A stretch of DNA of 64,000 bases from Dehalococcoidia bacterium (GCA_965207225.1 CBDBLV010000005.1:192001-256000), one strand, 5' to 3'; counted from the stretch's first letter, positions 1-64,000 are shown. Program-made: numbers and translations. Notes: generated by a model from the letters alone, not told the origin.

Positions 1-768
1 GCTGAAGCGAACCTGAAGGATGCATCTTCCTTTCGGCTGACTGTGAGTGCGGAGGGGTCGGGGGGAGGGGCTGGGACCGAGGCGGATGTACTGCCATTCG
101 GGGGAGGACGCTTCGTTATAGATGTCCTCCTTGACGCCTCCCATGACGCTGAGATTGAGGTTATCCGGGCCGCGGAGTCACTGTACGTGCTGTATCCCGG
201 CTTCCAGGCGTGGTTTGATTTTGGCGAGTCGGGCTTGTACCACAATTCGAATCTGAAGAGCTTCCCCTATGACCTGGGAGGGATCCGGGAGACGGCCGAG
301 AGCTTTGAACTACTGAGGGAGGGGGTTATTGGTGGTATTGACGCCTACCGGATCGTTGGTAGGGGGACGGGAGATTTCAGGGAGGCTGCGGGATTCGGGC
401 CGGGGGTGGGGGAGGCGGAGTTGATGATGTGGATAAGCGAGTCGGGGGTGCTGCCGCTGCGCATCGAGGCCCGGGTGGAAGACCCTGATGTAACGTTCAT
501 CTCGGTATATTCCGATTACAGCATGGATTCTGGGGTCTCGGCACCGGAGAACGTGGTCCACGTGGGCTTGATGGATGGGCTGCTGGAAGGGGCCCTGAGC
601 CCCGAGCAGTTGGGGCAGGTAGTGCGGGCCCTGCCGGTGCCCGGGCAGAAGTGCATCGAGGAAGAGATAGGTACGGAGGTGTACCGGGTGGTGATAGGCG
701 GGGATAGTGAGGAGGACTTGCTGGTGTTGAACGCGTTCAATGAGTGTGAGGGGGAGATTTTTCCGTGA
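1..768 (+). CDS. Hypothetical protein, possibly LppX/LolA-like lipoprotein (5' end outside window)
   Basis: Frame is open from base 1 to TGA at 768; acidic beta-rich sequence; no confident family motif. Confidence 0.6.
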   Translation, partial: AEANLKDASSFRLTVSAEGSGGGAGTEADVLPFGGGRFVIDVLLDASHDAEIEVIRAAESLYVLYPGFQAWFDFGESGLYHNSNLKSFPYDLGGIRETAESFELLREGVIGGIDAYRIVGRGTGDFREAAGFGPGVGEAELMMWISESGVLPLRIEARVEDPDVTFISVYSDYSMDSGVSAPENVVHVGLMDGLLEGALSPEQLGQVVRALPVPGQKCIEEEIGTEVYRVVIGGDSEEDLLVLNAFNECEGEIFP

Positions 769-909
769 ACGTGGGGACGAATGGCAGGCGTGTCCCTCCG
801 CTCGACCCCTGCCTTCGCAGGGGCAGGCTCTTCGAGGGTCTCAGGGTGAGAGGCCCCTCCCCAAGAGGCTAGAATAGTGATCGCCAATCGAGACAACAGG
901 AGGATGAAC

Positions 910-1308
910 ATGTCTGAAAGGTCACAGGTAGGAAGCGGAAGGCCGTTGGAGGCGAAATTCGGGTATTGCCGGGCGATCAGGGTCGATAACCCGACCAGCC
1001 ACATATTCATAGCGGGAAACGCGTCGACATCCGCGGACGGGTCTGTGCATGCGCCGGGGGACTACTACGAACAGACAAAGCACATACTGGGCCTTATCAA
1101 GGGATACGTGGGGCAGGCCGGAGGTTCGTTGGAGAACATTGTGAGGACTAGAGTGTTCGTGGTGGACGTGCAGAACCATGCGGAAGAGGTCGGGATTGCG
1201 CACGGGGAGGTGTTCGGGGAGATCAAGCCGGTGTGCACGCTGCTGGGGACGGATGCGCTGGTGCATCCGGACATGGTGGTGGAGATAGATGCGGACGCGG
1301 TGATTTAG
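910..1308 (+). CDS. RidA/YjgF family (Rid) enamine/imine deaminase
   Basis: GYCRAIRV, IVRTRVFV, HGEVFGEIKPVCT, VEIDADA motifs typical of Rid proteins. Confidence 0.85.
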   Translation: MSERSQVGSGRPLEAKFGYCRAIRVDNPTSHIFIAGNASTSADGSVHAPGDYYEQTKHILGLIKGYVGQAGGSLENIVRTRVFVVDVQNHAEEVGIAHGEVFGEIKPVCTLLGTDALVHPDMVVEIDADAVI

Positions 1309-1438
1309 GACCCCCCCCACCCTCCGTTCATACTTCGACCTAGCTCAGCATGAGCGGCCCCGCCTCCGGGGAGGGCAGGCACGAGACCTGCCCCTACAGG
1401 GAATTGGGAGTCAGCCCCTCCCACCCCCTTCGAAAGGT

Positions 1439-2167
1439 CTAGGGGCGGCCGGCGAGGATGTCGAGGAGGCGGCGGCTCTGGAAGCGCATGACCCAGATGA
1501 CGCTGGCGGCAGCGAGACCCACGCCCGTGAAGAGCAGCCCCAGACCCACGAACTTGACGGGCTCCAGCCATCGGTCCATGGACTCGAGCGTACCGCGGGT
1601 GGAGAGGAGGGAGTCGCCGGGGGCTGCCGGGTTCAGTTGGGTGGCGATGGAGTTGTCCCAGTAGCCGGAGGCGATTAGGCCCTGGACGACTGCAAGGACG
1701 AGGGCCACGAACAGGATGGCCAGGCCGGCAACGGTGAAAAGAGGGAAGAGTCGGGCGGTTACGGGGGGCCCGGGGAGGATGATGGTGACGCCGAGGGACT
1801 GCTGGACGGTGGCACCGGAGACCCGAAGGCTGCCCAGCACTATGTTGAACAGCTGGATGATGCTGGCGACGATCAGGCCCAGGCCGAGGAACATCAACTC
1901 GGGGAGCCAGGCACCGACGGATTCGATGAATACCTTCTTCTGGACGATGTCGGAGCCGGAGGAGGCGGCCTCCCGCTCGGCGTGGGAGAAGGCAAAGTAG
2001 TCGGAGGAGACCATGCCGTTGATGATGCCAAGGACGAAGGAGGAGGCGGCAATGATGAGGCCCATGAAGAGGAGGGGCGCCCAGAACCGGACGGCCAGGG
2101 TCTGGGCACGGGTGAAGCCAACGGCGGGTCGGGCGATGGCTTCGGCGGCGCTTTCGAGAGTGGTCAT
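1439..2167 (-). CDS. Hypothetical 4-TM membrane protein with internal duplication
   Basis: ATG at 2167 preceded by GAGGAG; hydrophobic segments in two similar halves. Confidence 0.75.
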   Translation of the reverse strand: MTTLESAAEAIARPAVGFTRAQTLAVRFWAPLLFMGLIIAASSFVLGIINGMVSSDYFAFSHAEREAASSGSDIVQKKVFIESVGAWLPELMFLGLGLIVASIIQLFNIVLGSLRVSGATVQQSLGVTIILPGPPVTARLFPLFTVAGLAILFVALVLAVVQGLIASGYWDNSIATQLNPAAPGDSLLSTRGTLESMDRWLEPVKFVGLGLLFTGVGLAAASVIWVMRFQSRRLLDILAGRP

Positions 2168-2198
2168 GTGGTCTCCTCTGTGACGGTGGACAAAGGGC

Positions 2199-2654
2199 TT
2201 AAGACTCGGCCTCCCGGTCTGGGTCCAGAGGGGCCTCGAATGTGGAGATTTCCTGGCCGGTCGGGTCAAGGGACTCCGTGCTCCGGAGTGAAGGGAGTAT
2301 CAGTGCGGAAACGGTCATCCTGAGCCTGACGGCGGCGACCCAGCGCCACAGGAGCAGGGCAACGCCTACCAATATCAGGGCGAGACCCTGCCAGGGGAGG
2401 AGGCCGAGCCACTCATCATGGGTGGCGAGGCTGGCCTGTTGCTCGCCCAGTAAGGTGTTGGAGGGGGCAGCGAGCCGTTGTTCCAGGTATGCTAAATAGA
2501 CCTCGGAGGCGGTGTCGGAGAGGTCGGCCCAGAAGTAGAAGGCAAGGCCGATGGTGGCGAGGCCGGCGATGATGAGCAGGAGGGCGGCGAGGGTGAGGAA
2601 AGGCCCTCTGAAGGCTTCCTTTTCGAGCTTCTCAACGGTGGTCTGGGAGATCAT
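2199..2654 (-). CDS. Hypothetical 2-TM membrane protein related to the downstream gene
   Basis: Two hydrophobic helices with WLxxLxxxGLxL motif; same strand, operon-like spacing. Confidence 0.7.
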   Translation of the reverse strand: MISQTTVEKLEKEAFRGPFLTLAALLLIIAGLATIGLAFYFWADLSDTASEVYLAYLEQRLAAPSNTLLGEQQASLATHDEWLGLLPWQGLALILVGVALLLWRWVAAVRLRMTVSALILPSLRSTESLDPTGQEISTFEAPLDPDREAES

Positions 2655-2866
2655 TACCGACGTTGGTCCTTGAGCATCCTTTACGACGGGTAATCACAGT
2701 GGTGAATTATACGGGTGGGGGGAAGGGGGTGGAGCGCCGGGGACGATAAACGCGACAGGAAGGCAGTACGAGGGCCATCCCCCGCTCGGCTCTTCGACTC
2801 CGCTCAGGGAAAGCGGCCCCGCACCCGGCGGGATGGATTCCGGCTCAGGGGGCGGGATGACGGGAG

Positions 2867-3589
2867 TTATTGGGGTTTGGAGCCCCAGTGGAGTGCCACG
2901 ATTCCCATGTTCATGCGTCGGTAGCCGACGTTTTCCAAGCCGGCTGTGCGCAGGATGTCGGCGAGGCCGTCGGCATTGGGGAAGCGGTCTATGGACTCGG
3001 AGAGATAGGAGTAAGAGGAGCGGTCTCCGGCCATCAGGTGTCCGAGGAGGGGGATGAAGCGCCGGACGTAGATTTCGAGGAGGAAGTTGAGGGGCGACCA
3101 TCCCTTCACGGGGCTGAGGTCGACCACTGCGATCCCACCCCCGGGCTTGAGCACGCGGACGATCTCCGAGACGCAGGTCTCAACGTTTTCCACATTTCGG
3201 AGGGCGAAGCCGGAAGTTACGGAGATGAAGGACTCGTCCGGGAAGGGGAGGGAGAGGGCGTCGGCCTGGAGAAAAGAGACGGCGCGGTCGGGGAATTTGT
3301 CTATGGCCTTGCGTCGGGCTATGTCGATCATGGGGCGGGAGAGATCGATGCCAAAGACTGAGGTGACGTCCGGCTGTTTCGAGAGGTTGAAGGCGATATC
3401 TCCGGTGCCGGTGGCGATGTCGAGGCCCGGGCCTGTGCCTTGCGCCTTGCCTGCGGCGAGGGCTGCGGCCCTCTTCCACCGCCGGTGCCTCCCCAGGGTG
3501 ATGGTCGTGTTGAGGAAGTCGTACCGCCGTGCGATACGGGAGAACATCCTCTCGACGTACTGGGCTGGGGGTCCCGTCTTGGCTGGCAT
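2867..3589 (-). CDS. menG: Ubiquinone/menaquinone biosynthesis C-methyltransferase (UbiE/MenG)
   Basis: MFSRIARRYDFLN, LDIATGTGD SAM motif, FALRNV, YLSESIDRFP; start adjusted to ATG 3589. Confidence 0.9.
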   Translation of the reverse strand: MPAKTGPPAQYVERMFSRIARRYDFLNTTITLGRHRRWKRAAALAAGKAQGTGPGLDIATGTGDIAFNLSKQPDVTSVFGIDLSRPMIDIARRKAIDKFPDRAVSFLQADALSLPFPDESFISVTSGFALRNVENVETCVSEIVRVLKPGGGIAVVDLSPVKGWSPLNFLLEIYVRRFIPLLGHLMAGDRSSYSYLSESIDRFPNADGLADILRTAGLENVGYRRMNMGIVALHWGSKPQ

Positions 3590-3593
3590 AGGT

Positions 3594-4202
3594 TTACCGG
3601 GCTGCAATAGGAAGGATAATTTGGATTTCGTCTGGGGGGCCGGCGGCGTCGAAGGCATTTTGCAGCCAGCACAGGCCAACGTAGGCGGCTGTTATCGCGT
3701 CAAGCTCATCGTGGACGCGTTTGCGGTCGGGGTCGGGGAATCGGATGCCGAGATCGTAGAGTCCTTTAAGTAGGGCGTCCTCGCCGCGCTGCTTTCTCGG
3801 GAGTCCGAGTCGGTCCTGGGCGGCGCCGGGATAGACTTCGATGACTTTGATGCCATCGGATTCTAGGGTCTCGCGAAGTCGGATGGAGCGGAGGGTCAGG
3901 TTGACCATGGAGGGGAGGAGGGTCCAGAAGGGTCGGTAGCCCATGCGGGAGACGGCCCTGTCGGCGGCGCGGACGATGCCGTGGACGGCGCAGGCACAGG
4001 ATGGGTCGGCACAGCAACGGCCCTTAGGGAGGGCGAGGGGCGAGTCGATGGCTACGACGTCGGGTTTGGCTTCGTGGATGGCCTGGAGGATATCGGCGTC
4101 GGTCTTTACGACTTGTGACTCGGCGTTGAGGTTCTCGTTGATAACGGCCAGCCCCGACCTCTTGCGCTCGGAGCCTGAGGGGTCGAGGCCGAGGGCGATC
4201 AA
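3594..4202 (-). CDS. DUF429 family RNase H-fold predicted nuclease
   Basis: GLDPSG, VAIDSPL, IEVYPG, HDELDAITAA motifs. Confidence 0.8.
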   Translation of the reverse strand: MIALGLDPSGSERKRSGLAVINENLNAESQVVKTDADILQAIHEAKPDVVAIDSPLALPKGRCCADPSCACAVHGIVRAADRAVSRMGYRPFWTLLPSMVNLTLRSIRLRETLESDGIKVIEVYPGAAQDRLGLPRKQRGEDALLKGLYDLGIRFPDPDRKRVHDELDAITAAYVGLCWLQNAFDAAGPPDEIQIILPIAAR

Positions 4203-4256
4203 GGGCGGCCTCGGGCAGCGGGGCCTTCCCAGGTCCGCGAATTTGACATTCGAGGG

Positions 4257-6005
4257 TTAGTCTTCAAGGGTGGAGGTATCGCCCTCGGGGAGGCCGAGTT
4301 CGCGGGCCTTGAGGAGACGGCGCATGATCTTGCCGCTGCGGGTCTTGGGCAGGGTGTCGATGAAGTCGATCTCCCGTGGTGCGACCGCAGGTGAGAGCTT
4401 CTGGCGGGCGAAGCGCATCAGCTCGCGGCGGAGGGAGTCGGACTGCTCGAAGCCGTCCTTGAGGGAGACAAAGGCCTTGACGACCTCCATGGCTATGGGG
4501 TCGGGCTTGCCGATGACACCGGCCTCGGCGACGGCAGGGTGCTCGATGAGTGCGCTTTCCACCTCGAAGGGCCCGACCAGGTGTCCGGCTGTGTTGATCA
4601 CGTCGTCGGCGCGGCCGACGAACCAGAAGTAGCCGTCCTCGTCCATGCGGGCCTTGTCGCCGGTGATGTACCAGCCGTTCTGGAAGCGGGAGTTGTAGCG
4701 TTCCTCATTGCGCCAGTAGGTCTTGAACATGGAGGGCCAGCCGGGCCTGATGGCGAGGTGGCCTTCCTGCCCGGCGGGCAACTCGTTGTACTCGTCGTCG
4801 AGGATGCCGGCAGTGATGCCGGGGGTGGGGCGGCCCATGGAGCCGGGCTTGATGTCCTGGATTGGGTAGTTGGAGATGAGGATGGAACCGGTCTCGGTCT
4901 GCCACCAGGTGTCGTGGAAGGGGAGGCCGAAGACGCGTTCGCTCCAGATCACGGCCTCGGGGTTGAGGGGCTCGCCGACGCTGGTGATGTAGCGGAGGGA
5001 CGAGAGGTCGTGGCGTTTGACGACCTCGTCTCCGGCCTTCATGAGCATACGGATGGCGGTCGGGGCGGTGTACCAGACGGTGACGCCGTACTTTTCGATG
5101 ACCCGGTACCAGCCCGACGCCCCAAAACCACCCTCGTAAATGATCTGGGTTACGCCGTTGGTCCAGGGCGCAACCATGCCGTAGGAGGTGCCGGTGACCC
5201 ATCCGGGGTCGGCGGTGCACCAGTAGATGTCGTCGGCGTGGAGGTCCAGGGCCCACTTGCCGGTGGCGTACTGCTGGTAGGCGGCACGGTGTGCGTGGGC
5301 CGCGCCCTTGGGCTTGCCCGTGGTCCCCGAGGTGTAGTGCATTATGTCGTAGTCTTCCTCGGTGGTGCGGACGATTTCGAAGTCCTCCGAGGCGGAGGAC
5401 ATGGCCTCTTCGTAGCTGATGTCGCCCGCGTCCAGGGGGCCCTCATCGCGGTTGTTCTTGTTGACGATGATGACGTGCTTGAGGTCGGGGAGGTCGCCGA
5501 GTATGCCGCCGATCTTCTTGCGGAGCTTGGGGCTGGTGATGAGCACCTTGGCCCCCGAGTCCTCCATGCGGTCTCTAACGGGGTCGGGGCCGAAGGCAGA
5601 GAAAAGGGGCCCGGCGATGGCGCCGGCTTTCAGGATGCCGAAGAAGGCGAAGTAGAGCTCGGGGACCCGGTCCATGAATATGAAGACGCGGTCTCCAAGC
5701 TCGACGCCCAGACCGGAGAGGACGTTGGCGAACTTGTTGGACTGGGCCTTGAAGTCTGCGAAGGTGTAGGTCTCCTCCTCTCCGTTGGCCCCTAGCCAGT
5801 GGAAGGCTACCTTGTCACCCTTGCCGTGGACCACGTGCCGATCGATGGCTTCGTAGGCGAGGTTGAGGCCGCCGCCGGGAAGACCGTCAAGCTCGGCCTT
5901 GATGGTGTCCCAGGAGAAGTCGTCGCGGGCGGCATCGTAGTCGGGGATGTTGGGCGTGACCTGGATTTCGCTGAGAGCGGGCTTGGCGATAAGGTTGTCG
6001 GCCAT
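4257..6005 (-). CDS. acsA: Acetate--CoA ligase (AMP-forming acetyl-CoA synthetase)
   Basis: YTSGTTGKPKG, DTWWQTETG, GRADD, PKTRSGKIMRR motifs. Confidence 0.93.
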   Translation of the reverse strand: MADNLIAKPALSEIQVTPNIPDYDAARDDFSWDTIKAELDGLPGGGLNLAYEAIDRHVVHGKGDKVAFHWLGANGEEETYTFADFKAQSNKFANVLSGLGVELGDRVFIFMDRVPELYFAFFGILKAGAIAGPLFSAFGPDPVRDRMEDSGAKVLITSPKLRKKIGGILGDLPDLKHVIIVNKNNRDEGPLDAGDISYEEAMSSASEDFEIVRTTEEDYDIMHYTSGTTGKPKGAAHAHRAAYQQYATGKWALDLHADDIYWCTADPGWVTGTSYGMVAPWTNGVTQIIYEGGFGASGWYRVIEKYGVTVWYTAPTAIRMLMKAGDEVVKRHDLSSLRYITSVGEPLNPEAVIWSERVFGLPFHDTWWQTETGSILISNYPIQDIKPGSMGRPTPGITAGILDDEYNELPAGQEGHLAIRPGWPSMFKTYWRNEERYNSRFQNGWYITGDKARMDEDGYFWFVGRADDVINTAGHLVGPFEVESALIEHPAVAEAGVIGKPDPIAMEVVKAFVSLKDGFEQSDSLRRELMRFARQKLSPAVAPREIDFIDTLPKTRSGKIMRRLLKARELGLPEGDTSTLED

Positions 6006-6111
6006 GGATCCACCTCCGTGAGCGGCGCGGGCGCGGGGCCCGGGCGGGTTCTACACGGCCCAAAATGTAATGCAAGGGGTCGGGGGTAGTCAACGCGGGG
6101 GAAGGGCTGGG

Positions 6112-6588
6112 TCAATTGAGGCAGAACATTTGCATAAGCTCGTTGAGAATCTCATGCATGACCGGGAACTGAGAGCGAGTCAGTGTATCCTTGATAATTT
6201 CCTCGCCCGTGCTTGGGTCAAATAAGTGACGGTGATAAATGTTTTCCTCATCAAGGTGCATGTTATCGTAGCGGAGCACATTATGCCTACCCGGAAACCA
6301 CGCATTGTAGGAATAGATTGACATCCGCACCCGTCGATTACGCGATTTATCTAATGCTCCTGTCTTACGTATCTCGAGATTTAGGCCATTCTCGAAGACG
6401 ATGAAGCCCCTCACAACTAGCATGTCGTGAGGGGCTTGCGGTTGCAATACTGGCGTGAAGTCTAGGCTGGATTCCTCCATTAGAACATAGGGATGATTCT
6501 CAAGATGCATCTCATGAAGGTATATGTAGTTGTCTAGGGGATTCCAGTTGTGGGGGTCTCCCCTCTGATCATCCTTAAGGTCTGCCAT
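6112..6588 (-). CDS. TumE-like (DUF6516) toxin
   Basis: YSYNA...LRYDNMH...HRH pattern; lower GC; overlaps upstream antitoxin-like gene. Confidence 0.65.
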   Translation of the reverse strand: MADLKDDQRGDPHNWNPLDNYIYLHEMHLENHPYVLMEESSLDFTPVLQPQAPHDMLVVRGFIVFENGLNLEIRKTGALDKSRNRRVRMSIYSYNAWFPGRHNVLRYDNMHLDEENIYHRHLFDPSTGEEIIKDTLTRSQFPVMHEILNELMQMFCLN

Positions 6589-6836
6589 GTCCAAACCCAG
6601 TTAGAAACATCGCGTGTCTCGGGCATTTCACCGAGGTGGAGACTTCTGAGCATCGTTTCAGAAGACATGCTGTGTCTACGCTCATAATCTTCGAGTTGTT
6701 GACTTAGGAGTCTCTGCAACTCTCGAGCATCCGACTCAGAGCGGACTAGAGCCGTTTCGATGCGCTCTTTTATGTCCGCACGCCATTCGGATTCTGCTCT
6801 CTGTCCGTTACCATTCTTTCTCACAATGATGCCCAT
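6534..6836 (-). CDS. TumA-like antitoxin
   Basis: LEDYERRHSMSSETM...GEM...W pattern like TumA (FE..YGMSS..F....GE....W); GGGAG SD before ATG 6836. Confidence 0.65.
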   Translation of the reverse strand: MGIIVRKNGNGQRAESEWRADIKERIETALVRSESDARELQRLLSQQLEDYERRHSMSSETMLRSLHLGEMPETRDVSNWVWTWQTLRMIRGETPTTGIP

Positions 6837-7233
6837 GTTAGTCTCCCGCAGACTTTGGGCCTGAAGTTGACAAAGCTCCACCAAGCCCATATACTCCCTT
6901 TGTCTCGAGAGAACTCATGGGACAGCAATCATAAAGGGTGTTGCCGCACCCTCTTGAGTGCCTACCCAATATACTACATATAGGGTTCAGCATCAACGAC
7001 CCCACAATTTGTGGGGTTATTTCTTTTGTACAAACTCCTGGTAAATGGCCTATTTCCCGGAGAAGCTTTGGGGCGGTGAACGCCCAACTAATCACTTGGA
7101 GGCCAGCTTGCAGAGCTTGCAGTTTTTCTTGAGGCTCACTAAGTAGTGCCCCCACACTTCGGGGCGGACTTCGGCTTCTTGCTAGCTTTCTTGTCGCCGT
7201 TCCTAGCGCCTTCCAATGCCGCCGTCGTCTGAC

Positions 7234-8655
7234 CTATGCACCCGACAGGAACTCGTTGTAGGTTACGAGCTTGCGGTAGGCGTTGGCGCTGCGGTGGAAG
7301 GTGGGGAAGGAGGGGATGCCACGGGCCAGGAGCCGGTCACGCATGTCTATGGCGGCGACTTCCTGGTCGACGGGGCAGACGGTGCAGAAGTAGGGCTTCT
7401 TGGTGCGCTCCCGGTGGTTGGCCAGGATATCAATCAGGCCGCTCACGTAGCCTTCGCCCATCGACTCCCGACGGTCCAGCAACGAGGTGGTCAGCTCGGT
7501 GGTGATGGCGTCGACGGTCGGGTCCCGTTCGAGGATGTCGAGGATGCGGACGAGGACGGTCTGGTCGGGGAGGTTGGAGCTGATGTCCAGGGGGTTGCGG
7601 TAGCTGGCACCGATGACGCTGAAGAATTGCGAGAGTTCTTCGTAGCTGGAGTCGCTGAGGGGGCCGATGGTGAAGCCCTGCTTGGCGAAGGCGTCGACGG
7701 CGGCGACGGCCTGTCCTCCGGTAAGGGCCATGACGCCCATGCGCTCGCCGGTGGACGGGGCGATGTAGAGGAGGCCCTTGAGCACATCGACGAGCTCTTC
7801 GAGGCTGTGGACGGGGAGGGCGCCGCACTGGCGGACGAGGGACTCCCAGACGGTGTACTCGGTGGCGAGGGAGGCGGTATGGGAGGAGACGGCCCGGGCC
7901 CCGTCCGAGGTCTGGCCGCCCTTCCAGATGACAACGGGTTTGCGCTTGCAGACGTCCTTGAGCACGTCGAAGAAGCGACGCCCGTTCTTGACGCCCTCCA
8001 CGTACATGCCGATCATCTTCGTCTCGGGATCCTGGCCGAGGTATTCGAGGTAGTCGGGGACGTCAAGGACAATGGCGTTGCCGAGGCTGACCAGCTTGCT
8101 GACCTTCACCCCATGGGCTCCGCCCAGCAGGCTGAAGTACATGCTCTGGGTGCCACTCTGGCCGATGAAGCCCACGGGCCCGGCCTCTCCGGCGTACTGC
8201 TGGGGGGTGAAGCGGACGCCCCGGCCGGGGATGAAGAGGCCCATGCAGTTGGGCCCAACCAGCATGAAGTTAGCATCCCGGGCCATCTGCTGCATCTGGT
8301 TTTGGAGGGCTATCCCCTCCTCCTCGGCGGTCTCGGCGAAACCGGATGTGAAGAAAGTGGCTCCTCCGACTCTCTTTTCGATGCACTGCTGGAGGACCAT
8401 GGGGGCGAACTTGCGGGGTACGGAGACGATGACGAAGTCTATGTCGTCGGGGACATCGAGGATGCTCTTGAAGTTCTGATACCCCATGGCCTCGATGTTG
8501 GGGATCTCCCGCTCGTCGATCTGGACGGAGTAGACGGGGCCCTTGAAGGTGCTCATGGAGTTGAGCCAAGAGTAGCCGAGGGCCTGCTTGTCGCCGATGA
8601 CGGCGGCGGTTTTCGGGTTGAAGAGTCGGTCGAACTTGGATACGTCGATGGTCAT
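7234..8655 (-). CDS. Acyl-CoA synthetase (NDP-forming), alpha / CoA-binding subunit
   Basis: LFNPKTAAVIG, GPNCMG, QSG, SHTASL phospho-His motif, NPLD. Confidence 0.9.
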   Translation of the reverse strand: MTIDVSKFDRLFNPKTAAVIGDKQALGYSWLNSMSTFKGPVYSVQIDEREIPNIEAMGYQNFKSILDVPDDIDFVIVSVPRKFAPMVLQQCIEKRVGGATFFTSGFAETAEEEGIALQNQMQQMARDANFMLVGPNCMGLFIPGRGVRFTPQQYAGEAGPVGFIGQSGTQSMYFSLLGGAHGVKVSKLVSLGNAIVLDVPDYLEYLGQDPETKMIGMYVEGVKNGRRFFDVLKDVCKRKPVVIWKGGQTSDGARAVSSHTASLATEYTVWESLVRQCGALPVHSLEELVDVLKGLLYIAPSTGERMGVMALTGGQAVAAVDAFAKQGFTIGPLSDSSYEELSQFFSVIGASYRNPLDISSNLPDQTVLVRILDILERDPTVDAITTELTTSLLDRRESMGEGYVSGLIDILANHRERTKKPYFCTVCPVDQEVAAIDMRDRLLARGIPSFPTFHRSANAYRKLVTYNEFLSGA

Positions 8656-9359
8656 CAGCGGGCCTGCTCTTCGAGGATGATGCGGGCGTCGACGGCGGTG
8701 AGGCCGTCCTTGTAGGCGAAAATAGGGTTGAGGTCGATCTCCTTGATCTCGTCGTGTTGCTGGACGAACTCGGAGAGCTTGAGGAGGGTGTCTTCGAGCT
8801 TTTCGATGTCGGCGGGCTCCTGGCCGCGGTAGCCCTCCAGGACGGGGAAGCCCTTGATTTCACGGATCATGCTGCGGGCGTCCCTCTTGGTGAGGGGGAC
8901 GATGCGGAAGGCGACGTCCTTGAGGATTTCGACCATGATGCCGCCGAGGCCGAACATGAGGACGGGGCCGAACTGGGCGTCCTTGGACATGCCGATGATG
9001 ACTTCCGTGCCGGGTCGAGCCATGCCCTGTACGGAGACGCCTTCGATGGTGGCACCGGGCTGGTTGGCGTTGATGGAGGCGACGATGTCGTCGTAGGCGG
9101 CGGCGGTCTCGGCTTCGTTCTTGAGCCCGAGCTTCACGCCGCCCATGTCGCTCTTGTGGACGACGTCGGGGGAGATGACCTTGAGGACAACGGGAAAGCC
9201 GATGGCCTTTGCCTGCTCGACAGCCTGGTCACGGGAGGTGGCGAGGGTGGCCTGGGTGGTGTCGATGCCGGCGTCGCGAAGGACCTGCTTGGACTCGACC
9301 TCGTTAAGGAAGGTGCGTCCCTCGCTCTGGGCGCTCTGCAGGGTCTGGCTCTGGGTCAT
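8655..9359 (-). CDS. Acyl-CoA synthetase (NDP-forming), beta / ATP-grasp subunit
   Basis: GFPVVLKVISPDVVHKSDMGGV, FGPVLMFGLGG, EIDLNP, VDARI. Confidence 0.92.
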   Translation of the reverse strand: MTQSQTLQSAQSEGRTFLNEVESKQVLRDAGIDTTQATLATSRDQAVEQAKAIGFPVVLKVISPDVVHKSDMGGVKLGLKNEAETAAAYDDIVASINANQPGATIEGVSVQGMARPGTEVIIGMSKDAQFGPVLMFGLGGIMVEILKDVAFRIVPLTKRDARSMIREIKGFPVLEGYRGQEPADIEKLEDTLLKLSEFVQQHDEIKEIDLNPIFAYKDGLTAVDARIILEEQAR

Positions 9360-9487
9360 GGGGTGTCCTCCTTGGGCGGCTGTGCCGTGGGGGAGGATAG
9401 CAACGGGGCTGGTCGGGTGTCAACGCGGGGGTTTATTCGGTTGTGGGGTGAGGTTTTGATTGTTCTTTTGGGTTTTTGGAGGGGGTT

Positions 9488-9975
9488 GGCGATGGAAGGC
9501 CCGGGACTCAATTTCAGGGGGCGGGAGGCCAGCCTGGTTCAGCCCCGTGTTCCTGTGTCACATGGCAGACAAGCGAAGGGTTCTCGCCTGAGGGCGTCTC
9601 TACCACCAGTTTTTCAGTCTTCCTGCCCCACTCGGAGGGGTGGGGAGGTGTTTTCTCGCTGCCGTCGCTGGGTTTATGGGTATCTCCGAAGGGAATGACG
9701 GGGGAGATTTTTCAAGGGCCGTAAAGCCCGAGGTTTTTCGGCAGGGCTCCTATATGAGGGGCGTGCCGCTTAATGTTGTGGACCTTCCATCGCCTGGATG
9801 GATAGGGAAGGGGTACGGGACCCGTGGTGAGGGGATAATATCCCTGGCTTGTGCCTCGGGCCTGCGCGGGGCCGTTAGGACAGGCTGGGACGTTGAGTCC
9901 TCGGGGTGGGGTCTTGGGGGCTTCCCTGGGTTTTTGGTTCCTCCTTGGATGATGTGAGTTAGTGTTCGATCGGAC
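9488..9975 (-). ncRNA. Candidate structured non-coding RNA of unknown family
   Basis: No credible ORF; 12-bp perfect inverted repeat (9488-9499 / 9783-9794) encloses several hairpins; sigma70-like promoter upstream. Confidence 0.3.
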
Positions 9976-9982
9976 GCAGGAC

Positions 9983-10023
9983 ATGATAGTACCGTCGGAC
10001 AGGTGTGTCAAGAGCAAATGTGC
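9983..10023 (-). promoter_or_regulatory. Sigma70-like promoter with adjacent LexA-like box
   Basis: TTGACA (10011-10006), 17 nt, TATCAT (9988-9983); GCACATTTGCTC abuts the -35. Confidence 0.5.
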
Positions 10024-10172
10024 GGCTTTTTGGAGGGAATATCTGAACTGTGATTCATGGGCTTGATGGATTGGTTGGGGGGAGGGAATGCAAGTCCTAG
10101 CCTGGTTGGCGGGCAGGGTACCCACAAGGGGCACCCCTACAGGGGAGGGGATGCCCCCAACCCTCGCAGGGA

Positions 10173-10285
10173 ACCCTCACCCCCTTGGTCCCCCTCTCCC
10201 TTAGGGCCTTTAAGGGAGAGGGGGAGAGAAAAACAGAGGCCCACGTGGGTGCGTCGCACCCACGTGGGCCTCTAGTTCAGTACGG
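10173..10285. repeat. Composite palindromic element (CCCTCTCCC/GGGAGAGGG hairpin + variable 18-19 bp hairpin + AGTTCAGTAC), copy 1
   Basis: Same architecture at 12611-12850 (two copies) and 48859-49176 (two copies). Confidence 0.8.
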
Positions 10286-10411
10286 GGGGAGGAGAGGGAT
10301 GGGGGTGGGGTCGGGTTGGCCATCGGAGGCTCGCCCCAGCTCCTTAAGGGGCTCGGAGCAGACTAAGCTCGGGGTGAGCGGCCTCTCCCAAGGGGGAGGA
10401 GAAATCCATCG

Positions 10412-10711
10412 CTAGGCTAGAGAGAAGATACCGCTTTCCTCGGTGAGACGTAAGTCCCTGAGATTACAGATACGCTTAAGGGCGCTGATTGTGTTTTCGT
10501 CGCTTGCCTTGAAATTGACCAATCCAGTTTGGTCGAATTCCTTGAGTCTGAGGATGATGCTGTCAATGAAAGAAGGGGTGATGACCAAAGGGCCGTCCAA
10601 ATCCAAGACGAGCTTCCTGTCCAAGAACGAGGACAACTCTCTATAAGCCTCGTTGCCGCGTTCGCGCGTGGAATAAACGGGTACTAAATTGGTGACAGAA
10701 ACGGTGTCCAC
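10412..10711 (-). CDS. STAS-like domain protein (DUF4325-like)
   Basis: STRERG...LVLDLDG...ITPSFIDSI motif. Confidence 0.75.
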   Translation of the reverse strand: MDTVSVTNLVPVYSTRERGNEAYRELSSFLDRKLVLDLDGPLVITPSFIDSIILRLKEFDQTGLVNFKASDENTISALKRICNLRDLRLTEESGIFSLA

Positions 10712-10723
10712 CTACATCGCTCC

Positions 10724-11539
10724 TTATAGAGGAATTGTAATCTGCACTTGCACCCCTGGCAAATCATAGGCTGCTGTGCTGCTCATCAGATTGTATCTGG
10801 TGCCCGGGTTAGCAATGACGTAGCCTTCGCCTGTCGACAGGAACAGGGAGCCGTTAAGGCGCTCAACATTTTCCTTAATTGTGGACAAACCTGTCCCGCC
10901 TTCGTCCTTGCTGGTAACGCCGTCTTCAAAAGCCCTGACTGCCGCAGCCCGGTCATTAGACACATGATATTTCGGAGACAGGTTTTGGCGGATACCCACA
11001 CCACTGTCAGCGAGTGCTATCTCAACATAATGGCCGTCAGGGAACAGCTGGAAAATCATACATGCCGGCGTGTTGATTTGAGAACGGGAATGCCTCACTG
11101 CATTGTCGATAAGCTCTACTACGATGGTTGATATGGCTGAAGGACTGATATGAAGATCCCATTCCTGAAGGATCTCCTGCGTCCATTGTTCAAGGTCTTC
11201 GGCAATCCGGGGTTCGGCAAGAATGTCCAGGGGGACTATATCCTCAAATGAAGTGGGTTTGACCGTTTGCAGTTTGGGTTGCGCCCCATCCCCCTCGAAT
11301 ACGAAGTTAAATCGATCCCAGAAATTCTGTGAATCTAGATATCGTCTGAGTGCACTGGACCTGGATACTCTTATGGTGAATAGCTTTTCTCGCGAGTTCC
11401 AGTATCTAACAAAGGTGCCGAGATAGATGACCGCAAATGGCCCTATACTCTCCACTGAGCGGAGATCTATTGTCGGCTTGGCAGGGTTCATGTCGATGCT
11501 GGAACAAAACGAGGCAATATTGTCTCGGGTCAGCCGCAT
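10724..11539 (-). CDS. HATPase_c (RsbW-like) ATP-binding protein with N-terminal STAS-like region
   Basis: ELIDNAVRHS N-box, ADSGVGI G1, GGTGL G2 boxes; lower GC. Confidence 0.8.
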   Translation of the reverse strand: MRLTRDNIASFCSSIDMNPAKPTIDLRSVESIGPFAVIYLGTFVRYWNSREKLFTIRVSRSSALRRYLDSQNFWDRFNFVFEGDGAQPKLQTVKPTSFEDIVPLDILAEPRIAEDLEQWTQEILQEWDLHISPSAISTIVVELIDNAVRHSRSQINTPACMIFQLFPDGHYVEIALADSGVGIRQNLSPKYHVSNDRAAAVRAFEDGVTSKDEGGTGLSTIKENVERLNGSLFLSTGEGYVIANPGTRYNLMSSTAAYDLPGVQVQITIPL

Positions 11540-11696
11540 GGCGGGAGTTTATCATGCTATGTCGGGATTATTGCCTGACCTGGAGCTCCACTTAAAGTGG
11601 TATGGCCAAGTCGTTGCCTCACCGCTCCACAGCATGAAGGTGGGCAGATAGTGGCAGGTTGGTGACGATGAACGGCCACCCCGTTCCGTTCAGTTG

Positions 11697-11724
11697 ACCC
11701 TTCGACTTCGCTCAGGGTGAACGG
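11697..11724. repeat. REP-like repeat family CCTTCGACT.CGCTCAGG.TGA.CG (representative copy)
   Basis: Similar copies near 824, 1333, 2787, 16015, 34915, 53474, 59219, 63183. Confidence 0.75.
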
Positions 11725-11742
11725 AATTCCCTCCCCTTGGGA

Positions 11743-11770
11743 TGGATTCCCGATCGGAGTCGGGAATGAC
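11743..11770. repeat. dRS3-like palindrome GGATTCCCGA.C...GTCGGGAATGAC (representative copy)
   Basis: Similar copies near 2834, 14562, 16062, 34982, 53353, 59100, 59268, 62380. Confidence 0.8.
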
Positions 11771-11789
11771 AAAAGAATAGGTAAGGAGT

Positions 11790-12599
11790 TTGGAAATGGG
11801 TGATGGATTTTTGGGGAAAGTGGCGCTGGTGACGGGTGGGGGGTCCGGGATTGGGAGGGCGAGTTGTTTTGCTTTTGCCCGGGAGGGGGCCCGGGTGGCG
11901 GTGGCGGATGTGGATATGGCAGGGGCGGAGGAGACGGTGCGGTTGATCGAGGAGGCCGGGGGGAGTGGGGTGGGGTTTCGGGTCGATGTGACGAAGGCCG
12001 GGGGGAGTGGGGTGGGGTTTCGGGTCGATGTGACGAAGGCCGGGGAGGTGGAGTCGCTGGTTGAAAGGGTCGTGGAGGAGTTTGGGAGGCTGGACTGCGC
12101 TTTCAATAACGCGGGTGTCGGGGGAAAGGTGATGAACACCCACGAGTACCCGGAGGACGACTGGGACCGGGTTATCGACGTGAACCTGAAGGGCGTGTGG
12201 CTGTGCATGAGGTACGAGATCCCGGTGATGCTGAGGCAGGGCGGTGGGGCTATTGTGAACACGGCGTCGATATACGGGCTGTCGGGGGCGGGGGGATACA
12301 TTGCGTACAATGCGGCGAAGCACGGGGTGGTGGGTGTGACGAAGACGGCGGCGCTGGAGTATGCGGAGGTCGGGATACGGGTGAATGCGATGTGCCCGGG
12401 CTACATCTTGACGCCGATGACGATCCCGGGCATCGAGGCCAATCCTGAGCTGGAGCGGAGGATGGTTTCGCAGACGCCGATGGGTCGGATGGGGAAGCCG
12501 GAGGAGATTGCGGAGGCGGTTGTGTGGCTGTGCTCGGATGGGGCGTCGTTCGTGACGGGGCATACGATGACGCCGGATGGGGGGTACATGGCGCAGTAG
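11790..12599 (+). CDS. SDR family NAD(P)-dependent oxidoreductase with 14-aa tandem duplication
   Basis: TGGGSGIG, NNAG, YNAAK catalytic motif. Confidence 0.92.
   Translation: MEMGDGFLGKVALVTGGGSGIGRASCFAFAREGARVAVADVDMAGAEETVRLIEEAGGSGVGFRVDVTKAGGSGVGFRVDVTKAGEVESLVERVVEEFGRLDCAFNNAGVGGKVMNTHEYPEDDWDRVIDVNLKGVWLCMRYEIPVMLRQGGGAIVNTASIYGLSGAGGYIAYNAAKHGVVGVTKTAALEYAEVGIRVNAMCPGYILTPMTIPGIEANPELERRMVSQTPMGRMGKPEEIAEAVVWLCSDGASFVTGHTMTPDGGYMAQ
11953..12045 (+). repeat. Perfect 42-bp tandem duplication inside SDR gene
   Basis: aggccggggggagtggggtggggtttcgggtcgatgtgacga twice, then aggccgggg. Confidence 0.9.
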
Positions 12600-12610
12600 G
12601 GAACTTAAGA

Positions 12611-12850
12611 ACCCTCACCCCCTTTATCCCCCTCTCCCTTAGGGCCAATAAGGGAGAGGGGGAGAGAAGAATAGGGGTAGGCACGCCCGCCAAGCGGGCG
12701 TGCCTACCCCTAATTCGGTACCGGTGGGGGAGGACAAACCCTCACCCCCTTGGTCCCCCTCTCCCTTGGGGCCTATATGAGATAGGGGGATAGGAAAACA
12801 GAGCGCCGCACCTGTGCATTTTGCGCAGGTGCGGCGCTCTAGTTCAGTGC
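12611..12850. repeat. Two tandem copies of the composite palindromic element
   Basis: Hairpins at 12673-12711 and 12800-12840; lies between convergent genes. Confidence 0.8.
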
Positions 12851-12911
12851 TGGGGTGGGAGGGGTACCACGGAATCTGCCTCTAATTCGGTAGTGGGGGG
12901 ATGAGGAAGGG

Positions 12912-14489
12912 TTAGGTGGAGGTGCGGCCGCGGCGGAGGGAGCGGCCGGGGAGGGCGCCGGTGTGGTCGCCGTCGGTTACGACTGGTTGCCCGTTGACGA
13001 GGACGTGCTCGATGCCGGTGGGGTACTGGCGGGGGCGGTGTCGGGTGGCGGGGGAGTGGACGGTGGAAGGGTCGAAGACGACGATGTCGGCCTTCATGCC
13101 GTCGCGGAGGATGCCGCGGTCGGGGATGCCGAGTCGGAGGGCGGCGAAGGAGGTCATCTTTCGTATGGCCTCGGCCATAGTGATGAGCTTTTCGTTGCGG
13201 ACGTAGTGGGAGAGGAGGGTCGGGAAGGTGCCGTAGGTGCGGGGGCTGGGGAAGTCGCCGAGGAGGAGGCCGTCGGTGCCGACCATGGTGAGGGGGTGGG
13301 TCATGAAGTCGGGGAGGGTGGTGAGGTTGGGGCCCGGGGTGACGTAGGAGGTCTGCAGGTCTTCGTCGAGGAGGAGGTCGCAGAGGGCGTCGACCTCGCT
13401 CTTGCCGAGGGTGTCGGCTACTTCGGCGACGGACTTGCCCTCAAAGCGCTTGTTGTGGGGGCGCTTGAAGTAGGTGAGCCAGATGTCGCTCCAGGACTGG
13501 CCTCGGGGTCGGACTTCTTGTCGGAGGCGCTCACGGCCCTCGTCGGAGCGGAGGACTTCTTTGAGGCGGGTCGGGCCTCCGTTGTGGGCCCACTGGGGGA
13601 ACATGATGAGGACTCGGGTGCTGCTGTAGGTGTAGGGGAAGCAGTCCATGGTCACGTCCTGGCCGGAGTCGACGGAGCCGTCCACCAGTTCAAGGAGCTG
13701 TCGGGCGCTGCCGGGGTGGGTGATGCGCTGGTAAAAGTGGGTCAGGTGGCAGGGGAGGCCCGCCCGCCGGCCGATCTCCAGGGCCTCCTTGACGGGGTCG
13801 AGGAACCGGTCACCGAGGGTGTTGCGCAGGTGTGTGTGATAGATGCCGCCGAGCCGGGCGACCTCCCGGGAGAGGCTGACCAGTTCGTCGGTGGAGGCGT
13901 AGCTGCCGGGCGGGTAGTCGAGGCCGGTGGAGATGCCGAAGGCGCCCTCCTCCATACCTTCCCGGAGCATGGCGCGCATGTTGGCGACGTCGGCGTCAGT
14001 GGCGGGGGTGTCGTGCCAGCCCATGGCGCAGATGCGGATGGGGGAGTTTCCGATTACGTAGGCGATGTTGACTGCGACCTTGTTGTCGAACATGGAGAGG
14101 TACTGGGCGACGGTGGACCAGGTGCCGGGGAGGGGTGGGGCCCCGTCCAGGCCCGAGTTGAGCTCGATGAAGTCACGGAGGTCGTCGGGGGAGGTGAATG
14201 GCGCATAAGAGTTGCCGTCGACGCCGACGAGCTCGGTGGTGATGCCCTGGCGGACCTTTGGGTGGTGCTCGGGCTCGGCGAGGATGATGAGGCCCGTGTG
14301 GGCGTGCATGTCGATGAAGCCGGGGCAGACGACCTTGCCTGAGGCGTCGATGGTGCGGTGGGCGAGGGTGTCGGAGTAGTCACCGCGGAGGATGCAGACT
14401 TCTTCACCCCGGACGCCTACGCCGGCGTAGAAGCCCGGGTTGCCGGTGCCGTCGACGACGAGGCCGTTCCTGATGAGGGTGTGGAGCAT
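12912..14489 (-). CDS. N-acyl-D-amino-acid deacylase family amidohydrolase
   Basis: PGFIDMHAH, STGLDYPPG, HLRN, GTDG, SPRTYGTF, ADIVVFD. Confidence 0.9.
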   Translation of the reverse strand: MLHTLIRNGLVVDGTGNPGFYAGVGVRGEEVCILRGDYSDTLAHRTIDASGKVVCPGFIDMHAHTGLIILAEPEHHPKVRQGITTELVGVDGNSYAPFTSPDDLRDFIELNSGLDGAPPLPGTWSTVAQYLSMFDNKVAVNIAYVIGNSPIRICAMGWHDTPATDADVANMRAMLREGMEEGAFGISTGLDYPPGSYASTDELVSLSREVARLGGIYHTHLRNTLGDRFLDPVKEALEIGRRAGLPCHLTHFYQRITHPGSARQLLELVDGSVDSGQDVTMDCFPYTYSSTRVLIMFPQWAHNGGPTRLKEVLRSDEGRERLRQEVRPRGQSWSDIWLTYFKRPHNKRFEGKSVAEVADTLGKSEVDALCDLLLDEDLQTSYVTPGPNLTTLPDFMTHPLTMVGTDGLLLGDFPSPRTYGTFPTLLSHYVRNEKLITMAEAIRKMTSFAALRLGIPDRGILRDGMKADIVVFDPSTVHSPATRHRPRQYPTGIEHVLVNGQPVVTDGDHTGALPGRSLRRGRTST

Positions 14490-14604
14490 GGGGGGAGGTT
14501 AGCATTTGGGGTGTTCTCCCCTCAACCCCGGAGAAGGGAACCCTCACCCCATCCCGCGGGATGGATTCCCGATCGGGGTCGGGAATGACGAACAGGAAAA
14601 GGCG

Positions 14605-15960
14605 TTATTGGCCCCAGACGCGGGTTTCGGGTTTGAAGGCGGCCCAGGCGAACCAGAAGTGGTTGGCGTGGACTATGGGGGTTAGGGTCTCGTCTTTTAG
14701 GGGGCCGTCGGTGGCGCGGCCGAGGACGTTCCAGGTTGAGCCGGTCTCCTCGTCGGTGAAGGCGCCGGAATCGGGGCGGAAGGTCAGGGTGCGGTCGCCG
14801 AGGCGGCGGTCGAAGACGCCGGTGGCGCCGACGTCCCGAGAGTTGGCTATCGTGCCCCTGTCCAGGGCCGAGGCCGTGCCAGGCGCGTGGAACACCACGA
14901 TAGGAGTTCCTCCGACATCGTCGTTGACGACGGGGGTCTCCTCCAGCCTCAGGAAGGGGTAGGCCACGGTCTCGCCGTTGAGCTCGACGGTGGCGACGCG
15001 CTCGACGGGGCGGAGGCGTCCGTCCTCGGGTCCCTGGAAGAGGAAGGGAGACGAATTGATGTCGTCGTAGCCGGTGTAGGGGTTGCGGCCGTACTGGCGG
15101 GTGAAGCCCGTGTCCCGGGTGAGCACCTGGCCTTCGGGGTAGTTGTCGCGGAAGTCGGCCCAGGAAATGATGGAAGCGGGGACCTGGGGGAGCCGGGCGC
15201 CGGTAAGCTCGCCGACGATGGCCTCGCCGAGGATCTGCTGCCACCAGCTGTCGGTGGCGCGGTCGTACATGATGAGGTCGCTGTAACGGAGGAGGCCGCT
15301 GACGCCGAAGGAGTTTATGGTGTCTCCCATGCGGCGATCGAAGGCGATGGCGGTGTTGCAGAGGGGACAGAAGGTGACGATAACGGGCTCGCCGCCTACG
15401 ACGTCGTTGACGATCTCGTGCCAGGTCATTATCTGAAGGGGGTAGGCGCGGGCGTCACCGCTGATTTCGACGGCGATGACGGGCTCCATATCGCCAAGCC
15501 AATCGATGTCGTCGGAGACGGGGGCGAACTTGGGGTTGTCGATGGAGGGTATCCCGTCACGGACCTGGCCGAGGAGGATTTCGGCGTAGTCGACGGAGTG
15601 CTTGGAGAAATCGGTGCGCCAGGGATTTCGTCCCGTCGGGTCAGAGCGGGCGAAATAGGTTGCCGGGTCGAAGTCCGGGGTGGCGACGGGGGTGGGAGTC
15701 GCCGCGGGCTGGGCGGGACTAGGGGTCAGCAAATCCGGTTGGGGCCAGGGCTGCTCTAAGATTTCGCGGGTGGGCTGTGGATCGGTCTGGCCTGTCGGGG
15801 GAGACCACTCGGATTCCCCGGGGCGGTGGGTGGGGGTGGGGTCACTCTCGCCCTGGGCCTCTCCTGGGGAGGGGGCAGGGGAGTCTCCGCCGCAGGCGGA
15901 GATGACGAGGGTGGCGACTAGGAGGATGGTTATGGGGAGGAGGATTTTGGGGGTTGGCAT
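14605..15960 (-). CDS. DUF3179 domain lipoprotein
   Basis: Lipobox ISAC; DGIPSID, RAYP..I..WHEIVND, TFCPLC, FGVSG.L..SDL.MYDR.T.SWW.Q, FWFAW. Confidence 0.9.
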   Translation of the reverse strand: MPTPKILLPITILLVATLVISACGGDSPAPSPGEAQGESDPTPTHRPGESEWSPPTGQTDPQPTREILEQPWPQPDLLTPSPAQPAATPTPVATPDFDPATYFARSDPTGRNPWRTDFSKHSVDYAEILLGQVRDGIPSIDNPKFAPVSDDIDWLGDMEPVIAVEISGDARAYPLQIMTWHEIVNDVVGGEPVIVTFCPLCNTAIAFDRRMGDTINSFGVSGLLRYSDLIMYDRATDSWWQQILGEAIVGELTGARLPQVPASIISWADFRDNYPEGQVLTRDTGFTRQYGRNPYTGYDDINSSPFLFQGPEDGRLRPVERVATVELNGETVAYPFLRLEETPVVNDDVGGTPIVVFHAPGTASALDRGTIANSRDVGATGVFDRRLGDRTLTFRPDSGAFTDEETGSTWNVLGRATDGPLKDETLTPIVHANHFWFAWAAFKPETRVWGQ

Positions 15961-16100
15961 GGTGTTAGTTGGTTATGGCTGATGCGAGTGTATGAGTATC
16001 CGGGCCACCCCCCGTTCGACCCTTCGAGTGGCCTCAGGGTGAGCGGCCCCACCCCGGGGGATGGATTCTCGACAGGAGTCGAGAATGGCGAGCAGAGGCA

Positions 16101-16712
16101 TTAGTTTTCGATGGCGAGGAGGGCTCGGTCGCGGATGCCTTCGTGGGTGTCGAAGCCGAGCTTTCGGTCGACGATTATGCCGTCTATGTCGATGTAGTAG
16201 GTGGTGGGCATGGCTAGGACCTGGTAGGCCTTGACGATCTGGTCGTCCCTGGGGAGGTATAGGAGGGGGTAGGTGACGCCGCGGGCAAGGGCAAACGGCT
16301 CCCCCTGGGCTACGGTCTCCTGGTTGTTGATGCCGAGGATGACTAGGTCGTCGCTGAACTCCTGTCCGACGGCCTCGAGGTCGGGCATCTCTTCGAGGCA
16401 GAAGTTGCACCAGCTGGCCCAGAAGTTGACGACGACGGCCTTTTCGCCGAGGAACTCGGAAAGGCTGACGACTTTGCCTGCGGAGTCGGTGAGCATGAAG
16501 TTGGGTGCGGCGTCTCCAACGTCGGTGCCGACCTCGCCCTGACCGGTATTGTCGGCGACGCCGAGCATGACCATTGAACCCTCTTCGGTCATTACCTCGG
16601 TGCCTCCGGCGAAGGGGTTGGTAAGCGCAATGACTATGGCGGCGACGCCGGCAAGGCCGATGGTGAAGATTATTCTCTTCTGGAGGAGTGAAAGGGCCTT
16701 GATGTCCCACAT
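16101..16712 (-). CDS. TlpA/ResA-like thiol-disulfide oxidoreductase
   Basis: N-terminal TM helix; NFWASWCNFC..EMP; cis-Pro motif MPTT. Confidence 0.9.
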   Translation of the reverse strand: MWDIKALSLLQKRIIFTIGLAGVAAIVIALTNPFAGGTEVMTEEGSMVMLGVADNTGQGEVGTDVGDAAPNFMLTDSAGKVVSLSEFLGEKAVVVNFWASWCNFCLEEMPDLEAVGQEFSDDLVILGINNQETVAQGEPFALARGVTYPLLYLPRDDQIVKAYQVLAMPTTYYIDIDGIIVDRKLGFDTHEGIRDRALLAIEN

Positions 16713-16799
16713 ATCTCTACGTCAATGATAACGCACCACGGGGGGTGGGGTTAGGGGGAGCCATTTGAGGGTGTGATTTTTTGATGCTACGATGTTGCA

Positions 16800-17009
16800 A
16801 TGCGAACTACGGGGACCATAGATGACGACGTATTGTCGGTGGCGAGGGCGCTGGCGCAGCAGCAGAAGATCAGTCTGGGGAGCGCGGTGTCGGAGCTGGT
16901 GCGTCGGGGGTTTAGGGGTGGTGGAAGGACAGTAGCTGAACGGGATGACATACCCTTTTTCCCAATAGATCCGGACGCCAAATCTTTCACCAGTGAGGAT
17001 GTGTACTGA
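16800..17009 (+). CDS. VapB/CopG-like RHH antitoxin, orphan and probably truncated
   Basis: MRTT..IDDDVL..AR....SLG..VSELVRRG; no PIN toxin downstream. Confidence 0.7.
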   Translation: MRTTGTIDDDVLSVARALAQQQKISLGSAVSELVRRGFRGGGRTVAERDDIPFFPIDPDAKSFTSEDVY

Positions 17010-17040
17010 GCATTGAGTGACAGGCCTTGAATCTGTAAGT

Positions 17041-17082
17041 ATGGCAAAGAAGCTCGACATCCAAGTCTCTTACTGTAAGGAA
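17041..17082 (+). pseudogene. 5' remnant of a SelW/Rdx gene (MAKKLDIQVSYCKE)
   Basis: Homologous to first 14 codons of 19048-19326, including gtaag upstream of ATG; breaks where the Sec codon would be. Confidence 0.75.
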
Positions 17083-17155
17083 TCCGGGGTGTGGGGAGGG
17101 GTGGTGTGAGCAGAACATCTTGAACAGGTATTTACTTTAGGAGACACTTCTTGCG

Positions 17156-17767
17156 ATGCCCATAGTGCGAAACATGGTTCAGATGGACAACTTCAATAAA
17201 GATTTGGTGTTGCCATATGAACTTCGTATACAGGACTTCGAACTTGCTATGCAGGACGTGTACGACTTCTTCTACGATGTCAATGCCCATCTCACTGGTA
17301 AAGGACTGCAAAGACTGGACGATATGCTGCGACCCGCAATTATGTCCGGCGTTTTGTCGGATATGTTGACCGCCAGTATGGCCCAACACTCGCGAGTCCT
17401 TACCGAAAATCGTTACCACAACGGGCATCCCGATCTGGTCGTTCAAGGCGTACATCCCGGCAATGCCGTCAAAGCTGGTTCGCGCGGTGTGGAGGTTAAG
17501 ACTACCCGCAAGGCTGGGGGCGCCGTGGATACTCACGGCGCCCGCGACCAATGGTTATGCGTCTTCGTATATCAGGTGGATACTAAGTCTGAACCCGCAC
17601 TCGACCGTAACCCCATGACCTTTACCGAAGTCTATCTTGGACACGTGACCGTGGATGATTTTCGGAAAAATCCCAGGGGCGATCTTGGGACGCGCACCGC
17701 AACCCTTCACAAGGACGGGATTCGTCGTTTGCGCGAATGCTGGGTCTATAAGGCTGCAGCGGCTTGA
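17156..17767 (+). CDS. Putative type II restriction endonuclease, PD-(D/E)xK fold
   Basis: GHPDL...EVKTT motif; convergent with and overlapping a DNA MTase; lower GC. Confidence 0.7.
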   Translation: MPIVRNMVQMDNFNKDLVLPYELRIQDFELAMQDVYDFFYDVNAHLTGKGLQRLDDMLRPAIMSGVLSDMLTASMAQHSRVLTENRYHNGHPDLVVQGVHPGNAVKAGSRGVEVKTTRKAGGAVDTHGARDQWLCVFVYQVDTKSEPALDRNPMTFTEVYLGHVTVDDFRKNPRGDLGTRTATLHKDGIRRLRECWVYKAAAA

Positions 17768-18903
17768 TCTGTTGAGATCCGGGCAAGTTTAGGAATGCCA
17801 TTGCGCGCCATTTCGAAATACGTAGCGTCTTTTTCGACACCGATGCTTGCATAGCCCAGAGACTCGGCGGCGGCCAATGTAGATCCTGCACCTGCGAATG
17901 GATCCAGCACGACACCCTCCCCGATTGGCAATACCGAGCGCACCAGCTGCCTTAGAAAAGCCTGGGGCTTGAGACTCGGGTGGGAGGCCAATTCTCGCTC
18001 TGTCTTCCTTGTTGGCGAAGAACGGATAACATCCCCAAACGGGCGTTCGTTGCATGGACGACGGAATCCCCCGGTCTTCCACCTCCTTAGGTTGTCCTGC
18101 ACTCTTCCTTCTATGGGTTTTCGAAACACAATCCACGGCTCCCACATTGAACGAGGCATCACACTAACGTCCGGGAATTCATCCTGAGCCGCCTTGGGCC
18201 GGTCTCCTCCCCTTAGAGTCATCGTTAGTCTCGCTATCTCTCCGCGTCGTTCGAAGCCTGCATCCGCCAATGCACCTGACACTAGATATGAGACCAACGG
18301 GTTGGACGCTACGACTACATTAGCCCCTGGGACCACCTTAGGTATGAGTAGCCGACCCCAGACGAAGAAAAATGCCTTGATTTCGTCCAGTTGATCGGGA
18401 GTGAGAGTCGTAAAGCGTGGAAGCGGAGACCTCCGATGCCCGTCAAAGGACGGCGGAATGCGCCAAACGCCGCCCTTTCCCTCTCGTAATTTGGTTTGTT
18501 GTTCTCTCGTGTATTCGTGAAGCCCATAAGGAGGGTCGGTAACTACCCCATGAAAGCTGTTATCGTCCTGTTGGCTTAGCCAGTCGAAACAATCTGAGTG
18601 GTAAAGTGTGGCCCGCCCGAATTTGAACGGAGACTTCCATTCCCTGTTCAGACGAAGCTCGCTTTGCATGCCCAGCGCAGCTGCCGACCGAAGGGTGTAC
18701 ACACCCCTTTCCTCTCGTATGAAAGTTGCCGGCGTATTTAGCCTCAGATAAGATCGGATGGACGAGCCTCGGATTGGCCCTACGACCTGCGATACCCGCT
18801 CCTCTATCTCCTTGACGGTAAGCTGTTTAGAAGTGAGGGACATCACCTGCATAATCCCGTCTCTCACTCTTCCCGGGGCGTACCTCTCGCGATTTTCTGC
18901 CAT
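17746..18903 (-). CDS. Site-specific N4/N6 DNA methyltransferase (class beta) with N-terminal HTH-like extension
   Basis: TDPPY precedes HPSLKP and DPFAGAGST; start set to ATG 18903 rather than the long ORF-track start. Confidence 0.9.
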   Translation of the reverse strand: MAENRERYAPGRVRDGIMQVMSLTSKQLTVKEIEERVSQVVGPIRGSSIRSYLRLNTPATFIREERGVYTLRSAAALGMQSELRLNREWKSPFKFGRATLYHSDCFDWLSQQDDNSFHGVVTDPPYGLHEYTREQQTKLREGKGGVWRIPPSFDGHRRSPLPRFTTLTPDQLDEIKAFFFVWGRLLIPKVVPGANVVVASNPLVSYLVSGALADAGFERRGEIARLTMTLRGGDRPKAAQDEFPDVSVMPRSMWEPWIVFRKPIEGRVQDNLRRWKTGGFRRPCNERPFGDVIRSSPTRKTERELASHPSLKPQAFLRQLVRSVLPIGEGVVLDPFAGAGSTLAAAESLGYASIGVEKDATYFEMARNGIPKLARISTDQAAAAL

Positions 18904-19047
18904 AGCGATTTCTATATTAGACGTCTGGACGTCGTGAGTCAATATAGGAGGAAATGACGTGGGGCGTCGGGTGAGATATAATGTCTTTCGCTTTTGGAGG
19001 ACGGCGCTGGCCGTTACCGGCATGAACAGAAAGGGGGTGAAGTAAGG

Positions 19048-19326
19048 ATGGCCAAGAAGCTGAACATCGAGGTCGAATACTGCACTCTTTGAAACTACCT
19101 CCCCGAAGCCGTCAGTCTGACGGAAGAGGTGATGAGGGAATACGACTACGACATCGCTACCTTCAACATCATCACTGCCTCTCAGGGCAAGTTCGAGGTG
19201 AGGATCGACGGTGAGACGGTCCACTCCAAGCTGGAGACGGGCCGGTTCCCGAGCAACGAAGAGATTAAAGAGGCGATAAAGGCCCGGCTGCCCGAGGAGG
19301 CGACTCCCTCGCTGTTCGGGTCCTAA
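19048..19326 (+). CDS. SelW/SelT/SelH (Rdx) family selenoprotein, CxxU, UGA at 19090-19092
   Basis: MAKKLNIEVEYCTL-TGA-NYLPEA...GKFEVRIDGETVHSKLETGRFP; SECIS-like hairpin follows. Confidence 0.88.
19096..19131 (+). promoter_or_regulatory. Putative bacterial SECIS hairpin
   Basis: acctc...ccgtca-gtc-tgacgg...gaggt stem starting a few nt after the in-frame TGA. Confidence 0.65.
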
Positions 19327-19349
19327 GAGTTTAAGAACAAACACGATAT

Positions 19350-19630
19350 AGGCGAAGACGGAGACGAGTAGGGGCACGAAAGCTGCGGTCAGCGAGCCTG
19401 GACCGGTGAGAGCAGGCCCGGAGCCCGGCCCCGAAAATCCCTCCCGAGCCGCCACCCGAAACCTGATACCGGGGAGGTAGGCGTGGCCGGAGTCGCTCCC
19501 CGTTACAGGGGCGAGGGCATCGGCCTTGTAATATGGGGTCCGTGCTTTAATGAGAAGGTCCGCTTCGGGCGGACAATTAGGGTGGTACCGCGGGTTGGAA
19601 CCCGTCCCTGTGAAGGGGGCGGGTTTTTTG
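19350..19630 (+). promoter_or_regulatory. T-box riboswitch (Ile) with intrinsic terminator
   Basis: Stem I GA/AG motifs, specifier ATC at 19437-19439, T-box GGGTGGTACCGCG near 19580-19592, terminator hairpin plus T-tract; precedes ileS. Confidence 0.92.
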
Positions 19631-19676
19631 TTGGGGTGCGTGGGGATGAGGGGCGTGGGTGGGGCAACATGCCTTT

Positions 19677-19714
19677 CACCCTCACCCCAGCCCTCTCCCA
19701 TCAAGGAAGAGGGG
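19677..19714. repeat. CACCCTCACCC..CCCTCTCCC-N-GGGAGAGGG palindromic repeat (representative copy)
   Basis: Similar copies near 31323, 53510, 55018, 14539, 59192 and as the left part of the composite elements. Confidence 0.75.
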
Positions 19715-19820
19715 GTAGGACACCCCTTCGACCCCGCGGGAGGGCGACCAGCGGGTCACCCCTACGGGAGGGGGGACGACAACAGGGAATTGAGTAGAGA
19801 AATAAGGTTTAAGTAAGGCG

Positions 19821-22800
19821 ATGAACGAGAAGATGTTTGAACCGGTATCGAGCAAGGTTAGTTTTCCGGAACTGGAGACGCGGGTGCTGGAGTTCTGGAA
19901 GGAGCGTGATATTGCGACCCGGTCGGTGGAGGAGCGTCGGGACAGGCCGCTGTACGTGATGTACGAAGGACCCCCAACGGCCAACGCGGGCCCCGGGATT
20001 CACCACGTCCTGTCACGGGTGTTCAAGGACATCATGCCCCGCTACAAGACTATGAAGGGTTTCTGCGCGCCCCGGAAGGCGGGCTGGGACACCCACGGGC
20101 TGCCGGTGGAGCTGGAGGTCGAGAAGAGTCTCGGGATCACGCAGAAGGCTCAAATTGAGGAGCACGGGATACGGGAGTTCAACGCCGCCTGCAAGCAGAA
20201 CGTGATGCGCTACGTCAAGGAGTGGGAAGACCTGACCGACCGCATTGGGTTCTGGATCGACATGAACGACCCCTACGTCACCTTCGAGAACTCGTACATC
20301 GAGTCGATGTGGTGGATTCTGAAGCAGCTGTGGGATCGGGGCCTGATCCACGAGGCGTACAAGTCGATCTGGCACTGTCCCCGATGCGTGACCTCGCTGA
20401 GCGACCACGAGGTGGCCCAGGGCTACAACGACCAGACGAAGGACGTGGCTATCTTCGTGAAGTTCCGCGTCGATCTGGAGGAGGACGACTACAGCAATGA
20501 TGCCCGCAAGCTGATAGGCGGGTCTCACCTCCCGACCTACATCCTCGCCTGGACCACGACCCCCTGGACCCTTCCCGGCAACACGGCCCTCGCCATAGAC
20601 CCCGAAGCGGACTACGCAGTTGTAGAGGACAAGGCGGATGGGTCGATACCCGAGAGGCTGATCATGGCCGAGGCCCTGGTGAGCAAGCTGCTGCCGCCGG
20701 GCTACGATACGGTCGGGACGGTGAAGGGGAGCGACCTGGTCGGCATGGGGTACAAGTCGCTGTACAACCCGGTGGCGTACAAGGTGCCGGGAATCGGGAA
20801 GTTTGCGGAGGGTCGGGTGCAGAGGGGGGCGAGCTATCAGCCGGGACAGACGGCGACGTTCCACGTGGTCGGGGGGGACTTCGTGAGCTTGGATGAGGGG
20901 ACGGGGGTAGTGCACATAGCACCGGCCTTCGGTGAAGACGACTTCAAGATAGGGGCGTCGGAGGAGCTGTACTTCGTGCAGCACATCGATTTGCAGGGCA
21001 ACATGATCGGGAACTTCCCCTTCGCGGGCAAATTCGTGAAGGATGCAGATTCGGACATCATCGACGACCTGACGGCCCGAGAGCTGCTGTTCAGGCACAC
21101 CCAGATCGTCCACACCTATCCGTTCTGCTGGCGGTGCAGTTCGCCGCTGGTGTACTACGCCAAGAGCTCCTGGTACATCAACACCACGGCGATCAAGGAC
21201 ACCCTGCTGGACAACAACGATAAGGTGAACTGGTATCCGGGCCACATCAAGTGGGGCCGGTTCGGGGAGTGGCTGCGGAACGTGCAGGACTGGGCCATCT
21301 CCCGGGAGCGGTACTGGGGCACACCGATACCCTTCTGGCAGTGCGACTCCTGTGAGAAGTACGAGTGCGTCGGATCCATAGAAGAACTGCGGGACAAGAA
21401 AAACGTGCGCGGGGTTCCGGAGCCCCTGGACCTACACCGGCCTTACGTCGACGAGATCTTTTATGAGTGCGGCGACTGCGGCGGAACCATGTCCAGAATC
21501 CTGGAGGTGATGGATGTCTGGTTCGACTCGGGGGCGATGCCCATAGCGCAGTGGCACTACCCGTTCGAGAACAACGGGATGAAGGAAGATGGTCGGTTCC
21601 CGGCGGACTACATCTGTGAGGCCGTCGACCAGACCCGGGGCTGGTTCTACAGCCTGCACGCTGTGTCATCGCTGGTGTTTGGGGAACCGTGCTACCGGAA
21701 CGTCATCTGCCTGGGCCACATCCTGGACGAGGCCGGGGAGAAGATGAGCAAGTCCAAGGGGAACGTGGTGCAACCGTGGTCCGTCCTCGATGCCCAGGGC
21801 GCCGACGCCCTGCGCTGGTACCTGTATACGGCGTCGCCGCCGGGGAACCCGCGCCGGTTCTCGGGGGAGCTGGTACAGGAAGCGATCCGGAAGTTCATGC
21901 TGACACTCTGGAACACCTACTCCTTCTTCGTGACCTACGCCAACATCGATGGGTACCGGCCGAATGGCACGGGAAATGGGGCGAAGGCGTCGGGGCTGGA
22001 CCGGTGGATAGAGTCGGAGCTGAACCGGCTCGTCAAGGACGTGACGGAGTCGTTGGACAACTACGACCCAACGAACGCGGGCCGCAGGATCGAGGCATTC
22101 GTGGACGTGCTGTCCAACTGGTACGTGCGTCGGAGCCGTCGGCGCTTCTGGAAGAGCGAGAATGACGATGAGAAGCAGTCTGCGTACGACACGCTGTACG
22201 GCTGCCTTGTGACGTTGTCCAAGCTCATTGCTCCCTTCACGCCGTTCCTGGCCGAAGAACTGTACCGGAACCTGGTGTCGACGGTTGATGACTCTGCGCC
22301 GGAAAGCGTTCACCTGACCGAGTTCCCGGAGGCCGATGAGTCGCTGATAGACCCGGCGCTAAACGACGAGGCCCGTCTGGCGATGAAGATAAGCAGCCTG
22401 GGTCGGGCGGCGAGGAGCAAGGCGGCGATCAAAGTGCGGCAGCCGTTGGCGTCGGTGAAGGTGGTGGTGCGGGGCGAGGGGGAGAGGGAGGCCCTGCGGC
22501 GCAGCTTTGGCGAGGTGAGCGAGGAGCTTAACGTGAAGACATTGGAATTCATGGAGTCGGCATCGGAGGTGTATGACTACAAGGTATCGGCGAACACGCC
22601 GTTGCTCGGGCCCAAGTACGGGAAGGATACGCCGAAGATCGTCAAAGGACTTACGGCAATGGACCCCGGCGAGGTGGCGAGGGTTGTGCAGTCGGGCGGA
22701 AGCATCGAGGTGTCGGGATTTACGCTGGCGCCCGAAGAGGTGAACCTGGAGGCGGTGGAGAAGGAAGGGGTGTCGGTGGCGGCGGAGGGAGACTACGTGG

Positions 22801-23096
22801 TCGGGATACCTACTATCATCTCTGAGGAGCTGGCTAAAGAAGGCATGGCCCGGGAGCTGGTGCACCGGCTGCAGACCATGCGGAGGTCGGCGGGGTTCGA
22901 GGTGGTGGACCAGATAGTGAGTTACATGGTCGGGGAAGGGGCCCCGACGGAGGCCCTTGCCGCCCACGAGACCTACGTGAAGCAGGAGACGCTGTCCCAA
23001 GAGGTCTTCACGACCACGCCACCGGTGGAGGCGTTCGTGGAGACGCACAAGCTGGACGGTCGGGAGGTGGTGCTGGGGGTGGTGAGGGTGGGGTAG
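19821..23096 (+). CDS. ileS: Isoleucine--tRNA ligase, type 2 (IleRS2)
   Basis: GPPTAN..GIHH, GWDTHGLPVE, WTTTPWT, KMSKS; long IleRS2-type C-terminus; Ile T-box upstream. Confidence 0.96.
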   Translation: MNEKMFEPVSSKVSFPELETRVLEFWKERDIATRSVEERRDRPLYVMYEGPPTANAGPGIHHVLSRVFKDIMPRYKTMKGFCAPRKAGWDTHGLPVELEVEKSLGITQKAQIEEHGIREFNAACKQNVMRYVKEWEDLTDRIGFWIDMNDPYVTFENSYIESMWWILKQLWDRGLIHEAYKSIWHCPRCVTSLSDHEVAQGYNDQTKDVAIFVKFRVDLEEDDYSNDARKLIGGSHLPTYILAWTTTPWTLPGNTALAIDPEADYAVVEDKADGSIPERLIMAEALVSKLLPPGYDTVGTVKGSDLVGMGYKSLYNPVAYKVPGIGKFAEGRVQRGASYQPGQTATFHVVGGDFVSLDEGTGVVHIAPAFGEDDFKIGASEELYFVQHIDLQGNMIGNFPFAGKFVKDADSDIIDDLTARELLFRHTQIVHTYPFCWRCSSPLVYYAKSSWYINTTAIKDTLLDNNDKVNWYPGHIKWGRFGEWLRNVQDWAISRERYWGTPIPFWQCDSCEKYECVGSIEELRDKKNVRGVPEPLDLHRPYVDEIFYECGDCGGTMSRILEVMDVWFDSGAMPIAQWHYPFENNGMKEDGRFPADYICEAVDQTRGWFYSLHAVSSLVFGEPCYRNVICLGHILDEAGEKMSKSKGNVVQPWSVLDAQGADALRWYLYTASPPGNPRRFSGELVQEAIRKFMLTLWNTYSFFVTYANIDGYRPNGTGNGAKASGLDRWIESELNRLVKDVTESLDNYDPTNAGRRIEAFVDVLSNWYVRRSRRRFWKSENDDEKQSAYDTLYGCLVTLSKLIAPFTPFLAEELYRNLVSTVDDSAPESVHLTEFPEADESLIDPALNDEARLAMKISSLGRAARSKAAIKVRQPLASVKVVVRGEGEREALRRSFGEVSEELNVKTLEFMESASEVYDYKVSANTPLLGPKYGKDTPKIVKGLTAMDPGEVARVVQSGGSIEVSGFTLAPEEVNLEAVEKEGVSVAAEGDYVVGIPTIISEELAKEGMARELVHRLQTMRRSAGFEVVDQIVSYMVGEGAPTEALAAHETYVKQETLSQEVFTTTPPVEAFVETHKLDGREVVLGVVRVG

Positions 23097-23136
23097 GGGG
23101 TTGTCTTCCCTACGAAAACGATCGATTTCTCGTCAT

Positions 23137-23751
23137 TTATTCATCTTGCCCTGCCACTCTACTGGGAGCTGCCAATAGGCGCCAACCTGCAACGCACAGG
23201 CAGCCATATAAGGTGCCCTCTGCCAGGCGTTGCATTAGGCCTCTCCATTGATCAAGGTCAGGGACCAAAGCCAGCGTGTAAATAGTTGCGAAAGTTGTCG
23301 CCAGCACCAACCAGCCCACTCTCCCGGCCAGCGAGAGTCTTTGGTTAAGAGATAGGAATACCAATCCTGACGTGGTCGCACAAAGGGTAGCTACACTCAA
23401 CACATTATGGATATTTTGGGAAAGACTACCTGTACTGGGACACCCCAAGTCACAAGGAGCGAAGGCTGACCCAATATAGGCAATGGGCTCGGCGGCAAGA
23501 AGCCAATAACCCAGGTGACTGACTCCGGTCAATTTTGTGTGTGGGGCAACCGCGAGCAATAGCGCAAGGCCAATGATTCCCAGAGGAAGAAACCCGAAAT
23601 AACCGATCTGCCAGCTCCAAGCTGAACCCCTGGCATTGAGTTCGCTAATGTACTGGCCGGTATGGCTAAAATCGGTTTTTAACCACGCGCCGCCAAACAA
23701 TACTGCGAGATAGAATGAAACCAGTACCAGTATGAGCCAACGCCAATTCAT
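23137..23751 (-). CDS. DUF998 family membrane protein
   Basis: QYISELNARG, FAPCD.GC, IHN, GLMQR motifs; lower GC. Confidence 0.75.
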   Translation of the reverse strand: MNWRWLILVLVSFYLAVLFGGAWLKTDFSHTGQYISELNARGSAWSWQIGYFGFLPLGIIGLALLLAVAPHTKLTGVSHLGYWLLAAEPIAYIGSAFAPCDLGCPSTGSLSQNIHNVLSVATLCATTSGLVFLSLNQRLSLAGRVGWLVLATTFATIYTLALVPDLDQWRGLMQRLAEGTLYGCLCVAGWRLLAAPSRVAGQDE

Positions 23752-23873
23752 CAGAATCTATTATTCGAGGGTACAACTCAATCAAAGGATACGCATACAC
23801 CTAAAAGACTGCCCCTAGAAGAGGCAGTAGGGTGACCTTCGTGGCCGTTTCTACCGTGCGGCCGGTCAAGGTG

Positions 23874-24938
23874 CTACTGGCGGACGGCGAGGACTACGGA
23901 GAAGGTGAGTTCTTCGCCTTCGCGGACTATGGTGATGGGGAGGGCCTGGCCGATGGGGCTGGTGCGGATTAGGTGGATGAACTCGTTGCTGGAGGTGAGG
24001 ACTTCGCCGTTGAAGTTGATGGCGACGTCCCGGGGCTCGATGCCAGCGTCGGAGGCGGGGGTGCCGTTTAGGACGTTAGTAATGAGGACGCCTTCTTCGA
24101 CGTCCAGGTCGAACCGCATGGCTATTACGGGATTGACGGTAGCCAGAGTCACGCCCAGGTAGCCACGCACCACCTCACCGGTGGCGATCAGCTGCTCGAC
24201 GACACGGTTGATGGTGGTTGTGCCCATGGCAAACCCGATTCCCGGCTGGGTCCTGTCGATGGCCGTGTTGATGCCCACAATCTCGCTGTCCATGTTGAGG
24301 AGGGGGCCGCCGCTGTTGCCCGGGTTGATGGCGGCGTCGGTCTGCACCAGGTCGCTTAGCTCGCCGTCGCTGACGGAGACGGACCTGCCGAGGGCGCTCA
24401 CGACGCCCGCAGTGACGGTGGGCCCGCCCTCCAAGGCCAGGGCGTTGCCGATGGCGACGACGGGTTCGCCGATGCGGAGGGTCTCGCTGTCTCCGAAGCT
24501 GAGGGTGGGCAGGTCATCGGCGTCTATTCTCAGGACAGCGAGGTCGGAGGTCGGGTCTGCGCCGACTATTTCGGCGCTGAAATGACGGTCATCGGTTAGG
24601 GTAACCAGGACAAAGTTAGCCCCTTCTACTACGTGGCTATTGGTGAGAATCAGGCCGTCCTCGCTGATGATGACGCCGGAACCACTGTAATCGGACTGGG
24701 AGGCAGGGTCCAGGAACTGCCTGAGATCTACGGGGCCGGTAAGGATGGAGACGACGGCGGGGAGGGACTGCTCCGCCACGTCGGCGAAGAAGAGAAGGCC
24801 CGGGATGGAGGTAGGGGTGGTGCTTGGTGCCGGGGTCTCGGTAGGGGTAGGGGTGGGCTCGGGGTCCGGGATGCAGGCAAAGGCAGTTACAGACAACAGG
24901 AGAGCGACGGTGAGGGCAGTTAGCAACGAGGGTCTCAT
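23874..24938 (-). CDS. HtrA/DegP-like serine protease with PDZ domain (lipoprotein)
   Basis: TNSHVV, DLAVL, QTDAAINPGNSGGPL, C-terminal PDZ. Confidence 0.93.
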   Translation of the reverse strand: MRPSLLTALTVALLLSVTAFACIPDPEPTPTPTETPAPSTTPTSIPGLLFFADVAEQSLPAVVSILTGPVDLRQFLDPASQSDYSGSGVIISEDGLILTNSHVVEGANFVLVTLTDDRHFSAEIVGADPTSDLAVLRIDADDLPTLSFGDSETLRIGEPVVAIGNALALEGGPTVTAGVVSALGRSVSVSDGELSDLVQTDAAINPGNSGGPLLNMDSEIVGINTAIDRTQPGIGFAMGTTTINRVVEQLIATGEVVRGYLGVTLATVNPVIAMRFDLDVEEGVLITNVLNGTPASDAGIEPRDVAINFNGEVLTSSNEFIHLIRTSPIGQALPITIVREGEELTFSVVLAVRQ

Positions 24939-24954
24939 GGTCGGGGGGAGTGGG

Positions 24955-25908
24955 CTAGCCGCCGTCCTCGGTCTTGGTATAGACCAGCATATCCACGATT
25001 ATCTGCCCCGAGCCATCGCCGTTGTCGTCCATCTGCTGCCTCTTGCGCCGAAGCTTGTTCAGCCGGGAAGCGACCACTGCGCCGAAGAGGAGGACGACGC
25101 CGGAGAAGTATGCCCAGGCCAACAATACCACCATGGTTGCTGCGGTGCCGTAGACCAGGTTGTAGATGGAGATGTTGGCTACATACCAGACGAAGCCGTG
25201 GCGCAGGGCTTCGAAGGATACGGCGGCGATGGCTGCGCCGGGCCATACGTCCCTCCAGTGAACCCGGGTGTTGGGGATGTACCGGTAGAGGGTGGCGAAA
25301 GAAACAAAGGTGAGCAGGAGTGGCAGGCCCCAGCCGAGGAGGAACCAGGTACCGCCCCAAGCGCTGCCGGCCTCCGTGCTGGCCGTACTGCGAGAGAATT
25401 CGATGATGGGGGTGATGGAGAGGGAAAGGGTGAATATGAGCCATGAGCCGAGCATGAGTGAGAAGTCGATCACACGCTCCCGCATGAAGGACCGGGGCCT
25501 GAAGATGGCCCACGCGGCATTGATTCCCTTGCGGGTAGCGGAGAATACGGCGAGAGAGGCCCAAACCAACCCAATCAAGGCGACGGTCCCAGTGTAGGGC
25601 CAGTCGTTGGAGATGTTTATCAGAGTATCGGTTATGAATTCCCGGGAGACGGGGATGGCGTTGCCGATCCGTTCAATAAAGGCGTCGTAGGACAGGAAGT
25701 CGCCGGTGATGATGATGACGGCGAGGACCATGGGGAACATGGAGAAAAGCCCCCAGAAGGCGATGGAAGCGGCCATGTGGGGGACGTTGAAGGTCAGGAA
25801 ATCGTGGACAATAGACTTGAAGAGGGACTTGATAATGTCCCGTCGCCTCTGGCCAAGCCTGTCGCGCTTGTTCAGCCAGTCGGGGTTGAATATGGCTGGG
25901 ACTTTCAT
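24955..25908 (-). CDS. YihY/BrkB family membrane protein
   Basis: AASIAFWGLFSMFP, LYRYIP, YNLVYG...L.W.Y....LLFGA. Confidence 0.88.
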   Translation of the reverse strand: MKVPAIFNPDWLNKRDRLGQRRRDIIKSLFKSIVHDFLTFNVPHMAASIAFWGLFSMFPMVLAVIIITGDFLSYDAFIERIGNAIPVSREFITDTLINISNDWPYTGTVALIGLVWASLAVFSATRKGINAAWAIFRPRSFMRERVIDFSLMLGSWLIFTLSLSITPIIEFSRSTASTEAGSAWGGTWFLLGWGLPLLLTFVSFATLYRYIPNTRVHWRDVWPGAAIAAVSFEALRHGFVWYVANISIYNLVYGTAATMVVLLAWAYFSGVVLLFGAVVASRLNKLRRKRQQMDDNGDGSGQIIVDMLVYTKTEDGG

Positions 25909-25971
25909 CTTATGCTAAGTAGTGAATAATGACAGGGCACCACATGGGGTCCAGGGCGTCGGGGAGCGGGG

Positions 25972-26715
25972 CTAGAGAATGGCTCCGGCGGGCGCCTTGC
26001 CCCGACTTTCCACCGCTTCTCTCTGAGCTTCGAATAGCTGCTTGAGGCCTTGGGAGACGGAGTCCAGGATGGAGTCCATCTCGTCCCGGGAGAAGGGGCG
26101 GGCCTCGCCGGTGCCCTGAACCTCGATGATCTGACCCGAGTCGGTCATCACGACGTTGAAGTCGACGCTGGCGGATGAGTCTTCCTCATAGCACATGTCC
26201 AGTAGGACGTCGCTGCCCCGGATGCCGGCGCTCAGGCCGGCGACGGCGGAGACCATGGGCGACGCTCGGCCGGTGAGGCCCAGCTTGTCCATGGAGTCGA
26301 GCAGGGCCACGTAGGCGCCGGTGATGGAGGCCATTCGGGTGCCGCCGTCGGCCTGCAGGACGTCACAGTCGACGGTCAGGGTCCTTTCGCCAAGCTTTGT
26401 CATGTCGGTGACGGAGCGGAGGGAGCGGCCGATAAGGCGCTGAATCTCCATGCTCCTGCCGCTGGGCCGGCCCTTGGACTGTTCTCTGGGTGTGCGCTCG
26501 GGTGTGGCCCGGGGGAGCATGGCGTATTCTGCGGTGATCCACCCCTGCCCCCGGCCCCTCAGGAAGAAGGGCACGCGATCTTCAACAGACACGGTGCAGA
26601 GCACCTTGGTCCGGCCCTGGGAAATCATCGCAGATCCTTCGGCGAAGGCCTGGATGCCCCTGACAATCCGCACAGGCCGAAGCTGGCCCGCGGACCTGCC
26701 ATCGGTCCTGATCAA
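25972..26715 (-). CDS. rph: Ribonuclease PH
   Basis: AEGSA, TAEYAMLPRAT, GRSMEIQRLIGRSLR, QADGGTR; TTG start at 26715. Confidence 0.95.
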   Translation of the reverse strand: MIRTDGRSAGQLRPVRIVRGIQAFAEGSAMISQGRTKVLCTVSVEDRVPFFLRGRGQGWITAEYAMLPRATPERTPREQSKGRPSGRSMEIQRLIGRSLRSVTDMTKLGERTLTVDCDVLQADGGTRMASITGAYVALLDSMDKLGLTGRASPMVSAVAGLSAGIRGSDVLLDMCYEEDSSASVDFNVVMTDSGQIIEVQGTGEARPFSRDEMDSILDSVSQGLKQLFEAQREAVESRGKAPAGAIL

Positions 26716-26815
26716 CTTCCCTCCCCTAGCTGGGCAACCGGCCCCTATAGCCGACATGCCTGCATTCGAGTATAGCATCGGGTGAAATGGCGGGCAATTT
26801 GGGGCGGGAGGCTGG

Positions 26816-29800
26816 TCAAAACGGCACCCGATAGATTTTGACCTCGGGGTTGGGGGAGGTGGGGGTGGGGTAGATGGGTTCGAGGAGGCCGTCCCGGGCC
26901 ATCAACTCGAACTTGTCGAGGCCCGGCTGGGGGTAGTAGAGCCGCTCCAGCTGGCCGACGTAGATGTAGCGAACATTGTATTTTTCGATGAGGCGTCGGG
27001 TGTAATCCAGGTCGGTGGCGGTGTAAAGGGCCTGGACGTCGGCGCGGCGGGCGGAGACGTGGTCCCGGTCCTCCCAGCGCTGCTGCTGCTGATGCCAGTC
27101 CCAGCCGACGACGGTCGGGAGCCCGGTGTAAACCGAGACCCGGCTCCCCCAGGTGTACAGCCCCGAGTTCCCCTCCAGAATGACGGGAGATCCCTCCAGG
27201 TTGTCCTGCAGCCAGATGATGGCGTGGTAGTCCCAGCCCAGTTCCAGCACTTCATGGGGTTCGATGGAACCGCTGCGGTCTCGATCATCGTAGTAGACGG
27301 CGCCGGGCATATAGGCCATGCCGTCGATGGTGGTCGGGGAGTCGTTGAAGCGCTGCTTCGAGCGCTCGGGGGTGGCGGCGACGGGGTAGACCATGCCCGC
27401 GACGATCAAGACTACCAGTAACTGTGTCCAGGCAATTCTCCGGGCCGTGAATTTAGGCGGAATCGCCATTGCACCGAGCCGCCAGGCGAAGTAAGCAGAG
27501 GCCAACGCCATCAGGGTCCAGGCGTGGAAGTAGAACTTGAAGACGGTGTTCATGCGGCCTGGGTCGACGAGCTTGACCTTGAAGAACTCGACGCCTATGC
27601 CCAGGGCGAGGGCCACGGCGAGCATGAGGAGGGCGAAAAGCTCGGGGCCCGAGCCCTCCTCCCTCTTGATGAGCAACTTTATCCCTACCAGAGCTGTCAG
27701 AAGCAGGACCACGGTTGCGAAGGCGGCGGTGTGGTATCCGAAGCCCGCCATAGCCGCCAGCAGGATAACTATGCCGACCACGGGCCAGAGCCACTGGGCA
27801 CGCAGGGCGGCGAGCCGGAGGAAGGCTGTCGGGGACCGGAGGCTGGACCTGATGGGAAATTCCTGCCAGAGGCGATAGAAAAGATAGCTGATGGCGATGA
27901 ACAGGAAGATGCCGTGGATGGCCAGGTACTGGTAGAGGGGTGTGGCGAACTCGTTGGGTTCGATGAAGGGGAAGTCTACTGAGCCTTCGTAGCTGAGGTG
28001 GAAGGGTGCGAAGAACAGTATGCCGAGAAGCCAGACGCCCAACCCCCCCGCCCCGACCAGCACGACGGTCCTGCCCGAGACTCTCCCTTTCGTGAAGGCC
28101 AGCGTGGCCAGGAACACGACGCCCAGCGATAGCAGAAGGTAGGTCGGGTAGTCCCAGCTGTTGATGGTGAACAGGGCGCCGACGGCCAAGCCGAGGACGG
28201 CAATCCTCGCCGCCCAGGCCCGAGTCGAGCATCCATTTGCGGCACCCAGGACAAGGGCCAGCCCGAGACCCAGGGCTAGGATGGCGAAGGGTAGGGCGAT
28301 GAGGTGGGCGTGGAGGTCGGCGTAGAGGAAGCTGAAGAAGGGGAATTCGGTGATTTCGCAGCCGCCACAGGAGTTGAGGCCGCCCTGCGCCGAGGTGTCG
28401 ATTACCCGGCTGCTCCGCCAGTAGTCGAAGACACCGAGCTCACCATCGCCGAAGGTTACCCTCCACATGGCCTGGACGAGCTGGACCATGCCGTCCAGGT
28501 TTCCGATTATGGCAACGAACACGGCTCCGGCTATTCCGGCCAGGTAGGGGCCCGAGGGGCTGGGGGGTGGGGCGCGGTCGCCGCCCCCGTTTCTGCTTGC
28601 AGCGAGGTTGTAGATGAGGCTGAAGGCCCCGCCCACGGTCAGGGCGAAGACCAGCGCTATTGCCAGGTTGAATGCCGTGGAGGGCAGGATGCCCGTGAGC
28701 TTGGTCAGGGATGCGACCTGGAACTGGCCGAAGTAGTAGTAGTTCAGGTGGCCGCCTGAGAACCATGGGTCGTAGGGGGGCATCTCGGTGGAACGGGTGA
28801 CGGCATTGAGGTAGGCGAAGTCCATGGGCTTCTCGCCGCCGCGCCACGGGTGCCAGAGGTCGGGGTTCCAGGCCCGGATCCCGAAAAAGGAGACCAGGGC
28901 CACGACGAAGATCGCTTCGCAGAACAGGATGAGCTTCCAGCGTCGCCGGAAGAAGTCGAGGACGTCGACCTCACCCCTCCAAACGAGGAGCCCCGAGACA
29001 AGGGCCACGGCCAGTATCATCAGCCACAGTCCAACCGCCGAAAATTCCAATATCCCCAGGCTGGCCAGCAGCCAGGCAAGGTAGGCAACAAGAAGCAGGC
29101 CGAGGGCCTTGGACAGCAGGTATCCGCCGTCGGGGAGGCGGCGGAAGAGGAACAGGCCGATGGGCAGGACGGCAAAGGCAATTATCTGGATGGCGATGTA
29201 CCAGACCAGCCCCGGGGCCCGGTTGGCAAAGCTGGTACGTTCGAAGATGTCCGAGAAGGTGCCGCCCTCCTGCTGCCGGACGGCACTCTTCTCGGAAAGC
29301 ATGCCTCGTTCGGGGATGCCGGGTGTCGGGGGGGCGCGTATGGTCTCGCCGGGGAGGGGTGTTTCCAGCAGGGTGCGAAGGGTCGCCTCGTTCAGTTGGC
29401 CGACGTTCTTGAGGATGATGGGCGTCGGGTGTTCGTAGTTGGTGAAGGAATCGTCGGCGTGGCCGAGGTCCAGCGCCAGCCCCGACACCCGGCCCGGCCC
29501 CAGCGCTGCCGGAGCCATTAGCCCAGGCCTTGAGAAAGTGTCGTGTACGAAACTTACGCCCAGGAAGTTTGGATGGGCCTCCGCAACGTAGTCCACCTCG
29601 AAACCCAATTCGCCGGAGAACAGGAGCTTGTAGTAGCGGGTGCTCAGCGGGTATCGGTCGGGGAGGGTGGGGATGCTGCCGTAGAGCCGGTTGCTGAAGA
29701 GGATTACGTAGTCCGAGTTGGCAAGGGCGTCGGCGAGGTGGTCGGCCTTGCTGCCGACCACGGTGAATCCATCGTGGTCCGTGTACTGGATGGGCACATC

Positions 29801-31309
29801 ATCGGGGTCGTAGAGCTGGAGGGTGACTCGCCGGTAGGAGTGGAGGTTGGGCAGGCTCTCCTCCCAGTGCTCCATAGCCAGAACGGAATTGGAAGGAACG
29901 TTCTCACGCACGTATTCCGAGGCCCGGGAGGCGGGGTGATCGTCCGTATAAACATTGGCGTAGGCAAATGAGTAGAAAACCGTTGCGAAGGCGATAAGGG
30001 CCACGGCAGCAATGCCGCCCCCGTAAAGCACGTTGGATTTGAAGGAAAGGGAGCGTAGCCGGGTCAGGCCCTTGTCGCCCAGATTAGCGGCCATGATGGC
30101 GAGAAATGGCGTGACCGGCAGCAGGTAGCGCAGGAACTTCACTTCGGCGAGACCCGTGATCAGGAAGAAAGGTACGAACCAGGCCAGGATAAGGATGTCG
30201 GGCCGGGTGCGCTTCAGGGCCGCCCTGACTGCCGTAAACCCGAGACCCGCCCACATCAGAAGCGCCAGCGGCAGCCCCACCCCCCATACAGAGAACTGCC
30301 AGATGTGGTAGGCGAAGGGCAGGCTGTCGTCGTACTGGCGGGTGTAGGGGAAGTCAATGACGCGGCGGACCATCTGGCTCTGCTGGTAGGCGTCGGCAGC
30401 GTAGTAAGGGAGGTCGAGGATGGCGTAGGGCTGGGCTACGGCGAAGGCGATAAATCCGAATATGGCGGCGATGCCCAGCTTTCGGAGGGCCGACTTCAGG
30501 GCGTCGGGGGTGGGGGTAAGGGTTTCCAGCGTTGATCCGTTGCGCAGGGCCAGAAGCCCGAGACCCACGGCGAAACCCGCCAGCATGGGCAGCGCGCTGA
30601 ACTTGGAGGCCATGGCCAGCCCGAAAAAGAGGCCTGCCAGGGCCGCATCTCGTCTATGACCCTCTTCGGAGAGGCGGATGACGAAGAAGAATGAGAGGCA
30701 GCTGAAGAAGGTGAGCATGGCCTCGGTGGTGTAGAAGTGGGCCAGCTGGATATGCAGAACGGCGAAGGCGGAGAAGAACGCGGCCAGAAGCCCGACGCGC
30801 TCGTTGAAGAGGCGTCGGCCGATAAGGAAGACGACAAAGACTGTGCCCGTGTCGAAGAGGGCGGAAAGGACCCGACCCACGATGGTCAGGTCGTACATAT
30901 TGGAGTCTTCCACTCCCGGTATGACGTTGGCCACCCATCCCACCGCCCCGAGAAGATAGAAGGGCAGGCTCCCGTAGTCGTACACCCCGTGCCCCGAGGT
31001 GGCGCCGGGGGGTCTCGGGACGAGGGTGCTCTCCTGGACCCTGAACAGTTCCAACGGTGACTTGAGGGAGTCGAGAGACAGCTGTTGCGCGGTCCAGACC
31101 ACGGAGCGTTCGTCGGGGTGGAGGGAGTGGGGGGAGCCGGCGTCCCAGTTGGCGCCATAGAGCCGGAGCCCGAGAGCGAAGACCAGGATCAGTATGAGGA
31201 CAAGGGTGACTGGGGAGGGGCGGGGGAGGGTCAGTCCTGTACGCGCCTTTGTGCTAGCCTGACTCTCTTGCGCGGAGCGATCTTCGGAAGGGAGGTTGGC
31301 AAGCCACAT
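26816..31309 (-). CDS. GT-C fusion: PMT/ArnT-like glycosyltransferase + DUF2298 (Chlor_Arch_YYY) domain
   Basis: HPDE motif; GEKPMDFAYLNA, PPYDPWFSG..LNYYYFG, ITEFPFFSFLYADLHAH, RMNTVFKFY. Confidence 0.88.
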   Translation of the reverse strand: MWLANLPSEDRSAQESQASTKARTGLTLPRPSPVTLVLILILVFALGLRLYGANWDAGSPHSLHPDERSVVWTAQQLSLDSLKSPLELFRVQESTLVPRPPGATSGHGVYDYGSLPFYLLGAVGWVANVIPGVEDSNMYDLTIVGRVLSALFDTGTVFVVFLIGRRLFNERVGLLAAFFSAFAVLHIQLAHFYTTEAMLTFFSCLSFFFVIRLSEEGHRRDAALAGLFFGLAMASKFSALPMLAGFAVGLGLLALRNGSTLETLTPTPDALKSALRKLGIAAIFGFIAFAVAQPYAILDLPYYAADAYQQSQMVRRVIDFPYTRQYDDSLPFAYHIWQFSVWGVGLPLALLMWAGLGFTAVRAALKRTRPDILILAWFVPFFLITGLAEVKFLRYLLPVTPFLAIMAANLGDKGLTRLRSLSFKSNVLYGGGIAAVALIAFATVFYSFAYANVYTDDHPASRASEYVRENVPSNSVLAMEHWEESLPNLHSYRRVTLQLYDPDDVPIQYTDHDGFTVVGSKADHLADALANSDYVILFSNRLYGSIPTLPDRYPLSTRYYKLLFSGELGFEVDYVAEAHPNFLGVSFVHDTFSRPGLMAPAALGPGRVSGLALDLGHADDSFTNYEHPTPIILKNVGQLNEATLRTLLETPLPGETIRAPPTPGIPERGMLSEKSAVRQQEGGTFSDIFERTSFANRAPGLVWYIAIQIIAFAVLPIGLFLFRRLPDGGYLLSKALGLLLVAYLAWLLASLGILEFSAVGLWLMILAVALVSGLLVWRGEVDVLDFFRRRWKLILFCEAIFVVALVSFFGIRAWNPDLWHPWRGGEKPMDFAYLNAVTRSTEMPPYDPWFSGGHLNYYYFGQFQVASLTKLTGILPSTAFNLAIALVFALTVGGAFSLIYNLAASRNGGGDRAPPPSPSGPYLAGIAGAVFVAIIGNLDGMVQLVQAMWRVTFGDGELGVFDYWRSSRVIDTSAQGGLNSCGGCEITEFPFFSFLYADLHAHLIALPFAILALGLGLALVLGAANGCSTRAWAARIAVLGLAVGALFTINSWDYPTYLLLSLGVVFLATLAFTKGRVSGRTVVLVGAGGLGVWLLGILFFAPFHLSYEGSVDFPFIEPNEFATPLYQYLAIHGIFLFIAISYLFYRLWQEFPIRSSLRSPTAFLRLAALRAQWLWPVVGIVILLAAMAGFGYHTAAFATVVLLLTALVGIKLLIKREEGSGPELFALLMLAVALALGIGVEFFKVKLVDPGRMNTVFKFYFHAWTLMALASAYFAWRLGAMAIPPKFTARRIAWTQLLVVLIVAGMVYPVAATPERSKQRFNDSPTTIDGMAYMPGAVYYDDRDRSGSIEPHEVLELGWDYHAIIWLQDNLEGSPVILEGNSGLYTWGSRVSVYTGLPTVVGWDWHQQQQRWEDRDHVSARRADVQALYTATDLDYTRRLIEKYNVRYIYVGQLERLYYPQPGLDKFELMARDGLLEPIYPTPTSPNPEVKIYRVPF

Positions 31310-31404
31310 CCGGGCCTCGGATCACCCTCACCCTAGCCCTCTCCCATCGAGGGAGAGGGGACAGGACCTCTCTTCCCCCAGGGGAGGGAGTTGCTCATTT
31401 GCAC

Positions 31405-32418
<1,014 letters not shown>

Positions 32419-32492
32419 TCAGTTCCTCCAAATGGTGGGCTATACGAGAATGTAACTCTTTGTCGAGCCTGGTTCTTCTAGTTCCGAAATCC

Positions 32493-32828
32493 TTAGTCCT
32501 TCATTGCCCTGGACGGTCGCCACTCCCATTTTCCTTCCCCGAACCGGCGCTTAATCTCATCCGCCAGGGTTGGGGTTTCACGCAAATGGTTGAACAAACC
32601 CATCACCTCCGGGCTGTCGAAACCGTAGTAGTCTCTCCGTATGTGGTAGTGACAAGAATCGCACAGCCACGCCGCCGGGTACTTCTCGTCTCCTTCGTAC
32701 CAATGCAGTTCATTTCCCCAGTAATAGGCTTCATCATGCCAACCAGTGACATTGACGCATTCGTACAGATGCAAGGCCTCCGGGATTGGAGCGGATTCCC
32801 ACGGCCTGCGTTTTATGTTCTCGGTCAA
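32493..32828 (-). CDS. Hypothetical protein, Trp/Tyr-rich with CxxC
   Basis: ORF on operon strand between eno and gap; lower GC; WLCDSC. Confidence 0.55.
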   Translation of the reverse strand: MTENIKRRPWESAPIPEALHLYECVNVTGWHDEAYYWGNELHWYEGDEKYPAAWLCDSCHYHIRRDYYGFDSPEVMGLFNHLRETPTLADEIKRRFGEGKWEWRPSRAMKD

Positions 32829-32844
32829 GGTACACCAGCCTGAC

Positions 32845-33015
32845 CTACTGCCCTTCCAGCTTGGACAGGGCCCGACGGTTGTTCCACTCCTCGTTGTCGT
32901 AGGTTGAGAGACCCTCGGCCCGGTTGAGGGCGTCCTTGTAGCAGGACATGCAGTAGACGTTGTACTCCCGACGGAGCCACCTTTCGACCTTCTTGCTGCA
33001 CACGCTGCAGTTCAT
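32845..33015 (-). CDS. Small 56-aa zinc-ribbon-like protein (not in ORF track)
   Basis: MNCSVCSKKVERWLRREYNVYCMSCYKDAL...; GGAGG SD 7 nt before ATG; host-like codon use. Confidence 0.7.
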   Translation of the reverse strand: MNCSVCSKKVERWLRREYNVYCMSCYKDALNRAEGLSTYDNEEWNNRRALSKLEGQ

Positions 33016-33054
33016 GTTCACGCCTCCCGATACTGGAGCCGGCCGCCAGCACCA

Positions 33055-34908
<1,854 letters not shown>

Positions 34909-35034
34909 TTACTGCTCGACCCTTCGACTCCGCTCAGGAATGACGGGGCACGGGGGAGGGGATGCGCTCAGTACCAAGGATGTATTCCCGATCGGAGTCG
35001 GGTGTGGGGTGGGGATGAGAGTTCAGGAGTAATT

Positions 35035-35090
35035 CTACATTTGTTCTTGACTTCTAAAACAGAACGTATATACTGTTAGCAAATCTGTTC
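35035..35090 (+). promoter_or_regulatory. Sigma70-like promoter of capsid operon with LexA-like (GAAC-N4-GTTC) boxes
   Basis: TTGACT 35047, 16 nt, TATACT 35069; degenerate boxes CTACATTTGTTC (35035), GAACGTATATAC (35062), GCAAATCTGTTC (35079). Confidence 0.55.
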
Positions 35091-35106
35091 AGCTAAGGAG
35101 GAATTT

Positions 35107-35535
35107 ATGTCCGAAGAACCTACAGCCCAGGGCCCCGATCCCGAGTCGTCACCGGACGACGTTGAAGCCCCGATACCCGAGGAATCACCCCCGGAGGAGT
35201 CGCCGGAGATAAAGCGCCTGAACCTTCTGATTGCCGAGAAGGACGCAGAGATCAAAGGGATCAAGCAGCAGGTCGAACTGGCCGTGGGTAGATACCGCAG
35301 CGTTCTGATAGCCGGATCCCCAGAGCTGCCGGAAGAACTGGTGCAAGGAAGCACCATCGAGGAGCTGGACCGCTCCGTGGAATCGGCGAAGAAGATCGTC
35401 GAGAAGGTGGTGTCCCGCATCGAGGCCTGGGCCCCGGAGGCCCGGGTGCCGTCGGGGGCGCCTGCCCGGCGACCCGCTGATGTCTTGGGTCTCAGCGCCC
35501 GGGAAAAGATCCTGTACGCAATCAACAAGAGCTAG
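35107..35535 (+). CDS. Putative capsid scaffolding protein
   Basis: Acidic Pro-rich N-terminus, coiled coil, short C-terminal helix (LSAREKI); directly upstream of major capsid gene; AAGGAGG SD. Confidence 0.65.
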   Translation: MSEEPTAQGPDPESSPDDVEAPIPEESPPEESPEIKRLNLLIAEKDAEIKGIKQQVELAVGRYRSVLIAGSPELPEELVQGSTIEELDRSVESAKKIVEKVVSRIEAWAPEARVPSGAPARRPADVLGLSAREKILYAINKS

Positions 35536-35568
35536 CCATAGCACACGAATAGCAAGGAGGAAAAACAT

Positions 35569-36459
35569 ATGGCATTAACGCTTACTGAGTCCGCAAAGCT
35601 GTCCAACGACGTGCTCCTGTCGGGAGTGGTCGAGACCATAGTCAACGAGAGTCCGGTGCTCCAGCACCTGCCTTTCATCGAGATAGTCGGCAACTCCCTG
35701 ACCTACAACCGGGAGAACGCCGCCCCCACCGTAGCCTTCTACGACGTGGGTGATGCCTGGGCCGAGTCCACGCCCACATTCACCCAGGTAACCGCCACTC
35801 TGAAGATCCTCGGGGGCGACGCCGACGTGGACAACTACGTGGCGGCGACCCGCAGCAACATCCAGGACCTGGGGGCCGCGGTAGTCGAGCTGAAGGCCAA
35901 GGCCGTCCAGCAGAAGTTCGACGACACGTTCATCAACGGAGACACCGACGACAACGCCAAGGCATTCGACGGGATAGACAAGCTGACGCCGGAAAGCCAG
36001 ACGGTAAGCATGGGTGACAACGGAGCGACCCTGACGCTGGACAAGCTGGATGAGCTGATAGACAAAGTGAAGACCGGCAAGCCCGACATGCTGATCATGA
36101 GCCGGAGGACCCGGCGCAAGATGAACTCGCTGGTACGGGACTCCGGAAGCGGGTTCCTGCAGACGGACCGCAACATGCTCGGCCGGATGGTCCAGTACTA
36201 CGACGGCGTGCCCATCGGGATCAGCGACTGGGTGTCCGACGAGCAGAGGGCCGGGACCAGCCGGGACAGCTCCACGGTTTACGCTGTGCAATTCGGCGAG
36301 GAAGGGGTGTCGGGGCTGACGGGGTCCTCGGGGCTGCAGGTCGAGCGGGTCGGGAGCCTGGAGACCAAGGACGCCACCCGGACCCGGGTCAAATGGTACG
36401 TGGCCGTAGCCCTCTTCAGCACGGTGAAGCTGGCAAAGCTCACGGGAGTGCGGAACTAG
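35569..36459 (+). CDS. Phage-type major capsid protein (HK97-like fold)
   Basis: About 300 aa; SPVLQHLPF, TYNRE, ILGGDADVD, FINGD...FDGI, R.RVKWY..VAL pattern of capsid proteins; strong SD. Confidence 0.85.
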   Translation: MALTLTESAKLSNDVLLSGVVETIVNESPVLQHLPFIEIVGNSLTYNRENAAPTVAFYDVGDAWAESTPTFTQVTATLKILGGDADVDNYVAATRSNIQDLGAAVVELKAKAVQQKFDDTFINGDTDDNAKAFDGIDKLTPESQTVSMGDNGATLTLDKLDELIDKVKTGKPDMLIMSRRTRRKMNSLVRDSGSGFLQTDRNMLGRMVQYYDGVPIGISDWVSDEQRAGTSRDSSTVYAVQFGEEGVSGLTGSSGLQVERVGSLETKDATRTRVKWYVAVALFSTVKLAKLTGVRN

Positions 36460-36491
36460 CCCGGGCCCCGGGAGCAAGAGGGAGGCAACCC

Positions 36492-37112
36492 ATGACAACG
36501 CTAACCGACATCCGGGCCCGCGTCCGCACTGACCTGCACGATGAAGACGCCGGGGAGTACCGCTGGGCCAGCGCAGAGCTGGACCGGCACGTCTCCCACG
36601 CCCTCCGGGAACTCAGCCTGGCCGTACCCGTTGAGAGCAAGGCGAACCTGGAGGTCCCCGCCGGGTCACGGGACATCTCCCTTTCTTCCCTGGCCGGCCT
36701 GGTGCTCGTCGATTCCGTCGAGTACCCGGCCCGTCAGTTCCCGCCGGCTTACGTCGAGTTCCGGGTCTGGGGAGACACCCTGACCCTACTCACGGAACAG
36801 ACCCCGAGCGAAGGAGAAGAGGCCGCTGTCTACTACGGCAAGCTCCACACGCTGAACTACACGTCTTCGACGGTTCCGGAAGCGCTGGAAGACGTGCTGG
36901 TGGCGGGGGCGTCGGGCTACGCGGCGCTCAGTATGTCCGGGTTCACGATAAACCGGATCAATGCCGGCGGCGACGCAGTGTGGAGGGACTACATGGCATG
37001 GGGTCGGGAGCGGATGAACGTCTTTCACCGGGCGTTGGCGAAGCACGGGCGCGGGGGCAGGCTCAGGGCCCGACAGCTTCGCCGCGCAATGCCTGCGGCA
37101 GGGAACCGATAG
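36492..37112 (+). CDS. Putative head-tail adaptor / head completion protein
   Basis: MTTLTDIRARVR.DL.D....RW...ELD N-terminus typical of adaptor proteins; follows capsid gene; GGAGG SD. Confidence 0.6.
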   Translation: MTTLTDIRARVRTDLHDEDAGEYRWASAELDRHVSHALRELSLAVPVESKANLEVPAGSRDISLSSLAGLVLVDSVEYPARQFPPAYVEFRVWGDTLTLLTEQTPSEGEEAAVYYGKLHTLNYTSSTVPEALEDVLVAGASGYAALSMSGFTINRINAGGDAVWRDYMAWGRERMNVFHRALAKHGRGGRLRARQLRRAMPAAGNR

Positions 37113-37113
37113 C

Positions 37114-39105
37114 ATGAGAGCTTTGTCCGACGCTCTGTTAAAGGCGCAAAGATCGGCGTCGTCCCGTCCATGGGTCAGGGTGGAGGCGCTGGACCGGATG
37201 GCGGGTATAGCCCGCCTCCGGTTCCGGCGCCTCCATACCGGATCCGAGTCCGAGGGGCCTCACGCTCTGACGATCCCCGCCGACGGGAGCCTCGTCCGGG
37301 CCCGCATCGATCCATCAAATGGCCACATCCTCTACTACCAGCGGGTTGCCATCCCCTCTTCGGCCTCCGACTTCACGCGCTGGATCTCCTTAGGCGCCGT
37401 TTCCAGGGACGCAGAGGTGGCGCTGTGCTCCAGGGGGTCAGAAGTCTTGCTGTTCTCGGTATCCACCAACCGACGCACAATCTACGTCCGCACCAGCACC
37501 GACAGCGGAGCGACCTTTGGGCAACCCGTCTACGTCACCACCGCCTTTTCGACGGTTGCATCGCTGGCCGCTGCTTTCAAACCCGACGGCACGGCTCTGC
37601 TGCTTTACGTGATTGGGAACGGACTCTACGCAATTCGGCGCTCCGCCGGGAGCTGGGGATCGACCCGCATCTGGACAAACGCCCTGTCCCGCATTGACGG
37701 TGTGGCTGCCTACTTCAACAACGATTGGAACGTGGTGGTCACGGGTCGGGATGCCGGGAACAGCAAGAATGGGGTGTGGGGAACGATGCTCGGAGACGGA
37801 GCGGACCGGGCCGCAGGTACATGGTCGGGGTTAAAGGTCATCACGGAGTCGAGACCCGGTCAGGCCCTGGACTACAGCGCTCCTTCCCTTGACAGGCCGG
37901 ATGTGGACAGGCTTTTCTTCACCGAGCAGGTCACGGGGCAAGGCGGGCATAACAGACCCTTTTTCACCTTTACGACGCCCTCGACATCCTTTTCGGACAG
38001 CCTCTGGCGGGAGCCCGCAGCCTTTGAATTCGACTCGGCCTATGGCATGGCCCTGGCGCACACATCCGACCAGGCCTGGCTCTCGACGGCCAACGGCGTT
38101 TGGTCTGCGCCCATTAATCCCCCACCCCTGGACCTGAGTGAAAACATTGTCTCGGTGAACGGCAAGGAATCAACTAGGTCTGCCAGATGGCAAATCGAGC
38201 TGCGCAACGACGACGGACGGTATTCGAAACCAGGAGAAGGCAATTTGGAGCTCTTGGCCAAGGGTTCGGAGGTGAGGGTCGGGCTGGGTTACGTGACTGG
38301 GCAAGGCAGGCAGTCTTCTCCATGCTCTCCTGTCTGGATAGAAAGCCTGGAGCATCGCCGCGTTGGAGGAAGCTCCACCCTAGTAGTCCATGCTACGGGT
38401 GCCTGGGGGCTGCTGGACTGGCAGCAGGCGCGCCGGGAGCGAACGTGGGCCGTAGGAGATGCGACCGTATTCCAGATACTTAGGTCAGTCCTCGCCCGGG
38501 CGGGCTACGAATGCACGAGCCTGTCCTCCAACTTCCTGCTGGACAACCACCGGCCCGAATTCCTGGTCGAGGAGTCGGAGCCGCTGGACATGGTGGTCGA
38601 GCGGCTCATGGCCTACATGCCGGACGTGCTGCTGACAGCATCGAGAGGCGGCTTCACTCTACGAACACCCTCGGCCGACGAGGAGACGACATATATGTAC
38701 GGCTCTGGACATGGGATCCGGGAGGGGAACTACCTGGACCCGGTCCCGAGGCACAGCCGGGCAATAGTCTTTGGGTCGGGGCACACCAGTGATGTGCCGG
38801 ACTGGTCGGACTTCCCCGACCTCTTTGACAGGCCCATCCACGTCCACGACGAAAGCCTCGACACCCGGGAGAAGACCGACGCGCGGGCCTTTGCCGAGAC
38901 GCGGCGGATGGCAATCCACACCGCTAGGGGAAGCATCACCCTGCGCGTCAACGCCGGCCAGGAACTCTATGACGTGATAGAGGTGACGGACACGGCAGTC
39001 GGCCTCACTTTGGCCAACTACCGGGTGCTTGGGCTGGAGACGCGTTACGTAGCCGGGCCACGGGGGTCTCGGTACGACCAGGTGATCCGGTTGGGCGGGG
39101 TTTAG
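37114..39105 (+). CDS. Putative virion tail/hub protein with N-terminal Asp-box beta-propeller
   Basis: STDSGATF Asp-box; C-half resembles baseplate hub proteins (IELRNDDGRY, GQELYDVIEVTD...YRVLGLE). Confidence 0.55.
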   Translation: MRALSDALLKAQRSASSRPWVRVEALDRMAGIARLRFRRLHTGSESEGPHALTIPADGSLVRARIDPSNGHILYYQRVAIPSSASDFTRWISLGAVSRDAEVALCSRGSEVLLFSVSTNRRTIYVRTSTDSGATFGQPVYVTTAFSTVASLAAAFKPDGTALLLYVIGNGLYAIRRSAGSWGSTRIWTNALSRIDGVAAYFNNDWNVVVTGRDAGNSKNGVWGTMLGDGADRAAGTWSGLKVITESRPGQALDYSAPSLDRPDVDRLFFTEQVTGQGGHNRPFFTFTTPSTSFSDSLWREPAAFEFDSAYGMALAHTSDQAWLSTANGVWSAPINPPPLDLSENIVSVNGKESTRSARWQIELRNDDGRYSKPGEGNLELLAKGSEVRVGLGYVTGQGRQSSPCSPVWIESLEHRRVGGSSTLVVHATGAWGLLDWQQARRERTWAVGDATVFQILRSVLARAGYECTSLSSNFLLDNHRPEFLVEESEPLDMVVERLMAYMPDVLLTASRGGFTLRTPSADEETTYMYGSGHGIREGNYLDPVPRHSRAIVFGSGHTSDVPDWSDFPDLFDRPIHVHDESLDTREKTDARAFAETRRMAIHTARGSITLRVNAGQELYDVIEVTDTAVGLTLANYRVLGLETRYVAGPRGSRYDQVIRLGGV

Positions 39106-39164
39106 GCAGCCGGATCTGCGGCAGCCCAACCGAATACCTTCCATCGTATGCAGCCGATGTCCCT

Positions 39165-39701
39165 TTACTCAGACCCCAGAACGCCCCCCGTGATTATAAG
39201 AACGATTACGTACAGGACTACCCAGGGTATCGCCGAAACAATTACCACGAAGAAGGCCCGCAGAGTCGAGGTGTAGTCCAAGGCCTGTCGGACGCCCACT
39301 ACCATGGCAGCGACACTCCAGACGAAGGCCACCAGGACTATTAGGCCTCCTACGGCCGGGATGAAAGACAATACGTTGAACAGCCCCGGGGTCTGAGCGA
39401 AGCCCGTGCACCGGGCAAGCTGGCCCCAGTTGGCTTCCGTATCGGCCGTCTTGCATATGGTTGCTCCGATAACATATGTAACAAGAGCCCACAGGGCCCA
39501 GCCGATTACTCCCAAGACCACACCGGCAACCACCGACCGCACCACGTCGATTTCTTCGCCGCTCAGCAGCTCGCCAACCAGGCTGGCGATGGTTACCATG
39601 ACCACGATGGCGAGGGCCTGGAGGGTTGCGCCTCTATCCCTTTCTACATCCTCGTAGGTGTGGGAGTCCAATCGGGCGGCGCCTAACATTCTGGCTAACA
39701 T
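39165..39701 (-). CDS. YIP1 family membrane protein
   Basis: AARLD..TYEDVE.D..AT.QA, R..GFAQTP, VRQALD; five TM helices. Confidence 0.8.
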   Translation of the reverse strand: MLARMLGAARLDSHTYEDVERDRGATLQALAIVVMVTIASLVGELLSGEEIDVVRSVVAGVVLGVIGWALWALVTYVIGATICKTADTEANWGQLARCTGFAQTPGLFNVLSFIPAVGGLIVLVAFVWSVAAMVVGVRQALDYTSTLRAFFVVIVSAIPWVVLYVIVLIITGGVLGSE

Positions 39702-39935
39702 TTCATCACCTCGATTCTGGGAGTGCGCACTTTTAACTTTCAGCCCAAGTTTGAACCTTGGAGGTTGGGCTGTGGGGCGACCAGCGGAAGGGCGCGAATG
39801 GGAATCATGTCTTAGACGGTAATGATAGCGGACTCGGGGGCCGGCGGGGAGGGGGTATGTTGACAGTGTAGGGAGTCGGGTGAAAAATAGCCTCCGCGCA
39901 GGACATCCCTTGAACCCTCTTTCACGCGGACTTGA

Positions 39936-41159
39936 TTGCAAACCACCCCTGAAAGCCCCCAACTCCGACGCTGGACAGTAGTTGCCTCCCTCACTTCCTG
40001 TGTAGGCACGTCCCTCAGCATCGTCTTCATCATCGGGATACTGCTTCCTGAAATCTCGGAAGAGTTGGACCTTTCGCCGCTGGCCCAGGGTTGGCTGGGG
40101 TCATCCGTCCTCATAGCCAACCTGATATTCTGCATCCCCGTTAACCTGGTCACATCCAGGTTCAGGCCGTGGCGGACGGTGACGCTGCTGTTTCTCGGGG
40201 TAACGGGCTCGGCGCTGCTGCAGAGCTGGACACCGGTGCTCGGGGCGCTGTTTATCGGTCGGGTGGGCTCCGGGCTCTTTTTCACCTCAACCCAGTCCCC
40301 CCGAGCCCTGCTCATCCAGCAATGGATCCCCGGACACCGCATCTCCTTCACCAACGGCCTGGCCTTTGCAGGCATAGACCTGATCATGGGCATTGGTTTC
40401 CTGGTCACGCCCCAGTTCCAGGCACTGGCCGGGGGATGGCGGGAGACGTTCTTCATCTGGTCGATGATCCTGCTGGGCCTGACGGTGGTCTGGATGATAG
40501 TCGGGGGGGAGAGGGTCACGGAGGAGTACGCGACCCGGGCCCGGGCCGAAACCTCGAGCCCCCTGAACGCCCTGCGCAACTACCGGCAGCTGTGGATCAT
40601 GGGGCTGGGGATGGGGGGCTCGATGGCGGCTCAGGCGGGGTTCCAGAACTTCTGGCCGACGCTGGCGGAGGATAAGCTGGGTTTCGGGGCGGGGTTCGTG
40701 GGGTTGGCCCTGGGAGCTACCACCTTCGCCGCCGCCCCGACCGATTTCCTGGCTAACGCCATTCCCGGCCTGATCAGGCGCCGCACCCTGGTCCTTTCGG
40801 TGTGCAGCATAGCATCGGTAATCTCCCTGACCGGCATGGTCTACGCCACCTCCGCACCCCTGGCCCTGGGTCTGGCCGTGTTGAAGGGGTTCTCCTTCGC
40901 CTTTTTCCCCGTGCTGATGATCATGGTGTTCCTGATCCCGGGCATCAGGCCGAGAGAGATAGGCATAGGAATGTCGTTCATGGAGACGTCGATCTGGGGA
41001 GGGTCGGCGATCGGGCCGCTGCTGGTCGGGGGTCTGCAGCAGGCGACGGGAGACCTTCAGACAGCCCTGTTCATCAACGGGCTTCTGCCGTCGATACTCC
41101 TAGTGTCGGCGGGGATGCTGTACGTGAGGGAGCGGAGGGCGGCTTTGCAGTCGGGATGA
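39936..41159 (+). CDS. MFS transporter
   Basis: About 12 hydrophobic helices, GILLPEI..EL.LS pattern, 407 aa. Confidence 0.85.
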   Translation: MQTTPESPQLRRWTVVASLTSCVGTSLSIVFIIGILLPEISEELDLSPLAQGWLGSSVLIANLIFCIPVNLVTSRFRPWRTVTLLFLGVTGSALLQSWTPVLGALFIGRVGSGLFFTSTQSPRALLIQQWIPGHRISFTNGLAFAGIDLIMGIGFLVTPQFQALAGGWRETFFIWSMILLGLTVVWMIVGGERVTEEYATRARAETSSPLNALRNYRQLWIMGLGMGGSMAAQAGFQNFWPTLAEDKLGFGAGFVGLALGATTFAAAPTDFLANAIPGLIRRRTLVLSVCSIASVISLTGMVYATSAPLALGLAVLKGFSFAFFPVLMIMVFLIPGIRPREIGIGMSFMETSIWGGSAIGPLLVGGLQQATGDLQTALFINGLLPSILLVSAGMLYVRERRAALQSG

Positions 41160-41225
41160 GGGTCGGATAACGGCTTGCGACGAGGAGAAGGCAACCCGGC
41201 AACAAAAGGAGCGAATGACCTGGCG

Positions 41226-41435
41226 CTAATTCAGCAGCACAGCCGTCGTCACCCCGCTGGCAACAGCCGCAAGGATCGACCCGATAATCCCAATGCTGAC
41301 CCACAGCAGCTTGTCCAGTTTGGATTCAAGCTTGTCAATCCGACCTTCCAGCCGGGTGAAACCACTTTCCAGTTGACGATGGCCCTCAATTAAGGCGCCA
41401 ATTGTTTGAGCAGTAGTAGTATCGACAGTAGTCAT
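41226..41435 (-). CDS. Small coiled-coil + C-terminal TM protein (XhlA/DUF1640-like)
   Basis: RLEGRIDKLESKLDKLLW followed by hydrophobic helix; lower GC. Confidence 0.65.
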   Translation of the reverse strand: MTTVDTTTAQTIGALIEGHRQLESGFTRLEGRIDKLESKLDKLLWVSIGIIGSILAAVASGVTTAVLLN

Positions 41436-41648
41436 GTGTGTCAGTCTCTAGGTGGATTGCTCATAGAATAATCAAGTCAATACATTGTGTCAAATTGTTG
41501 TATTTATTGACCCATTCGAGACGAGGCATGATTTACTTGTAGGGGACTTTGGCATCCTCCCAGTCTTAAGGTCCTAAGCTCCCCATCCCCCATGCTACAA
41601 TTACCCCCGTTCCCGACTCGGCATTTATCGCACATTTCGGAGGCACAC

Positions 41649-42431
41649 TTGAGGCTTAAGGATAAGGTCGCGATTGTCACGGGGGCCACGGCGGGGATGG
41701 GTCGGGCGGCGGCGGAGCTTTTTGCCCGGGAAGGGGCCAGGGTGGTGATGTGCGGGCGCAGGAAGGAGTTGGGGCAGGAGATCATCGACCTGATAAAGGG
41801 GTGGGGTGGGGAGGCGACCTTTGTTACAGCGGATGTGGCCCGGGCCGAGGACGTGAAGCGCGTCGTCGACACCGCAGTCTCGACATACGGCAGGCTGGAC
41901 GTGCTGTTCAACAACGCCGGCATCAACGAGCACACCGAGGGCGACCCCGACAAGGAGCCCGTCGAAATCTGGGACAGGATCATCGACGTCAACCTGAAAG
42001 GCACGTTCCTCGGCATGAAGTACGCCATCCCGGAGATGCGCAAGGCCGGGGGCGGTTCCATAATCAACAACTCCTCGGTCAACGACTCCCAAGCCGACAT
42101 GGTGTCCATGTCCTCCTACCACGCCTCCAAGGGCGGGGTCACGGCCCTTACCAAGAAGGCCGCCGTGGAGTATGCCTCCGACAACATCCGGGTCAACGCG
42201 GTGAACCCGGGGCCCATCGCTACGGAAATGGTGGACATACCCTGGGACAAGCTTACCGACCCGGACATCGTCGCCGAGCGCAAGACCAAGCAGCCCCTGA
42301 ACCGGATGGGCCACCCCATGGACGTAGCCTACGCAGCGCTCTATTTCGCCTGCGAGGAGTCGGCGTTTGTGACGGGGGCGACATTGCTGATAGACGGCGG
42401 GCAGTCGGCGGCATACCGGGACCCGGTGTAG
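41649..42431 (+). CDS. SDR oxidoreductase, tandem paralog 1
   Basis: TGATAGMG, NNAG, YHASK; TTG start after GGAGG. Confidence 0.92.
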   Translation: MRLKDKVAIVTGATAGMGRAAAELFAREGARVVMCGRRKELGQEIIDLIKGWGGEATFVTADVARAEDVKRVVDTAVSTYGRLDVLFNNAGINEHTEGDPDKEPVEIWDRIIDVNLKGTFLGMKYAIPEMRKAGGGSIINNSSVNDSQADMVSMSSYHASKGGVTALTKKAAVEYASDNIRVNAVNPGPIATEMVDIPWDKLTDPDIVAERKTKQPLNRMGHPMDVAYAALYFACEESAFVTGATLLIDGGQSAAYRDPV

Positions 42432-42456
42432 CAGAGAAAAGTAACCGGAGAAGAAC

Positions 42457-43239
42457 ATGAGGCTGGATGGAAAAGTTGCCATAGTCACAGGGGCCACCGC
42501 CGGGATGGGCAGGGCTGCCGCAGAGCTGTTCGCAGAGGAAGGGGCCAAGGTGGTGATGTGCGGGCGCCGGGAGTCGCTGGGACAGGAGGTTGTGGACGTG
42601 ATCAAGGGGAAGGGTGGGGAGGCCACCTTCGTCAAGGCCAATGTGGCCAGCGAAGAAGACGTGCAGAAGGTGGTGGACACGGCGGTCGGGAGCTACGGCA
42701 GGCTGGACGTGCTGTTCAACAACGCCGGCACGGACACCGGGTGGCTTGACGACCCCGCCCAGGAGGCCGAGGAGGACTGGGACCGGGTCATCGACGTAAA
42801 CCTGAAGGGCACGTTCATGTGCATGAAGTATGCTGTGCCGGAGATGCGCAAGGTCGGGGGTGGGTCCATCATCAACAACTCGTCGGTGTGGGACGTACAG
42901 GCGCCCCTGTCCTCCAGCCCCTCTTACCACGCTTCCAAGGGCGGGGTTACGGCCCTAACCAAGAAGGCCGCCGTGGTCTACGCAGCCGACAACATCCGCG
43001 TGAACGCAGTTAACCCGGGCGCTGTCGCAACGGAGATGGTCGACATCCCGTGGAACAAGCTGGACGACCCCGAGGTGATCGAGTCCCGCAAGAAGCTGCA
43101 ACCCCTGCCCCGCATGGGCCACCCCAGGGACGTGGCCTACGCCGCCCTCTACTTCGCCTGCGAGGAGTCGGCTTTCGTGACGGGGGCCACACTGCTCGTT
43201 GATGGTGGTCAGTCGTCGGCTTATCGAGATGTCGTCTGA
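42457..43239 (+). CDS. SDR oxidoreductase, tandem paralog 2
   Basis: TGATAGMG, NNAG, YHASK. Confidence 0.92.
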   Translation: MRLDGKVAIVTGATAGMGRAAAELFAEEGAKVVMCGRRESLGQEVVDVIKGKGGEATFVKANVASEEDVQKVVDTAVGSYGRLDVLFNNAGTDTGWLDDPAQEAEEDWDRVIDVNLKGTFMCMKYAVPEMRKVGGGSIINNSSVWDVQAPLSSSPSYHASKGGVTALTKKAAVVYAADNIRVNAVNPGAVATEMVDIPWNKLDDPEVIESRKKLQPLPRMGHPRDVAYAALYFACEESAFVTGATLLVDGGQSSAYRDVV

Positions 43240-43284
43240 CGACAGCGATTCCTGATCAAATTCCACTACCGGGAGAAGCACATC

Positions 43285-44067
43285 ATGAGGCTTGAAGGTA
43301 AGGTCGCGATCGTGACGGGAGCCACTGCGGGTATGGGCAGAGCGGCGGCAGAGCTCTTTGCCCTGGAGGGTGCCAAGGTGGTGATGTGCGGCAGGCGTGA
43401 ATCGCTGGGTCAGGAAATCCTTGGTGTGATCAAGGGGCGGGGTGGGGAGGCGACTTTCGTCACGGCGGATGTGTCCAAGACAGAGGACGTGAAACGAGTA
43501 ATCAAAGCCGCTGTGGACACCTACGGAAGACTTGATGTCCTGTTCAACAACGCCGGCATTGACAGCGGTCTCATGGACGACCCAACCCAGGAGTCAGAGG
43601 AGGACTGGGACCGAGTCATAGACGTCAACCTGAAGGGAACGTTCCTGGGTATCAAGTACGCAGTGCCGGAGATGCGCAAGGTCGGGGGTGGGTCCATCAT
43701 CAACAACTCGTCCGTCAATGACACCCAGGCGGGGGTGGCCTCCACCATTTCCTATCACGCATCCAAGGGCGGCGTCACAGCCCTGACGAAGAAGGCCGCA
43801 GTGGTCCACGCCGCCGACAACATCCGGGTCAATGCCGTCAACCCCGGCCCGATCGCCACGGAAATGGTGGACATCCCCTGGGACAAGCTCACCGATCCCG
43901 ATACCATAGAGACACGCCTGAGGCTGCAACCCCTTCGTCGGATGGGCCACCCCATGGACGTCGCCTACGCAGCCCTATACTTTGCATCCGACGAGTCGGC
44001 CTTCGTGACTGGGGCCACGCTGATAATCGACGGTGGTCAGGCGGCGGCGTACCGGGACGTCGTATAG
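43285..44067 (+). CDS. SDR oxidoreductase, tandem paralog 3
   Basis: TGATAGMG, NNAG, YHASK. Confidence 0.92.
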   Translation: MRLEGKVAIVTGATAGMGRAAAELFALEGAKVVMCGRRESLGQEILGVIKGRGGEATFVTADVSKTEDVKRVIKAAVDTYGRLDVLFNNAGIDSGLMDDPTQESEEDWDRVIDVNLKGTFLGIKYAVPEMRKVGGGSIINNSSVNDTQAGVASTISYHASKGGVTALTKKAAVVHAADNIRVNAVNPGPIATEMVDIPWDKLTDPDTIETRLRLQPLRRMGHPMDVAYAALYFASDESAFVTGATLIIDGGQAAAYRDVV

Positions 44068-44111
44068 CCGTCCGATCCTTCTATATTTACCTCATTCTTT
44101 AGGAGGAGCGC

Positions 44112-44897
44112 ATGAGACTTGCAGATAAGGTTGCCATAGTTACCGGGTCCACAGCGGGGATTGGAAGGGGCGCCGCGGAACTCTTCGCCAAGGAAGGGGC
44201 CAAGGTGGTGGTCTCGGGCAGGACTGTCGAGGCGGGAGAACGAGTTGCAGAAGGGATTCGGGCGGGGGGCGGGGAGGCAATTTTCGTCAAAGCCGACGTT
44301 TCACTCGCAGCCGACGTCCAGCGGATTGTGGAAGAGACAGTCGCCGCATACGGCAAGCTGGACGTGCTCTTCAACAACGCGGGCACTGGGAGCAAGGGCC
44401 TGACTGCCGACGAGTCGGAGGAGAGTTGGGACCGCTGTATTACGATCAACCTGAAAAGCGTCTTCTTGGGCATAAAGTATGCCGTGCCGGAGATGATCAA
44501 AAACGGCGGCGGCTCCATAGTCAGCAACGCCTCCATGTGGGGTGTCACCGCCAGCCATCGGTGCGCCGGCTCCTACGTCGCTTCCAAGGCGGCGATCATA
44601 GGGCTCACCAAGAAGGCGGCGCTGGACTATGCGAAGCAGAGGATACGGGTGAACTGCATCTCCCCCGGCGACATCGGGTTTGTGGGCATGGAAAATGACG
44701 AGGACTACTGGACTCGACCCGACATTGTCGAAGACTTCGAGACCCGCCAGCCCTACCCCCACATGGGCACCCCCGAAGACTGCGCCTACGCCGTTCTCTA
44801 TCTCGCCAGCGATGAGTCGGCATTCGTCACGGGGACCAACCTTGTGCTGGACGGCGGCATGACCATTGCGGAGATCCTGGCGGGGGGTCGGGGGTGA
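44112..44897 (+). CDS. SDR oxidoreductase, more divergent paralog 4
   Basis: TGSTAGIG, NNAG, YVASK. Confidence 0.92.
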   Translation: MRLADKVAIVTGSTAGIGRGAAELFAKEGAKVVVSGRTVEAGERVAEGIRAGGGEAIFVKADVSLAADVQRIVEETVAAYGKLDVLFNNAGTGSKGLTADESEESWDRCITINLKSVFLGIKYAVPEMIKNGGGSIVSNASMWGVTASHRCAGSYVASKAAIIGLTKKAALDYAKQRIRVNCISPGDIGFVGMENDEDYWTRPDIVEDFETRQPYPHMGTPEDCAYAVLYLASDESAFVTGTNLVLDGGMTIAEILAGGRG

Positions 44898-45071
44898 AGG
44901 GCCGAGGTCCTGCCAATAGTGTCTAAGCGGCAACTACCGACCCTCGTCCAACATCCCATCTAACAAAGCGAGTTGGAACAAACCTGACTCTCTTTACGTC
45001 TCCACTAGCGTGACCTGAGGCCATGGCGCGCTGTTTTGCCGGTGCGACGCAGGCAATCGTATACTGCCCGA

Positions 45072-45683
45072 ATGTCGCCTCCCGGTAGGACAGCGGAGCC
45101 GGAAGAGGTCCTCGTGGCCCGCAGCCGGGACGGGGATGTCGACGCCTTCAACCGGATCGTGGATATGTACCAGAGGCCGATGTACAACCTGGCGCTCCGA
45201 ATGCTGGGCGACGCCCCCGCTGCAGAGGATGCCACCCAGGACGCTTTCATCTCGGCCTTCCGCAACATTGGCCGGTTCAAGGACGGGAGCCTGAAGTCCT
45301 GGCTCTTCACCATTGCGGCAAACCGGTGCCGGGACATGCTCCGGGCCCGCAGCGTCCGCCCGGCCGAGTCCCTGGACTCGGAGGAGACCACCCTCGACCC
45401 CCCATCCCGCACAGAGTCCCCCGAAGACTACGCCGTCAGGCGAGAGATGGGCCGAAGCATTCAGCAGGCCCTTGCTACTCTCCCTCACGACCAGCGCCTG
45501 GCCGTAGTGTTGATCGACGTGCAGGGCCTGGCCTACGAGGAAGCTGCAGAGGTCATAGGAATTAACGTAGGCACTGTGAAGTCGCGGCTGAGCCGGGGTC
45601 GGGGGCGGATCAGAGATTTGCTGAGGGAGAAGCCGGGGATTCTGCCAGCCCGGTATGGGAGCCAGGACCGAGAGCGTGATTGA
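45072..45683 (+). CDS. ECF RNA polymerase sigma factor
   Basis: [31 protein letters not shown]...[11 protein letters not shown]. Confidence 0.93.
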
Positions 45684-46641
45684 GTTGCTAAAAAGCTTTT
45701 TCGACAGGGGGCACGGGCGCTTCCTGGGGATGCTGTCGGACTTCATCGATGGCGAACTGGAACCCGGGGCCCGGGCGGCGCTGGAAGAGCACCTGGTCGC
45801 CTGTTCGGCCTGCAGCGAGGAGCTGGAGTCGCTGCGGGCGACGGTGCTGATGCTCCGCCGGATGCCGGAAGTCGAGGCGCCGCGCTCGTTCAGGCTGGCA
45901 CCGGCATCCGTGAGCGAAATCTCACCTCCTCCCGAGAAGCCGGTCTTCCAGTGGGCGATGCGGGTGTCGACGGCCGTAGCTGTGGTGGCCTTCACGGTTA
46001 TGGTGGCGGGCAACGTATCAGGGCTTTGGGATGGGGGAGGGTTGAGTGAGGAGGGTCCAGCCGCGTCGGCCTTCGATGCGGAGATGGCTTCTGATTCGCC
46101 GGACTTCATACCGACTTCCACACCCGCAGCTATGATGGATGAACCCGAAGAAATGATGGCCCCCGAGCCGGACATGCCGCCCCGCTCCACGCCCGTGATG
46201 GAGCGGGCAGCCCCCGAGCCCACCGCAATGCCAGAGGCTACGATGGACGAAATGGAAGAAGCAGCCGCGGACGAACCCGCGCTGGACGCGGCAGCAGCTA
46301 TTGCTGAGGACGATAGCCTCGTTGCCGAGGCTGCACCCGAACCCACCGGCACTCCCATGCCCGCGCCTGCAACTGCTCCCATTCCGACTCCTCTACCCAG
46401 CCCAACCCCGACACCCGCGCCTACGGCCACTCCGACCCCAACGCCCGAACCGACACCGGCGCCTACTGCAACACCGGCACCCGAGCCTACACCCTTGCCC
46501 TGGACAAGCACCGATATAGAAGTGGACGATGAGGGAAGAGAGGTGATAACGGGGTTGACTATCGGGTTGGGGATATTGGCTGGTGCGCTGGGCATCGGGA
46601 CGATTTACCTGACGCTGAGGAGGCGTCGGGGGGTGGGGTAG
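45676..46641 (+). CDS. zf-HC2 anti-sigma factor with Pro/Thr-rich region and C-terminal TM
   Basis: HLVACSAC (HxxxCxxC); central TM helix; overlaps sigma gene. Confidence 0.88.
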
Positions 46642-46693
46642 GGGGTGACACCAACGGAGAGAGACAAGGTGAGGCAGTAGGTTAGGATTCTCT

Positions 46694-47185
46694 CTAGTGA
46701 TGGTTCGGGGTTGAACTCTCGGCAGTGTCAAGGTCACGAAGAACTTCTTCGTAAGCCTCAACACGGGAGGAGTCCCCGGCTTTGCGCGCCTTGTCCAATT
46801 TTCCTCGTATGACGGCTCTGAGCTCCGCCCGTTCCTGGGCCCGACCCTCAGCCCGGCCCTCGGCCCGACCCTCAGCCCGACGTTCTTCCCGTACCCTTTG
46901 CAGCCATCTTTCGGTCAACACCATGATGACACTCCTTGCTTCTGCCGCAATCATGCTAATTGTAGCAGAGCCTATTGCCAGGGAACCCGCGTGGCCCAAA
47001 ACCGCTGTCAGAATTGCTAAGACAGAATTTCTTTGACTGACTCCCTCCAGGGACTCATTTGTCGCAGCTACCGACATTCCTGCGATGAACAGAAGGAAGA
47101 AGGCCGTGAAATAGAACCTCTTTGTGCGAGAGTCGACGGTCCATATGGACTCCCGCTCATTATTGGTGGTCACCTGTCCGTACAC
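46694..47185 (-). CDS. Hypothetical membrane protein with Rpn-like RAEG-repeat C-terminus
   Basis: Two hydrophobic helices then RAEGRAEGRAEG; internal AAGGAG-7nt-ATG at 46924. Confidence 0.65.
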   Translation of the reverse strand: MYGQVTTNNERESIWTVDSRTKRFYFTAFFLLFIAGMSVAATNESLEGVSQRNSVLAILTAVLGHAGSLAIGSATISMIAAEARSVIMVLTERWLQRVREERRAEGRAEGRAEGRAQERAELRAVIRGKLDKARKAGDSSRVEAYEEVLRDLDTAESSTPNHH

Positions 47186-47472
47186 TAGTGCGGCCTCACG
47201 GTCCCAGGGTTAATGCAGTGTTCGACCCAGGCTTCACCGCAGCTTTGGGACTCCTCAGATTAAATGTCATGGGCTGGATAGTTAGACACCATCGTATTAC
47301 TTTCAGGGGCTAGAAGAATTCTTAGACACGAATACGTGGAAGAAACAGACCCTCAAGAGAAGCAATAATAGCACTCTAATGTAACATGCTCAAGCACATG
47401 CCAGGATTGTCCGATGACAATTTCCACAGAAATGTGGGATGGGGAACAAGCAGCTATCCTAAATATCACCTT

Positions 47473-48804
47473 TCACTGAGAGGAAGTCGGGGAGGGGGCC
47501 TCTTCCTTGACGAGGGTGAGTTCGCGGTCCGGGTCCTGGATGCCGAGGTTGGACATGGCGCGGCGGCGGCTGTGGATGCCAGAGCGGACGAGGGTCTCCT
47601 CGTCCTGGACTAGGCGGCTGCGGTCCTGGGGAAGGATGGGGCCCCAGAGGACTTTCGGGCGGACGGGGCCGAAGTCGAGGCCCTGGTATCGCTCAAGGAC
47701 CTGGAGGATCATGCGGGCCCGACGCTCGTAGGCGGAGGTGCGGATGAGGCGCTTGCGGCGGACCTTCTGGACGAGGGGGTTCAGCTCTATGTCCAGGGCC
47801 ACACCGGAAAGGCCACGGGCATTGTCGCCGAAGCTGGGTCTCGGGGATTCGGAGAGGTCATGGAGGGCGCGATAGACGAGGTCGATGAACTCGGTGTGGA
47901 GGCGGACGCCGCCGCCCTGGAGCAGGTCCAGGAGGTAGGCGCGGGAGCTTTCGGGGACCTCCCACACGGCCCCGGGCTGCACGGTGATGTCGCTGGCGTC
48001 CTCTATGTTTTCGAGCACGGCTATGGGGTTGCCGGACAACTCGAGGATCATCGAAAGCTGGGAGAAGGCGCGGTTCAGCTCCCGGGCGGGCTCCATGATG
48101 GCAGGCACGTCGGATGCGCCCCAGAAGCGCTTGGGCTCCCGGATGTTGGGGAAGACGACGAAGGGGATGAAGCCGTAGGGGTTGGCCCGACTCTCCTGCA
48201 TGGCGTTGTCTATCCAGATTTCGAAGGTGTCTGCGGTCCAGACTTCTACGATGGTGGAGTCGGGGCGGTTGCCGCCGGCGGAGGAGGCATGGGCCCCTGA
48301 ACCGTAAAGAAGCTCGACCTCGTCGGCGGAGAGCTTGTAGCGGCTGGCGATGCGCCATACGCGGTTGACGTCGTCGCCGACCCACCAGGCGAAGATTCCC
48401 TGCACGTCGGGGGCGGAGACGCGGACACGCTCTTCTTCGGCATCCCAGGTGACCTTGTAGGCGGCGTCGCCGAGGACAGCGGCGTCGAGTTCGGTGTCGA
48501 AATCGAGCTGCTGCAGGTCGTTGTCGGCGTAGACGGCGGCGAGGGCCCGGCTCGCTTCCTCGGCCCTGCGGGCGGCTTCATCGGAAGAGTCGAAAGGCTC
48601 GACCGTGAAGCCGATGTCGGCCATGAGGTAGGAAGTTATCTTGTCGATGAAGGAGCGGGCGTAGTTGAAGGTGAGGCGTCGCTCCTTGCGGCGGGAGTGG
48701 TCGAGCCACTGTCCGCCGGAGTAGAAGTCGAGGTTTTCGGAGTAGGAGCGGAGGCGGTCGGGGTCCATGCGTTCGATTTGCTGGGGGATTGTCAGGTTTG
48801 TAAT
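47473..48804 (-). CDS. Phage portal protein (SPP1 gp6-like); first ATG at 48768, possible ATT start at 48804
   Basis: DFYSGGQW, LTFNYARSFIDK, NPYGFIPFVVFPN, WGASD, SGVAL motifs; downstream of terminase. Confidence 0.85.
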   Translation of the reverse strand: MTNLTIPQQIERMDPDRLRSYSENLDFYSGGQWLDHSRRKERRLTFNYARSFIDKITSYLMADIGFTVEPFDSSDEAARRAEEASRALAAVYADNDLQQLDFDTELDAAVLGDAAYKVTWDAEEERVRVSAPDVQGIFAWWVGDDVNRVWRIASRYKLSADEVELLYGSGAHASSAGGNRPDSTIVEVWTADTFEIWIDNAMQESRANPYGFIPFVVFPNIREPKRFWGASDVPAIMEPARELNRAFSQLSMILELSGNPIAVLENIEDASDITVQPGAVWEVPESSRAYLLDLLQGGGVRLHTEFIDLVYRALHDLSESPRPSFGDNARGLSGVALDIELNPLVQKVRRKRLIRTSAYERRARMILQVLERYQGLDFGPVRPKVLWGPILPQDRSRLVQDEETLVRSGIHSRRRAMSNLGIQDPDRELTLVKEEAPSPTSSQ

Positions 48805-48858
48805 GGTTTTCTCTCTTTCTGTGTTTTTGTGAGCAAATGAGGTCTTTTGATTATTGTT

Positions 48859-49176
48859 TCACCCTCACCCCAGCCCTCTCCCTTAGGGCCTTTAAGGGAG
48901 AGGGGGAGAAATAAACAGAGGCATACGCCTGCGCCTCGGCGCAGGCGTATGCCTCTAGTTTGGTACTGGGGGGAACGGGGGAGGGCCACTCCACCCACTG
49001 AAACGATTGGTGTGTCGGAAGATGCGGTGCACTATTCGATATACCTTTCCCTGCGGGGAAGGGAACCCTCACCCCCTTGATCCCCCTCTCCCTTAGGGCC
49101 ATTAAGGGAGAGGGGGAGAAAAGAACAGAGGCAGACGTTGGCGCTTCAGCGCCAACGTCTGCCTCTAGTTCAATAC
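48859..49176. repeat. Two copies of the composite palindromic element between terminase and portal
   Basis: 19-bp perfect hairpins at 48917-48956 and 49127-49166. Confidence 0.8.
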
Positions 49177-49268
49177 TGGGGGGAAGGGGGAGGGGGAGCC
49201 AGAGGCCACCCCTGGCTGCCCCAGATTCCTCGCGGGGCATCGGAATGACATGATGAGGGGTGGTTGTT

Positions 49269-50663
49269 TTATTCATAACCTTGGCGGAGGCGGCCGGTGG
49301 CGCGGCGGGGGATGTAGTGGGAGGCGTGGACGAGGAGGGCCAGGGAGGTGAGGAAGTCGTCGTGGCCCTGGGAGGGGTCTACGAAGAAGTTGATGGTCTG
49401 GTTGGGCCTGACTACGCTCCTTGCTTTCGAGATCTGGGACCAGAACTCGGTGGATTCGGGGGAGCCGTCGGGCTTGTAGGCGTGGAGCCTGCCGGAGTTG
49501 ATGGCGGCGAGGAGGTCGAAGCCGAGGTCCGACTTGCTGCGGGCGGTGAAGTTGAAGGGTTTGACGATGGAGGTTCCCAGAGATTTACGCAGGAAGGCGG
49601 CGACGCCAGCGCCAACGCCTGTGGCGTCGACGACTACCCTGCGGCATTTCCACACGTTTTTGAGAAGGTGAACGAGGGTCGAGTAGATCTCCGTGTGGGG
49701 TTTCCCAGTCCACCAGTGGTGCTCGACCACACTGAGGGAGGGGTTTTTCGATCCGAGGCCGTCGTCGGCGAGGCGAAGCTCGGCGATGGTAAGGACGGTG
49801 GAATCGCTTAAGGTCCGGGTGGCCGAAGTCCCGGTATGGCCAGAGGATTCTACATCGCCGGCGAGGTCTATGCCGGCGACGTAGGTTTGCCCCTGTAGGG
49901 GGGCTTTTGTGCGGCTGTGGTTGCCCTGAAGGAGGGCGAGCCGCGTATTGTCCAGGAACCTTCCATCGTCGGAAACGGGGGTAAGGCAGTACTGGGAGAG
50001 GAACAGGGGATGATCGCTGCCGAGGCGCTGCTGTTCGGCCTCGACGAAGCGCTGGTATTGAGGGTTGTGTTTAGCTACGGCCTGCCAGTCGAACTCGAAG
50101 TGGCGTTGAATGCCATCGGAGCGTTGAAGCTCGAGGTTGGACTGCTTGACCTGCTCAAGCAGCGAGTTTTCTTGCCAGGCGGTGCCGTAGTGGACGGTGG
50201 TGACGTTGGTGGAAGCGCCCATAGGCATGAAGTCGCGGTTGAACTTGTCGGGAGAAACGTCCTGGGACTCGTCGATTTCGAGGAGGATATCGGCGGTGTT
50301 GCCGACGACGTTGCTGGTGGGATGGGCGCTGAGGAAGAGCTGGCGGGCATGGCCGACGCGCAGACAACGGCCATTTTCGATGAGGTAGCAGCGGGAGAGG
50401 CCGGCATGGTCGAAGGTCTGCCGGAGGCGGCGGAAGCTGATGTGGGCCTGGGGGTGGAAGGTGGGGGCGGCCTTCACGGCGGCGCCGCCGGTGGGGGCGT
50501 AGGCGAAGAGGGCGGCGGTCTCGACGTGGGCGGACAACTCGTTCTTGCCGCCCTGGCGGGCGATCATGACGGAGAAGGATAAGCCCTTACTATCGCGGAC
50601 ACTCTCGATGATGGCGCGCCCGATCTCGATCTGGTAGGGCCAGAGGTAGTTGAGGTCTACCAA
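49269..50663 (-). CDS. Terminase large subunit
   Basis: Q motif WPYQ, Walker A ARQGGKN, Walker B LLEIDE, RNase H acidic motifs GIDLAG, VVDATGVG, HDD. Confidence 0.85.
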   Translation of the reverse strand: MVDLNYLWPYQIEIGRAIIESVRDSKGLSFSVMIARQGGKNELSAHVETAALFAYAPTGGAAVKAAPTFHPQAHISFRRLRQTFDHAGLSRCYLIENGRCLRVGHARQLFLSAHPTSNVVGNTADILLEIDESQDVSPDKFNRDFMPMGASTNVTTVHYGTAWQENSLLEQVKQSNLELQRSDGIQRHFEFDWQAVAKHNPQYQRFVEAEQQRLGSDHPLFLSQYCLTPVSDDGRFLDNTRLALLQGNHSRTKAPLQGQTYVAGIDLAGDVESSGHTGTSATRTLSDSTVLTIAELRLADDGLGSKNPSLSVVEHHWWTGKPHTEIYSTLVHLLKNVWKCRRVVVDATGVGAGVAAFLRKSLGTSIVKPFNFTARSKSDLGFDLLAAINSGRLHAYKPDGSPESTEFWSQISKARSVVRPNQTINFFVDPSQGHDDFLTSLALLVHASHYIPRRATGRLRQGYE

Positions 50664-50881
50664 GGGGTGACCTCGGCGATGCCGAAGACGAACTGGAGCA
50701 TGGCGGCGATCATGACGAAGAAGAAGAGGGTGTTGATGCGACCCTTAATCTCGGCGACCTGCCGCTGGAGCTCTGCGAGGCGCATTTCGAGGACGGCGTC
50801 GAAGGTGGACTCGGGCTTGATAGCCGGAGGCGCGGGGGCGGGGGGCTTGCGGTTGAAGATGTTTATGGGGTTCTTAAGCAT
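50657..50881 (-). CDS. Small coiled-coil + TM protein (holin/XhlA-like candidate)
   Basis: Overlaps both neighbours; RLAELQRQVAEIKGRIN followed by hydrophobic helix. Confidence 0.6.
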   Translation of the reverse strand: MLKNPINIFNRKPPAPAPPAIKPESTFDAVLEMRLAELQRQVAEIKGRINTLFFFVMIAAMLQFVFGIAEVTPW

Positions 50882-51287
50882 TGGTCTTTCCAGGAATCAG
50901 GTCCATGCCGAGCTCCAGGGAGATGTCTTTGATGACGGTGGCGATGCCTTCCGCGGCATCTTCAGGGGAGTCCTTGGAGACGCGGTTCTTGGCGGCGTAG
51001 GCGCGGACGATGAGCTCGATGGTCTTGAGTATGCGGGGTGTGTTGTCGCAGTTCTTATCCGTGAGTTCCTCATGCAGGAGGTCCTTGAGGCGCATCCTGA
51101 GGATGCCGATCTCCGGGTCGGGGTGTTGGATCTCCTGAGCGCTGACAAGCTTCTTCCTTGCAGCTGAGGTGAATACAGGGAAGTAGAAGGAGACACCCGG
51201 GGCGGCGGGCTTTTGGGCCTGGTCGCCCCGGGGCTCCTTAGACACGGGCGACGGGTCGGGTTGGGGGTTGCGCGGGCGGTTGGTCAT
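50874..51287 (-). CDS. Putative terminase small subunit
   Basis: Small helical protein at the head of the terminase operon; EIGILRMRL motif. Confidence 0.5.
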   Translation of the reverse strand: MTNRPRNPQPDPSPVSKEPRGDQAQKPAAPGVSFYFPVFTSAARKKLVSAQEIQHPDPEIGILRMRLKDLLHEELTDKNCDNTPRILKTIELIVRAYAAKNRVSKDSPEDAAEGIATVIKDISLELGMDLIPGKTNA

Positions 51288-51371
51288 TCGGCAGTCCTTT
51301 CAGCCAGTTCGGCAGTTCAATTTTTTCGGCGATGCAACGGGTCCGACGGGTCGGGGCCCGGGTCGGTAGGT

Positions 51372-51401
51372 ATGATAGGACTAATGTACGCAGTGTGTCA
51401 A
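51372..51401 (-). promoter_or_regulatory. Sigma70-like promoter of terminase operon with LexA-like box in spacer
   Basis: TTGACA, 18 nt, TATCAT; GTACATTAGTCC (51389-51378) in spacer. Confidence 0.5.
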
Positions 51402-51602
51402 GGGTTATTTGGAGGGAATTTTGGGGGATTTGAGGGGTCGGGGCCGGGGTCGGGGGAGATTATAGAATGCGGGTGCTAGGAAGTCAAATGTTCTGGGAGG
51501 GGGATTGGGGGGGTGGGGAAGATGTCATATTTGGGGAATAGGGTATGTGCTAAGGTAGAAGAGTTAGCAAGGATACCGTGAGCGCCGAGGAGGTGATTTG
51601 TA

Positions 51603-53016
51603 ATGCCAGGCGCGAGGTTCTCCACTCCCTCCAGAGATAGAGGTTCCAAAAGATCTTACCCCTGGACACTGTTGCGGTTGGCCCTGGTGTGCGGGCTGCT
51701 TGGTCTGGCGGCGGCATTGGTCGGGGCCTGCTCCAACGAGCCCGGGCCTGCGTCCACGGCAGTAGCAGAGCCGACGGCTAATCCGACGCCGGTGCCCACG
51801 GCAATGCCAACTCCCGTGCCGACGCCGGTGCCCACGGCAATGCCAACTCCCGTGCCGACACCGGTGCCCACGGCAATGCCAACTTCCGTGCCGACACCGG
51901 CGCCCACGGCAATGCCAACTTCCGTGCCGACACCGGCGCCCACGCCTCTGCCAGCCTCCACCCCGACTCCAGCTCCAACTGCCACCCCCACACCTACCTC
52001 GACGCCTATCCCCACTGCAACGCCAGTGCCCGAACCCACCCTTGATGAGCTACAGCAATACATGCTCAGCCTCATCAACGAAGCCAGAGTTGACAGGGGT
52101 CTGAGGCCGCTGGGCATGGGTTCCAATGGGGCGGCACAAGCCCATGCCGATGACATGATCAACAATTGCTACTCTAGTCATTGGAACCTGCAGGGGCTAA
52201 CTCCGGGTACCCGTTACGCCTTCGCCGACGGTTTTCAGTGGAATCAGGAGATCGTCACTGGAACTGATTACTGCACTCAAGGTGGTGTGCGGAACGCCAC
52301 TTTGCCCGAGCGGGTAAGGAGGGTATTGAAAAGCTGGGAAGGCAGCCCTGGCCATTGGAGTATTGCCATGAATCCAAAGTTCAGCTACACCAACATCGGG
52401 CTCGCTTGGGATACGGGCAACTTCTTTGCCGCCGTGCAATTTGAAGGCGACTTCATTCGATTCAACGGCATACCTACACTTGAAGGGGGTATGTTGAAGG
52501 TAGAGGGCTCTCTGGTTAACGGGGCGGAGATGTACGGGAAGAAAGACCTCCACGTTTACCTCGAATATCGACCCGCCCCCACGAACCTAACACGGGGGCA
52601 GTTGTCGAGAGTGTACGGAATGGCCCTGCCCCTTTCGCGCTGTGAAGGTACGCACCCCACCGGCTCCCGGCAACAGCTACGCCTCCGACACTTACGCCCG
52701 GACACGGACGTATCCTCTGACTCCGCACGAGGTTGACCCGGAGGCCCATGCGCCGCGCTCGCATGGCGAAAGCAGTGCCTTTTGGGAGGAAGCAAAGATC
52801 AGGCCCGAAGTGGAGATAACGAACACCGTCCACTATGCCACCGCCGATGTGTGGGATACGAACTTGGAGACGGGGAAGTTCTTGGTGATTGCCGATGTTT
52901 CAGCCGGTCTCAGGGCCTACGGACCGGGCATCTACGAGCTGGTCATCTTTGCGCTCGTTGATGGAGAGCAGCAAATAGTGTCCGAGTATGCCTTTATTGA
53001 TGATGGGGTTTGGTAA
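51603..53016 (+). pseudogene. CAP (SCP) domain lipoprotein with Pro/Thr repeats, frameshifted near 52630
   Basis: Lipobox VGAC; [20 protein letters not shown] motifs; C-terminus continues in another frame (ORF 52642-53016). Confidence 0.75.
51783..51944 (+). repeat. 36-bp coding tandem repeat ([12 protein letters not shown]), about 4.5 units
   Basis: ccgacgccggtgcccacggcaatgccaactcccgtg units. Confidence 0.85.
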
Positions 53017-53345
53017 TGAGACTAAAGCATTTATAGGGTTCAGCCTGCATTCTCTATCTCCTGATCCTGGTGTCGGCCCTCCTCGGATACATAGGCTGGT
53101 GGCTGATAGGGGTGGCCATCCTAGCCCTTGCAACGTTAGGAATCTGGCGGACGGCGAGTCGAAAAAAAGAGGTTCCTAGAATGTGCCTGCTAGGCAACTT
53201 GTTGCGATTGATGGAATCTGAGGGGCATGAGGATGTGATTGAGTGTCCGGTGGCAGTCGCCAATCTTCCGGACCGGTGTAGCCCGGTGGGGCTGTGCGAG
53301 ATTCACAGATGTACACGCGAGGACTGTTACTGTCGGACCCGCTAG
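53016..53345 (+). pseudogene. Membrane protein with Cys-rich C-terminus, in-frame TAG at codon 7
   Basis: ATG overlaps upstream TAA; MRLKHL*GSACILYLL... stays open to 53345. Confidence 0.5.
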
Positions 53346-53601
53346 CGCAGGATGGATTTCGGCTCGGGGCCGGAATGACGGAGGGGGTGGGGATGATAGA
53401 GGCGATGAGTTGTAGGAGCGTGGGCTACCCCCCCCGCTCATACCCCTCGAGGGACTCGGGGCATGCTTAAGAAGACCTCAGCATGAGCGGCCCATCCCCG
53501 AGGACGGGATCACCCTCACCCTAGCCCTCTCCTCTCAAGGGAGAGGGGGTGGGACCGGGGTCGTGCTAAGATTTGAGAAATACCCTCTCCAGGAGAAAAT
53601 C

Positions 53602-53994
53602 ATGGACCGAAATGAGAAGCTCCAGAGCCTGACACCCCAGCAGTACTATGTGACCCAGGAGAAGGGCACGGAGATGCCTTTCAGCGGAGAGCATTGGAAC
53701 AATAAGGAGTCGGGGGTGTACAGGTGCGTGGTGTGCGATGCGGAGCTGTTCGACTCTGGGACGAAGTTTGAGTCGGGGACGGGGTGGCCGAGCTTCTACG
53801 ATGCGATGGACAAGTCGAAGCTGGCGACGGAGACGGACTACAGCCACGGGATGGTGAGGACGGAGGTGATGTGCGGGGCGTGCGAGGCGCACCTGGGTCA
53901 TATATTCCCGGACGGGCCTCGGCCCACGGGGTTGAGGTACTGTTTGAACTCGGCTTCGTTGAGGTTTGAGGGGAGGGGGGAGGGCGTGGGGTGA
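53602..53994 (+). CDS. msrB: Peptide-methionine (R)-S-oxide reductase
   Basis: [32 protein letters not shown]. Confidence 0.96.
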
Positions 53995-54170
53995 CTACCA
54001 CAGGGGAGTTGAGGGCGGAGATTGAGAGGACCCGCGTGGAATTAAGGGCAGATATTGCCGACTTGCAGGCCGAAATGGTAAGGCTTCACGTGAGGAATAT
54101 CAGGCTGATGGCGGTTTGCACGGCAGTATGGGTGGGCAGCTTTGCGGTCATATACAAGTTTCTCGGGTGA
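53991..54170 (+). CDS. Small coiled-coil + TM protein, paralog of 54235-54492 (not in ORF track)
   Basis: [32 protein letters not shown]...YKFLG; GTG overlaps msrB stop. Confidence 0.6.
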
Positions 54171-54234
54171 CTGGTGGCTTTATTGATTCATTGCTAGAAG
54201 GGACACCCTAGTGCTATAATGGCCGCATGGGTGT

Positions 54235-54492
54235 ATGGCTGTGACCACAGTGGAAGAGCGGCTAAGTCGTCTGGAAGGTGTGTATGAGCACCTCGCATCC
54301 AAGGCTGACGTTGCCCGGGTGGAGACGCAGGTTGCCAATCTTCGGACGGAGTTAAAGGGAGATATAGCCGCGCTTCGTGGGGAGATGCTGCGGTTGAATG
54401 CGGGCTTAATAAAGTGGGGAGTCGGGCTTATGGCGGGGTTCCTGGTGATCGGACTAGGAGCAGTCACGGCTATTTTCAGGTTACTGGGTTAA
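54235..54492 (+). CDS. DUF1640/CCDC90-like coiled-coil + TM protein
   Basis: RLEGVYEHLASKADV...IKW..G pattern. Confidence 0.7.
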   Translation: MAVTTVEERLSRLEGVYEHLASKADVARVETQVANLRTELKGDIAALRGEMLRLNAGLIKWGVGLMAGFLVIGLGAVTAIFRLLG

Positions 54493-54520
54493 CCAGTTAT
54501 TTCCATTGGTGAGAAGAGGA

Positions 54521-54555
54521 GGGCGGTTGGCTCAGCCAATCGCCCGACCTTTTTG
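54521..54555 (+). terminator. Intrinsic terminator
   Basis: gggcggttggct / agccaatcgccc stem followed by T-tract. Confidence 0.55.
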
Positions 54556-54625
54556 CTTAGACAACCACATTGCAGAGCCTTATCCTTACTTTGACAAAAA
54601 GATTCTCTAGAAAGAACGATAGGGC

Positions 54626-54967
54626 ATGGACTGCATCTTTTGTAAGATTGTGGCGGGGGAGATACCTGCGGAGGTGCTGCACCGGGACGAGCAGGTCATC
54701 GTGATACGGGACATCAATCCCCAGGCCCCGACGCATCTGCTTGTTCTTCCCACCACTCACATCGCCTCCGTTCGGGAAATCGGCAGTGAAAACGCTTCCT
54801 TGTTCGGTCACATGACGGTGGTGGCGAATGATATGGCGCGCAGAGAAAGGGTGTTTGAGAAGGGGTACCGGCTGGTCGTGAACTGCGGAGACGAGGGCGG
54901 GCAGACGGTCGGGCATCTTCACATGCACGTTCTCGGGGGGCGGCAGCTGTCGGGGCAGCTGGGGTAG
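54626..54967 (+). CDS. hinT: Histidine triad nucleotide-binding protein
   Basis: DCIFCKI, DINPQAPTH, GGQTV.HLHMHVLGGR. Confidence 0.93.
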   Translation: MDCIFCKIVAGEIPAEVLHRDEQVIVIRDINPQAPTHLLVLPTTHIASVREIGSENASLFGHMTVVANDMARRERVFEKGYRLVVNCGDEGGQTVGHLHMHVLGGRQLSGQLG

Positions 54968-54984
54968 GACGGTTCTGGTGATCG

Positions 54985-55656
54985 TTGTATAAACCGGATA
55001 TGCGTCCTGGTGGTTTTCACCCTCACTCCCTCGAGGGACTCGGGACAGGCTCTAGCCCTCTCCCATCAAGGGAGAGGGGACTGGAAAATGTCTCCGACTC
55101 CACTATTGAGGAGATCAGGCGCGATGTCGGGCGGTTGTCCAGGGGACTTTGCGAGCACATTCTGAGGGTTGAGGAGATAGCGGTCGGGCTGGCGGAGAAG
55201 CATGGTGTCGATGTTGGGAAGGCGAGGGTCGGGGCGCTGCTTCACGATCTGGCCCGGGCCAAGCGCCCCGAGGAGCTGCTGGCATTGGCCAAGGGGTTCG
55301 GGATTGGGGTCGGGCCTCTGGAGGAGCGGATGCCGATATTTCTGCACGGGCCGGTGGCGGCGTGCCTGGCCCGCGAACGGTACGGGGTCGAGGACGCGGA
55401 GATACTGGAGGCGGTGAGGGTACACACCACGGGTCGGGCGGGGATGGGACTCGTGGCCCGGGTGGTGTTCCTGGCGGACAAGCTGGACCCGACGAAGGAC
55501 CTTCGGTACCCGTTCAACTCGGGGATCAGGGAGGTTGCCAGGAGCGACCTTGATCAGGCGATACGGCTGTTCCTGGACGGGGATATATCGGGGCACGTGG
55601 GGAGGGGCGGGGTGGTGCACCCGGGGTCGGTGGGGTTGAGGAACGAGTTGGTGTAG
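54985..55656 (+). CDS. yqeK: YqeK-like HD-domain Ap4A hydrolase (start uncertain)
   Basis: EH.LRV, LLHDLAR, LHGPVAA, HTTG, FLADKLDP. Confidence 0.85.
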   Translation: MYKPDMRPGGFHPHSLEGLGTGSSPLPSRERGLENVSDSTIEEIRRDVGRLSRGLCEHILRVEEIAVGLAEKHGVDVGKARVGALLHDLARAKRPEELLALAKGFGIGVGPLEERMPIFLHGPVAACLARERYGVEDAEILEAVRVHTTGRAGMGLVARVVFLADKLDPTKDLRYPFNSGIREVARSDLDQAIRLFLDGDISGHVGRGGVVHPGSVGLRNELV

Positions 55657-55816
55657 CTCGTCTCTCGACGCTGGGGAGGGAGAGGAACCTTCTTTGCCTT
55701 CTGGGCGTACATGGTTCATCGCAAGTCGTGGTGAGACTTTGCCACCCCTAAATCGGGTTGACAGGGGTAACCATAAAGTGGGTATGGTCAAAGGGGAAGA
55801 CTCGATAAAGTATGCA

Positions 55817-56329
55817 ATGAGAATTGGACTGGGAATAGTCTGTATTGTCTTGGCGGCAACTCTCGCCTTTGCCTGCGAAGAGTCGTCACAGTGTCTTCCA
55901 TCGGAGGAGCAGGCTTACGTCGATGATCTCATGAGACTACGGGACAAGATCGTCGCTTTGGATCAGGCCCAAACGGATCATGTCGGAATGGTCACAATTG
56001 GCTTTGTGATAACCCAAGAGTGGCTAGACGAGGGAAGGGAATTTGCAGAAGAACTTCGAGACACAGGAGGCAGGTTGCGGGACAGGGCGGATACTCCGAT
56101 TCTGTCAACCCGAGAGAGACAAAGGTTCTTCGACCAGGCTCGCAAGCTACTGACTAGGGCTGGTGACCATATAGAGCACGGGATGGGTGAGGTCGCTAGG
56201 GCGCATGGCATGAAGGCAGATGAATTGGAGGGCGTGATGAGCGCGGGTTTTGACTCCTACTATGAAGGACTACGGCTCATGCGACTTCAGGACGATTTGT
56301 GGGAGGTTCTGCTCAAAGACTGTAATTAG
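55817..56329 (+). CDS. Hypothetical lipoprotein
   Basis: Signal peptide with lipobox LAFAC; helical body. Confidence 0.65.
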   Translation: MRIGLGIVCIVLAATLAFACEESSQCLPSEEQAYVDDLMRLRDKIVALDQAQTDHVGMVTIGFVITQEWLDEGREFAEELRDTGGRLRDRADTPILSTRERQRFFDQARKLLTRAGDHIEHGMGEVARAHGMKADELEGVMSAGFDSYYEGLRLMRLQDDLWEVLLKDCN

Positions 56330-56532
56330 CATGGGTGGAACCGTATATAATTCCCCTGGTTTGTTACCGAGGGGAAGGGACACCCCACCCATTCCGCTCT
56401 TGGACCCTTCGATTCGGCTCGGGGGCCGGAATGACGGAGGGGGTAGGGGATTATGCTACCGCTGTATACGGGTGAGATTGGGGGAATCAGGGGCAGATTG
56501 ACGGGTGTCGGAAGTGGGGATAAGGTGGGCCG

Positions 56533-57966
56533 ATGAAATTTGTGTCAGCGGCGGCGCTAGCCCTGATGGTTGCACTTGTGGGGTGTTCGGGCGGCGTAGA
56601 GGCCCCGACCCCTACGCAGGACTTAGAAGCCACCGTAGCTCAAGCCTTGCCGACTTCCGTTCCAACGGCGACGCCAGACGTCGATGCCACCATAGAAGCC
56701 GGGGTGACCGCGACTAGGACGGCTACTCCACCCACGCCTATCCCTGCGCCTACGCCTATTCCCGCGCCCGCGCCTACACCTACGCCCGTACCTCCCACCC
56801 CCACGCCTAGGCCGACTGAAACTCCCGTCCCTCCAACCCCCGACGCACCAGTCATAAGGTCGATATCGGAGTGGACGGCGGAGAGTCCCGCCACCTTCGA
56901 GGAGATCGAGGCGGAACTGGAGAAATATCGCGGTGAGACGCTCAATGTGACTTCCTGGGGCGGCGCATATCAGCCAGCTCAACGTGTGGCTTATTTCCGG
57001 CCGTTGCAGCAGAAGTTTGGGATCCAGATCATCGAAGACTACCCCGTGAATTTCTCCAGGCTGCGTTCCATGGTGGAATCCGGAAACGTGACCTGGGACG
57101 TGTTGGACTCGTCCACCCGGGACCTCTATCCGCTTGGTACAGAGGGCTTCCTTGAGGAGCTGACCCCGGCCATCCACAACCGCTATCTCCGCCACTTCCC
57201 GCAGGTGGCACAGACACCCTGGGGCGGCGGTGGCGGAGTGCTGTGGGCGACGGGGCTAGCCTACCGGCTTGACGGGGTAGAGACTTTGTGGGGGGGCAAG
57301 CGGCCGTCCGACTGGAAGGCATTCTGGGACACGGAGAACTATCCGGGCAGAAGGTGGTTGGGCGGAAGAGTGAGCGAGAACATCTTCTTTGCCCAGTTCG
57401 CCCTCAACCCCCAGGTTCTCGAAAGTGCCGAAGGCCGCGACAGTATAGCGAAGCTAACCCCTGAACAGGTGGACCAGTCCTTCGAGAAGCTGGCAGAGAT
57501 CGAGCCTCATATAGACTACTGGTGGTGGGGATCGCGTGACTGCATGTTCGGGCTTATGACCGACGACGTGGATATGTGTACGTCCTGGAATGCAGACACC
57601 TGGTATCTTCGGACGGAGCCGGAGGCCGAGGGTGTCCACTACTGCTACGAATGTGGACACGTTATTCAGGACAACCTGTTCTACATCCCGAAGGGGTCTC
57701 CGAACAGGAAGCTGGCCGAGCTATTCATCTCCTGGACGGCAGAACCCCACATCAACGTGAAAATATCCAACTACGTGCCATACGGCCCGCTGAACCGGCA
57801 AGCGCTGCCATTGGCAACTCCCGACCGCGTAAACCCGGAAGTCATACCCTACCTCCCCACCTCCCCGGCGGCACTTGAAAGGGCCGTGACGGTCGATGGG
57901 AAGTGGCTGGGCCCCAACCTGGATGCTCTGGCGGAGAGGATGGCGGCATTCCTGGCAGGCCATTGA
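56533..57966 (+). CDS. PotD-like ABC substrate-binding lipoprotein with Pro/Thr linker
   Basis: LVGC lipobox; TSWGGAYQ.AQ, VESGNVTWDV, W..FWD...PGRR, IPKGSPN. Confidence 0.85.
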   Translation: MKFVSAAALALMVALVGCSGGVEAPTPTQDLEATVAQALPTSVPTATPDVDATIEAGVTATRTATPPTPIPAPTPIPAPAPTPTPVPPTPTPRPTETPVPPTPDAPVIRSISEWTAESPATFEEIEAELEKYRGETLNVTSWGGAYQPAQRVAYFRPLQQKFGIQIIEDYPVNFSRLRSMVESGNVTWDVLDSSTRDLYPLGTEGFLEELTPAIHNRYLRHFPQVAQTPWGGGGGVLWATGLAYRLDGVETLWGGKRPSDWKAFWDTENYPGRRWLGGRVSENIFFAQFALNPQVLESAEGRDSIAKLTPEQVDQSFEKLAEIEPHIDYWWWGSRDCMFGLMTDDVDMCTSWNADTWYLRTEPEAEGVHYCYECGHVIQDNLFYIPKGSPNRKLAELFISWTAEPHINVKISNYVPYGPLNRQALPLATPDRVNPEVIPYLPTSPAALERAVTVDGKWLGPNLDALAERMAAFLAGH

Positions 57967-58024
57967 TACAGTCGATGGGCAACCCCATGGCTTAAGAGCA
58001 GAGGGGAAGGGATAAGGTGAGCGG

Positions 58025-58966
58025 ATGAAACTCGTGGCTGTGGCTGCGCTAGTCCTTATGGCTGCACTTGCAGGGTGCTCCAGCAGCGTAGAGGTCCAAA
58101 CTCCTACGCGGGAAACAGAAGCTGCGGTCCAGACCCCCGTGGCGCAATTACCTCCCACCCCCAACCCCGTAGAGACACCAGGCATAAGCGCCACCGTAGA
58201 AGCAGGCATAGCAGCGACGATGCTCGCCATTCCGACTATACCTACACCCGAACCCGTGCCAACGCCCACACCTATTCTCTCGCCTACGCCTGTCCCAACT
58301 CTTAACCCTTCTCAGACACCAATGCCGACTCCCACTCCAGTCCCAACACCCACACCAGCGCCTACAGCCACCCCCAGACCGACCGCCACACCTATGCCGA
58401 CCTCAACACCACAGCCGCCATTGCCGCCAGCCCCTGTTGATCGCGGCTGGAACACTCTTGGGTCAGCTGAGGCGCCGATAACACTGGTGAAGTTCGGGGA
58501 TTTCCAATGTCCAGCCTGTCGGAGTTGGGCACGCGGACCGGGCCTGGAGCTCCGAGAGAGCTACATCGAGCGAGGTCAGGTCAGATTTATCTACCGCCAC
58601 TACATAATCTATGGCGATTACTCCGATTTGCAGGCCATGGGGACCGAATGCGCGGGTGAGCAGGATGCGTTCTGGCGGTTTTACGATCGCCTCTACCGTC
58701 TAGGGCCGGTAAACCGACAAAGGATGGCAACTCTGGCCGACAACATGGGGCTGGACGTGCCCCGCTTCACCGCCTGTCTCGACGAGCAGAGGTACCGGCA
58801 GGCCATAGAAGAAGATATCGAGTACGCACGTGCCTTGGATGTGTCAGCAGTGCCGACCATATTGATTGTGGGCGCGGGCGAGTATATCCAGGTCGGCGGT
58901 GGCTTCAGCATCTCAGACCTCGGGAAGAACTTCGACCGACTCCTGGCGCGTCTCGAAGACCAATGA
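58025..58966 (+). CDS. DsbA family thioredoxin-fold lipoprotein with Pro/Thr linker
   Basis: LAGC lipobox; LGSAEAPIT, DFQCPAC, AVPT cis-Pro. Confidence 0.88.
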   Translation: MKLVAVAALVLMAALAGCSSSVEVQTPTRETEAAVQTPVAQLPPTPNPVETPGISATVEAGIAATMLAIPTIPTPEPVPTPTPILSPTPVPTLNPSQTPMPTPTPVPTPTPAPTATPRPTATPMPTSTPQPPLPPAPVDRGWNTLGSAEAPITLVKFGDFQCPACRSWARGPGLELRESYIERGQVRFIYRHYIIYGDYSDLQAMGTECAGEQDAFWRFYDRLYRLGPVNRQRMATLADNMGLDVPRFTACLDEQRYRQAIEEDIEYARALDVSAVPTILIVGAGEYIQVGGGFSISDLGKNFDRLLARLEDQ

Positions 58967-59135
58967 GCCTATAGCTCTGCCACGCAGTGGAGGCCAGGAT
59001 GCCGGATACGATCAACGCCGTTCTGCTCATAGCGTGTGGGAGTTACGGTAAGGGATAGGGGTTTGTCGGAGTAAGAGACGGTGCCACCCGCACTGGGCAT
59101 GGATTCCCGGGTAGTCGGGGGATGTTAGAAATAGC

Positions 59136-59169
59136 AATCGGGCGGGTGGTTTAGGCCACCCGCCCGATT
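59136..59169. terminator. 14-bp hairpin between convergent genes, probable terminator
   Basis: aatcgggcgggtgg / ccacccgcccgatt. Confidence 0.6.
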
Positions 59170-59305
59170 TGGGTTCCTTAGAAAGGACTTTCACCCTCAC
59201 CCCCCGACCTCTCGGGGGCAGGCTCTTCGACTCTGCTCAGGGCGAGCGGGATGCCCCGCCCCGGGGATGGATTCCCGACTACTCGGGAATGACGGAAGGT
59301 AGGGG

Positions 59306-60439
59306 TTAGAGGCCTATGGCGTCGGCGACTTTTTCCTTGTGGTAGTCGGCGTCTCCGAAGAAGAGCTCGGCCTGCTTGGCCCTCCGGAAGAAGAGCTGCA
59401 TGTCGTGCTCCTTGGTGAAGCCGATGCCGCCGTGGACCTGGTGGCCGAGGGCGGCTACCCGACGGCACGCCTCGCTGACCCAAGCCTTCGCCATCGAGAC
59501 CTCACGGTCGCATTCCAGACCCTCGCTGAGGCGCCAGGCGGCCTGGTAGGTGATGAAGCGGGAGCCGTCGACGTCGGTGGCCATGTTGGCGCAGTGGTGC
59601 TGGATGGCCTGGAAGCTGCCGATGGGCCGGCCGAACTGCACCCTGTTCTTGGCGTACTCGACGGCGATTTCGAGGACCTGCTGGGAGTTGCCGACCATCT
59701 CGGCGCACTTGCCTACCGCTCCTCGACGCAGGGCCTGCTCGACAATGGGCCAGCCTTCGTCGATGTTGCCGAGGGCGTTGGTCCTCGGGACCCGGACGTT
59801 GTCCAAGACGACCTCGCACTGCTTGTCGGAGGCGATGGTCTTGAGGACCTCGTAGCTGATGCCGGCGCTCTTGGCGTCGACGATGAAGGCCGTGATGCCG
59901 TCGTTGGGGTCGTCGGACTCCTTGGTGCGGGCGGTGACGATGAGGTAGTCGGAGACATGGGCGTCGGGCACGAATAGCTTGACGCCGTTGAGGATGAAGT
60001 CGTCGCCGTCGGCAACGCCGGTGACCGAAACGCCGCCTGCGTCCCAGCGGCCGCTGGGCTCGGTGTGGGCGAGGGTCATGATGGCCTCGCCGTTGGAGAT
60101 CTTGGAGAGGTACTCCTGCTTCTGCTCGTCGGTGCCGGCGTCGTTAATGGCCATACCGGCCACGACCACGGTGTAGAAATAGGGGCCCGGGACCAGGGCC
60201 CGGCCGAACTCTTCGACGAGGACCATGAGGTCCAGGAACTCGAATCCTGCGCCGCCGTAGTTTTCCGGGAAGGGCAGGCCCATGAAGCCCTGCTCCACCA
60301 GCTTCTGCCAGAGCTCGGGCGAGTAGCCCTTTTCGTCTTCTTCCATGTCCCGCACCAGGGTCTTGGGACACTCGGCTTCGAGCATCTCCCGTGCGGTGCG
60401 TTTGAGCATTTCCTGTTCTTCGCTAAGGCCCAGGTCCAT
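59306..60439 (-). CDS. Acyl-CoA dehydrogenase family protein (beta-type subunit)
   Basis: R.QFGRPIGSFQAIQH, QVHGGIGFTKEH. Confidence 0.92.
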   Translation of the reverse strand: MDLGLSEEQEMLKRTAREMLEAECPKTLVRDMEEDEKGYSPELWQKLVEQGFMGLPFPENYGGAGFEFLDLMVLVEEFGRALVPGPYFYTVVVAGMAINDAGTDEQKQEYLSKISNGEAIMTLAHTEPSGRWDAGGVSVTGVADGDDFILNGVKLFVPDAHVSDYLIVTARTKESDDPNDGITAFIVDAKSAGISYEVLKTIASDKQCEVVLDNVRVPRTNALGNIDEGWPIVEQALRRGAVGKCAEMVGNSQQVLEIAVEYAKNRVQFGRPIGSFQAIQHHCANMATDVDGSRFITYQAAWRLSEGLECDREVSMAKAWVSEACRRVAALGHQVHGGIGFTKEHDMQLFFRRAKQAELFFGDADYHKEKVADAIGL

Positions 60440-60532
60440 CTTGCTTCCTCCTTGCCAGTTATGGACGTTTCGGTTTATGCGGACTTGTATTTTATCTTTG
60501 GATTCCTGTCTTTGCAGGAGTGTTGTCGCGTT

Positions 60533-60916
60533 TTATTTTTGGGCGAGGGTTTCTGCGTCCCGGATGAAGTCGGCGGTCTCGTGGATTAGGCGCTCGGTGC
60601 CGGGCATTGGACAATACTCGTGGTAGAAACATTGGCCATGAAGGCTCTCTTGCCTGTTGAAGTACCTAAGGCGAAGAGCATACACGGCGGGGTCGGTATC
60701 GGAGATGCTGATGAGGCTCCTGCTGGCATCAGGCGACTTACGAGGCTCCTGTCCGGTGCGAGCGAGGACGAGGGCCTCAATAGCGCGGAGGGTGGCGCAC
60801 CAGGCTTTTTCGGCGGCGTCCCGGATGTCGTCGTCGGCCATGCGAGCCAGCGCGGCGCCGTGCATGCGTCGGGCGTCGTCGAATATTGCAGAAGGGCTGG
60901 CTTCGGTGGTGGTCAT
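60533..60916 (-). CDS. PaREP1-like (HEPN-related) protein
   Basis: DAAEKAW.A...LHG.CFY motif. Confidence 0.65.
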   Translation of the reverse strand: MTTTEASPSAIFDDARRMHGAALARMADDDIRDAAEKAWCATLRAIEALVLARTGQEPRKSPDASRSLISISDTDPAVYALRLRYFNRQESLHGQCFYHEYCPMPGTERLIHETADFIRDAETLAQK

Positions 60917-60929
60917 GTCTTTTTTGTTT

Positions 60930-62108
60930 CTAGGCACCCCTGGGGAGGCCGAGGCCGCGGGTGGCGATTATGTTTCGCTGAACGTCGGCGGTGCCACCGG
61001 CTATATTAACACCAATGGTCTCAAGATACATGTGCCTCATGCCGCCTTCCAGGGCGACGTACTTAGAATCGGCCCGCAGCTGGCCGGTGAGGCCCATGAC
61101 CTGCATGCCGGCTTCGCTGAAGCGCCTGAGCATGGCGGTGCTGTAGACCTTGGCGATGGAGCCTGCGGAGTCGGGGGCGTGGCCATTGGCGGCGAGCCAC
61201 GCGACCCGGTAGCAGAGCATCCGTGAGACCTCGATGTCGATGGCGGCGTCGGCGAGCTTGCTGCGGACCCGTGGATCGTCGATTAGCCGGGCGCCGTTGA
61301 CCTTGGTGTCGCGGGCGTAGTCGACGAGTTCCTCCAAGGCCCGACGTGCGGCTGCGGGCCATTCGACGGTGGAGCGTTCGAAGCCGAGAAGGGTCATGGC
61401 GACGTACCACCCCCGGTTCACCTCCCCGACGATGTCGCGCTTGTTGACCCGGACGTTGTCGAAAAAGACCTCGTTGAAGGAGTGGCGGCCGGTGGCGCTG
61501 ACGATGGGCCGGACCTCGACGCCGGGGTCTTTCATGTCGCCCATGAAAAAGGTGATGCCGCGGTGCTTGGGGGCGTCGGGGTCGGTGCGGGCCAGCATGA
61601 AGAAGCGGTCGGCGTGGTGGGCGCCGCTGGTCCAGATCTTCTGGCCGGTGATCACGTAGTCGTCACCATCCTCGACGGCGCGGGTCTGGAGGGATGCGAG
61701 GTCGGAGCCGGAGCCGGGCTCGCTGAAGCCCTGGCACCAGTTGATGCGGCCCTCGGCGATGGCGGGGAGATACTTGCGCTTCTGCTCCTCGGTGCCGTGC
61801 ATCATGAGCGCGGGCCCGAGCATACCTATGCCGAAGGCGTCCTTGCCGGGTGAGCGGTGGTAGGCCATCTCCTCGTTGAAGACGAGCTGGGTGATGGGCG
61901 AGGCGCCCTGGCCTCCATACTCTTTGGGCCAGCCGAGGGTGAGCCAGCCGCGGTCGGCGAGCTTGCGGCGCATCTTCCTTGCCAGGTCGGAGTCCTCGTC
62001 TGCGGTCTCGATGAGGCCGTAGCGCCACTTGCGCGGCAGTTCCTCTTTCAGGAATGTGCGAAGTTCTTCCCGGAAGGCGTCTTCTTCTCTGGTGAATTTG
62101 TATTGCAT
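60930..62108 (-). CDS. Acyl-CoA dehydrogenase family protein (alpha-type subunit)
   Basis: WCQGFSEPGSGSDLASL, GQKIWTS, FNEVFFDNV, GGT.DVQRNII. Confidence 0.93.
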   Translation of the reverse strand: MQYKFTREEDAFREELRTFLKEELPRKWRYGLIETADEDSDLARKMRRKLADRGWLTLGWPKEYGGQGASPITQLVFNEEMAYHRSPGKDAFGIGMLGPALMMHGTEEQKRKYLPAIAEGRINWCQGFSEPGSGSDLASLQTRAVEDGDDYVITGQKIWTSGAHHADRFFMLARTDPDAPKHRGITFFMGDMKDPGVEVRPIVSATGRHSFNEVFFDNVRVNKRDIVGEVNRGWYVAMTLLGFERSTVEWPAAARRALEELVDYARDTKVNGARLIDDPRVRSKLADAAIDIEVSRMLCYRVAWLAANGHAPDSAGSIAKVYSTAMLRRFSEAGMQVMGLTGQLRADSKYVALEGGMRHMYLETIGVNIAGGTADVQRNIIATRGLGLPRGA

Positions 62109-62252
62109 GGCTACCCTTGCCCTCTGTGTCCCCCTTTCCCTTCCTAAGGGAGAGGGGGAATATATAAGTTCTGGGGGGTGTCCCCCCAGTCCCCCCTACC
62201 AAAGGGGCAGAGCCCCTCTGGACTCCCCGTCAGTGAGATTCTATTCAGGGGA

Positions 62253-62321
62253 TTACGTACCTCTCGGGAGCCCGAGGCCCCGGGTGGCAATTATATTACG
62301 TTGCACCTCGGAGGTGCCGCC
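62253..62321 (-). pseudogene. Displaced 3' end of acyl-CoA dehydrogenase gene (GGTSEVQRNIIATRGLGLPRGT*)
   Basis: Encodes the same peptide as 63237-63305 with synonymous differences. Confidence 0.85.
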
Positions 62322-62417
62322 TCTCCCCCCGCTCATAATTCGACGGGGCTTGGTGGGAGCGGCCCCACCCCACGGGAGATGGAATCCCGATCGAGGTCGG
62401 GAATGACTGGAAGGGGG

Positions 62418-62837
62418 TTAGGGTGGGGGTGGAGTGCGCTCCAGGGCCGACAGGAATCTAGGTGCGTTGAGGATACTGGCGCCGTGATGTTCCTCCAGGG
62501 GCATTAGATGTTTTCGGTCGCCGGTGACCAGGTATTGGGCATTTGCGGACGACACACATTCCAGGATTCGGTTGTCGGGGTGGCCGTCCTGGACCACATC
62601 TGGGCGCCGCTGAGGTTCAATGATGCGAGCGGCGTTCCGCAGTGCGCTGAGAGCCTGAGCCGAACGTTCTTCGGCCCAACCGAACTTGCGCTCGAGCACC
62701 CCCGAGACCTCGTCCAGGATGAAGGTGGATAGGCACAGTTCAAAACGTCCCCTGAGGGCCAGTTCGAGAACTAGGCGCTCGTTGCCCGGGAAGTTCAAGC
62801 CCGAGACTATGACGTTGGTGTCGAGGACGACTCTCAC
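62418..62837 (-). CDS. PIN-domain VapC-like toxin
   Basis: VVLDTNV, DNRILEC, LVTGD..HL; GTG start overlaps antitoxin stop. Confidence 0.9.
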   Translation of the reverse strand: MRVVLDTNVIVSGLNFPGNERLVLELALRGRFELCLSTFILDEVSGVLERKFGWAEERSAQALSALRNAARIIEPQRRPDVVQDGHPDNRILECVSSANAQYLVTGDRKHLMPLEEHHGASILNAPRFLSALERTPPPP

Positions 62838-63091
62838 GTACGGGAGGAGGCGACTTCGGTCCGGTACTCTTCCACGAGGCGGGCCACGTCCTCGGGGCCC
62901 AGGCCTTTCTCCCTGGCCCGCTCTTCTCCGTACCGGAGCAGTTGCCTCCACTCGCATTCCTCGATGTAGCGGAGCACGGCCTCCCGGAGGAACTCGCTCC
63001 TGGAGCGTCTCTGTTGCTTCATGGCCTCGTCCACGCGTTTGGCCATGTCTGGGGGGAGGGAGAAGGTGATGGTCTTTGTACTTCGCGGCAC
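62834..63091 (-). CDS. CopG/RHH antitoxin
   Basis: TITFSLP...SRSEFLREAV RHH pattern. Confidence 0.88.
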   Translation of the reverse strand: MPRSTKTITFSLPPDMAKRVDEAMKQQRRSRSEFLREAVLRYIEECEWRQLLRYGEERAREKGLGPEDVARLVEEYRTEVASSRT

Positions 63092-63236
63092 GTTCTTCTC
63101 TACTTACCGAGTCTTACCAAGATAATGCAAGATGACAATCTATGTGTCAAGCAGGGTAGGTTCATCCCCACCCCCCCTGCTCATACTTCGACTACGCTCA
63201 GCATGAGCCGCCCCACCCCAGAGTTGCTGACCCTCC

Positions 63237-64000
63237 CTAAGTTCCCCTCGGGAGGCCGAGGCCGCGTGTGGCGATTATGTTGCGTTGCACCTCGGAGGTG
63301 CCGCCGCCTATTGCCTCGCTGATGCTCCAGAGGTAGAGCTTACGGAACCTGCCTCGGAGGGGGGCCCATTTAGAGTCCTCAACCAGCTGGCCCATGAGGC
63401 CGAGTACCTGCATCCCGGTGTTGGCGACCCGTAGCAGTAGCTCGGTGCTGAAGAGCTTGGATATGGAGGCCTCCTGCTGGGGCTCGAGGCCGTGGTCTGC
63501 CATCCAGGCGATTCGGTAGGCGAGAAGGCGGCTCACCTCAGTCTCCACAAGCCTGTCGGCGAGACGGTGGCGAAGGGTGGGGGAGAGTGCGTTGTCAGCA
63601 CCGTCAGTTTTGAGAAGGTCGATTAGCAGGTCCAGGGGCTTTCGGGCCTTGGCGGTGTAGGTAGTGCCGTCCCGTTCGAAGTTGAGGGTGGTCATGGCGA
63701 CGTACCAGCCCCGGTTGACTTCCCCGATGACGTTTTCGCTCGGGACACGGACGTTGTCAAAGTACTCCTCGTTGAAGTGGTGGTCGCCGACCATGTTGAT
63801 GATGGGGCGGATGGTGATGCCCGGGGTCTTGAGGTCGACGAGGAAGAAAGTGATGCCGCGGTGCTTAGGGGCGTCGGGGTCCGTGCGGGCGAGGAGGAAC
63901 ATCCAGTCGGAGCGGTGGGCCTCGCTGGACCATATCTTCTGGCCGGTGATGAGGTAGTCGTCGCCGTCCTTGACTGCTCGGGTCTGAAGGGAGGCGAGGT
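63237..64000 (-). CDS. Acyl-CoA dehydrogenase family protein (5' end outside window)
   Basis: LASLQTRA, GQKIWS, FNEEYFDNV, GGTSEVQRNII; frame open to window edge. Confidence 0.92.
   Translation of the reverse strand, partial: LASLQTRAVKDGDDYLITGQKIWSSEAHRSDWMFLLARTDPDAPKHRGITFFLVDLKTPGITIRPIINMVGDHHFNEEYFDNVRVPSENVIGEVNRGWYVAMTTLNFERDGTTYTAKARKPLDLLIDLLKTDGADNALSPTLRHRLADRLVETEVSRLLAYRIAWMADHGLEPQQEASISKLFSTELLLRVANTGMQVLGLMGQLVEDSKWAPLRGRFRKLYLWSISEAIGGGTSEVQRNIIATRGLGLPRGT

Follow-up and report, generated by a model that had tools for sequence, protein, structure and literature searches.

Phage-derived head and packaging genes of a sponge-associated Dehalococcoidia bacterium may encode a domesticated, tube-less particle resembling a gene transfer agent

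Why does a bacterial chromosome carry the genes for a phage head and a DNA-packaging motor with no genes nearby that would let a phage integrate or replicate? The question is raised by positions 35,035-51,401 of a 64,000-nt window (the whole stretch of DNA analyzed here) from a sponge-associated Dehalococcoidia bacterium (GCA_965207225.1 CBDBLV010000005.1:192001-256000). We consider the locus to encode a domesticated, vertically inherited, tube-less phage particle resembling a gene transfer agent (GTA), with a probability of roughly 60%. The evidence comprises the identities and folds of the gene products, the lack of nearby mobility genes, the class-wide distribution, the concordance with host phylogeny, the purifying selection, and rearrangements that left the genes intact.

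The locus consists of two convergent phage-derived gene groups with about 8 kb of host genes in between. The sequence-only reading had placed eight head and packaging genes here, and all eight frames were confirmed to be open. The features are the following.

35047-35074, + strand: promoter-like site (TTGACT, 16 nt, TATACT; 10 of 12 consensus positions) ahead of the capsid operon
35107-39105, + strand: capsid group (scaffold-like protein, HK97-type capsid protein, SU10-type adaptor and 663-aa hub protein)
35107-35535, + strand: scaffold-like protein, 142 aa, directly before the capsid gene
35569-36459, + strand: HK97-fold major capsid protein, 296 aa
36492-37112, + strand: head-to-tail adaptor of the SU10 type, 206 aa
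37114-39105, + strand: tail hub protein, 663 aa
46694-47185, - strand: membrane protein, 163 aa, an open frame directly downstream of the portal gene, of uncertain membership in the system
47473-51287, - strand: packaging group (small-terminase-like protein, 74-aa membrane protein, large terminase and portal)
47473-48768, - strand: portal protein, 431 aa
49269-50663, - strand: large terminase, 464 aa, with ATPase and nuclease domains
50657-50881, - strand: 74-aa protein, hydrophobic helix at the C-terminus; the gene overlaps its neighbors at both start and stop
50874-51287, - strand: small-terminase-like protein, 137 aa (weak assignment)
within 51288-51487, - strand: conserved leader of about 85 nt of the packaging operon
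51487-51459 and 51401-51372, - strand: two promoter-like sites (11 of 12 consensus positions each) ahead of the packaging operon

The capsid protein was matched over residues 1-296 by phrog_212 ('major head protein', 5.7e-75) and by PF05065 (Phage_capsid, 1.8e-11) with 44.4 bits against a cut-off of 24.2, as expected of the HK97 fold. No second capsid gene was found, this product being the sole PF05065 match in the genome. The scaffold-like protein showed a weak match to phrog_233 ('head scaffolding protein', E 0.021); its family occupies the equivalent position in 42 of 80 related loci, with a dN/dS of 0.27. The adaptor, present in 66 of the 80 loci, passed the curated Pfam cut-off of the SU10 (Kuravirus) adaptor family (PF24175 SU10_adaptor, 6.9e-07). 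Its open frame begins at 36393, and the conserved start at 36492 was taken from the alignment.

No family match was found for the 663-aa protein in Pfam or PHROG profile searches, and its identity as a tail hub comes from an AlphaFold2 model (pLDDT 92.9). In the model, a beta-propeller makes up the N-terminal half (about residues 1-330) and a hub of the gp27/Mu gp44/VgrG type the C-terminal half. Foldseek matched it to baseplate and tail hubs in the PDB, among them 7b5h_AJ (8.5e-16), Mu gp44 (1wru, TMt 0.67), 9ki1_G and 3cdd, and aligned about 340 residues to the hubs of Mu gp44, MuSo2, Milano and 7-7-1 with a probability of 1.00 and a TMt of 0.62-0.72. The structure matches in BFVD were tail proteins, and the gene is single-copy in the genome. 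Lectin- or sialidase-like beta-propellers were matched by the propeller half at ranks 45-50 of the PDB search, which showed no structure covering both halves (best TMq 0.39), and we know of no solved structure of a propeller fused to a gp27-type hub. In known phages such hubs, including Mu gp44 and T4 gp27, cap the tail tube, whereas the locus here has no tube gene and its hub is fused to the N-terminal propeller.

In the packaging group, the single-copy portal gene is assigned by PF05133 (SPP1_portal, 2.7e-17) and phrog_64 (2.6e-30). The profile match of the large terminase was weak (7.5e-05), and its model was of moderate quality (pLDDT 69.4), with large terminases making up 27 of the best 29 PDB matches listed, including all of ranks 1-27. 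The matches included T4 gp17 (7.3e-11), D6E (TMt 0.52-0.55), Sf6 gp2 and HK97. All 17 of the 17 aligned sequences are without variation in the Walker A motif (ARQGGKNE), the Walker B motif (LLE.DE) and the three acidic positions of the nuclease, and together with the fold matches of the pLDDT 69.4 model these motifs identify the Walker ATPase and RNase-H-like nuclease of a large terminase. The genome holds a second full terminase copy with 77% identity on contig C1; the gene is multi-copy only in this genus, where many nuclease-domain fragments also occur. The 74-aa gene is conserved in relatives between the small-terminase-like and terminase genes. In every relative mapped, the gene for the 137-aa protein immediately precedes that for the terminase, and one of 17 family members matched the small-terminase PHROGs (phrog_1889, 6.6e-09), while the window's own protein did not; this position and this single member tentatively suggest a small terminase. 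The 163-aa membrane protein found no family match in Pfam and PHROG searches; a counterpart with 87% identity occurs at the equivalent position in one relative (G007), and a paralogue with 46% identity elsewhere in the genome.

Separate promoters had been proposed for the two operons, and indeed the three best promoter-like sites of the region, where nine were found against 3.5 expected, sit just upstream of the two groups. The site ahead of the capsid operon is followed by a strong ribosome-binding site, and the leader of the packaging operon is common to the second terminase operon and to the orthologues in the genus. Upstream of the portal gene the scan detected no promoter-like site, and two terminator-like hairpins lie between terminase and portal. 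A 141-aa frame at this place (48851-49276, - strand) was rejected as a gene: it consists of two copies of a hairpin repeat that is dispersed over the genome (about 90 places), and in both copies a T-rich run follows the 19-bp stem. The repeats occupy the position at which relatives carry a gene for a Cys4-HTH regulator.

The surroundings of the locus bear on whether it could still be mobile. As described earlier, host genes flank both groups as well as separating them, and the composition is host-like, with a G+C of 0.60-0.64 within the window range of 0.53-0.67. No att repeat had been seen, and a search for direct repeats in the flanks of the region likewise found none. The reported lack of integrase and replication genes also held up: Pfam scans covering the frames of the region and its surroundings revealed no integration, excision or replication genes, the closest Phage_integrase match lies on the same contig more than 600 kb from the window, and no lysis gene was found. 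The locus thus lacks the hallmarks of a temperate prophage (integrase with att sites, repressor or switch, replication genes, complete tail, lysis cassette), and neither here nor in the mapped relatives does an integrase, att sites and replication module stand beside the packaging genes as in a capsid-forming phage-inducible chromosomal island (cf-PICI) or other satellite. With no integration, replication or mobility genes, its genes in two places and a spare terminase operon at a third, the system cannot be a self-propagating virus.

It could, however, be an integrase-less provirus or a capsid-forming satellite that is still spreading, perhaps with the aid of a helper, its wide distribution being due to infection. 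The gene set (small-terminase-like protein, large terminase, portal, scaffold, capsid, adaptor, no tube) is like the packaging module of a capsid-forming island, and 19 IMG/VR contigs carry this capsid gene. Against this, the four of these that were mapped are 4-27 kb fragments of the same chromosomal cluster, and no match to the Phage_portal (PF04860) or tape-measure (PF10145) families exists anywhere in the genome that would mark a helper, just as there is no other capsid gene. The gene order across relatives, and the phylogeny discussed below, add to these points and make this explanation distinctly improbable.

The sequence-only reading regarded such capsid and portal genes as common in Dehalococcoidia, and the counts bear this out. 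The capsid gene was found in 228 of 401 genomes of the class (one of them the unpublished G214) and in 126 of 207 genera, most of these genomes (about 210) giving a single match. Its distribution tracks host families, within which it is present or absent almost without exception (31/34 in f16, 21/23 in f6 and 9/9 in f1 vs. 0/34 in f22, 0/11 in f24 and 0/10 in f29). Among 41 genomes representing 30 Dehalococcoidia families, 30 have capsid, 34 portal, 33 terminase and 29 hub; all four genes were present in 25 and none in six (G026, G027, G029, G032, G034 and G039, 71-98% complete). The nearest capsid proteins of isolated phages are 42.5% identical to that of the window, as against 54-97% within the class, and our literature searches found no paper describing this gene family.

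Over the 80 related loci the gene order is small-terminase-like protein, 74-aa protein, terminase, Cys4-HTH, portal, scaffold, capsid, optional small genes, adaptor, hub and a 70-aa spike-like protein. A short tail had been thought probable, and this gene content fits, since the hub directly follows the adaptor and no tube, sheath or tape-measure-sized gene occurs in the cluster of any mapped relative. The two-operon arrangement with host genes in between is real, but it is a rearrangement in part of this genus, as sister species and other families have one contiguous cluster. About 8 kb separates the two halves in this genome, compared with 45 kb in G016 and 170 kb in G037; in five complete genomes of genus g70 the distance between the terminase and capsid genes ranges from 8 kb to over 1 Mb, with all copies open. 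Such intact separation argues against a spreading provirus or satellite, as do flanks shared between genera: 19 of the 80 loci, with capsid identities of 67-97%, are followed downstream by short-chain dehydrogenase genes, and the MFS-dehydrogenase flank recurs in a different genus (G010).

Vertical inheritance, also claimed earlier, fits both the presence by host family and the phylogeny. For 22 genomes, 9 of the 19 splits in the capsid plus portal tree recur in the RpoB tree, whereas 2000 shuffles of the labels gave 0.2 shared splits on average and never more than 3. The capsid plus portal tree has 1.14 times the total length of the RpoB tree. The agreement lies within family f1 and at two deeper nodes, a result unfavorable to spread by infection, and a deep RpoB clade missing from the capsid plus portal tree is not rejected by the data for these two genes (p-AU 0.183). 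Infection is favored, in turn, by some capsid identities above the RpoB identity (e.g., 73% vs. 61% in G038) and by the weak correlation of patristic distances among the 12 genomes outside f1 (r 0.29, reached by 276 of 2000 shuffles). Taken within these limits, f1 and two deeper nodes, the trees fit genes that would be vertically inherited and kept by host selection.

Purifying selection was assessed in eight species of the genus. All eight genes had a dN/dS below 1 (0.083-0.81), the check that had been suggested, and four were close to their host neighbors: the medians were 0.083 for capsid, 0.105 for portal, 0.150 for hub and 0.175 for adaptor, and those of enolase, MFS and Yip1 were 0.133, 0.101 and 0.113. 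The packaging genes were less constrained (terminase 0.35, 74-aa gene 0.31, small-terminase-like gene 0.81), and no stop codons were present in the eleven element and host genes compared. A functionless prophage remnant awaiting erasure is hardly credible in view of these open frames and of structural-gene ratios of 0.08-0.18 over synonymous distances of 0.6-1.3. It is true that pieces or internal stops occur in G014, G015, G017, G022, G024 and the terminase of G010, that the hub was not found in G011 and G036 nor the terminase in G031 and G038, that this genome has lost two cluster genes (those for Cys4-HTH, which precedes portal in most relatives, and the 70-aa spike-like protein), and that terminator-like hairpins now precede its portal gene. 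However, in the subclade without the Cys4-HTH gene the ratios stay at 0.06-0.20 for capsid, portal and hub, and the genes are retained across a class in which RpoB outside the own family is only about 57-67% identical to that of this genome.

Most of the class therefore appears to have inherited the eight genes and to conserve them like housekeeping genes, which makes it probable that the particle itself is of use to the host, perhaps in moving DNA from one cell to another. A tailed phage would have been taken over by an ancestor of most Dehalococcoidia and its genes kept under selection since. The shell would be built from the scaffold and the HK97-type capsid protein, with the portal; the terminase motor and its small partner would pump in and cut DNA; and the SU10-type adaptor would close the portal. 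The hub probably sits directly on the adaptor, so that the 'tail' would be adaptor and hub only, and its propeller half likely binds the surface of the target cell. The particles would then form, package host DNA and reach other cells. As in a GTA, the terminase most likely packages whatever DNA it engages; judging from the gene maps, self-packaging is unlikely with genes spread over at least 16 kb here and up to 1 Mb in relatives.

The evidence for domestication applies equally to a particle kept for something other than transfer, such as killing or a decoy role like that of PBSX, the exporting of DNA for use in biofilms, or the hindering of infecting phages, with packaging incidental or serving that role. 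The lectin- or sialidase-like propeller could bind other cells for any purpose, and no tube or tape-measure is there to carry DNA across an envelope. We nevertheless regard such a role as unlikely. The terminase motifs are invariant and the portal is strongly constrained, so DNA packaging itself appears to be selected, and known phage-derived killing particles have contractile or flexible tails, the parts of which are missing here.

The GTA-like particle proposed here can be compared with several known systems. The cf-PICIs encode their own small and large terminases, portal, scaffold, capsid and adaptor and no tail tube, as does this locus, though with a putative small terminase; they also carry integrase, att sites and replication genes, are mobile and borrow the tails of helper phages. 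None of these latter features is present in the locus here, which encodes a hub of its own, lies in two parts and agrees with the host phylogeny. PBSX of Bacillus, a defective prophage maintained by its host, packages host DNA and is unable to propagate, as we propose for the particle here, but it is a complete contractile-tailed killing particle with lysis genes, and both the contractile tail and the lysis genes are absent here. Another virus-like element of Dehalococcoidia, the IME1 elements of Dehalococcoides, was recently described; these have no tailed-virus hallmark proteins, integrate and excise, and do not follow host phylogeny (bioRxiv 10.64898/2026.09.15.751708). By that account they are unrelated to the capsid and packaging genes studied here.

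GTAs and other viriforms (RcGTA-type, BaGTA, VSH-1, Dd1 and VTA) are defined by random packaging and transfer of host DNA, whereas our locus is known at the gene level. There is no meaningful sequence relationship between them and the locus, and no CtrA/GafA-like regulator was identified here. The characterized GTAs are known to have tails; in our locus, in contrast, the adaptor is directly followed by the hub without a tube or tape-measure gene. A structure of RcGTA of Rhodobacter capsulatus (Alphaproteobacteria) has reportedly been published (PMC7296036), and GTA activity is also reported for Faecalibacterium (PMC12946183). What the locus shares with GTAs is a phage-derived structural gene cluster resident in the chromosome, without replication, integration or excision genes of its own in the frames scanned in and around the region, together with the head-gene order of (putative) small terminase, large terminase, portal, scaffold, capsid and adaptor, inheritance along host lineages, purifying selection, and parts that may lie at several loci.

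The genome under study (G000) comprises 4.03 Mb in five contigs and is estimated to be 92% complete and 8% contaminated; the window corresponds to positions 192001-256000 of its contig C5. The stretch of the window was contained in 22 sequencing runs, several of them labelled as sponge metagenomes; all the listed runs were DNA-type, and no RNA-type run was found in the run search. Two groups of genes face each other in the window, and annotation of the neighbouring frames confirmed the proposal of the sequence-only reading that ordinary host genes lie between and around them. The dehydrogenases between the groups were identified from translations and from repeat analysis.

Features of the locus (window positions)
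35047-35074, + strand: promoter-like site ahead of the scaffold-like gene
35107-35535, + strand: scaffold-like gene
35569-36459, + strand: major capsid gene
36492-37112, + strand: adaptor gene, from its conserved start
37114-39105, + strand: 663-codon gene (hub)
47473-48768, - strand: portal gene
between the terminase and portal genes, - strand: hairpin repeats, about 500 bp
49269-50663, - strand: large terminase gene
50657-50881, - strand: 74-codon gene, C-terminal end hydrophobic
50874-51287, - strand: 137-codon gene (TerS-like)
51487-51372, - strand: two promoter-like sites ahead of the 137-codon gene
between the groups: host genes for a Yip1 membrane protein, an MFS transporter, four short-chain dehydrogenase paralogues in tandem, and an ECF sigma factor with a zf-HC2 anti-sigma factor
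outside, one side: host genes for enolase, a SLOG-family protein, GAPDH and RNase PH
outside, other side: host genes for a CAP-domain protein, MsrB and others

The dehydrogenase paralogues (41592-44897) follow each other with a period of about 810-830 bp and 67-79% DNA identity. Proline/threonine-rich 12-nt periodic repeats were seen in the anti-sigma factor (46378-46521) and the CAP-domain protein (51747-52034), and a 1497-aa membrane protein encoded at 26816-31309 combines a PMT-type glycosyltransferase domain with DUF2298. The sigma/anti-sigma pair (45036-46641) adjoins the portal gene in the window and sits between portal and scaffold in the sister species and in the relative G011, so that a host-type regulator is embedded in the cluster throughout f1, the family of G000. 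An Rfam scan of 33000-53000 gave no credible match.

The capsid protein, portal and adaptor passed curated or strong profile thresholds (Pfam, PHROGs), while the terminase has diverged beyond Pfam recognition. With a terminase model from 17 homologues, large terminases made up 27 of the 29 best displayed PDB matches, and the Walker A, Walker B and acidic nuclease positions were invariant across all 17 aligned sequences. The terminase profile gave just three insignificant matches in the PDB, all of them terminase nuclease domains, and single sequences of the hub, terminase and capsid protein gave none. The 663-aa protein had no family match in Pfam or PHROGs; a 51-sequence alignment yielded a confident structure model (pLDDT 92.9). 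Its C-terminal half (about 340 residues) matched the central baseplate hubs of Mu gp44, T4 gp27, contractile injection systems and VgrG, with TM-scores up to 0.72 on target, and the earlier label of a tail/hub-like protein was therefore right. The N-terminal half is a beta-propeller in the model, with a pseudaminidase and propeller lectins among the lower-ranked matches. From the gene order, we infer that the hub would contact the adaptor directly. A small-terminase identity of the 137-aa protein is weakly suggested by its gene position and by the one of 17 family members that matched small-terminase PHROGs.

Gene-family mapping of 80 related loci gave a usual order of TerS-like, 74-aa, terminase, Cys4-HTH, portal, scaffold, capsid, optional small genes, adaptor, hub and 70-aa protein. 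One optional gene encodes a concanavalin-like lectin domain and is the only one that Pfam or PHROGs could name among the relatives' genes between capsid and adaptor or after the hub; none of these genes was found anywhere in G000 by tblastn. The 70-aa protein may be read, from its sequence pattern, as a gpV/gp5-like spike, and its gene is missing from the entire genus of G000. No tube, sheath or tape-measure-sized gene was present between adaptor and hub or past the hub in the 80 mapped loci. Dehydrogenase genes lie downstream of the cluster in 19 of these loci, and the MFS-dehydrogenase flank of the window was found again in G010, a genome of another genus.

The Cys4-HTH protein, located between terminase and portal (e.g., L013:11539-11862 and L043:3245-3643), is about 100 aa long, carries four conserved cysteines and ends in a helix-turn-helix; it weakly matches a "late transcriptional activator" PHROG (1.2e-4). 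It is a candidate regulator of the cluster. The gene is present in the cluster of most relatives and missing in G000, G005 and G008, its place being occupied by hairpin repeats in G000 and G008 and by a short spacer in G005. In the subclade without it, dN/dS stayed low, at 0.06-0.12 for the capsid, 0.14-0.19 for the portal and 0.16-0.20 for the hub. The hairpin repeat is scattered over all five contigs of G000, at about 90 places, and a 141-aa frame between terminase and portal (48851-49276) was rejected as a gene, as it consists of two copies of this repeat. The unit resembles REP or MITE elements: a T-rich run comes after a perfect 19-bp stem and precedes a second palindrome; further copies in the window lie at 31319-31368, 53507-53556 and 55038-55087. 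The hairpins ahead of the portal gene resemble terminators, and the promoter scan found no promoter-like site there.

The split of the cluster in the window is recent. Within the genus, G001, G002, G004 and G006 have a contiguous single cluster, as does the neighbouring genus G010, and in G000, G005, G007 and G008 the packaging half is inverted beyond the transporter-dehydrogenase block. Separation is also seen elsewhere, with 45 kb between the two halves in G016 and 170 kb in G037. Genus g70, with at least nine complete genomes of 1.7-2.1 Mb, carries capsid, portal, adaptor, hub and terminase genes; in five of its complete genomes the distance between terminase and capsid genes ranges from 8 kb to >1 Mb. 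In all these cases the frames are open.

The functions reported as missing by the sequence-only reading were indeed not found. No integrase, repressor or replication protein was detected among the frames scanned in and around the region, the nearest Phage_integrase match in the genome being >600 kb distant; no direct repeats flank the region, and the genome holds no PF10145 tape-measure match, no second Phage_capsid and no PF04860 portal. Integration at tRNA genes was ruled out for the window, which contains none. IMG/VR provided 19 matches to the capsid gene, on short contigs of 4-27 kb, and the four loci mapped all show the same chromosomal cluster. Self-propagation is implausible given how the genes are scattered. 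We consider a provirus or satellite that is still mobile quite improbable.

Extra terminase copies were found in the genus of G000 alone. A second TerS-like/74-aa/terminase operon of G000 (C1:233071-235072, locus L021) is surrounded by the housekeeping genes for a SIS-domain protein, PEP carboxykinase, UbiA and YidC, and the full copies number four or five in G005 and G007. The promoter and the leader of about 85 nt are nearly base-for-base identical in the two G000 operons (at 51288-51401 for the operon in the window), and their TerS-like proteins share only 32% identity. The leader fold was not better than that of shuffled sequences (z -1.72; stability equalled or exceeded in 11 of 200 shuffles). 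No special promoter common to the capsid and terminase operons was found: the region upstream of the capsid operon had no informative word in common with either terminase operon; the portal upstream region shared with them a single 9-mer, in one operon. Nuclease-domain fragments of the terminase also occur in this genus only, with 8-31 matches per genome (31 in G006). The five loci examined in G000 (L189-L193; C5:1617168-1617716, C4:456456-456962, C5:1307802-1308437, C5:1895473-1896105 and C3:315506-316051) cover residues of about 200-376 with up to 61% identity. The fragments lie inside long frames with a common N-terminal stretch and are flanked by hairpin repeats, and one adjoins an rve-type transposase. 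They may represent either captured pieces of pseudogenes or a new gene carried by the repeat.

The first survey, of 41 genomes drawn from 30 families of the class, found capsid in 30, portal in 34, terminase in 33 and hub in 29; by our tally, 25 genomes had all four, 10 a partial or fragmented set, and six (G026, G027, G029, G032, G034 and G039) none, five of the latter being 97-98% complete. Among 401 Dehalococcoidia genomes, each at least 90% complete, 228 (including the unpublished genome G214) carried the capsid gene, corresponding to 126 of 207 genera. About 210 of these carriers had one match each. Presence was nearly all-or-none per family (f16, 31/34; f6, 21/23; f22, 0/34; f24, 0/11; f29, 0/10). 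A search of 301 genomes across the phylum Chloroflexota found 20 genomes of other classes with capsid genes at 46-54% identity, single-copy in each (G549, G605, G647, G661, G668, G581 and 14 more). Of three mapped loci (L185, L186 and L188), two have a portal gene nearby, in an arrangement unlike that within the class; in the third, with 71% G+C, the gene caller called zero genes. Conservation of related head modules may extend outside Dehalococcoidia.

The trees comprise the 22 genomes in which RpoB, capsid and portal are all full-length; those with partial sequences were excluded. The capsid+portal and RpoB trees had 9 of 19 splits in common, including the genus, its two subclades, its family, the G024+G025 pair and a five-family clade, while 2000 label shuffles gave a mean of 0.2 and a maximum of 3. 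In total length, the capsid+portal tree was 1.14 times as long as the RpoB tree; the phage-derived proteins thus evolve at about the slow pace of RNA polymerase. For the 12 genomes outside f1, patristic distances were weakly correlated (r 0.29, reached in 276 of 2000 shuffles). Resolution at depth was poor in both trees, and a deep well-supported RpoB clade missing from the capsid+portal tree was not rejected by the capsid+portal data (p-AU 0.183); therefore, we see no significant conflict, and deep vertical descent is not proven.

Median pairwise dN/dS among eight species of the genus
Element genes: capsid 0.083; portal 0.105; hub 0.150; adaptor 0.175; scaffold 0.27; 74-aa protein 0.31; terminase 0.35; TerS-like protein 0.81
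Host genes: MFS 0.101; Yip1 0.113; enolase 0.133

All eight element genes had values below 1, and no stop codon was found in the eleven genes compared. The sigma factor was left out, its matches being wrong-frame or paralogous (5 stops). Constraint on the packaging genes was clearly weaker than on the structural genes. A dead remnant is an extremely improbable reading. The full head-packaging set with adaptor and hub, the absence of mobility genes, the one-per-genome distribution tracking host families, substitution rates and dN/dS resembling those of housekeeping genes, and repeated scattering without decay argue that the host lineage has retained these genes to its own benefit. That DNA packaging belongs to this use is suggested by the constraint on the portal and by the invariance of the terminase motifs. 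A GTA-like particle is the best single reading (probability about 0.6). The main rival is a domesticated particle with a use other than gene transfer; we regard it as unlikely.

Tentatively, the results can be joined into one picture, in which Dehalococcoidia would possess their own ancient GTA lineage with an architecture not seen before. In this design an SU10-type adaptor would close the HK97 capsid, and the gp27-type hub with its propeller would form the cap immediately on it, a tail tube being absent. The terminase operon would have multiplied in sponge-associated species into paralogous TerS-TerL pairs with one promoter and leader and very different TerS proteins, which could give one capsid several DNA-loading specificities. 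The tube-less build may suit the thin envelopes of its hosts; cultured members of the class are not known to have a cell wall.

The deep subsurface, the dark ocean, sponges and contaminated aquifers all harbour abundant Dehalococcoidia, and to our knowledge little is known of their gene exchange. If the GTA-like reading is true, a DNA-packaging particle kept by the host in over half of the species sampled would be a candidate route of gene exchange, phages would have been domesticated independently outside the few known GTA lineages, and capsid, adaptor and hub alone would show the minimal tail needed by a DNA-carrying particle. Our literature search, outside which lay most subscription journals and supplementary files, found no report of a GTA or conserved capsid cluster in Dehalococcoidia or Chloroflexota. 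A recent preprint on Dehalococcoidia viruses concerns a filamentous-type element unrelated to the capsid cluster (bioRxiv 10.64898/2026.09.15.751708).

The nearest capsid proteins of isolated phages are those of Clostridium and Pseudomonas siphoviruses, at 42.5% identity. The set resembles a GTA in every respect readable from a genome; GTAs are defined by their behaviours, and we therefore call the set GTA-like and do not class it as a member. The characterised GTAs known to us have a tail tube, whereas the Dehalococcoidia set is tube-less. Capsid-forming PICIs, on the other hand, carry integrase and replication genes, while the Dehalococcoidia set dispenses with both and brings its own hub.
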